From IMG/VR virus record IMGVR_UViG_2932987669_000001, positions 1 through 20,544 of that record: a stretch of 20,544 nt of DNA, one strand, 5' to 3'. The notes beneath the pieces are model-generated. The model was given only the letters and a program-made list of their open reading frames with translations. It did no database searches and had not been told where the DNA came from. The translations under genes were made by a program, and so were the position numbers. The DNA comes from a virus. This document shows positions 1-20,544 of the stretch, one piece after another (position 1 is the first letter of the stretch; the number at the start of each line of letters is the position of its first letter).

Positions 1-828
1 TCAGCTTGTTATTAGCCCAGTAATGACAGCTTGATTTATTTTTTTCATTGCGCCCGCTGAGCTTTCAGTGATTTTTCCGTCCTTTCGCATGTACCATTCA
101 CTATCTTCGGAGATTTTGAAATCATCTATCCTTGACAGATAGAATGAAAATACCTCTTCGGAATTTACCTTTGGTTCGTATGTGAAATTCATAATATCTA
201 ATTGAAATTCTAAAGACCTCAATCCAGACCCTGTGACACTGTCAAGTTGCTTAACTTCATCTTTCAAGTGTAGCGTTTCTATAGTCTGCGAACCTGACTT
301 TTGCATTTTCGTGGCCCAGGATCTTGTGAAACCCCGAATATTGTTTTTGGTGTTTTTCTTTTTTGCTATGTGCTTCTTTGGGTCACCCTGGTATGCATGA
401 AGTAGGTAGCGAGCAGCTTTACTGTCTGAAATATTGTTTTCAGGCGGGAGGGTAACCAATCTTATGATATCTTTAAGAAGTAATAATACAACCTTTAGCG
501 AGTCGATAGTGGGCTTGTTATTAATGTTAAGGCGGAAATATTTTGCTTCAAGCCAGTTGTGTTGATAAATTCCATATTGCTTTAACTCTGGTGTTAGGAT
601 TTTCATTGCCTCTAAGTCAAGGTGTAAGTCTGCTCGCATTTCAGTAGTGTCTCTATATTTCACTTCAGATCGCAAGCACGAAATCGGATTATTTATATTT
701 CGGCCATTCAGTTCTTGAAGAACTGCCATTGAAAATGCTGACAACAATGTGCCTTCAAAGTCGGGACTTTGATAGGGAAGACCTGTGAGAAACTCTGGTA
801 GCGACATAAAAGCTTGTTCAAATAGCAA
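1..828 (-). CDS. Hypothetical protein with a possible PD-(D/E)XK nuclease-like motif; AT-rich cargo gene
   Basis: 275-aa ORF. TTG start preceded by GAGGGAGGGG on the minus strand (835-844). Motif series SEVKY...RADLHL...WLEAKY resembles the E...D...ExK of restriction-endonuclease folds. Function is inference. Confidence 0.6.
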   Translation of the reverse strand: MLFEQAFMSLPEFLTGLPYQSPDFEGTLLSAFSMAVLQELNGRNINNPISCLRSEVKYRDTTEMRADLHLDLEAMKILTPELKQYGIYQHNWLEAKYFRLNINNKPTIDSLKVVLLLLKDIIRLVTLPPENNISDSKAARYLLHAYQGDPKKHIAKKKNTKNNIRGFTRSWATKMQKSGSQTIETLHLKDEVKQLDSVTGSGLRSLEFQLDIMNFTYEPKVNSEEVFSFYLSRIDDFKISEDSEWYMRKDGKITESSAGAMKKINQAVITGLITS

Positions 829-1064
829 CTTGTACCCCTCCCTCGAGATGTTTCGGCTAGATGTTGTTTTATTGAGAGAGTTTTGTTGTGGCCATATAGC
901 CTTGTTGGATTTTGCGCGAATCTACCCGAACCCGGCGGAAGGCATGTCGGGAGATCGGTTCCGCCAAACCTTCTGGTATCTAAAATGCACTTGTCTTTGA
1001 TTTTCTTGTGAAGCCTTTTTAGGGGTAGTTGTTTTTAAGGAGCGGGAATTAAAAAACAAAAAGG

Positions 1065-2114
1065 TCAGGGTTTATGCCTTGACTCGGCTGAGGATTGGCT
1101 TAAAGCCCACTCTTTTAAAGAAAACGCCTCAAGCACCCTAAGAGACTCTCTGCCATCAACCAGGCAGTAGTACCTAGGGTTACTAGGCTGGGTAGCGAAA
1201 GCTTTCAATGTTTCGATTACTGAAGGTGTAATATCATGACAATGTTGTACAATCAGAACATCTGCTGGCTCTTTTGAGAGTCGAACAATTTGGTCTCCAT
1301 TGGCTCCCAAGTGCTTCATAGTCATTGGAGAAAATTTTGAAGGCCCCTTTAAAAGAAAAGCACCTCTTAATCTCCTTCCTCTGAGATGGAGATGAGATGT
1401 GAAAAAATCGGAAGTCTCTCCTCCCCAGTCTTTAGGAGTGGATTCAGACAGAATCCTACCAAGCGCGCTTTTGAAAGTTTTTTCTTTAATATGCTTCATT
1501 TCAGAAAAGTTCGAAGACAGTTTGTAATCTCGGACTCGTGAAAACTCATCAAAATTCTCAATGTACACATTGTAGTAGTCATTATAAAGATTCCAGGTGA
1601 GATTTCCGGTGTCCATGTCCATCATATGAGGGAGGCCGATTATTAGTGGGTGAAAAAGAAGCTGTTTGCCGGCTTTCCTTTCCAGAAGTGCTACTATTGC
1701 AAACTCGCCTCCGTAGTGCAGGCGGGATTTCAGAGTATCTCCAGTTACTTTTTTTACTGTGACCCTAAATACAACATCTAATCCTACACTTTTAAATGAC
1801 GCACACTCCAGGTGTACCTCTTGCTTGTTGTATATTTCCGGACAGGGCAGGAGTTTGACTACTGAGCAAAAGAGTCGACCTTTCCTGCTTAAAATAAGAT
1901 GGTCTAGAGATGAGATGTTATTCACCTTGCAAAAATCAACAACAACTTTGGTATAACATTTGTCAAAAAAAATCTGTTTCTGCCATTCAGGAGTGGATGG
2001 GGACATTTGGTCAGTAAACCTCTTGATCAACTCCATTCCATTATCTCCTAGAACAGAAATAACCTTTCGGTGATTTACAAAACCTGGGTCTATTATCATT
2101 TTTTCGTTTGTCAT
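1065..2114 (-). CDS. Hypothetical protein with a C-terminal restriction-endonuclease-like domain; putative defence cargo
   Basis: Long AT-rich ORF. ATG at 2114 follows GGGAG (the ORF track starts at 2135). C-terminal block PKDWGGETSDFF...GAFLLKGP...GANGDQIVRL...VQHCH looks like a conserved nuclease-like domain. Confidence 0.6.
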   Translation of the reverse strand: MTNEKMIIDPGFVNHRKVISVLGDNGMELIKRFTDQMSPSTPEWQKQIFFDKCYTKVVVDFCKVNNISSLDHLILSRKGRLFCSVVKLLPCPEIYNKQEVHLECASFKSVGLDVVFRVTVKKVTGDTLKSRLHYGGEFAIVALLERKAGKQLLFHPLIIGLPHMMDMDTGNLTWNLYNDYYNVYIENFDEFSRVRDYKLSSNFSEMKHIKEKTFKSALGRILSESTPKDWGGETSDFFTSHLHLRGRRLRGAFLLKGPSKFSPMTMKHLGANGDQIVRLSKEPADVLIVQHCHDITPSVIETLKAFATQPSNPRYYCLVDGRESLRVLEAFSLKEWALSQSSAESRHKP

Positions 2115-2413
2115 TTTCTCCCTGTAAATGTCCAAGTCTCAAATGCGCCTTGTTGAGGACGCGCATTCTGCAGGGGTGTAGGTGTATAGTAGTCACCATG
2201 CTACCACCTTCCTTTGTTGCCTTCCAGAGGTAGCTCATGAATAATGTTCCTTTCCTGAGAAACGGATTTAGTAAATATTCGATTCTCCAAAAGAATCTTT
2301 CAGTTTTCACTTTAAAGCTACAGATCTCTCCGATGGTCAAGAAGGTCTTTTAAGCAACTCGTGGCTAGTCAAAAGCTCGGGACCTGATTTCCAGGGCAAA
2401 TCTGGCGCTCCCC

Positions 2414-2454
2414 TGACCCGATTTCCGGTTCTCTCCTGTAGTTAGTCTCCAACC
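2414..2454 (+). promoter_or_regulatory. Copy 1 of bipartite motif (putative element-sigma promoter), upstream of the integration module
   Basis: TGACCCG (2414-2420), 16 nt, TGTAGTTAG (2437-2445), TCTCCAACC. Confidence 0.75.
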
Positions 2455-2494
2455 GCGATAAATACGCGGGCAACCAAAACCACCGGAGGCTTCC

Positions 2495-2758
2495 TTGCAG
2501 CACCATCCCAGCGAGATGTCCCCAGACCAAATCCGGGCAGAGGTCGGCGATATCCTCATTCGTGGCTATTTGCGAAGTCACCTCGGCGAGAGCCTTACCC
2601 AATCGGGCGAACAGCCAGAATTCCGTACAGGGCTCCAGAAACCCGTTAACGATATCAGGGAAGTGAAACGAGAACCGCTTCGTAATCCCCAGAAAAGACT
2701 TGCTGGCAGCGCAAAAAAAGAGCTCCATAGAGACGCTCCTTTTGGACAAAAACAATAA
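2495..2758 (+). CDS. Small hypothetical protein upstream of the DUF2924/recombinase pair
   Basis: GGAGG before TTG 2495 (alternative ATG nearby). N-terminal MSPDQIRAEVGDILIRGYLR resembles the short helical proteins that precede DUF2924 genes. Confidence 0.55.
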   Translation: MQHHPSEMSPDQIRAEVGDILIRGYLRSHLGESLTQSGEQPEFRTGLQKPVNDIREVKREPLRNPQKRLAGSAKKELHRDAPFGQKQ

Positions 2759-2770
2759 AGAGAGCTGTTT

Positions 2771-3277
2771 ATGTATTCTGAAGTAGAGAAAAAAATCAAG
2801 GCCCTCGACCGCATGAACGGCCTTGAGCTTCGTGCTGCCTACATCGAGGTGTTCAACGAGCGTCCCCATTCCCACCGGCACCAGTGGCTGAAACGTCGAA
2901 TTGCTTGGGGCATTCAGGCGAAAGCTGAAGGTGGTTGGTCCGAACGCTTCATTGCCGAGGCCCAAAAAGCGGATCTCACCGAATTGAGGGTGATGGCGCC
3001 TGGTTCTTCCCCAATCAAAAGGAAGAAACAAACGGAGCCCAAGACCGGCGAGGATTCGGCGCTGGACGACACGGGGCGGGACCCCCGAATCCCCAAACCC
3101 GGCACGGTCCTGGAGCGGGAGTTCAAGGGCCGCCAAGTTCGCATCACCATCAAGCGCTCAGGCTTCGAGTGGGACGGCAAGGTCTACGCGAGTTTCAGCG
3201 CAGCCGTCAAAGCCGCGACCGGCGCCAGTTACTCACCCTATGTCTTCTTTAAGCTGGGGGCCAAACCAAAGTCCTGA
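2771..3277 (+). CDS. DUF2924-family protein
   Basis: Motifs WLKRRIAWGIQAKAEGGWS, DPRIPKPGTVLEREFKG and GFEWDGKVYASFSA; lies immediately upstream of a serine recombinase. Confidence 0.85.
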   Translation: MYSEVEKKIKALDRMNGLELRAAYIEVFNERPHSHRHQWLKRRIAWGIQAKAEGGWSERFIAEAQKADLTELRVMAPGSSPIKRKKQTEPKTGEDSALDDTGRDPRIPKPGTVLEREFKGRQVRITIKRSGFEWDGKVYASFSAAVKAATGASYSPYVFFKLGAKPKS

Positions 3278-3300
3278 CCGGAGGCAACGATCGCGTGAGA

Positions 3301-4854
3301 ATGAAAGTCAATTCGAATACCAAGCCAGAGGGGGCCAAACCCGTGCTGGTGGCAGTTTATACCCGCAAGTCCACCGCGAAGGGCTTGAATGTTGAAGACA
3401 ACACGCTTCAATTTCAGCGGGAGGCCTGTGAAGACTTCATCAAGGCCAAGCGCGGTATCGGCTGGGAAGTCTATCCAGAATATTACGACGACGGGGGGTT
3501 CACCGGCGCAAATACCGATCGACCGGCACTGCAACGATTGCTTGCAGATGCGAAGGTTGGGAAGTTCGACGCGATCGCTGTGTACAAAGTCGACCGGATT
3601 AGTCGGAGCGTCGGCGACCTTGTGTCCATGGTCGAAGAGTTTCAAAGGCTCAACATTGACTTTGTCAGCGTCTCGCAAAGCTTTGATACCTCGAATTCGA
3701 TGGGACGCTTGATCTTGAATATCCTAGCCTCGTTCGGCCAATTCGAGCGAGAGACCATCGTGGAGCGAATCCGGGACAAGAGGGACGCCGCCCGGCGAAA
3801 AGGAAAGTTCCTCGGTGGCCCTCCGCCTTTGGGCTACGACATACATCCTGAAGGAAAACGGCTTGTCGTGAATGAAGAGGAGGCCGCCACCGTTTGTGAA
3901 GTCTTCCAGCTCTACCTGGAGCGCCAATCCATATTGGAGGTCATGGAAGAGTTGGCCGAACGAGGGGTTCGCACCAAGCGGCGGACCACTATTACAGGGC
4001 GGATCACGGGAGGCGTCCAACTCTCTCGTCCATATGTTTCCGGGATCCTTCGAAACCGGCTGTACCTTGGACAGGTCGCCTACAACGGGGAAGTCTTTGA
4101 AGGGGAGCACAAGGCAATCATCGACGAGCAAACTTTTGCCAAGGCCCAAGCACTGCTCTCCCAGAAGAACCCCCGCGATCGCAGGGCACGGTCGCGCAAG
4201 TCGTATGCACTCCTGCAGGGCCTCATCTATTGCCAGCATTCCGGCGAGCTGATGAGCCCGACCTACACGAAGCGGAACGGAAAGAAATACATTTACTATC
4301 AGTGCTCACGGTACAACCGAAAGGGGGAGTGTGGTTGCAAGAAACGGCGGATCTCGGCCGCGATGATCGAGCAGGATGTCATCGGTGAACTGCGGCGGAT
4401 CGGCTCCGATTCCGAGTTCATCGAGTCCCTGATCACACCTGCGGAAGCCAAATATGAGGCTCAGGTTTTTGCGCTCCGAGAAAACGAGGCCAACCTCAAG
4501 GTTGAGCGGAAAAGACTCCATGCACGGCTTAGGTATTGCGAACGAAAACCTGAGAAAGCAGAAGAAGTCGAGACCATTCAAGAGGGGCTTGAGGATATCC
4601 GTCAGGGTCTGGATCAAATAAGAAACCAGCTTGAACGAATAGGCTTGTTGCCGTTTTCCGCCTCTGATTTCAGGGACGCACTCGCCCGTTTCAACCCAGC
4701 TTGGGATGCTCTCTCGTTTGGCGAACGACGTCGTATGGTTGAACTGTTGATAGATCGAATCGTGTTCGACGGCAACGAGGGAAAATTCGGAGCATTCGAG
4801 ATCGTCGTGAGGAATAGTGGAATCGTCGCCTTGACGGAACAGCACGAGGTTTGA
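3301..4854 (+). CDS. Large serine recombinase (integrase): resolvase catalytic domain, recombinase domain, Zn-ribbon and coiled coil
   Basis: AVYTRKST (catalytic Ser), DDGGFTGANTDRPALQRLL, VYKVDRISRS, FGQFERETIVERI, GGPPPLGY, HKAII, LLQGLIYC...YYQC...C. Confidence 0.95.
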   Translation: MKVNSNTKPEGAKPVLVAVYTRKSTAKGLNVEDNTLQFQREACEDFIKAKRGIGWEVYPEYYDDGGFTGANTDRPALQRLLADAKVGKFDAIAVYKVDRISRSVGDLVSMVEEFQRLNIDFVSVSQSFDTSNSMGRLILNILASFGQFERETIVERIRDKRDAARRKGKFLGGPPPLGYDIHPEGKRLVVNEEEAATVCEVFQLYLERQSILEVMEELAERGVRTKRRTTITGRITGGVQLSRPYVSGILRNRLYLGQVAYNGEVFEGEHKAIIDEQTFAKAQALLSQKNPRDRRARSRKSYALLQGLIYCQHSGELMSPTYTKRNGKKYIYYQCSRYNRKGECGCKKRRISAAMIEQDVIGELRRIGSDSEFIESLITPAEAKYEAQVFALRENEANLKVERKRLHARLRYCERKPEKAEEVETIQEGLEDIRQGLDQIRNQLERIGLLPFSASDFRDALARFNPAWDALSFGERRRMVELLIDRIVFDGNEGKFGAFEIVVRNSGIVALTEQHEV

Positions 4855-4855
4855 G

Positions 4856-5266
4856 GTGAAAAAGCAGCGGACCTTCACATTGCCGAAAAGAGATGTCGGC
4901 ATTCATTCGGCTCCCCAGATACTGGGCCTTTGGGATCTAGAGCAAACTGTGCCAGCAGGTCGCGTCCCGCGAATTTCTCGATTGATGCGGTGTGCTTTTT
5001 TGATCGACCAAAAGATTCGAAATGGGGAATATGAAAACCAGGCAGACTTTGCGAGAAAACACCATCTTTCCAAGAATCGAGTAACGCAGATCTTAAACTT
5101 GCTACTGCTCGCTCCTGATATCGCGGAGGATATCATTGATCTCCCGTTGGTATATAAGGGGCCTGATCCCATCAATGAGCGATTGGTGAGGCCGCTGACC
5201 CATGAACGCTTATGGTCGATGCAGCGAATAAAATGGGCAAATCTCAAAGTTAGAGCCAGGTTGTAA
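4856..5266 (+). CDS. Recombinase-associated HTH protein (possible directionality/accessory factor)
   Basis: GTG start 1 nt after the recombinase stop. GRVPRISRLM...QADFARKHHLSKNRVTQILNLLLLAPDI is an HTH-like signature. Confidence 0.75.
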   Translation: MKKQRTFTLPKRDVGIHSAPQILGLWDLEQTVPAGRVPRISRLMRCAFLIDQKIRNGEYENQADFARKHHLSKNRVTQILNLLLLAPDIAEDIIDLPLVYKGPDPINERLVRPLTHERLWSMQRIKWANLKVRARL

Positions 5267-5463
5267 TTTTTTGAATAGGGCGTGGTTTGTCCTGCTGACG
5301 GACACTTTTGAGGGGCGGGAGAAAATAGAAGGTTGCTGCTTTTTTCTAACTAGCTGGAACCAGGGTGATTAACCTTCTCGTAAAAAGTCTGAAAAAACAG
5401 AACGGGGTGTTGACTAACGTGCCTGGTTTGTCGTCAAATACACGAACTTTCGATGTCTTCGTG

Positions 5464-5491
5464 CTGACTATCACACCTGTCTCAATATAGT
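5464..5491 (+). promoter_or_regulatory. Possible housekeeping sigma70 promoter for ORF 5575
   Basis: CTGACT-16 nt-TATAGT in an intergenic region; weak match only. Confidence 0.25.
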
Positions 5492-5574
5492 CTATGAGCG
5501 TTCTTTATGGGTGGTGGTCATTCGTTGCGACTTCGAAAACCCTAATCTTTTCGAATTTCTCAGGAGAATAGCGA

Positions 5575-5895
5575 ATGACCTATTCCACGGTACGCCAATT
5601 GTCCGCCCTCCGTCAGTTGCTCTACAAGAAAGTGACCTGTGAGCTTCTCTTCGGTGAAATCAAGGACTTGTACGTGACGAACGGCGAACCACTGCTCGAT
5701 CCTCCGCCGACAATCATCAAGAAATCCAGATATCCCGTGCGAAACAACCCACCGAAACCTTTTAATCCCGAGGCAACCCTTAGCCAGAGCTGGATCGATT
5801 TTTTTGTCGAGTTGGACGAAATCAAAAACGGATGGATTGATCAAATCAAAATCACCAACGGTGAGCCCAGAGAGCTGGAACACGAAAAAGCCTAA
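5575..5895 (+). CDS. Conserved hypothetical protein upstream of the sigma factor
   Basis: AGGAGA RBS before ATG. Motifs FGEIKDLYVTNGEPLLDPPP and GWIDQIKITNGEP form an internal repeat. Confidence 0.75.
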   Translation: MTYSTVRQLSALRQLLYKKVTCELLFGEIKDLYVTNGEPLLDPPPTIIKKSRYPVRNNPPKPFNPEATLSQSWIDFFVELDEIKNGWIDQIKITNGEPRELEHEKA

Positions 5896-5992
5896 GTGAT
5901 TTGATTCACCCATTCGAATGACACGTAAACGAAAATCGCCTCGCCTGGCTGGCAGGCTTCCAGCCACCGAAGAGGATTATTTTCACATTTTG

Positions 5993-6024
5993 TGACGCGG
6001 TTCCCCTTCGCTTTCTGTAGTTAG
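5993..6024 (+). promoter_or_regulatory. Copy 2 of bipartite motif, upstream of the sigma factor gene (putative autoregulatory promoter)
   Basis: TGACGCG (5993-5999), 16 nt, TGTAGTTAG (6016-6024). Confidence 0.7.
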
Positions 6025-6219
6025 TGCATGAACGAAGGAACCTGGCGTCCCACCTGCCCTTCGACGTCATCGATGAGGCTCACTCGGACGCCCCCTTTTT
6101 CGTTTACCCGCCCCATTCCAAAGCGCTTATCCAACAAGAGGCACGCCTGACCTGCGGTCCAAAGTAAGCGTGTGGCCACCAAAATACAACCCATTCTGAA
6201 CATCGACTGACCGGAACAA

Positions 6220-6268
6220 GCGGAGGTCGTTGTGGGTACTGCTACCGCAGTATCGCAACGGCCTCCGT
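6220..6268 (+). ncRNA. Long RNA hairpin in the sigma-factor leader
   Basis: GCGGAGGTCGTTGT-G-GGTACTGC [TACC] GCAGTATC-GCAACGGCCTCCGT forms about 22 bp including G:U pairs, with one bulge. Confidence 0.6.
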
Positions 6269-6306
6269 GTGTCTGCAGGGCCGGTCTGCGATTCGGTACC
6301 CGCAAC

Positions 6307-6342
6307 GGCCTTCCTCTGCCCCGGCAGAGGGAGAGCCTTTTT
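6307..6342 (+). terminator. Terminator-like hairpin that also buries the sigma gene Shine-Dalgarno sequence
   Basis: CTTCCTCTGC [CCCG] GCAGAGGGAG stem, closed by GGC/GCC and followed by TTTTT (6338-6342), which runs into the TTG start. Confidence 0.55.
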
Positions 6343-6919
6343 GAAACATCAAGAGATTCGTGAATTGTTCGGCAAGTACCTCGCAGGCTACATCAAGTAC
6401 AAAGCAGCCCATGTGATTGAAACCCTTGGCCTGCCTCGACATCACGTCGAGGATCTCGAACAGGAATTGATCATCCATCTTTGGGGAAAACAGCCCGATT
6501 GGAACCAAACCCTCGGGACCTGGAACTCCTTCGGCAAAATGGTGGTGGACCAGCGCGCCCGTAATTTCATCGACGAATGCACTGCGCAGAAACGGGATTG
6601 TCGGAAAACGTGTTCCATGAATGATCCTATCCCGCTAAACGGGGTCAATGAGAGCCCTCTTTTCAGTCAGCACCAGAACCAAACGCGCTTCAAGGCACCA
6701 TCAACCACTGAAGCGACTCATTTCAGAGTGGATTTAGAGCGATTCCTCCAGCGGCTCCCCGAAGGGCTGGCTGCTGTGGCGCTCGCCTTTCAAATGATGA
6801 GCGCTCCCGAGGTAGCTCGGGCCTTTGGCGTTTCTGAGTCGACCGCAAAACGCTACAAGAAAAACCTCCGGCAGCGATTGGCCAGAAGCGGTTTCCAAGA
6901 TTATTTCAGGTTTGCCTGA
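6341..6919 (+). CDS. ECF-like sigma-70 family RNA polymerase sigma factor
   Basis: Region 2-like VEDLEQELIIHLW...WNSFGKMVVDQRARNFI; region 4-like LERFLQRLPEGL...MSAPEVARAFGVSESTAKRY (HTH). TTG at 6341 after GGGAG is preferred over the ORF-track start at 6230. Confidence 0.85.
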   Translation: MKHQEIRELFGKYLAGYIKYKAAHVIETLGLPRHHVEDLEQELIIHLWGKQPDWNQTLGTWNSFGKMVVDQRARNFIDECTAQKRDCRKTCSMNDPIPLNGVNESPLFSQHQNQTRFKAPSTTEATHFRVDLERFLQRLPEGLAAVALAFQMMSAPEVARAFGVSESTAKRYKKNLRQRLARSGFQDYFRFA

Positions 6920-6957
6920 GCCGATTTGCCAACCGCGCCTGTAGTTAGTCCTCAACC
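6917..6957 (+). promoter_or_regulatory. Copy 3 of bipartite motif; its TGA is the sigma gene stop codon
   Basis: TGAGCCG (6917-6923), 16 nt, TGTAGTTAG (6940-6948), TCCTCAACC. Confidence 0.75.
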
Positions 6958-7011
6958 CAACGAGGGCGGAAGGCCCGAAAAAGACGGGTCGCGATCGACA
7001 GCCAAGATGGA

Positions 7012-7051
7012 TGATCCGTTTCTCTCCTGCTTCCGGTATTTAGTCTCCAAC
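7012..7051 (+). promoter_or_regulatory. Copy 4 of bipartite motif
   Basis: TGATCCG (7012-7018), 16 nt, GGTATTTAG (7035-7043), TCTCCAAC. Confidence 0.7.
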
Positions 7052-7126
7052 ACGCCCCGAAGGGTTTCAGCTCCCTCGGGGTCAAAACGGGACACCAAGC
7101 TCGATCCTAAAAAAAATAAAAAATCC

Positions 7127-7167
7127 TGACCGGATTCGCCGCTGGTTTCTGTATTTAGCCCCTACCC
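7127..7167 (+). promoter_or_regulatory. Copy 5 of bipartite motif, directly upstream of the replication/recombination operon
   Basis: TGACCGG (7127-7133), 16 nt, TGTATTTAG (7150-7158), CCCCTACCC. Confidence 0.7.
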
Positions 7168-7197
7168 ATGCCGACCACCTCCCGAAAGGACCCACCC

Positions 7198-7548
7198 ATG
7201 CCCAAGCTCATCTACAAATACGAGTTCAAAGACCACGTGTCCATGGACGCCGTCGAAAGCGACCTGGCGCTTGCCCTGATCTCGGCCGAGGCCTTGTTTG
7301 GCCAGTCCCGCGTGCTCCTCGAATGCGATCTGGCCGCCGACTTCAAGAGGCGGACCCTGGTGATCCAGGCCGGGAACCAGGTCGGCCAAACCGTGAACAC
7401 GTTGTTCGTCGGCCTGGTCCATCGTTTCCTCGGCCAAGATGCCTTCTCGCTTTCCCGCATTCACCCCTGCCCCAGCCAGCCACCTCGACACCCGCGCAAC
7501 CGGAAGAAACGCAGACGCAAAAAGTCTGCGGCCGAGGCTGCATCATGA
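7198..7548 (+). CDS. Conserved hypothetical protein, first gene of the operon
   Basis: AAGGA RBS (7186-7190) before ATG 7198. Globular N-terminus with a basic tail. Stop overlaps the next start (ATGA). Confidence 0.75.
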   Translation: MPKLIYKYEFKDHVSMDAVESDLALALISAEALFGQSRVLLECDLAADFKRRTLVIQAGNQVGQTVNTLFVGLVHRFLGQDAFSLSRIHPCPSQPPRHPRNRKKRRRKKSAAEAAS

Positions 7549-8561
7549 AACCGAAGACGCTGATCACCTATTCCCAGCTCGCCACCTTCCTGAGCTGCCG
7601 CCAGAAAATGCGCTGGCGTTACATCGAAGAGCTGGTGCCGCTGGAACGGGCACAGGCCCTTTCGTTCGGTTCGCTGATCCACGACTGCTTGGAGTCCTGG
7701 CACAGCCAACAGGACCTGCCGGCAGTGCTGGATCACATCGATCGGATCTATTCCGATCGAGCCACCGACGAGAAACAACGCGCCGACTGGCATCTCGCGA
7801 CCGCCATGATGAAGGGCTACGTCAAACGCTACCCCACCGAGGATTTCGAAATCATGGCGCTCGAGAAAAAGTTCGAGGGCCCGATCGTGAATCCGAAGTC
7901 GGGCCGCGTGTCCCGGTCCTTCCGGTTCGCGGGTAAGGTCGACGGGATCGTGAAGCGGGGCGACGACCACTTCCTGCTGGAGACCAAGACGGCCTCGCAA
8001 GTGGACGCCGCCTACTTGGAACGGCTGTGGCGAGATTTTCAGATCTCGATCTATTCCCTATACGCCCGGCGCGTTTGGGGCCTCGAGATCAAAGGTGTCA
8101 TCTACAACGTCTTGTGCAAGGCGCGCCTCCAGCAAAGCCGGGGCGAAACCGAGGCCGAGTTCGAAGCCCGCCGCGCAGCGCTGATCGCGAAATCGAAAAC
8201 TGGTCGGTCCTCCGCGAAGCGACGGCTGCCGGAATCCGACGAAGCCTTCAAAGACCGGCTTGCTGCCAAATACGACGAGCCCGGCATGTTCGTCCGCGAG
8301 GAGGTCCTGTTCACCCAAGGTGACCTGCAGCAGGTCGCCGGGGAAATCTGGGACCTGACTCAGGCCCTGCTCGAAGCCCGCCGAGCAAACGCCTATTTGC
8401 CGAACCGAGGCGCCTGCTACCAGTACGGCCGCGCGTGCGCCTACCTGCCGTTGTGCCAGTCGCCCGACAACGAACACCTCATCCCCACCTTCTACGAACG
8501 TCAACCCCCGCATTCGGAGCTGGCCGAGGAACCGGCCGCAGCCGAAGCGCCCATCTTTTGA
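7545..8561 (+). CDS. PD-(D/E)XK exonuclease, Cas4/AddB/RecB-like, with a probable Fe-S cluster
   Basis: TYSQLATFLSC, FGSLIHDCLE, FAGKVDGIV, LLETKT, QISIY and C-terminal C-x6-C-x5-C. ATGA overlap with the upstream gene. Confidence 0.9.
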   Translation: MKPKTLITYSQLATFLSCRQKMRWRYIEELVPLERAQALSFGSLIHDCLESWHSQQDLPAVLDHIDRIYSDRATDEKQRADWHLATAMMKGYVKRYPTEDFEIMALEKKFEGPIVNPKSGRVSRSFRFAGKVDGIVKRGDDHFLLETKTASQVDAAYLERLWRDFQISIYSLYARRVWGLEIKGVIYNVLCKARLQQSRGETEAEFEARRAALIAKSKTGRSSAKRRLPESDEAFKDRLAAKYDEPGMFVREEVLFTQGDLQQVAGEIWDLTQALLEARRANAYLPNRGACYQYGRACAYLPLCQSPDNEHLIPTFYERQPPHSELAEEPAAAEAPIF

Positions 8562-8590
8562 CCCATACATATAAATAAGGAGACCCCTGC

Positions 8591-9307
8591 GTGAAACTCC
8601 CCACCGAAAAGCAACCCAAGAACCAATCACTCATTTCCCAAACCGTCCTGTTGTACGGCCCAAACAAAATCGGCAAAACCGAGCTGTGCGCCCAGATTCC
8701 CGACACGCTGTTCCTCGCTACCGAAGCGGGCCACAACCATGTCGAGGCATTCGTCCAACCGATCAAGAACTGGGAGGATTTCCTTAAGGCGTGTGCCGAG
8801 ATTGCGAAGATGGACCATTCCTTCAAGGTCATCTGCATCGACACGGTCACAAACCTGCTGTGCTTCTGCACGGACCATGTGTGCGCGCAGCACGGCATCC
8901 AGCACGAAAGCGACATGGGCTACGGCAAAGGTTATGCGTTGGTGCGCAACGAGTTCATCCGTGCCCTGACCAAGTTGAGCATGCTCCCGGTCGGCCTTTG
9001 GATGACCGCGCACAGCACCGAGAAGGCCATCGAAACCCGAACCGGCACGCGAACGCGGATCGTGCCGAACCTCCCGGAGAAGATGGGACAGTTCATTCTC
9101 GACTTGGCCGACATCGTGGCGCTGTGCTCGGTAGATCGAAATGAGAAGGGACTAAACCAGGCCGAACGGGTGATCTACACCAAGCCAAGTCCGGACTACG
9201 TCGCCGGTGACCGTTCAGGTCGGCTGGAGGCCAAGCTGCCCATGACCTACGCGGCTCTGGCCAAAGCCTTCGAGGCCACCACCCCCGAACCCCAAACCCA
9301 AGCCTAA
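8591..9307 (+). CDS. AAA_24 / Sak4-like phage ATPase (single-strand annealing recombinase family)
   Basis: Walker A YGPNKIGKT, Walker B VICIDTVT, GYGKGY, MTAHS, AGDRSG; AAGGAG RBS. Confidence 0.85.
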   Translation: MKLPTEKQPKNQSLISQTVLLYGPNKIGKTELCAQIPDTLFLATEAGHNHVEAFVQPIKNWEDFLKACAEIAKMDHSFKVICIDTVTNLLCFCTDHVCAQHGIQHESDMGYGKGYALVRNEFIRALTKLSMLPVGLWMTAHSTEKAIETRTGTRTRIVPNLPEKMGQFILDLADIVALCSVDRNEKGLNQAERVIYTKPSPDYVAGDRSGRLEAKLPMTYAALAKAFEATTPEPQTQA

Positions 9308-9319
9308 CCATTGAAACTC

Positions 9320-9364
9320 GGCAAGGCATGACATGGCTGCGGCTCCCGCTTGGCTAGGCAAGGA
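9320..9364 (+). repeat. Degenerate GGC-NN pentamer tract (candidate guide-like ncRNA)
   Basis: GGC AA|GGC AT|GAC AT|GGC TG|c|GGC TC|c|CGC TT|GGC TA|GGC AA|GGA; intergenic, just before the RBS of the RAMP-like gene. Confidence 0.6.
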
Positions 9365-9384
9365 CACTCAGGAGAACCAGAATA

Positions 9385-9951
9385 ATGCGACACATTCACA
9401 CAACCATCACAGGCATTACGCCCTTACTTATCAACCGATGTTCCGAGGAGACCTACGGCGGCGGACACGCGAGCGGTTCACGCCGGGCTCCGGCCGACGA
9501 AGCGGAAGCCCGGCTCTACACCGATGAAGCCGGATTCCCGGTGATTCCGCAGCCGAACCTGCTGCGCTGCATCCTCGATGCCGAGAGACTCATCCAACCC
9601 GTTCGCGATCTCCGCACAGCCGCAATCAAGGAAGACAGCTTGGTTGCCAACGGCCTCGATATCGAGGGCTACGAGATGCGGATCCAAAGCGACTGCGGCT
9701 GGGCAGTCGACGAACGGACCATTCGCATCCCGTCCACCGGAAAGCGCGTGCTGCGGTACTGGCCGATTTTCCGCGACTGGGCACTATCCTTTGAGATGAC
9801 CCTGGACACCGACTTCCTCACGGTTGCTTCACTTCGGAAACTGGTGGACATCGCCGGGAGGCGAATTGGCCTGGGTGATTTCCGGCCCGACCGCCGAGGC
9901 CCGTTCGGCAAGTTCCGGGTGACCCAGTGGCAGGTCGAGAGTGCAGCCTGA
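9385..9951 (+). CDS. Stand-alone RAMP/Cas7(Csm3)-fold-like protein
   Basis: N-terminal strand ITGITPLLI; GFPVIPQPNLLRCI (RAMP P-x-IP-xx-L helix motif); thumb-like VDERTIRIPSTGKRVLR; WALSFEMTLD; C-terminal glycine-rich loop AGRRIGLGDFRPDRRGPFGKFRV. AGGAG RBS. Confidence 0.75.
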   Translation: MRHIHTTITGITPLLINRCSEETYGGGHASGSRRAPADEAEARLYTDEAGFPVIPQPNLLRCILDAERLIQPVRDLRTAAIKEDSLVANGLDIEGYEMRIQSDCGWAVDERTIRIPSTGKRVLRYWPIFRDWALSFEMTLDTDFLTVASLRKLVDIAGRRIGLGDFRPDRRGPFGKFRVTQWQVESAA

Positions 9952-10120
9952 AATCCTGACCCGATCACTCATCCACCAGCATGCTTTCAAAGAGGAGGCG
10001 GATCGATCGAAACCCGTTTTGACCCATAGCGCAGGGACCGCCCTCGGTCGCCTACCCGCCAAGCTTCCCGCGAATCTTCAAGCCATCACCAACGCATTCG
10101 TGGGAACCGACAACACCTAG
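9941..10120 (+). CDS. Possible 59-aa ORF overlapping the RAMP gene stop
   Basis: GTG 9941 to TAG 10120 is open (VQPEILTRSLIHQHAFKEEADRSK...GTDNT); weak RBS and no recognisable motif. Confidence 0.25.
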   Translation: MQPEILTRSLIHQHAFKEEADRSKPVLTHSAGTALGRLPAKLPANLQAITNAFVGTDNT

Positions 10121-10169
10121 CGCAATCGAGTTAACCAGCTCGTTTTAAACCACAAACCACAACACCATT

Positions 10170-10241
10170 GGCTTGGATTCCCAGGTGCCTGGATGACCGA
10201 CATCCCGGCGCCCTGGCACCGCTGTGCCCGAATCCAGAGCC
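10170..10241 (+). ncRNA. Predicted three-way-junction RNA upstream of the DUF669 gene
   Basis: P1 GGCTTGGATTC/GAATCCAGAGCC; P2 GGTGCC-T-GGATG [ACCGA] CATCC-C-GGCGCC; P3 GGCAC [CGCT] GTGCC. Confidence 0.45.
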
Positions 10242-10257
10242 GCTAGGAGAAACAACC

Positions 10258-10704
10258 ATGAGTGATTTCGAACAAATCGACCTGGCCGAACTTGACAACA
10301 AGTTCGAATCCGAGGAAGCCAGCGAAACAAATCACACACCTGTGCCCGACGGCAAGTATCAGGTGAATGTGGACAAAATCGAACTGACCAGATCCAAATC
10401 CGGCAATCCGATGCTCAAGTGGACGTTGCGGATCATCGGACCCACCCAGCGCAAACGGCTGCTTTGGAAGAACAGCGTGATCACCGAGGCCAGCATCAAG
10501 TGGCTGAAAAGAGACCTGATCATTGCCGGATTGGTCCTGGCTAAATTGTCGGATTTGGAACATCGGCTTCATGAGTTGCTGGACATCCAACTGGAGGTCA
10601 AAAAGGTCACCAAGAACGACTACGAAAACATCTACCTGCAGCGACTGATCGAAATCGATGACCCCGACGCGCAGGCCAGCACCCAAGACAGTGTGCCCTT
10701 CTGA
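10258..10704 (+). CDS. DUF669-family phage protein (SSB-like)
   Basis: AGGAGA RBS before ATG 10258. PVPDGKYQVNV...SKSGNPMLKWTLRI; acidic tail ending DSVPF, typical of SSBs. Confidence 0.85.
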   Translation: MSDFEQIDLAELDNKFESEEASETNHTPVPDGKYQVNVDKIELTRSKSGNPMLKWTLRIIGPTQRKRLLWKNSVITEASIKWLKRDLIIAGLVLAKLSDLEHRLHELLDIQLEVKKVTKNDYENIYLQRLIEIDDPDAQASTQDSVPF

Positions 10705-10706
10705 CC

Positions 10707-11147
10707 ATGAACACGAAGCCCACGGTCGTCATCGATACCCGTGAGCAGCTTCCTTATGCGTTCGCCGACGAGCGGTTTAATTCCGTTCGTCGGGCGCTTC
10801 CGGCCGGTGATTACTCACTTGCCGGACACGAAACGGCCGTCGCCGTGGAACGCAAGTCCCTGCCCGACTTGGTCGGCACGCTCATTCGCGGCCGGGACCG
10901 CTTTCGCCGGGAGCTGCACAAACTCCAAACCTACGAACGGGCCTGTGTCGTTGTCGAGGGTCATCTGCGCGATGTGCTCGACGGTAACTATCGGAGCAAG
11001 GTCCACCCCAACGCCATCCTCGGTTCCGTGATTGCGATCTGCGTGGATCACGACATCCCGATCTATTTCTGCTCCGACCGCGAAGCCGCTCGCCGGTTCA
11101 CCGAAACCTATCTACTTCGATTTTTCAAAAAGGTGTGTGCGACATGA
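10707..11147 (+). CDS. ERCC4/XPF-domain nuclease (putative branched-DNA resolvase)
   Basis: VVIDTREQLP, LPAGDYSL, VAVERKSLPDL, VVVEG. Confidence 0.92.
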   Translation: MNTKPTVVIDTREQLPYAFADERFNSVRRALPAGDYSLAGHETAVAVERKSLPDLVGTLIRGRDRFRRELHKLQTYERACVVVEGHLRDVLDGNYRSKVHPNAILGSVIAICVDHDIPIYFCSDREAARRFTETYLLRFFKKVCAT

Positions 11148-13363
11148 ACAACCACGAAAACAGTACTTCCAAAACCCTGACTGGTGAAGTCTGCCGGATC
11201 ACCTATCAAAATGGACCCTTCATGATTGGGAAACTTCGAACGGAGTCAGGCGAAGTCAAGACATTCAAAGGGAACCTCTCGGCCCAGGTTGGCCAGCGCA
11301 TCACCTTGAAGGGGACTTGGAAACACCATTCCAAATTTGGTTGGCAGATGGATGTGGCTACTGTCCAGGTGTCCCTGGATCTTACACCCGAGGGTCTGTG
11401 CAACTACCTCGCCGGGAATCCAGCCTTTTCAGGTATTGGAACCGCGAAAGCTGCCGCGATCGCCGATGCCTTCGGTTCCGATTTTGAACGGGTTCTTTTC
11501 GAGGAGCCGGAGCGAATCAAGGAAGTGGCCCATGTCCCCATGGAAACGATCGAGAACATCCGGGCTGCTTGGCGCGGGAACCAGACCAACAACGAGGTGA
11601 TGGCGTACCTCTCGGCCTACGACCTGACCCACCACCAGGTCGCCACCTTGATCAGCACCTATGGGCACGATGTCGTTGGCATTTTGAAAACCAATCCCTA
11701 TCGAATCATTGAGGATGTCCCTGGTTTTGGATTCAAAAAAGCCGATGAGATTGCGTTGAAGGTAGGGGTCGCTCAGGATGCGGATTGCCGTATTGAAGCG
11801 GCCCTACGCCACAAGGTAAGGGAGGAGAAAGAAAACGCAGGTCATTGCTATGTCGACTGGGAAGCCCTTATTGAGAAGACCGAAAAGGACCTGGCTTTGG
11901 ATGCCAACGATAGCGAGGAGCGAATTGATCGTTGCCTGACCGGCCTCGTCGAAAAGGGAAAACTTGTTCAATCGTCGGTCCACGGCCGTTTCGTGCTGTC
12001 GCATCCGCTCATTTATCAATATGAGACGGAGCTCCGGGACATGTTCCACGATGCCTGGAAAACCAACTGTCACTTCGAGTACGAGGACATTGCGTCCATC
12101 ATCACCGAGGCAGATACGGGCGAGCATCAATTGCTGGCCGGTCAGCGCCAGGCCGTCGAATATGCCTTGCGGCACCGAATCGCGCTCATGAGCGGCGGTG
12201 CCGGCAGTGGCAAAACGTTCACCATTCGAAAGGTCAAGGAGATCTACGAGGAACGCAGATTGGCGGTGACCCTTTGTGCGCCAACTGGGAAAGCCGCCAA
12301 ACGAATGGAGCAGGTCACCGAGATGGATGCCTCCACCATTCACCGGTTGTTGGGGTACCAAGGGAAGCAATTCCGCCGCCTCGATAGAGATCCGATCGAT
12401 ACCGACATCATCATCGTCGATGAATTTTCCATGGTCGACGTCGAATTAGCTTGGGCCCTGTTCCAGTGCATTGACCTGGAACGGACCACGGTGCTGTTGG
12501 TAGGCGATCATAACCAGATCGAACCGGTCGGGCCGGGAAACCCGTTGCGGGACCTGATCCGGTCCAAGGCCATCCCCACGGTCATTCTTGATGAAGTGGT
12601 CCGCCAAGCGGGAGAGCTGAAAGAGAACTGCATGGCCATCCTGAAAGGCCACGTCATGCCCACTCCCAAAGGGGACGGCAGGAAGCCTTGGTACTCGGTA
12701 GAGAACTTCAAGCAGGTCACGATGGTCCAAGAATTCCTGGTGTCCCTCTACGAAGGCCGGCTGGAGCGTGGTCTTGGCTTGGACCCGGTAAAGGATGCCC
12801 AGATCCTCACCCCGCAGAGGAAAGGGCCTTTGGGGACCATTGCCCTCAACAAACTGATCCAATCGGCGGTGCAGAAACACCACTATGGAGTGATCGTCCC
12901 CCGCGTCGGCGAAAAACAGAAACCGAAGTTCTACAGACACGACAAGGTGATCCAGACGCGCAACAACTATGACTTGGGCGTCATGAACGGCGCGGTCGGT
13001 ACTGTTTTGGAAGTGGCTTCAAACGGGGTTGTGACAGTCGTGTTCGAGGATCAGACGGTATCCATCGCAGGGAAGGATTTGATAAATCTCGAACTGGCCT
13101 ATGTCCTGACGGTCCACAAGGCCCAGGGGTCCGAGTACCCCTGCGCCATTGTCGTCGCCCACGAAACCCACCAGTTCTTCAACAACCAAAACCTGCTGTA
13201 CACGGCTGTCACCCGTGCCAGGAAGACCGTCATGCTGGTCGGCGACGGCTGGGGCGCCAAAGGTGCGGCCCAGAAACGAAACGTCAACAAACGACAAACC
13301 CTTTTGGGCACCCTGCTGGCCGGAGAGCCCGTTGATTTGAAAGGAACCGCACATGCCTCGTGA
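11144..13363 (+). CDS. recD2: ATP-dependent RecD-like DNA helicase (RecD2 family, SF1B)
   Basis: HhH motifs (GIGTAKA, NPY...VPGFGFKKADEIA), GGAGSGKT, APTGKAAKR, VDEFSMVD, GDHNQIEPVGPG, VRQA, TVHKAQGSEY, LLYTAVTRARK. ATGA overlap at 11144. Confidence 0.95.
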   Translation: MNNHENSTSKTLTGEVCRITYQNGPFMIGKLRTESGEVKTFKGNLSAQVGQRITLKGTWKHHSKFGWQMDVATVQVSLDLTPEGLCNYLAGNPAFSGIGTAKAAAIADAFGSDFERVLFEEPERIKEVAHVPMETIENIRAAWRGNQTNNEVMAYLSAYDLTHHQVATLISTYGHDVVGILKTNPYRIIEDVPGFGFKKADEIALKVGVAQDADCRIEAALRHKVREEKENAGHCYVDWEALIEKTEKDLALDANDSEERIDRCLTGLVEKGKLVQSSVHGRFVLSHPLIYQYETELRDMFHDAWKTNCHFEYEDIASIITEADTGEHQLLAGQRQAVEYALRHRIALMSGGAGSGKTFTIRKVKEIYEERRLAVTLCAPTGKAAKRMEQVTEMDASTIHRLLGYQGKQFRRLDRDPIDTDIIIVDEFSMVDVELAWALFQCIDLERTTVLLVGDHNQIEPVGPGNPLRDLIRSKAIPTVILDEVVRQAGELKENCMAILKGHVMPTPKGDGRKPWYSVENFKQVTMVQEFLVSLYEGRLERGLGLDPVKDAQILTPQRKGPLGTIALNKLIQSAVQKHHYGVIVPRVGEKQKPKFYRHDKVIQTRNNYDLGVMNGAVGTVLEVASNGVVTVVFEDQTVSIAGKDLINLELAYVLTVHKAQGSEYPCAIVVAHETHQFFNNQNLLYTAVTRARKTVMLVGDGWGAKGAAQKRNVNKRQTLLGTLLAGEPVDLKGTAHAS

Positions 13364-16300
13364 TCCCCAAGTGACGCAGTACTATAAAACGTTGACCGCC
13401 GTGCCCATTTCGGACGTGGCCCGGGATCTTCTCGGCTCCCGGATCACGGAGGCGTCGGCTCACAGGCTTGAATGTGATTGCCCGCATCACCAAAGCACAT
13501 CCAAGCGAAGCTTGCACGTGTTCCTGGATACCAACTCCTGGCGGTGCTGGGGCTGTCAGGTCGGCGGGGACGTGCTTCACCTGGTCGAGTTCATCCAGTC
13601 AGGCCAATGCACCACCAAGATGCGTGGGTCCATGACGGAATCGCACAAGGCCGCGCGGGACTACCTGGCCAGCCGGTGCGGCTTGAAACCTTTGGGTGCG
13701 CATCGCAAATCCGAGGCCGAAATCAAAGCCATGGAGGAAGCATACTTCCATAAGGAGCAATGCTTGACCGCTTTGGCCGCCATTGCCGAGCTGTTCCACA
13801 GGCGATTGCTCGAAAACGCTCGGGCACTGGGTTGGATCCGCGAGAATTATGGCCTCACCATGGAAACAATCACCGATCTGAAAATCGGCATTGCCAACCT
13901 CTCCAGCCAGGAGACCATCGAGCAACTTCACACAGAATTCGGCATCGAACGCCGCGACGCGATTCGGACCGGCGCGTTCTGGCTGACCGAAAACAAAATG
14001 GCGAAGTCCCTGCTCAAGGATCGAGTCACCTTTCCCTATTGGCGCGGCGGCCGGATCGTCTCCATGATTGGACGGAAGACGCCCTGGTCAAAAAAGGACA
14101 CCATGGGCAAGTACCTGAAACTGCTGGTTCATGATCCCAAAAAGCGTCCCTACGTCGATCCCTGCATGGACAACAGCACCTTTTACAATGAGGACTGCCT
14201 GCTTCGCAAACCGGAGCAGGTGCTCATCACCGAGGGCGTGACCGATTGCATCGCGGCCATGCAGCAGGGTCTCGCCGTGATCTCGCCTGTCACAGTCGGG
14301 TTCCCAAAAAGGGATGTAGCCCGCCTGGCCGAAGCACTTGCGCACGTCAAGCACGTATTCATCTGCCAGGATAACGAATTGAGCCGGGTCGGGCTGAGCG
14401 GTGCGATCATGACGGCGACACTGTTGGAGGAGAAGCACATCGACGCGCGGATTGTCACGCTTCCGTTGGGTCGCAAACAACGAGACGCCCGCGATCAACT
14501 TCTCAAGGATTTCGGGATCGGGCCGGACTCGGATCCGAGGAACCTGAAAGCGTCACTGAGGGATCCGAGCGAGGAGGACCTGGCCACTGTCAAACGCTTG
14601 ATTGCCGACGCCAAGATTGATCTCAACGGCTATTTCACCTTGGGTTACACCGCCGAGGAATTTCAAGAGCTGCTCGCGGAGGCGAAGTCACCCATCGAGA
14701 TCAAAATTGCCCAACTCGATATCACGCTGGACGACAAGCAAAGGTTCAAGCAGCGCCAGCCGCTCATGGTGGAGATTGCCAAGTTGCCGGAATACCTCAA
14801 GGAAAAATGCTTGAAGCTCATCCAGCAACGATACGGGAAGAAGGCGATCACCCTGAAGGCACTTCGAAGCGAGCTTCGGGCCGGGAGCAAAGCCGCGAAA
14901 GCCGAAAAAAAATCCGGGGACCAGCGCCAACAGTTGGCGACCCAGCTTCAGGCCGTCAAAGAGGGGTCCTGCCAAGAGGCGATGCTCAAATATCGGTTGG
15001 CGGCTGATGATCCTTCCAGGGTCACAAATGAAGAACTGGGCCAGGTCGTGTACCAGTGGTTCAAAGAAAACGGTGCGAAGTTTTTCTACACCCAGCATGA
15101 GGAACCGTTCGTGTATTTCCAAAACGAAATCCTGGAGTCGGGTAGCCGGAATGTCGGGAGGCGACGCTCGTACCTATCCGTATTTCAAAAGCACACGGGG
15201 CTTACAAAGGAGTCTTCGTCAGGCCGGGTCATCCTCGAAACCCTGCGGAACCTTGCGCGGGAGGAGGGTGTCCAAGTCGCCAACCTAGCCTGGATTTACT
15301 CCCAGACGGACACATTCACCGTGTATTTCAACTTGAATAACGACGCCAATGAAATCGCCTGCATCTCACCTGATGGCGTGAGGCTTCTCAAGAATGGCGA
15401 CAACCCAAAAGGGATCGTGCTTCGTGAATCGGATAAGATGCGGCCGATCCAGTTTATCCCCGATGCCGACCCCGTTGAGGCAGCGAAGCTGGTCGACAGG
15501 ATCATCATGCAAAACATGACCTGTGCTGCGCATGACCGAAAGTTCGTCATGGCCTGGCTTTCTTGTTTTCTTCTCATCGATTTCGCCGGGACGCGACCCA
15601 TGACCCGTTTTGAAGGTAAGCAAGGCTCGGGCAAATCGGCAGCCGGAAAAATGATCACGACGCTCATCTATGGTGACCCTCAGTTGCGCACAAGCACCAC
15701 CCCCGCTGATTATGCCGATGCCGCGAGGAATCCGCTATGCGCCCTGGACAATGTGGAAGTGAAGAACGTCGACACTGAGAAAAACCAGTTTTTTCTTCTC
15801 GCGACGACCCAGGCCGTTCGGGAGAAGATCGCCATCGGGACCAATTCCGATGTGGTCAAGACACCGACCAAGTGCCTAATCAACACGACGGGAATCGAAC
15901 CCCTGGGTGCGGAACTCGGCGAAATCCAGACCCGGCTCTTCACCATCGAGTTCGATGAAGCGCATGGCCGATCCGGGTTCATCGAGTTTTCCGTGCTCAA
16001 TGAAATCCGAAAGCACCGAGACTACATCTTGTCAGCCTTGATGATTCGGACGGCCGGGGTTTTGGCCTTGATCAAAGCAGGCTGGCACCAAGCCGCCGTG
16101 GAATTGCTGGAGAACCGGTTGGGTAACCACAACAAGAAGCGATGCCATGACTACCTTAGCTTGATGTACCTGATGATCATCTGCATCGAGGAGCCGGAAG
16201 AAATCGTCGCCGCCCTCCAAACCCTGCGGGAATCTTTCTCCTTCATGATCGAGCGATTGAATGAAGTCACCGAGGAAACGGAGGCGGATGGGAACCAAAT

Positions 16301-16727
16301 CGCACTCGGCCTGTCGATCCTATTTCAGGCATACCGGAAAGCCCTGGAGGCTGACGAGGCGAGGCAGACCAAAGACTCCTCGGCTAGTTTTGGAGAGCGA
16401 TACCTTATCTCCTTCCATTCGCCTTTTCGGATCAAAAAGGTCTTGGCCAAGGAACTCCTGGTCAGCCTTCAGCGCGTGTTCAAGGATTTCACCGGAAAAC
16501 CATTTGGTATCCAGAACGCGCGACAGTTGGGCCACCGATTATTGAATGACCGGAAAGCCATCGAAGCAGCCGGGTTTCAACTTGAAAGAGTAAAAGGTAG
16601 CGGGAACCGGTATCGGTACACGATCGAGCAGGTCGCTTTTGATGAAGAGATGGACGCCGTGGAGGAGGCCGCAGAAAATCCCGAGCGCCAAAGTAATGAA
16701 GCCCTTGTGGTTGCCATGACCCGTTGA
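13353..16727 (+). CDS. DnaG-type primase (CHC2 Zn finger, TOPRIM) fused to a C-terminal P-loop NTPase/helicase domain
   Basis: CPHH...WRCWGC Zn finger; DRVTFP, GKYLKL; ITEGVTD and CQDNE (TOPRIM); Walker A GKQGSGKS; Walker B LCALDNV. Confidence 0.9.
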   Translation: MPRDPQVTQYYKTLTAVPISDVARDLLGSRITEASAHRLECDCPHHQSTSKRSLHVFLDTNSWRCWGCQVGGDVLHLVEFIQSGQCTTKMRGSMTESHKAARDYLASRCGLKPLGAHRKSEAEIKAMEEAYFHKEQCLTALAAIAELFHRRLLENARALGWIRENYGLTMETITDLKIGIANLSSQETIEQLHTEFGIERRDAIRTGAFWLTENKMAKSLLKDRVTFPYWRGGRIVSMIGRKTPWSKKDTMGKYLKLLVHDPKKRPYVDPCMDNSTFYNEDCLLRKPEQVLITEGVTDCIAAMQQGLAVISPVTVGFPKRDVARLAEALAHVKHVFICQDNELSRVGLSGAIMTATLLEEKHIDARIVTLPLGRKQRDARDQLLKDFGIGPDSDPRNLKASLRDPSEEDLATVKRLIADAKIDLNGYFTLGYTAEEFQELLAEAKSPIEIKIAQLDITLDDKQRFKQRQPLMVEIAKLPEYLKEKCLKLIQQRYGKKAITLKALRSELRAGSKAAKAEKKSGDQRQQLATQLQAVKEGSCQEAMLKYRLAADDPSRVTNEELGQVVYQWFKENGAKFFYTQHEEPFVYFQNEILESGSRNVGRRRSYLSVFQKHTGLTKESSSGRVILETLRNLAREEGVQVANLAWIYSQTDTFTVYFNLNNDANEIACISPDGVRLLKNGDNPKGIVLRESDKMRPIQFIPDADPVEAAKLVDRIIMQNMTCAAHDRKFVMAWLSCFLLIDFAGTRPMTRFEGKQGSGKSAAGKMITTLIYGDPQLRTSTTPADYADAARNPLCALDNVEVKNVDTEKNQFFLLATTQAVREKIAIGTNSDVVKTPTKCLINTTGIEPLGAELGEIQTRLFTIEFDEAHGRSGFIEFSVLNEIRKHRDYILSALMIRTAGVLALIKAGWHQAAVELLENRLGNHNKKRCHDYLSLMYLMIICIEEPEEIVAALQTLRESFSFMIERLNEVTEETEADGNQIALGLSILFQAYRKALEADEARQTKDSSASFGERYLISFHSPFRIKKVLAKELLVSLQRVFKDFTGKPFGIQNARQLGHRLLNDRKAIEAAGFQLERVKGSGNRYRYTIEQVAFDEEMDAVEEAAENPERQSNEALVVAMTR

Positions 16728-16833
16728 GCTAACCCGCAAGTCGAGCCCGCTGGCCGCACCCTTTGCCAAAAATGGCGATGGGCGCGGCCTATTTTGGGTA
16801 CCAGCCCTCACAAGGAAGGGCTCTGGGTGAGGC

Positions 16834-17664
16834 TCAATCCTTCGGTTTTTGGAAGCGGAGGATCGAATTGGCTGGCGCCGGTTTGATGATCTCGATGTGG
16901 TCCGCTCGCACCTGGCCGATTTGGTCAGCGTCCTTCACAAAACAAATCAGGCCATAGCCATCGCCGAATGGGAACTTGAAGGTTCCCCGATTCTGCCAAA
17001 GCGAACCTTCTGTCCAGCCCTTTGCCAAGGCTTTCGCCTGAATCGCAGCCACCTTTTCCCGTGCCGACTCGGCAACGGGCGTCCAAAACGACCAAGAGTC
17101 ATCGGCGGCTTTTTCGGGAAACAGGTAGGCTTGCTTGCGCCGGTCCTCCTCGGCGCGGTCTCGGTCCTCCGGTGCTGGTTCGAACCCCAGGCGAATCAAT
17201 GGCTCCATCGATGGAGGCTTGTAAAGGCGGGCACGAAGCGCGAACGCCTTGCGGGCTTTGTCGATCGAGTCTTCGTCGAATGTCACCAAGGCCCAGGCGT
17301 AGATTTCTTGAAAGCGCTGCGACACCTGATCGAAAAGCGCTTGCGGCATCTTACCCGTGTGGTGAGCCCACTGGACCTTTTCCATTTGTTGCCACAGCCA
17401 GGCGAAATAGATTGGGTCCAGCCGACGATAACAGGTGCCGTTCACACCAAGGTCCCCAGCGAGGCCAGTCGGCCGATCGGTTCGCCAGTAAGTACAATCC
17501 GTGGCCACGTACAGCGCCTCATCATCGCAGGACGGACGCTGGTGGGCTTGCCGGTCGTCGCAGGCTTGGCGGACGGCGACGGTATCTTCCTGCGCGGCCG
17601 CTTCCTTGGCTTGGTTGGCGAGGTAGGCTTGGTGGGTGCGGTCCAGCATCTCAAGGGTGATCAT
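16834..17664 (-). CDS. Hypothetical phage/ICE protein (two globular segments)
   Basis: 276-aa ORF with protein-like composition (YRRLDPIYFAWL; FPFGDGYGLICFV), AGGTG RBS, downstream of motif copy 6. Confidence 0.75.
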   Translation of the reverse strand: MITLEMLDRTHQAYLANQAKEAAAQEDTVAVRQACDDRQAHQRPSCDDEALYVATDCTYWRTDRPTGLAGDLGVNGTCYRRLDPIYFAWLWQQMEKVQWAHHTGKMPQALFDQVSQRFQEIYAWALVTFDEDSIDKARKAFALRARLYKPPSMEPLIRLGFEPAPEDRDRAEEDRRKQAYLFPEKAADDSWSFWTPVAESAREKVAAIQAKALAKGWTEGSLWQNRGTFKFPFGDGYGLICFVKDADQIGQVRADHIEIIKPAPANSILRFQKPKD

Positions 17665-17735
17665 GGTTCACCTACCTGAAACCGGCTGTTCAGCGTGTTC
17701 CCGGAGTGAGGGGCCGTCTGGGATGATGGGTCCAT
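17661..17735 (-). CDS. 24-aa leader ORF translationally coupled to the 276-aa gene
   Basis: AAGGAG RBS, ATG 17735, MDPSSQTAPHSGNTLNSRFQVGEP; TGA overlaps the next ATG (ATGA). Confidence 0.4.
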   Translation of the reverse strand: MDPSSQTAPHSGNTLNSRFQVGEP

Positions 17736-17760
17736 TCTGTGTGTCTCCTTTGGGAATTGG

Positions 17761-17801
17761 GGTTGGAGACTAACTACAAAAATGAACCCTGAATCGGGTC
17801 A
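17761..17801 (-). promoter_or_regulatory. Copy 6 of bipartite motif (minus strand)
   Basis: Minus strand reads TGACCCG, 16 nt, TGTAGTTAG, TCTCCAACC; oriented toward the minus-strand gene. Confidence 0.75.
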
Positions 17802-18047
17802 AAGGAGATCGTTTTCGTCGTTTTGTGGACCCGCCCCGTCATGGCTCGCCAGTGCCCATCAAACAGGTCAGCCTGGGCGTGATCCGTTCAGAATGGTCAC
17901 GCCAAGCTGGCCGTGGGGCCGGTCCTCGTTAGAAAACGGGGCAATGTGAGAAGCGCGGAGGCAGGATCAATGGGCATTGCGCCAAATGGGTGCGATCTGG
18001 AATGAACAACCCGAAGAGTTCGGTCATGCTTAACATGCTTGCTTTGT

Positions 18048-18382
18048 AATGCTGAAAGAGGAAGGTGTTAGTTGTTGGTTTCATTCTCGGAAATATGCAC
18101 CCCTTTTATTTTGCATTTTTGCGTTTTTTCTTTTTTGGGCCTTCTCGACCTGCTGCCTACCTGGTCACCAGAGGCGTCCTTTTCAGCATTTATTTAGGAG
18201 CATTTTTCCGCCTTACTACTAACTAAACTAACTATTTTAATATAAATATATATAATACAACAGTTTAGGTCTGGTGGTTGCGCCGGTGGTCCTGGTGGTA
18301 GTTCTTCAGGAACAACTCGCCAGGGGGTCTGGGATCTTCGGTTAAGGGTTAAACTAAGTTGTTGAATTCATTAATCTTAACC
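18048..18382. other. AT-rich non-coding region with inverted repeats; putative replication origin
   Basis: Pure A/T run TATTTTAATATAAATATATATAATA; CTAACTA repeated; inverted repeats 18048-18057/18181-18190 and 18088-18101/18197-18210; IHF-like TAAGTTGTTGAAT (18355-18367). Confidence 0.4.
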
Positions 18383-18408
18383 AGTGTAGCTTTTGAGTTG
18401 TCACGGAT

Positions 18409-18783
18409 TCAGTGAACTGGCGCTGGCTCGCCCCCTTGACCAACGACCTGTGCTCGGACGTTCTGAACGGCGACAGCAACTGTTTGAAGCCAAGCAGGAT
18501 CCTGGGACCGATTCCGGCTCCTTCCAAGTGCGCCCTCAACCGGTTCAGATTTTTCGGCCTGATGTCCTGTCAGAGTGATGAAAGTGGCCACCCCCGATTC
18601 ATAGAGCCCTGCTTTCGGGCATCCCTGCGCCAACGCCAGGTCCGCAATCACTTCGACTGTTTTCCGAGCTAGCTCCGATCGGCTTCCAAAAGAAAAGGCA
18701 CCATCGTCGGCCTGGTCACTGGCCGGGAAACCATTCAGCAGGTTACGACGCGTTTCTTCGGCTATCGCCAGGAACTCGGACAC
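18409..18783 (-). CDS. Hypothetical protein or gene remnant
   Basis: 124-aa ORF, GTG start, no clear RBS or motif. Confidence 0.25.
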   Translation of the reverse strand: MSEFLAIAEETRRNLLNGFPASDQADDGAFSFGSRSELARKTVEVIADLALAQGCPKAGLYESGVATFITLTGHQAEKSEPVEGALGRSRNRSQDPAWLQTVAVAVQNVRAQVVGQGGEPAPVH

Positions 18784-19152
18784 CGGCTCGGAGCCTTCAG
18801 TGATGCACGGATCCTCGCTTGGCGGCCTGAATGCCGGTTCCGCGGTTTAGTGGTCCTGGCAGTTTGTCGAGATTCTGTTTGCCGTACCCTTGTCAAGCCC
18901 ATCTGATGGCACAGCCTGGCGAATTACATGGGGCCCGGTTTCCGAAAACTACAGCTTTCGCCAGTGCTCTCCTCGGATTCCCCGAGCCGCCCATGGGCCA
19001 ACGAAAGAAAACATCCCGCAGGAGCACAACGACACCCAGGACTCCTGTCGGCTTCGTTGGCGGCGTTCTTTGACGGAGCCTGATCTTGACGGTTGCGATC
19101 AGCTCGCTCCGATCGTTGGCGGGAAGGCTGTCGACCATTCTTCAAATACGGG

Positions 19153-19193
19153 TGACCCGATCCGCATTTGAAATCTGTAGTTAGTCCTCAACC
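19153..19193 (+). promoter_or_regulatory. Copy 7 of bipartite motif, upstream of the late/packaging-like region
   Basis: TGACCCG (19153-19159), 16 nt, TGTAGTTAG (19176-19184), TCCTCAACC. Confidence 0.75.
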
Positions 19194-19359
19194 GGGCAAC
19201 TTGCTTCCCGGTAACCATCGGATCGGCTACCGGGCCACGTGCTGGAAGTCGATCACCGGAACCGGCACCGATTGGTGTCGTGAAGACCAGCACGTGGAAG
19301 GAAAAAGGAAATATGTATGACCACGTTCAAAATTCTCAAAGCACCGAGACTTGAGACAC

Positions 19360-19695
19360 ATGAGTAGGAGTGCGGATTTGACTGAACAGGTAACTTCGAG
19401 AAGGCAAGGCGGCCCTGATTCGGCATTGACTGACGTGGAGCTGGGCATGATGCAGACCTTGGACCGGGCCAGTATTGCCACCGAGGCCATCGTGACGACC
19501 TTGATGATCCTGGCGGACGAAGGTTCGGACCAGGATGTAATGTTGCGGATCCTGGCGGATGCCGCATCGGCGAACAAGGCGATTGTGGGTGCGATTTCGG
19601 CTGTGAATGAGACTGAAAGGAAAGGGGTTGGTGAGGAACGAAAGGCATCGAGAACGGGGCGTCATGGATCGGCTTCGGAGTTCATCGGGCTTTGA
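19360..19695 (+). CDS. Hypothetical helical protein (start uncertain)
   Basis: ORF downstream of motif copy 7; amphipathic helical composition; weak RBS. Confidence 0.45.
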   Translation: MSRSADLTEQVTSRRQGGPDSALTDVELGMMQTLDRASIATEAIVTTLMILADEGSDQDVMLRILADAASANKAIVGAISAVNETERKGVGEERKASRTGRHGSASEFIGL

Positions 19696-19796
19696 TAAGT
19701 TCTGTTTATGGCGATCGTTGAAGGAGAAAACAAAATTAATGCAGTTTTTTGCCCCCTTTCAGTTCAACGGGTTCAAATTAATCGGAGGTAGCAATT

Positions 19797-20330
19797 TTGG
19801 CAGGAAAAAATTCCCAAGGCTTGAGCAAAAGCGACCTGGCCGATCTCAAAGCCTGGCAAAAGAACAGCGATGTCCAGGTGGGTCCCGGCGCACCGAAAGG
19901 AAATGCGAATGCGCTCAAGTCCGGCATCTTCTCCAACAAGGTGTTGGACCCCGACGAACTCAAGCTGTACCGAGCCATCATCGACGCGCTCAACGAGGAC
20001 TTTACCTTCAACCGGTCGTCCGATCGGCTCCAGTGCGAACTGGTCGGGGTGAACTACGTCAAGCTTGCGCGGGCCTTCGCCGCTGGCGATTTCGAGAACG
20101 CCGAGCGGATCGACCGGATGGTCCGGTACCACTTGAAGGACCTGAAGGCCACGAAGTCGGCCCGCGAAGGCGAGACGACCAAGAACGAGCCGCAAACCAC
20201 ACCCGCCGAATGGGCCACCGCACTGCTCGAACGGGTCGCCGAGGCCAAGATCGAATTGAGCAGCGACGATCCCGAAGCGGATGCCGACGCCGCCGAGAAG
20301 CCCAAGTCCCGGAAAAGGCGAAAAAAATAG
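19797..20330 (+). CDS. Terminase small subunit-like / phage DNA-packaging-associated protein
   Basis: GGAGGT RBS before TTG. Motif PGAPKGNANALKSGIFS resembles the GAPxGNxNAxKHG segment of small terminase-like proteins. Confidence 0.55.
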   Translation: MAGKNSQGLSKSDLADLKAWQKNSDVQVGPGAPKGNANALKSGIFSNKVLDPDELKLYRAIIDALNEDFTFNRSSDRLQCELVGVNYVKLARAFAAGDFENAERIDRMVRYHLKDLKATKSAREGETTKNEPQTTPAEWATALLERVAEAKIELSSDDPEADADAAEKPKSRKRRKK

Positions 20331-20475
20331 CGACTTTGCCAAAAAGGTTATTTCGCGAGCCTTTGGGCCAAGCGCCTCCTCGTTCACCCCTTCAGGCCGG
20401 TTTCGCAAATAACCAAAAGTTAGTCGACATTTTCCAATCCCCGAAACGACTGTTTCCGAAACACGAAGATCAAAA

Positions 20476-20525
20476 AAGCCCGTGGTTCCATCCGCCGAAA
20501 AAATCGCGGATAAAACCACGGGCTT
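20476..20525. repeat. Long inverted repeat/hairpin
   Basis: AAGCCCGTGGTT/AACCACGGGCTT (12 bp perfect) enclosing ATCCG-C-CGA [AAAAA] TCG-CGGAT. Confidence 0.7.
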
Positions 20526-20544
20526 CCATTCGAAACCGAGCCGT

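Follow-up and report, generated by a model that had tools for sequence, protein, structure and literature searches.

Twelve promoter-like sites confined to one prophage and the divergent ECF-type sigma factor that probably reads them

Introduction

Sigma factors that are encoded by phages or plasmids and recognize private promoters are well documented, and the system described here introduces no new principle. In Salmonella phage 7-11, a lytic podovirus, SaPh711_gp47 directs eight late promoters (GTAAtg-N16-aCTA) and serves late genes only, host sigma-70 being used for early genes (PMC8948821). The lytic coliphage phiEco32 encodes gp36, which is distantly homologous to sigma factors and uses its N-terminal domain for the -10 element and its C-terminal domain for the -35 region; it reads AATGTA, centred at -11.5, in single-element promoters, requires gp79, and acts on middle and late genes only (PMC12276001). 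SigN (ZpdN), encoded by pBS32 in Bacillus subtilis, is weakly similar to ECF sigma factors, controls a regulon confined to its element, and activates itself from its own sigma-dependent promoter, with host-sigma promoters as the trigger (PMC6751061). The gp47 and SigN regulons have been established experimentally. Cellular ECF promoters, such as those of B. subtilis SigW, SigX, SigM and SigV, combine a tGAAACnTTTt -35 element and a CGTA or CGTC -10 element with 14–17 bp spacers (PMC5758882).

Here, we analyze a 20,544-nt stretch of DNA (the window) from a temperate, contractile-tailed, myovirus-like prophage of roughly 70 kb. The prophage belongs to an undescribed, uncultured temperate phage group, and its large terminase is just 28% identical to the best match in deposited phage genomes. 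We consider it likely that a bipartite motif repeated along this prophage represents private promoters read by the host core RNA polymerase together with the prophage's own ECF-type sigma factor (gene 6341-6919).

Results

Motif distribution and geometry

The pattern TGABSSG-N16-KGTAKTTAG matched exactly seven times when both strands of the window were searched (P1–P7, Table 1) and never in 100 dinucleotide-preserving shuffles (chance expectation 0 vs 7 observed), recovering every copy at the coordinates given in the preliminary description. The rigid spacer noted there holds, its length being identical in all copies, as does the TC(TC/CT)CAAC tail that was reported to follow five of them (the copies at 5993 and 7127 are without it). 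The full motif is longer than first described, extending over 41 nt (TGACCCGATT-N12-CTGTAGTTAGTCyCCAAC). Scanning the whole 11,786,365-bp genome with a 41-nt weight matrix returned 12 near-identical sites of 34–58 bits, all within a single prophage of this 11.8-Mb genome and spanning window-relative positions 2414 to 61588; five of them lie beyond the window, at 30011, 33098, 44456, 55396 and 61588. Across the remaining 11.7 Mb of host genome there was no site, the top score being just 12.8 bits, which answers the question of whether the motif is equally common in host DNA: it is absent there. Furthermore, the exact 20-base pattern had no match in 185,579 species genomes and a metagenome collection.

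Table 1 Features of the window (coordinates relative to its first nucleotide)
Feature	Position	Strand	Description	Score (bits)
P1	2414..2454	+	Heads integration operon	57.6
87-aa ORF	2495-2758		P1 integration operon	
DUF2924 gene	2771-3277		P1 integration operon	
Large serine recombinase	3295-4854		P1 integration operon	
136-aa ORF	4856-5266		P1 integration operon	
106-aa gene	5575..5895	+	Conserved; directly upstream of P2 and sigma gene	
P2	5993..6033	+	348 nt upstream of sigma gene; no TCyCCAAC tail	45.5
Terminator-like hairpin and T5	6310..6342	+	Contains sigma Shine-Dalgarno; abuts TTG start	
Sigma gene	6341..6919	+	192 aa, TTG start; divergent ECF-type (group 4)	
P3	6917..6957	+	First of three tandem copies; TGA doubles as sigma stop codon	
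P4	7012..7052	+	Second tandem copy	
P5	7127..7167	+	Third tandem copy; A-tract in front; 71 nt before 116-aa gene	
116-aa gene	7198-7548		Conserved; 71 nt after P5, within early/replication module	
Early/replication module	7198..16727	+	Downstream of P3–P5	
P6 transcription unit	16834..17735	-	24-codon upstream ORF (17735-17661) and 276-aa gene (17664-16834)	
P6	17761..17801	-	Sole minus-strand copy; match position 17801	55.2
P7	19153..19193	+	Heads packaging block	55.2

In its geometry (TGACCC-N17-TGTA, T-rich 3′ of the -35 box), the motif resembles ECF rather than sigma-70 promoters. Its spacing and T-rich stretch fit the published description of ECF promoters (PMC5758882), whereas the AAC and CGT cores typical of such promoters are replaced by ACC/CCC and TG, which counts against the assignment. 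AT content is raised in the 22 nt 5′ of the -35 box (0.59 vs 0.45 for the prophage). A housekeeping sigma-70 promoter (TTGACA-N17(+/-1)-TATAAT, with A at -11 and T at -7) was rejected as a candidate; the sigma-70 scan called 0 of the 7 sites.

That the sites are nevertheless promoters for a host sigma factor, housekeeping or ECF, with the phage sigma factor doing some other job, is suggested by the TGAC in the -35 box (compare TTGACA) and by the many ECF sigma factors usual in genomes of this size and kind. This reading is extremely improbable. A host regulon is unlikely because host sites would be expected, for instance at an autoregulated host ECF sigma gene, and nothing outside the prophage exceeds the 12.8-bit background. 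Only about 2 of 6 positions match sigma-70 in any -10 register, the spacer to TAGTTA is 20 nt, and the window has no excess of sigma-70-like sites (7 vs 9.4 expected). Moreover, in relatives whose hosts belong to other families, the motif follows the phage sigma factor (see below).

Genes downstream of the sites

All 12 sites lie between genes or at a gene's edge and share the orientation of the next gene, so that the upstream, co-oriented placement claimed for the window extends to every copy, the lone minus-strand gene included. For 8 of the 12, a start codon with a Shine-Dalgarno sequence ahead of it is found 59–82 nt from the first base of the motif. Within the window, copies were confirmed ahead of the integrase operon, the sigma gene and the replication and packaging genes, as had been proposed, and those beyond it precede the blocks encoding portal, head, tail and baseplate; opposite-strand cargo genes have no motif. 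The replication module encodes the 116-aa protein, a PD-(D/E)XK nuclease, AAA_24, a 188-aa protein, DUF669, ERCC4, a RecD2-like helicase and a primase, and the P7 packaging block consists of small ORFs, 331-aa and 521-aa proteins, and the large terminase past the window end. In the P6 unit, the 24-codon ORF and the 276-aa gene overlap by ATGA; the latter is real, as its product is 41% identical to that of a minus-strand gene in the related phage L013.

The sigma factor gene

Homologue, profile and fold evidence identifies the product of 6341-6919 as a divergent ECF-type sigma factor, in agreement with its initial assignment. A search returned 780 homologues at E<=1e-3, and 50 of the 60 aligned top homologues match Pfam Sigma70_r2 (PF04542); the protein alone gives no direct match to this region 2 family at E<=0.001 and scores 19.6 bits against Sigma70_r4_2 (PF08281), under the curated cut-off of 25.7. 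A profile of the family matches region 2 of the solved SigE, RpoE and CnrH (E 2e-10 to 1e-6, SigE at 2e-10) and region 4 of the solved ECF sigma factors 3hug and 6dv9. The AF2 model (pLDDT 88.8) has ECF sigma factors as its top fold matches, the leading Foldseek matches being the whole ECF sigma factors SigL, SigE, SigH and AlgU. Two helical domains, connected by a linker of low confidence (~85–120), make up the model, which has regions 2 and 4 and neither 1.1 nor 3; residues 1–82 are helical at pLDDT 91–98, and the N-termini of the homologues align at residue 1.

No further match to the sigma factor was found in its own genome at E<=1e-12, and no anti-sigma partner was recognised. Among the prophage ORFs scanned against Pfam there was no RNA polymerase gene. 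A tblastn search of 50,697 deposited phage genomes (E<=1e-3) gave no match to the sigma protein, and no homology to phiEco32 gp36 or 7-11 gp47 was seen at this threshold.

Sigma factor and motif in related prophages

The colinear G434 prophage, from another family, offers the clearest comparison. Its non-sigma proteins are 45–68% identical to those described here (TerL 68%, portal 67%, sheath 62%, PD-(D/E)XK 55%), whereas its sigma factor is just 26% identical, and its motif is different but analogous: CGACAC-N15-GGTAAGTA, also given as CGACAC-N15-CCGGTAAGTA. All 6 of the 6 exact genome-wide matches to this motif fall inside the G434 prophage, downstream of and co-oriented with its sigma gene, at syntenic positions ahead of homologues of the genes headed here. 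In L013 (sigma 41% identical), CTGTA[AT]TTAG occurs four times at syntenic spots: a CTGTAATTAG site precedes the DUF2924-integrase genes, as P1 does, another lies upstream of the homologous minus-strand gene, as P6 does, and a site ahead of the sigma gene is syntenic with P2. The -35 box is not visibly conserved at the L013 sites, and the -35 assignment is therefore less secure than that of the -10 box. L015 (sigma 37% identical) carries TGAsCyGCTT-N13-CGGTArTCAG twice after its sigma gene. A promoter-like site immediately 3′ of the sigma stop codon, as in P3, recurs in L013 and G434, and the gene order after the sigma homologues of L013, L015, L016, L044 and G434 matches the replication module here. 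Related prophages with diverged sigma factors thus carry correspondingly diverged motifs, a sequence comparison that supports the link between the two.

The relative L041 is 97% identical. P2 is conserved in it, the -35 box of P4 is nearer to the consensus (TGACCCG), and the sigma gene differs by 12 synonymous and 6 non-synonymous codons. None of 44 invariant motif positions is changed, against ~1.8 changes expected, and the relative is too close for footprinting.

The covariation of motif and sigma factor also bears on whether the sites might be operators of a phage DNA-binding regulator, either stoperator-like repressor sites or activator sites, instead of promoters. Like the present sites, mycobacteriophage L5 stoperators are confined to their element, occur in many asymmetric copies between genes and follow the direction of transcription; each is a single short asymmetric box that the phage repressor binds, blocking elongation. 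ORF and Pfam scans recognised no classical repressor gene within the window, an absence counted here in favour of an operator role. The sigma factor is the sole candidate DNA-binding protein found, which counts against it. We regard operators as improbable, since the sites are bipartite, with two unrelated boxes and a non-conserved spacer of fixed length, have ECF-like geometry with T-rich sequence after the first box and AT-rich sequence upstream, stand at a constant short distance from a start codon in 8 of 12 cases, and shift with the sigma factor in a relative that is otherwise well conserved.

The sigma leader and RNA-level features

The product of the 106-aa gene upstream of P2 is 35% identical to that of an L013 gene in the same place. 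Upstream of this gene, sigma-70-like hexamers occur at ~5410–5491, of which the scan called only CTGACT-N16-TATAGT (5464–5491). In all relatives examined, even at 26–30% sigma identity, a structured leader lies ahead of the sigma gene. It comprises a conserved word (GCGGAGGTCGTTGTRGGT), a hairpin that varies in sequence while staying paired, and another hairpin that conceals the ribosome-binding site of the sigma gene. In L041, three substitutions fall in the 5′ arm of the 6310..6342 hairpin and pairing is kept in all.

RNA pairing also concerns the tail TCyCCAAC, initially described as a discriminator. Its conservation stands; its role is probably also that of an anti-Shine-Dalgarno at some sites, clearly at 17801 and without significance at 2414. 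In read-through RNA, the P6 tail TCTCC is predicted to mask the Shine-Dalgarno sequence of the 24-codon upstream ORF. Such masking exceeds that in shuffled controls at 17801, 30011 and 61588, and its mean over eight sites exceeds every shuffle. The conserved block might accordingly be thought to act mainly as RNA, whether as an anti-Shine-Dalgarno strand, as a processing site or as a hairpin that stabilises the 5′ end. In favour of this, TCyCC and parts of the spacer can base-pair with the ribosome-binding site of the following gene, and hairpins follow several copies. As the main function this is very unlikely. Masking is not significant at 5 of the 8 sites tested (2414 and 7127 among them), the pairing letters are not the most conserved ones (TGA...G, GTA.TTAG), P2–P4 have no nearby start codon, and the rigid 16-nt spacer and upstream AT-rich stretch are left unexplained. 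A role in RNA would add to promoter function, not displace it.

Discussion

Returning to promoters read by the prophage sigma factor, we infer from sequence how the sites would be recognized, where transcription would start, and how feedback and trigger might work. Sigma domain 4 would bind TGACCC(G)ATT near -35 and domain 2 would bind and melt (C)TGTAGTTAG near -10, with transcription probably starting within the CCAAC that follows the -10 box. A single promoter class would serve nearly every phage module (integrase, sigma, replication, packaging, portal, head, tail and baseplate), and therefore making or releasing the sigma factor would switch on the whole phage programme. From P2, a candidate autoregulatory promoter, the sigma factor would activate its own gene in positive feedback, and the three stacked copies P3–P5 would drive the replication genes. 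Initial sigma synthesis probably depends on host-type promoters located 5′ of the 106-aa gene, and the structured leader may gate the sigma message by hiding its ribosome-binding site. A co-factor similar to phiEco32 gp79 may also be needed. A bolder possibility, which we find doubtful, is that no classical repressor-operator switch exists and that RNA-controlled sigma synthesis decides between lysis and lysogeny, the leader sensing a signal and the sigma factor then amplifying itself from P2 and firing the 12 promoters.

The 12 putative promoters and one regulator offer a complete, testable transcription map of an uncultured temperate phage group. With integrase, sigma, replication and virion genes under one promoter class, the 192-aa sigma factor alone should induce the prophage, and its deletion should lock it. 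Furthermore, the diverged sigma/promoter pairs (for example TGACCC-N17-TGTAGTTAG and CGACAC-N15-GGTAAGTA) suggest themselves as orthogonal expression parts and as material for studying how ECF-type sigma specificity evolves.

Functionally, the system resembles gp36 and gp47 while standing outside their protein families. It shares with 7-11 gp47 a phage sigma factor that would work with host core RNA polymerase, a private bipartite consensus, a fixed 16-nt gap and repetition before operons; unlike in 7-11, the phage is temperate, the motif also precedes integrase, sigma and replication genes, the box sequences differ, and no sequence similarity of the sigma factors was found by tblastn. With phiEco32 it has in common TGTA, present in both the AATGTA core and the -10 box, whereas the motif here is bipartite and no gp79-like protein was identified in the prophage. 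Like SigN, the sigma factor resides on a mobile element with an element-confined motif set, and feedback and a trigger are presumed; unlike the SigN regulon, the one proposed here is the phage programme itself, and its trigger is a guess from the hexamers at ~5410–5491. Cellular ECF sigma factors show the same two domains, size of ~190 aa, rigid spacer (here within or near 14–17 bp) and autoregulation (here a candidate), and their promoters are comparable in both boxes (TGACCCgATTt here vs tGAAACnTTTt, TGTA here vs CGTA). The prophage motif departs from them in its much longer -10 block (CTGTAGTTAG), and its putative regulon is viral instead of a stress response.

Motif copies and their placement

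The bipartite motif that the preliminary description had assigned to the regulon of an element-encoded sigma factor returned, when its pattern was searched again, exactly seven matches (P1–P7) at the positions and on the strands claimed, and none in 100 dinucleotide-preserving shuffles. Alignment of the copies produced a longer conserved unit, TGACCCGATT-N12-CTGTAGTTAGTCyCCAAC, in which the claimed tail TC(TC/CT)CAAC after the second box is indeed present in five of seven copies and absent from P2 and P5. The window corresponds to G000:C1:5613302-5633845 of the host genome (single contig, 11,786,365 bp, 60% G+C), and a 41-nt weight matrix run over both strands of all 11,786,365 bp recovered 12 sites scoring 34-58 bits, every one within window-relative positions 2414-61588. 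The best score elsewhere in the genome was 12.8 bits, and the motif is therefore clearly not equally common in host DNA. The pattern was absent from the 100 related genomes searched, and the exact 20-base promoter form had no match in 185,579 species (one genome each) or in the metagenome collection. A 16-base -10 pattern gave eight single matches in IMG/VR, which were discarded as chance after weight-matrix rescoring found the rest of the motif missing.

All sites are intergenic or on a gene boundary and share the orientation of the next gene, so that the co-orientation proposed for each copy is borne out throughout. Eight sites are followed by a start codon that has a Shine-Dalgarno sequence, at 59-82 nt from the first base of the motif, and the stop codon of the sigma gene is itself the TGA of P3. 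An AT-rich stretch of 22 nt precedes the first box (0.59, against a prophage value of 0.45; resampling P about 5e-5), a comparison for which the control is imperfect, intergenic DNA being generally AT-richer. The minus-strand gene behind P6 is, on comparative grounds, real because a related phage carries a 41%-identical minus-strand homologue; the 24-codon ORF ahead of it has a strong Shine-Dalgarno sequence and an ATGA overlap with its start, an arrangement that suggests translational coupling. The conserved 116-aa neighbour of the sigma gene had no match in the genome or metagenome contigs searched.

Features of the proposed motif regulon and the surrounding prophage (window positions unless a contig or locus is named; those above 20,544 lie outside the window in the same prophage)
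Feature	Position	Context
P1	2414 (+)	ahead of 87-aa ORF, DUF2924 gene, integrase, 136-aa ORF
P2	5993 (+)	348 nt upstream of sigma start
P3-P5	6917, 7012, 7127 (+)	stacked, sigma gene to conserved 116-aa gene opening replication module
P6	17801 (-)	ahead of 24-codon upstream ORF, then 276-aa gene
P7	19153 (+)	heads packaging block
Five further weight-matrix sites	30011, 33098, 44456, 55396, 61588	ahead of portal, methyltransferase-protease-scaffold gene, tail module, two baseplate blocks
Sigma gene	6341-6919 (+)	192 aa
24-codon upstream ORF	17661-17735 (-)	
276-aa gene	17664-16834 (-)	
Sigma leader region	6025-6343	includes GCGGAGGTCGTTG and hairpin 6310-6333
Terminator-like hairpin with T5 run	6310-6342	contains sigma Shine-Dalgarno
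Leader element	6205-6343	before sigma gene
Leader element in relative loci	L013:6869-7010; L015:1859-2172; L016:1536-1685; L043:516-650; L044:995-1258; L036:17059-17134 (-); L033:15929-16004 (-); L037:4389-4464	
Predicted masking sites	17735-17770 (-); G000:C1:5643312; G000:C1:5674889	
Sigma-70-like hexamers	5410-5491	upstream of conserved 106-aa gene 5575-5895
Cargo genes	G000:C1 about 5639794-5642963, 5653660-5657532, 5666952-5668454 (window-relative 26493-29662, 40359-44231, 53651-55153)	
Low-G+C block	1-2300	directly left of P1
AT-rich patch	18040-18270	inside otherwise gene-poor 17830-19150

The sigma factor and its proposed promoter class

The identification of the gene between P2 and P3 as an ECF-type sigma factor is upheld by homologue, profile and fold matches in agreement. 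The protein alone scores under Pfam cut-offs, and a word-based protein search recovered only the query itself; an exhaustive HMMER search found 780 relatives at E<=1e-3, Sigma70_r2 was matched by 50 of 60 aligned homologues, and the family profile matched solved ECF sigma factors (SigE at 2e-10). An alignment-based AlphaFold model (pLDDT 88.8) has two helical domains and ECF sigmas as its closest structural matches, the single-sequence fold (pLDDT 45.8) being useless. The TTG start at 6341 is supported by homologue N-termini, which align at residue 1. No further sigma match was found in the host genome at E<=1e-12, and 50,697 deposited phage genomes contained no similar sigma and, as best match to the large terminase, a protein 28% identical. 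In one relative locus (L016:1683-3047), the gene call for the sigma homologue gives a protein of 454 aa. Its C-terminal part is unlike the 116-aa neighbour, so that a fusion or a gene-calling error is possible.

Recognition by sigma-70 fits the sites poorly (about 2/6 in any -10 register, 20-nt spacer); a sigma-70 scan called none of the seven sites and found no excess of sigma-70-like sites in the window. Reading by a phage RNA polymerase was discounted, since the ORFs that were scanned against Pfam showed no such gene. In spacing and in the T-rich stretch behind the -35 box, the sites agree with the ECF promoters of B. subtilis, which combine -35 tGAAACnTTTt with -10 CGTA/CGTC over a spacer of 14-17 bp (PMC5758882): the pattern here is TGACCCgATTt-...-TGTA, with 17 nt from TGACCC to TGTA, and with ACC/CCC and TG in place of the AAC and CG cores. 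By analogy with phiEco32 gp36, which recognizes AATGTA centred at -11.5 (PMC12276001), we infer a start site in the CCAAC that follows the box.

Co-variation of sigma and promoter in relatives

The gene order seen here recurs in the metagenomic phage contigs that carry the closest sigma homologues (41%, 37% and 42% identical), and also around a further homologue (30% identical). The relative locus L013 contains CTGTA[AT]TTAG four times in 26.7 kb against a chance expectation that we estimate at about 0.15 (about 3e-6 per position across the 53 kb given by both strands). All four sites are syntenic, with one each ahead of DUF2924-integrase, of sigma and of the minus-strand gene's homologue, and the remaining one immediately behind the stop codon of sigma. 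In L015, another relative locus, the stretch from sigma to the following gene holds two copies of TGAsCyGCTT-N13-CGGTArTCAG.

The strongest comparative case for a sigma-promoter link is a colinear prophage in G434, a 2.8-Mb genome of the same phylum and another family. TerL (68%), portal (67%), sheath (62%) and PD-(D/E)XK (55%) are well above the sigma factor in identity, which reaches only 26%, and the prophage has an analogous but different motif, CCGACACtTT-N9-CCGGTA(A/G)GTAtCCAa (short form CGACAC-N15-GGTAAGTA; the counterpart of the -35 pattern is CGACACtTTt, at 15 nt). An exact search of that genome gave six matches, all of them co-oriented with its sigma gene and confined to 38 kb downstream of it. 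Weight-matrix scoring gave nine sites; one sits immediately behind the stop codon of sigma, and others precede homologues of the genes that here follow P7 and the five sites beyond the window. Since these sites stand at homologous genes and carry a different motif, promoter positions are conserved while promoter sequence diverges along with sigma, the most divergent protein.

Two metagenome contigs (L041:1-2522 and L042), 97% identical to window 5560-7560, show by this identity that the phage or a close sibling is present in environmental samples. The sigma gene differs from that of L041 by 12 synonymous and six non-synonymous codon changes, a ratio that points to purifying selection. Motif footprinting against L041 has no statistical power at 97% identity; a 10-nt insertion is found there immediately 3′ of the P5 -10 box.

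RNA elements at the sigma leader and the motif tail

A leader element is conserved ahead of every sigma homologue examined, those of G434, G457 and G391 included. Just 5′ of the start codon it has a CCTCC...GGAGG hairpin that hides the ribosome-binding site; in L041, three substitutions in the 5′ arm of the hairpin before the sigma gene all keep pairing. At a greater distance from the start codon, the element has the word GCGGAGGTCGTTGTRGGT and, after it, a hairpin whose sequence varies and whose pairing is kept (judged by eye). The arms differ per phage (ACTGC/GCAGT, GTTGC/GCAAC, GCAGTTTT/AAAACTGC, CGCCG/CGGCG and others), and the element has no Rfam match. Such a leader may act as a riboregulator that gates sigma production.

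The tail TCyCCAAC had been described as a conserved discriminator; its conservation stands, and masking of the next ribosome-binding site is added to its possible roles. Through the TCTCC tail or a CCTCC in the spacer, part of the promoter DNA complements the Shine-Dalgarno sequence of the following gene, so that read-through RNA would mask the Shine-Dalgarno and promoter-started RNA would not. Across the eight sites tested for this pairing, mean unpaired probability of the Shine-Dalgarno was below that of all 100 shuffles of the upstream part. Masking was clear and significant at three of the eight, P6 (GUCUCC with GGAGAC), 30011 and 61588, and individually non-significant at five, P1 and P5 among them; masking is thus an additional, partial function and no substitute for the promoter reading.

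Prophage content

Prophage DNA runs rightwards from about 2400. Within the window it encodes a DUF2924 protein, a large serine recombinase, the sigma-like gene, a PD-(D/E)XK nuclease, AAA_24, DUF669, ERCC4, a RecD2-like helicase and a primase; past the window end follow large terminase, portal, a Mu F-like protein, a D12 methyltransferase fusion, tail sheath, tape measure, baseplate J and P2-I-like proteins and a DUF4815 protein. Interspersed cargo genes lack the motif: LRR and LRR-Roc-COR genes and a cytidine/dCMP deaminase-like gene on the minus strand, opposite to the phage genes, and a low-GC 1290-aa ORF with a PIN-TPR-GreABC(-like) domain on the plus strand. Neither tRNA genes nor Rfam families at gathering score were found in the window, and positions 5950-7200 gave nothing but noise at E<=5.

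The block left of P1 is 41% G+C (genome 60%) and holds two minus-strand ORFs, one of 356 aa and one of 275 aa that continues past the window edge, neither with a Pfam match; a DUF4365 gene occupies the matching place in L013. The block may be either cargo of the prophage or an island of its own. The very AT-rich patch in the gene-poor stretch upstream of P7 contains T-runs, the repeat CTAACTAAACTAACTA and ATATAAATATATATAATA, and the small ORFs on either side matched no Pfam family. Its possible roles include those of an origin, packaging site or host-type promoter region.

Proposed circuit and comparison with known systems

On the in silico evidence, the motif finding is real and well supported. 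The phage sigma, with host core polymerase, probably reads a single class of promoter that stands ahead of the whole phage programme, integrase and sigma included. P2 would provide positive feedback on sigma, whose expression would be gated additionally after initiation by the hairpin over its Shine-Dalgarno. For SigN of pBS32, feedback was shown experimentally, and a LexA-repressed host-sigma promoter is the trigger (PMC6751061). Upstream of the 106-aa gene that precedes P2, sigma-70-like hexamers are read by eye as TTGACT...TCAAAT and called by scan as CTGACT-N16-TATAGT; as a guess, they are a candidate host-read trigger of the sigma cascade.

Private promoters read by phage- or plasmid-encoded sigma factors are already established, in phage 7-11 gp47, with eight bipartite late promoters of the form GTAAtg-N16-aCTA (PMC8948821), in phiEco32 gp36 with gp79, and in pBS32 SigN. 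The genomics paper on Wolbachia phage WO is silent on both promoters and RNA polymerase. The present case adds to an established kind of system, the principle not being new. It differs in that the phage is temperate, that one promoter class spans integration, regulation, replication and morphogenesis, and that both the sigma factor and the phage group are undescribed.

Follow-up and report, generated by a model that had tools for sequence, protein, structure and literature searches.

A prophage VIPR locus with a single out-of-register guide-like tract and a divergent Vipr protein, probably impaired for canonical activity

VIPR (Viral Interference Programmable Repeat) systems were described in a series of 2026 preprints (bioRxiv 10.64898/2026.04.26.720920,.720927 and 2026.10.15.759431). 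According to these works, the first of which lists 2,664 proteins, Vipr is a minimal form of RAMP and assembles into polymers on vrRNAs composed of 9–16 GGY-NN pentamers, with one protomer per unit; the G-loop, thumb and helix 1 of the protein bury the GGY triplet, and the NN bases are left to pair with double-stranded DNA, passing over every third base of the target, which leads to the transcriptional silencing of rival phages and satellites. The same preprints distinguish seven types with different accessory genes, mention systems with a single vrRNA, report that vrRNAs frequently show internal degeneracy, and describe conflicts between VIPR and anti-VIPR that involve orphan guides. In SUSP1, residue R138 touches G2 and the substitution R138A abolishes silencing, as does the perturbation of the GGY motifs, and footprints of six units were reported to be functional. 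The published rule for vrRNA detection asks for at least four tandem YNNGG units, of which there are typically 9–16 in phase.

Here we describe a locus of this kind in a stretch of viral or proviral (prophage) DNA of 20,544 nt, which is called the window in what follows. The first-pass annotation of this DNA had put the locus forward as a candidate new module; it belongs instead to an already published family, whose kind and general mechanism were made known in 2026, and should be seen as an additional, probably impaired member of it. The viral GGY/NN-repeat systems to which the annotation had likened it under the name VIPR are indeed in print with the same mechanism, and its idea that each subunit may bind one GGC unit and display the NN bases as a discontinuous guide coincides with what has been described for VIPR. 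The locus thus confirms that VIPR loci can be recognised in a first-pass annotation made from the bare sequence.

The vipr gene, its neighbours and the upstream tract

The features of the locus are as follows.

8591–9307, + strand: Sak4-like AAA_24 ATPase, the upstream neighbour (family matches and synteny).
9320–9366, + strand: vrRNA-like GGC-NN tract (enrichment in the genome and same place as in relatives).
9370–9374, + strand: Shine-Dalgarno sequence AGGAG of vipr, 10 nt 5′ of the ATG and 3 nt 3′ of the tract.
9385–9951, + strand: vipr gene, whose 188-aa product, P0001, is a minimal RAMP that contains the G-loop GLGDFRP..GPFGKF (homology and fold).
9760–9762, + strand: codon TGG for Trp126, which aligns with the SUSP1 thumb residue Arg138; the change from CGG to TGG is one transition.
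10258–10704, + strand: DUF669 SSB-like protein, the downstream neighbour (family matches), with no guide 3′ of it here.

The vipr ORF runs from an ATG at position 9385 to a stop codon at 9949–9951, and its translation contains the RAMP motifs quoted in the first-pass annotation. Searches of P0001 with Pfam and PADLOC assigned it to no family, and it matched phrog_4652 (E 2.6e-21) and had relatives in 2346 representative clusters at E ≤ 0.001. A profile built from 42 members of its clade (A1) matched PDB entry 36pp_D, ‘SUSP1 Vipr protein’, with an E value of 1.1e-13 over residues 3–184, and P0001 alone matched the same entry with an E value of 1e-7. Likewise, blastp comparison with Vipr from Felixounavirus Alf5 yielded an E value of 1e-12, and tblastn with P0001 found the vipr gene of Felixounavirus phages, which in phage Alf5 has plain GGT-NN arrays with hairpin tails on its flanks. 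The AlphaFold (AF2) model of P0001 (pLDDT 85, pTM 0.81) had Csm3 as its best match both with Foldseek (E 4.8e-7) and with VIA (Z 12.5, rmsd 3.7 over 165 residues), so that the structure prediction agrees with the RAMP nature first proposed for this protein, its fold being of the Csm3/Cas7 type. The model comprises a single domain, without a second RRM, that includes the RRM core, the thumb and the glycine-rich loop; in this loop, D165/F166/R167 align with D177/W178/R179 of SUSP1, which make the GGY contacts. These comparisons establish the fold and the family of the 188-aa protein, which, judged from its sequence, is Vipr, a member of the published VIPR family. The genome contains no second vipr gene, and a strict in-phase GGY scan of its whole length revealed no further vrRNA array.

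Besides the Sak4-like and DUF669 genes, the window contains genes for a serine integrase, an exonuclease, ERCC4, RecD2 and a primase. The earlier statement that the window lacks CRISPR arrays and cas genes held: a search of the window for CRISPR-like arrays found none, and none of the ORFs scanned with Pfam and PADLOC, a set that included part of the small ORFs, matched a cas or defence family. A scan for sigma-70 promoters between positions 8500 and 10800 found none, the Rfam search returned nothing relevant, a search of sequencing runs listed no RNA data set and a single metagenome, with a 0.05 share of words, and a comparison with the genomes of 60 relatives (10 from the same family and the rest from the same class) produced only one weak partial match.

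The tract begins 12 nt past the Sak4 stop codon (TAA, 9305–9307). Read directly, its units start at positions 9320 (GGCAA), 9325 (GGCAT), 9330 (GACAT), 9335 (GGCTG), 9341 (GGCTC), 9347 (CGCTT), 9352 (GGCTA), 9357 (GGCAA) and 9362 (GGACA), with single C insertions at 9340 and 9346. There are thus 9–10 pentamer units, with two +1 slips, two variant triplets (GAC and CGC), an NN series of AA AT AT TG TC TT TA AA and the 3′ end GGCAAGG that is typical of the clade. The coordinates, the 5-nt GGC-NN periodicity and the NN series agree with the first-pass annotation, as do both insertions and both variant triplets.

With six GGC in a 43-nt stretch, the tract is the peak of GGC density of the 20.5-kb window on both strands, and across the 11.8-Mb genome the fraction of 43-nt stretches with at least six is no more than 8.4e-4. 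Chains of at least six GGY with spacings of 5, 6, 10 or 11 nt start at 681 of 23.6 million strand positions, which corresponds to a chance of approximately 0.002 for such a chain in the 77-nt spacer on the strand of the gene. Strict measures gave a weaker signal. An in-phase 8-unit scan of the window did not single out the tract, the best score in the window (18/24) being equal to the median best score of shuffled sequences, and Tandem Repeats Finder missed it; the longest in-phase run is of four units, one GAC included, and there are at most three consecutive exact YNNGG units, below the published detection rule. A slip-tolerant Viterbi score was also tried and dropped because of its positive drift in GC-rich DNA. 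From its sequence and place, we consider that the tract is a guide-like sequence homologous by position to the guides of the relatives, though weak by strict measures.

In the window, the stop codon of vipr and the start of the DUF669 gene are separated by a spacer of 306 nt (9952–10257), which measures 13 nt in L040 and about 65 nt in L002, two relative loci that are described below. This spacer is unique in the genome, has neither a GGY tract nor an Rfam match, and shows an RNA fold z of -3.7, with a multi-hairpin at about 10165–10245 and a 7-nt repeat, AAACCAC, at 10147–10167. Elsewhere in the window, two ORFs of 276 aa on opposite strands overlap almost fully (16849–17679, + strand, and 16834–17664, − strand); PADLOC found no match for either of them.

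Guides and gene order among the relatives

As the reading of the first-pass annotation requires for the flanks of homologous genes, pentamer tracts were found at most of the relative loci: 28 of the 34 scanned contained in-phase GGY-NN tracts that scored 20–24/24 in the 8-unit scan, on the strand of the gene. Most of them lie just 5′ of the vipr start or just 3′ of its stop, and some are arrays. Variant units with GAC, TGC, AGC or CGC are common in these tracts, and the 3′ end GGCAAGG recurs in the guides of relatives.

The nearest relative, P0002 from locus L040, is 49% identical to P0001 and is encoded in the same gene order as in the window, exo-Sak4-vipr-DUF669-ERCC4-RecD2; the order exo-Sak4-vipr-DUF669-ERCC4 is also found in L002. 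In L040, the spacer between Sak4 and vipr (66 nt) is filled by 11 in-phase units that end in GGCAA GGAGT. Additionally, both loci have a second guide between the DUF669 and ERCC4 genes (L040:5069–5123, which includes a GACAT unit, and L002:4149–4268), so that their guides flank the vipr-DUF669 pair. This second guide is absent 3′ of DUF669 in the window, where the gap between the DUF669 and ERCC4 genes is of only 2 nt (10705–10706). It had been proposed that the module interrupts a Sak4-SSB pair; its placement between the Sak4 gene and the gene for the DUF669 SSB stands, but not as a one-off event, because it is common to relatives of around 50% identity. Since L040 and L002 share it, the placement between Sak4 and SSB is a conserved arrangement of a phage lineage rather than a unique interruption.

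At other loci of the clade (L004, L006, L019, L020, L025, L030 and L033), the gene lies before Sak4, after DUF669, between the portal and capsid genes, by tail genes or by a helicase gene. The linkage of vipr with Sak4 and DUF669 takes at least three gene orders, and the neighbours of the gene vary among Sak4, DUF669, RusA, portal, tail and helicase genes. No conserved accessory (vap-like) gene was found across the clade loci, and the window has no dedicated small gene either; to judge from the sequences, the guide and vipr seem to move together as a cassette without a fixed accessory gene.

The number of tracts per locus can be high, with at least 15 tracts of 15–26 units in L011 (347–2156), contained within 1.9 kb of sequence upstream of vipr, and 9–10 tracts downstream of vipr in L021 (3640–4601). 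In L040 (3980–3990), L003, L024 and L025, the Shine-Dalgarno sequence falls within the final in-phase guide unit.

Departures from the clade and their possible meaning

Compared with its relatives, the window copy departs from the clade norm in both the tract and the protein. In-phase runs have a median of 13.5 units among the relatives (100 runs of at least six units), as opposed to a maximum of four here. Slips are absent from 85 of 89 relatives' tracts of at least eight units, and the net shift is zero in 86 of them; in the window tract there are two uncompensated +1 slips, in adjacent units. For its part, P0001 is off-consensus at 10 of the 49 columns with a conservation of 90% or more in the clade, against five for the sequence that comes second and a median of one. 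The substitutions are concentrated in the basic loop that follows helix 1 (G67E, K71Q, G73V and T79A), where the clade sequence KAGKSKVTTQK is not kept, and in the thumb (G120K and R126W); the position of Trp126 is occupied by Arg in 132 of 134 diverse members of the family. Conversely, the G-loop is intact and all 24 invariant columns of the clade are kept.

In the tree, P0001 groups with its syntenic sisters (support of 0.85 for the seven-member clade), at the end of a branch of 1.49 substitutions per site from the clade ancestor, as compared with 0.42–0.83 for the six sisters. Vipr identity is likewise lower between the window and L040 (49%) than between L040 and L002 (63%), whereas in the same comparison the four neighbouring genes show differences of only 5–7 points. 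The excess of approximately 0.8 substitutions per site, accumulated with no stop codon or frameshift, would be very unlikely under neutral decay and suggests that the protein was under selection for most of its history. We infer that the locus is not undergoing plain neutral decay, because it retains an open frame, a good Shine-Dalgarno sequence and the whole G-loop. Errors in the assembly of this single-contig genome could account for the TGG codon and for the two inserted C bases.

These data lead us to favour, with some reserve, the view that the locus is a prophage VIPR with a single guide and no accessory gene, probably impaired for canonical activity. If it operated as described for SUSP1, Vipr protomers would polymerise on the guide RNA, one per pentamer, burying each GGY and displaying the NN pairs, which would read double-stranded DNA, skipping every third base, with the result that genes of rival mobile elements would be silenced. 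The guide itself would probably be cut or protected from the transcript of the recombination operon, given that the tract lies 12 nt after the Sak4 stop codon and that no promoter was matched for it. Three features speak for the presumed loss of function: the two uncompensated 1-nt insertions split the guide into in-phase runs of no more than four units, the second guide of the syntenic relatives is gone, and a Trp stands in the place of the near-invariant thumb Arg that holds G2. The slips, the missing guide, Trp126 and the long protein branch all back the earlier guess that this copy might be decaying.

Against impairment, the Trp may stack on the guanine, which could replace the Arg contact, and, in view of the internal degeneracy and the functional six-unit footprints reported for other vrRNAs, an RNA of 4+1+4 units with bulged bases may still be usable. 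It is conceivable, if rather unlikely, that the system works fully with an atypical guide, in which the C bases are bulged out, the GAC and CGC units are tolerated, Trp126 stacks on G2 and 8–9 NN pairs still silence a rival element. The ORF, the G-loop and all the invariant columns are kept, as this would demand, and the relatives have precedents for the variant units, including GACAT in the second guide of L040, and for slipped tracts (four of 89); the six-unit footprint that is functional in SUSP1 points in the same direction. However, slips are so rare and so consistently without net shift in the relatives that two of them in adjacent units are difficult to reconcile with it, and so is the loss of an Arg found in nearly the whole family, as the alanine mutant of SUSP1 is dead and perturbing its GGY motifs abolished silencing. 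Nor was a target found: a search of the genome that carries the locus with the 1-nt skip rule and four treatments of the slips gave a best match of 14/16, at or below the controls with permuted guides. In viral contigs, the exact NN pattern had more than 118 scattered matches, many of them in giant-virus and other contigs, a number that chance alone would give for a pattern with 16 AT-rich specified bases and that is therefore uninformative.

The pattern of substitutions is compatible with a third reading, which we consider improbable, whereby Vipr has been repurposed to bind GGY-repeat RNA and oligomerise without engaging DNA, its thumb Arg and basic loop having been remodelled. Such a protein might serve as an anti-VIPR, either a sponge for the guides of superinfecting phages or a poison subunit for their Vipr, or it might regulate its own translation through its slipped leader. 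Selection that has changed rather than ceased would fit a long branch whose frame is still open, and the departures fall in the basic loop and the thumb and leave the G-loop untouched; moreover, the tract abuts the vipr Shine-Dalgarno sequence, and orphan guides in conflicts between VIPR and anti-VIPR are known from the literature. Where the Shine-Dalgarno sequence (GGAG) forms the last unit of the guide, filament assembly would mask the ribosome site. Nevertheless, of 29 loci, 12 have the Shine-Dalgarno sequence and the tract in the same phase, a proportion close to the chance expectation, so that autoregulation is unsupported by that count; furthermore, the Shine-Dalgarno sequence is outside the tract in the window, and the VIPR preprints describe no such variant of Vipr.

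Finally, it is very improbable that the tract is a spacer rich in GGC by chance and that Vipr, if active, uses guides in trans, since the silence of the strict periodic scans and of Tandem Repeats Finder and a run short of the published four-unit YNNGG threshold are outweighed by the low probability of such a chain at that place, by a position, strand and 3′ end (GGCAAGG) that match the guides of syntenic and other relatives, and by the lack of any other array in the genome that could supply guides.

The locus is a natural test case in which an essential thumb Arg is changed and the guide is out of register, and it could reveal how much degeneracy is tolerated by a non-contiguous code and by what course VIPR systems disappear or take on other roles. 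It also adds to the family a clade whose members have single guides, lack an accessory gene and are embedded in the Sak4/SSB recombination module of temperate phages that infect environmental bacteria.

Comparison with known systems

The best-described counterpart is the type II VIPR of SUSP1 and Felixounavirus (Vipr, vap1 and vrRNAs; PDB 36pp), the protein of which is homologous to P0001 and shares with it the D-aromatic-R-P G-loop. Both systems are viral, have a GGY-NN RNA gene beside vipr and on the same strand, and lack cas genes and CRISPR arrays. Unlike SUSP1, to whose protein it is approximately 27% identical, the window has no vap1-like gene and a single short guide instead of four of about 12 units; the units are GGC rather than GGT, and the thumb has Trp in place of R138. 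The guides of the window clade also differ from those of SUSP1 in that they have no hairpin or pseudoknot tail and end in GGCAAGG beside the Shine-Dalgarno sequence.

Closer still are the members of its own clade in prophages and metagenomes (phrog_4652; for example L040, L002, L004 and L018), at 41–51% identity, with which the window shares the G-loop RIGLGDFRP..GPFGKF and a guide directly upstream of the gene. These relatives, in contrast to the window, have in-phase tracts, commonly more than one guide (up to at least 15 in L011), Arg126 and the loop KAGKSKVTTQK.

Csm3/Cas7 subunits polymerise on RNA with a fixed period. Those of type III and type VII effectors (for example 6xn3_F, 7uzw_A and 8yhe) share with P0001 the RRM core, the thumb hairpin and the glycine loop, a similarity that is of fold only (Z 12.5, TM about 0.6 and 11–16% identity). 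Unlike the systems to which they belong, the window has no cas operon, no CRISPR array and no Cas10, Cas5 or Cas6 partners, and its period is of 5 nt with a constant triplet, as against 6 nt on a contiguous spacer in Csm3/Cas7.
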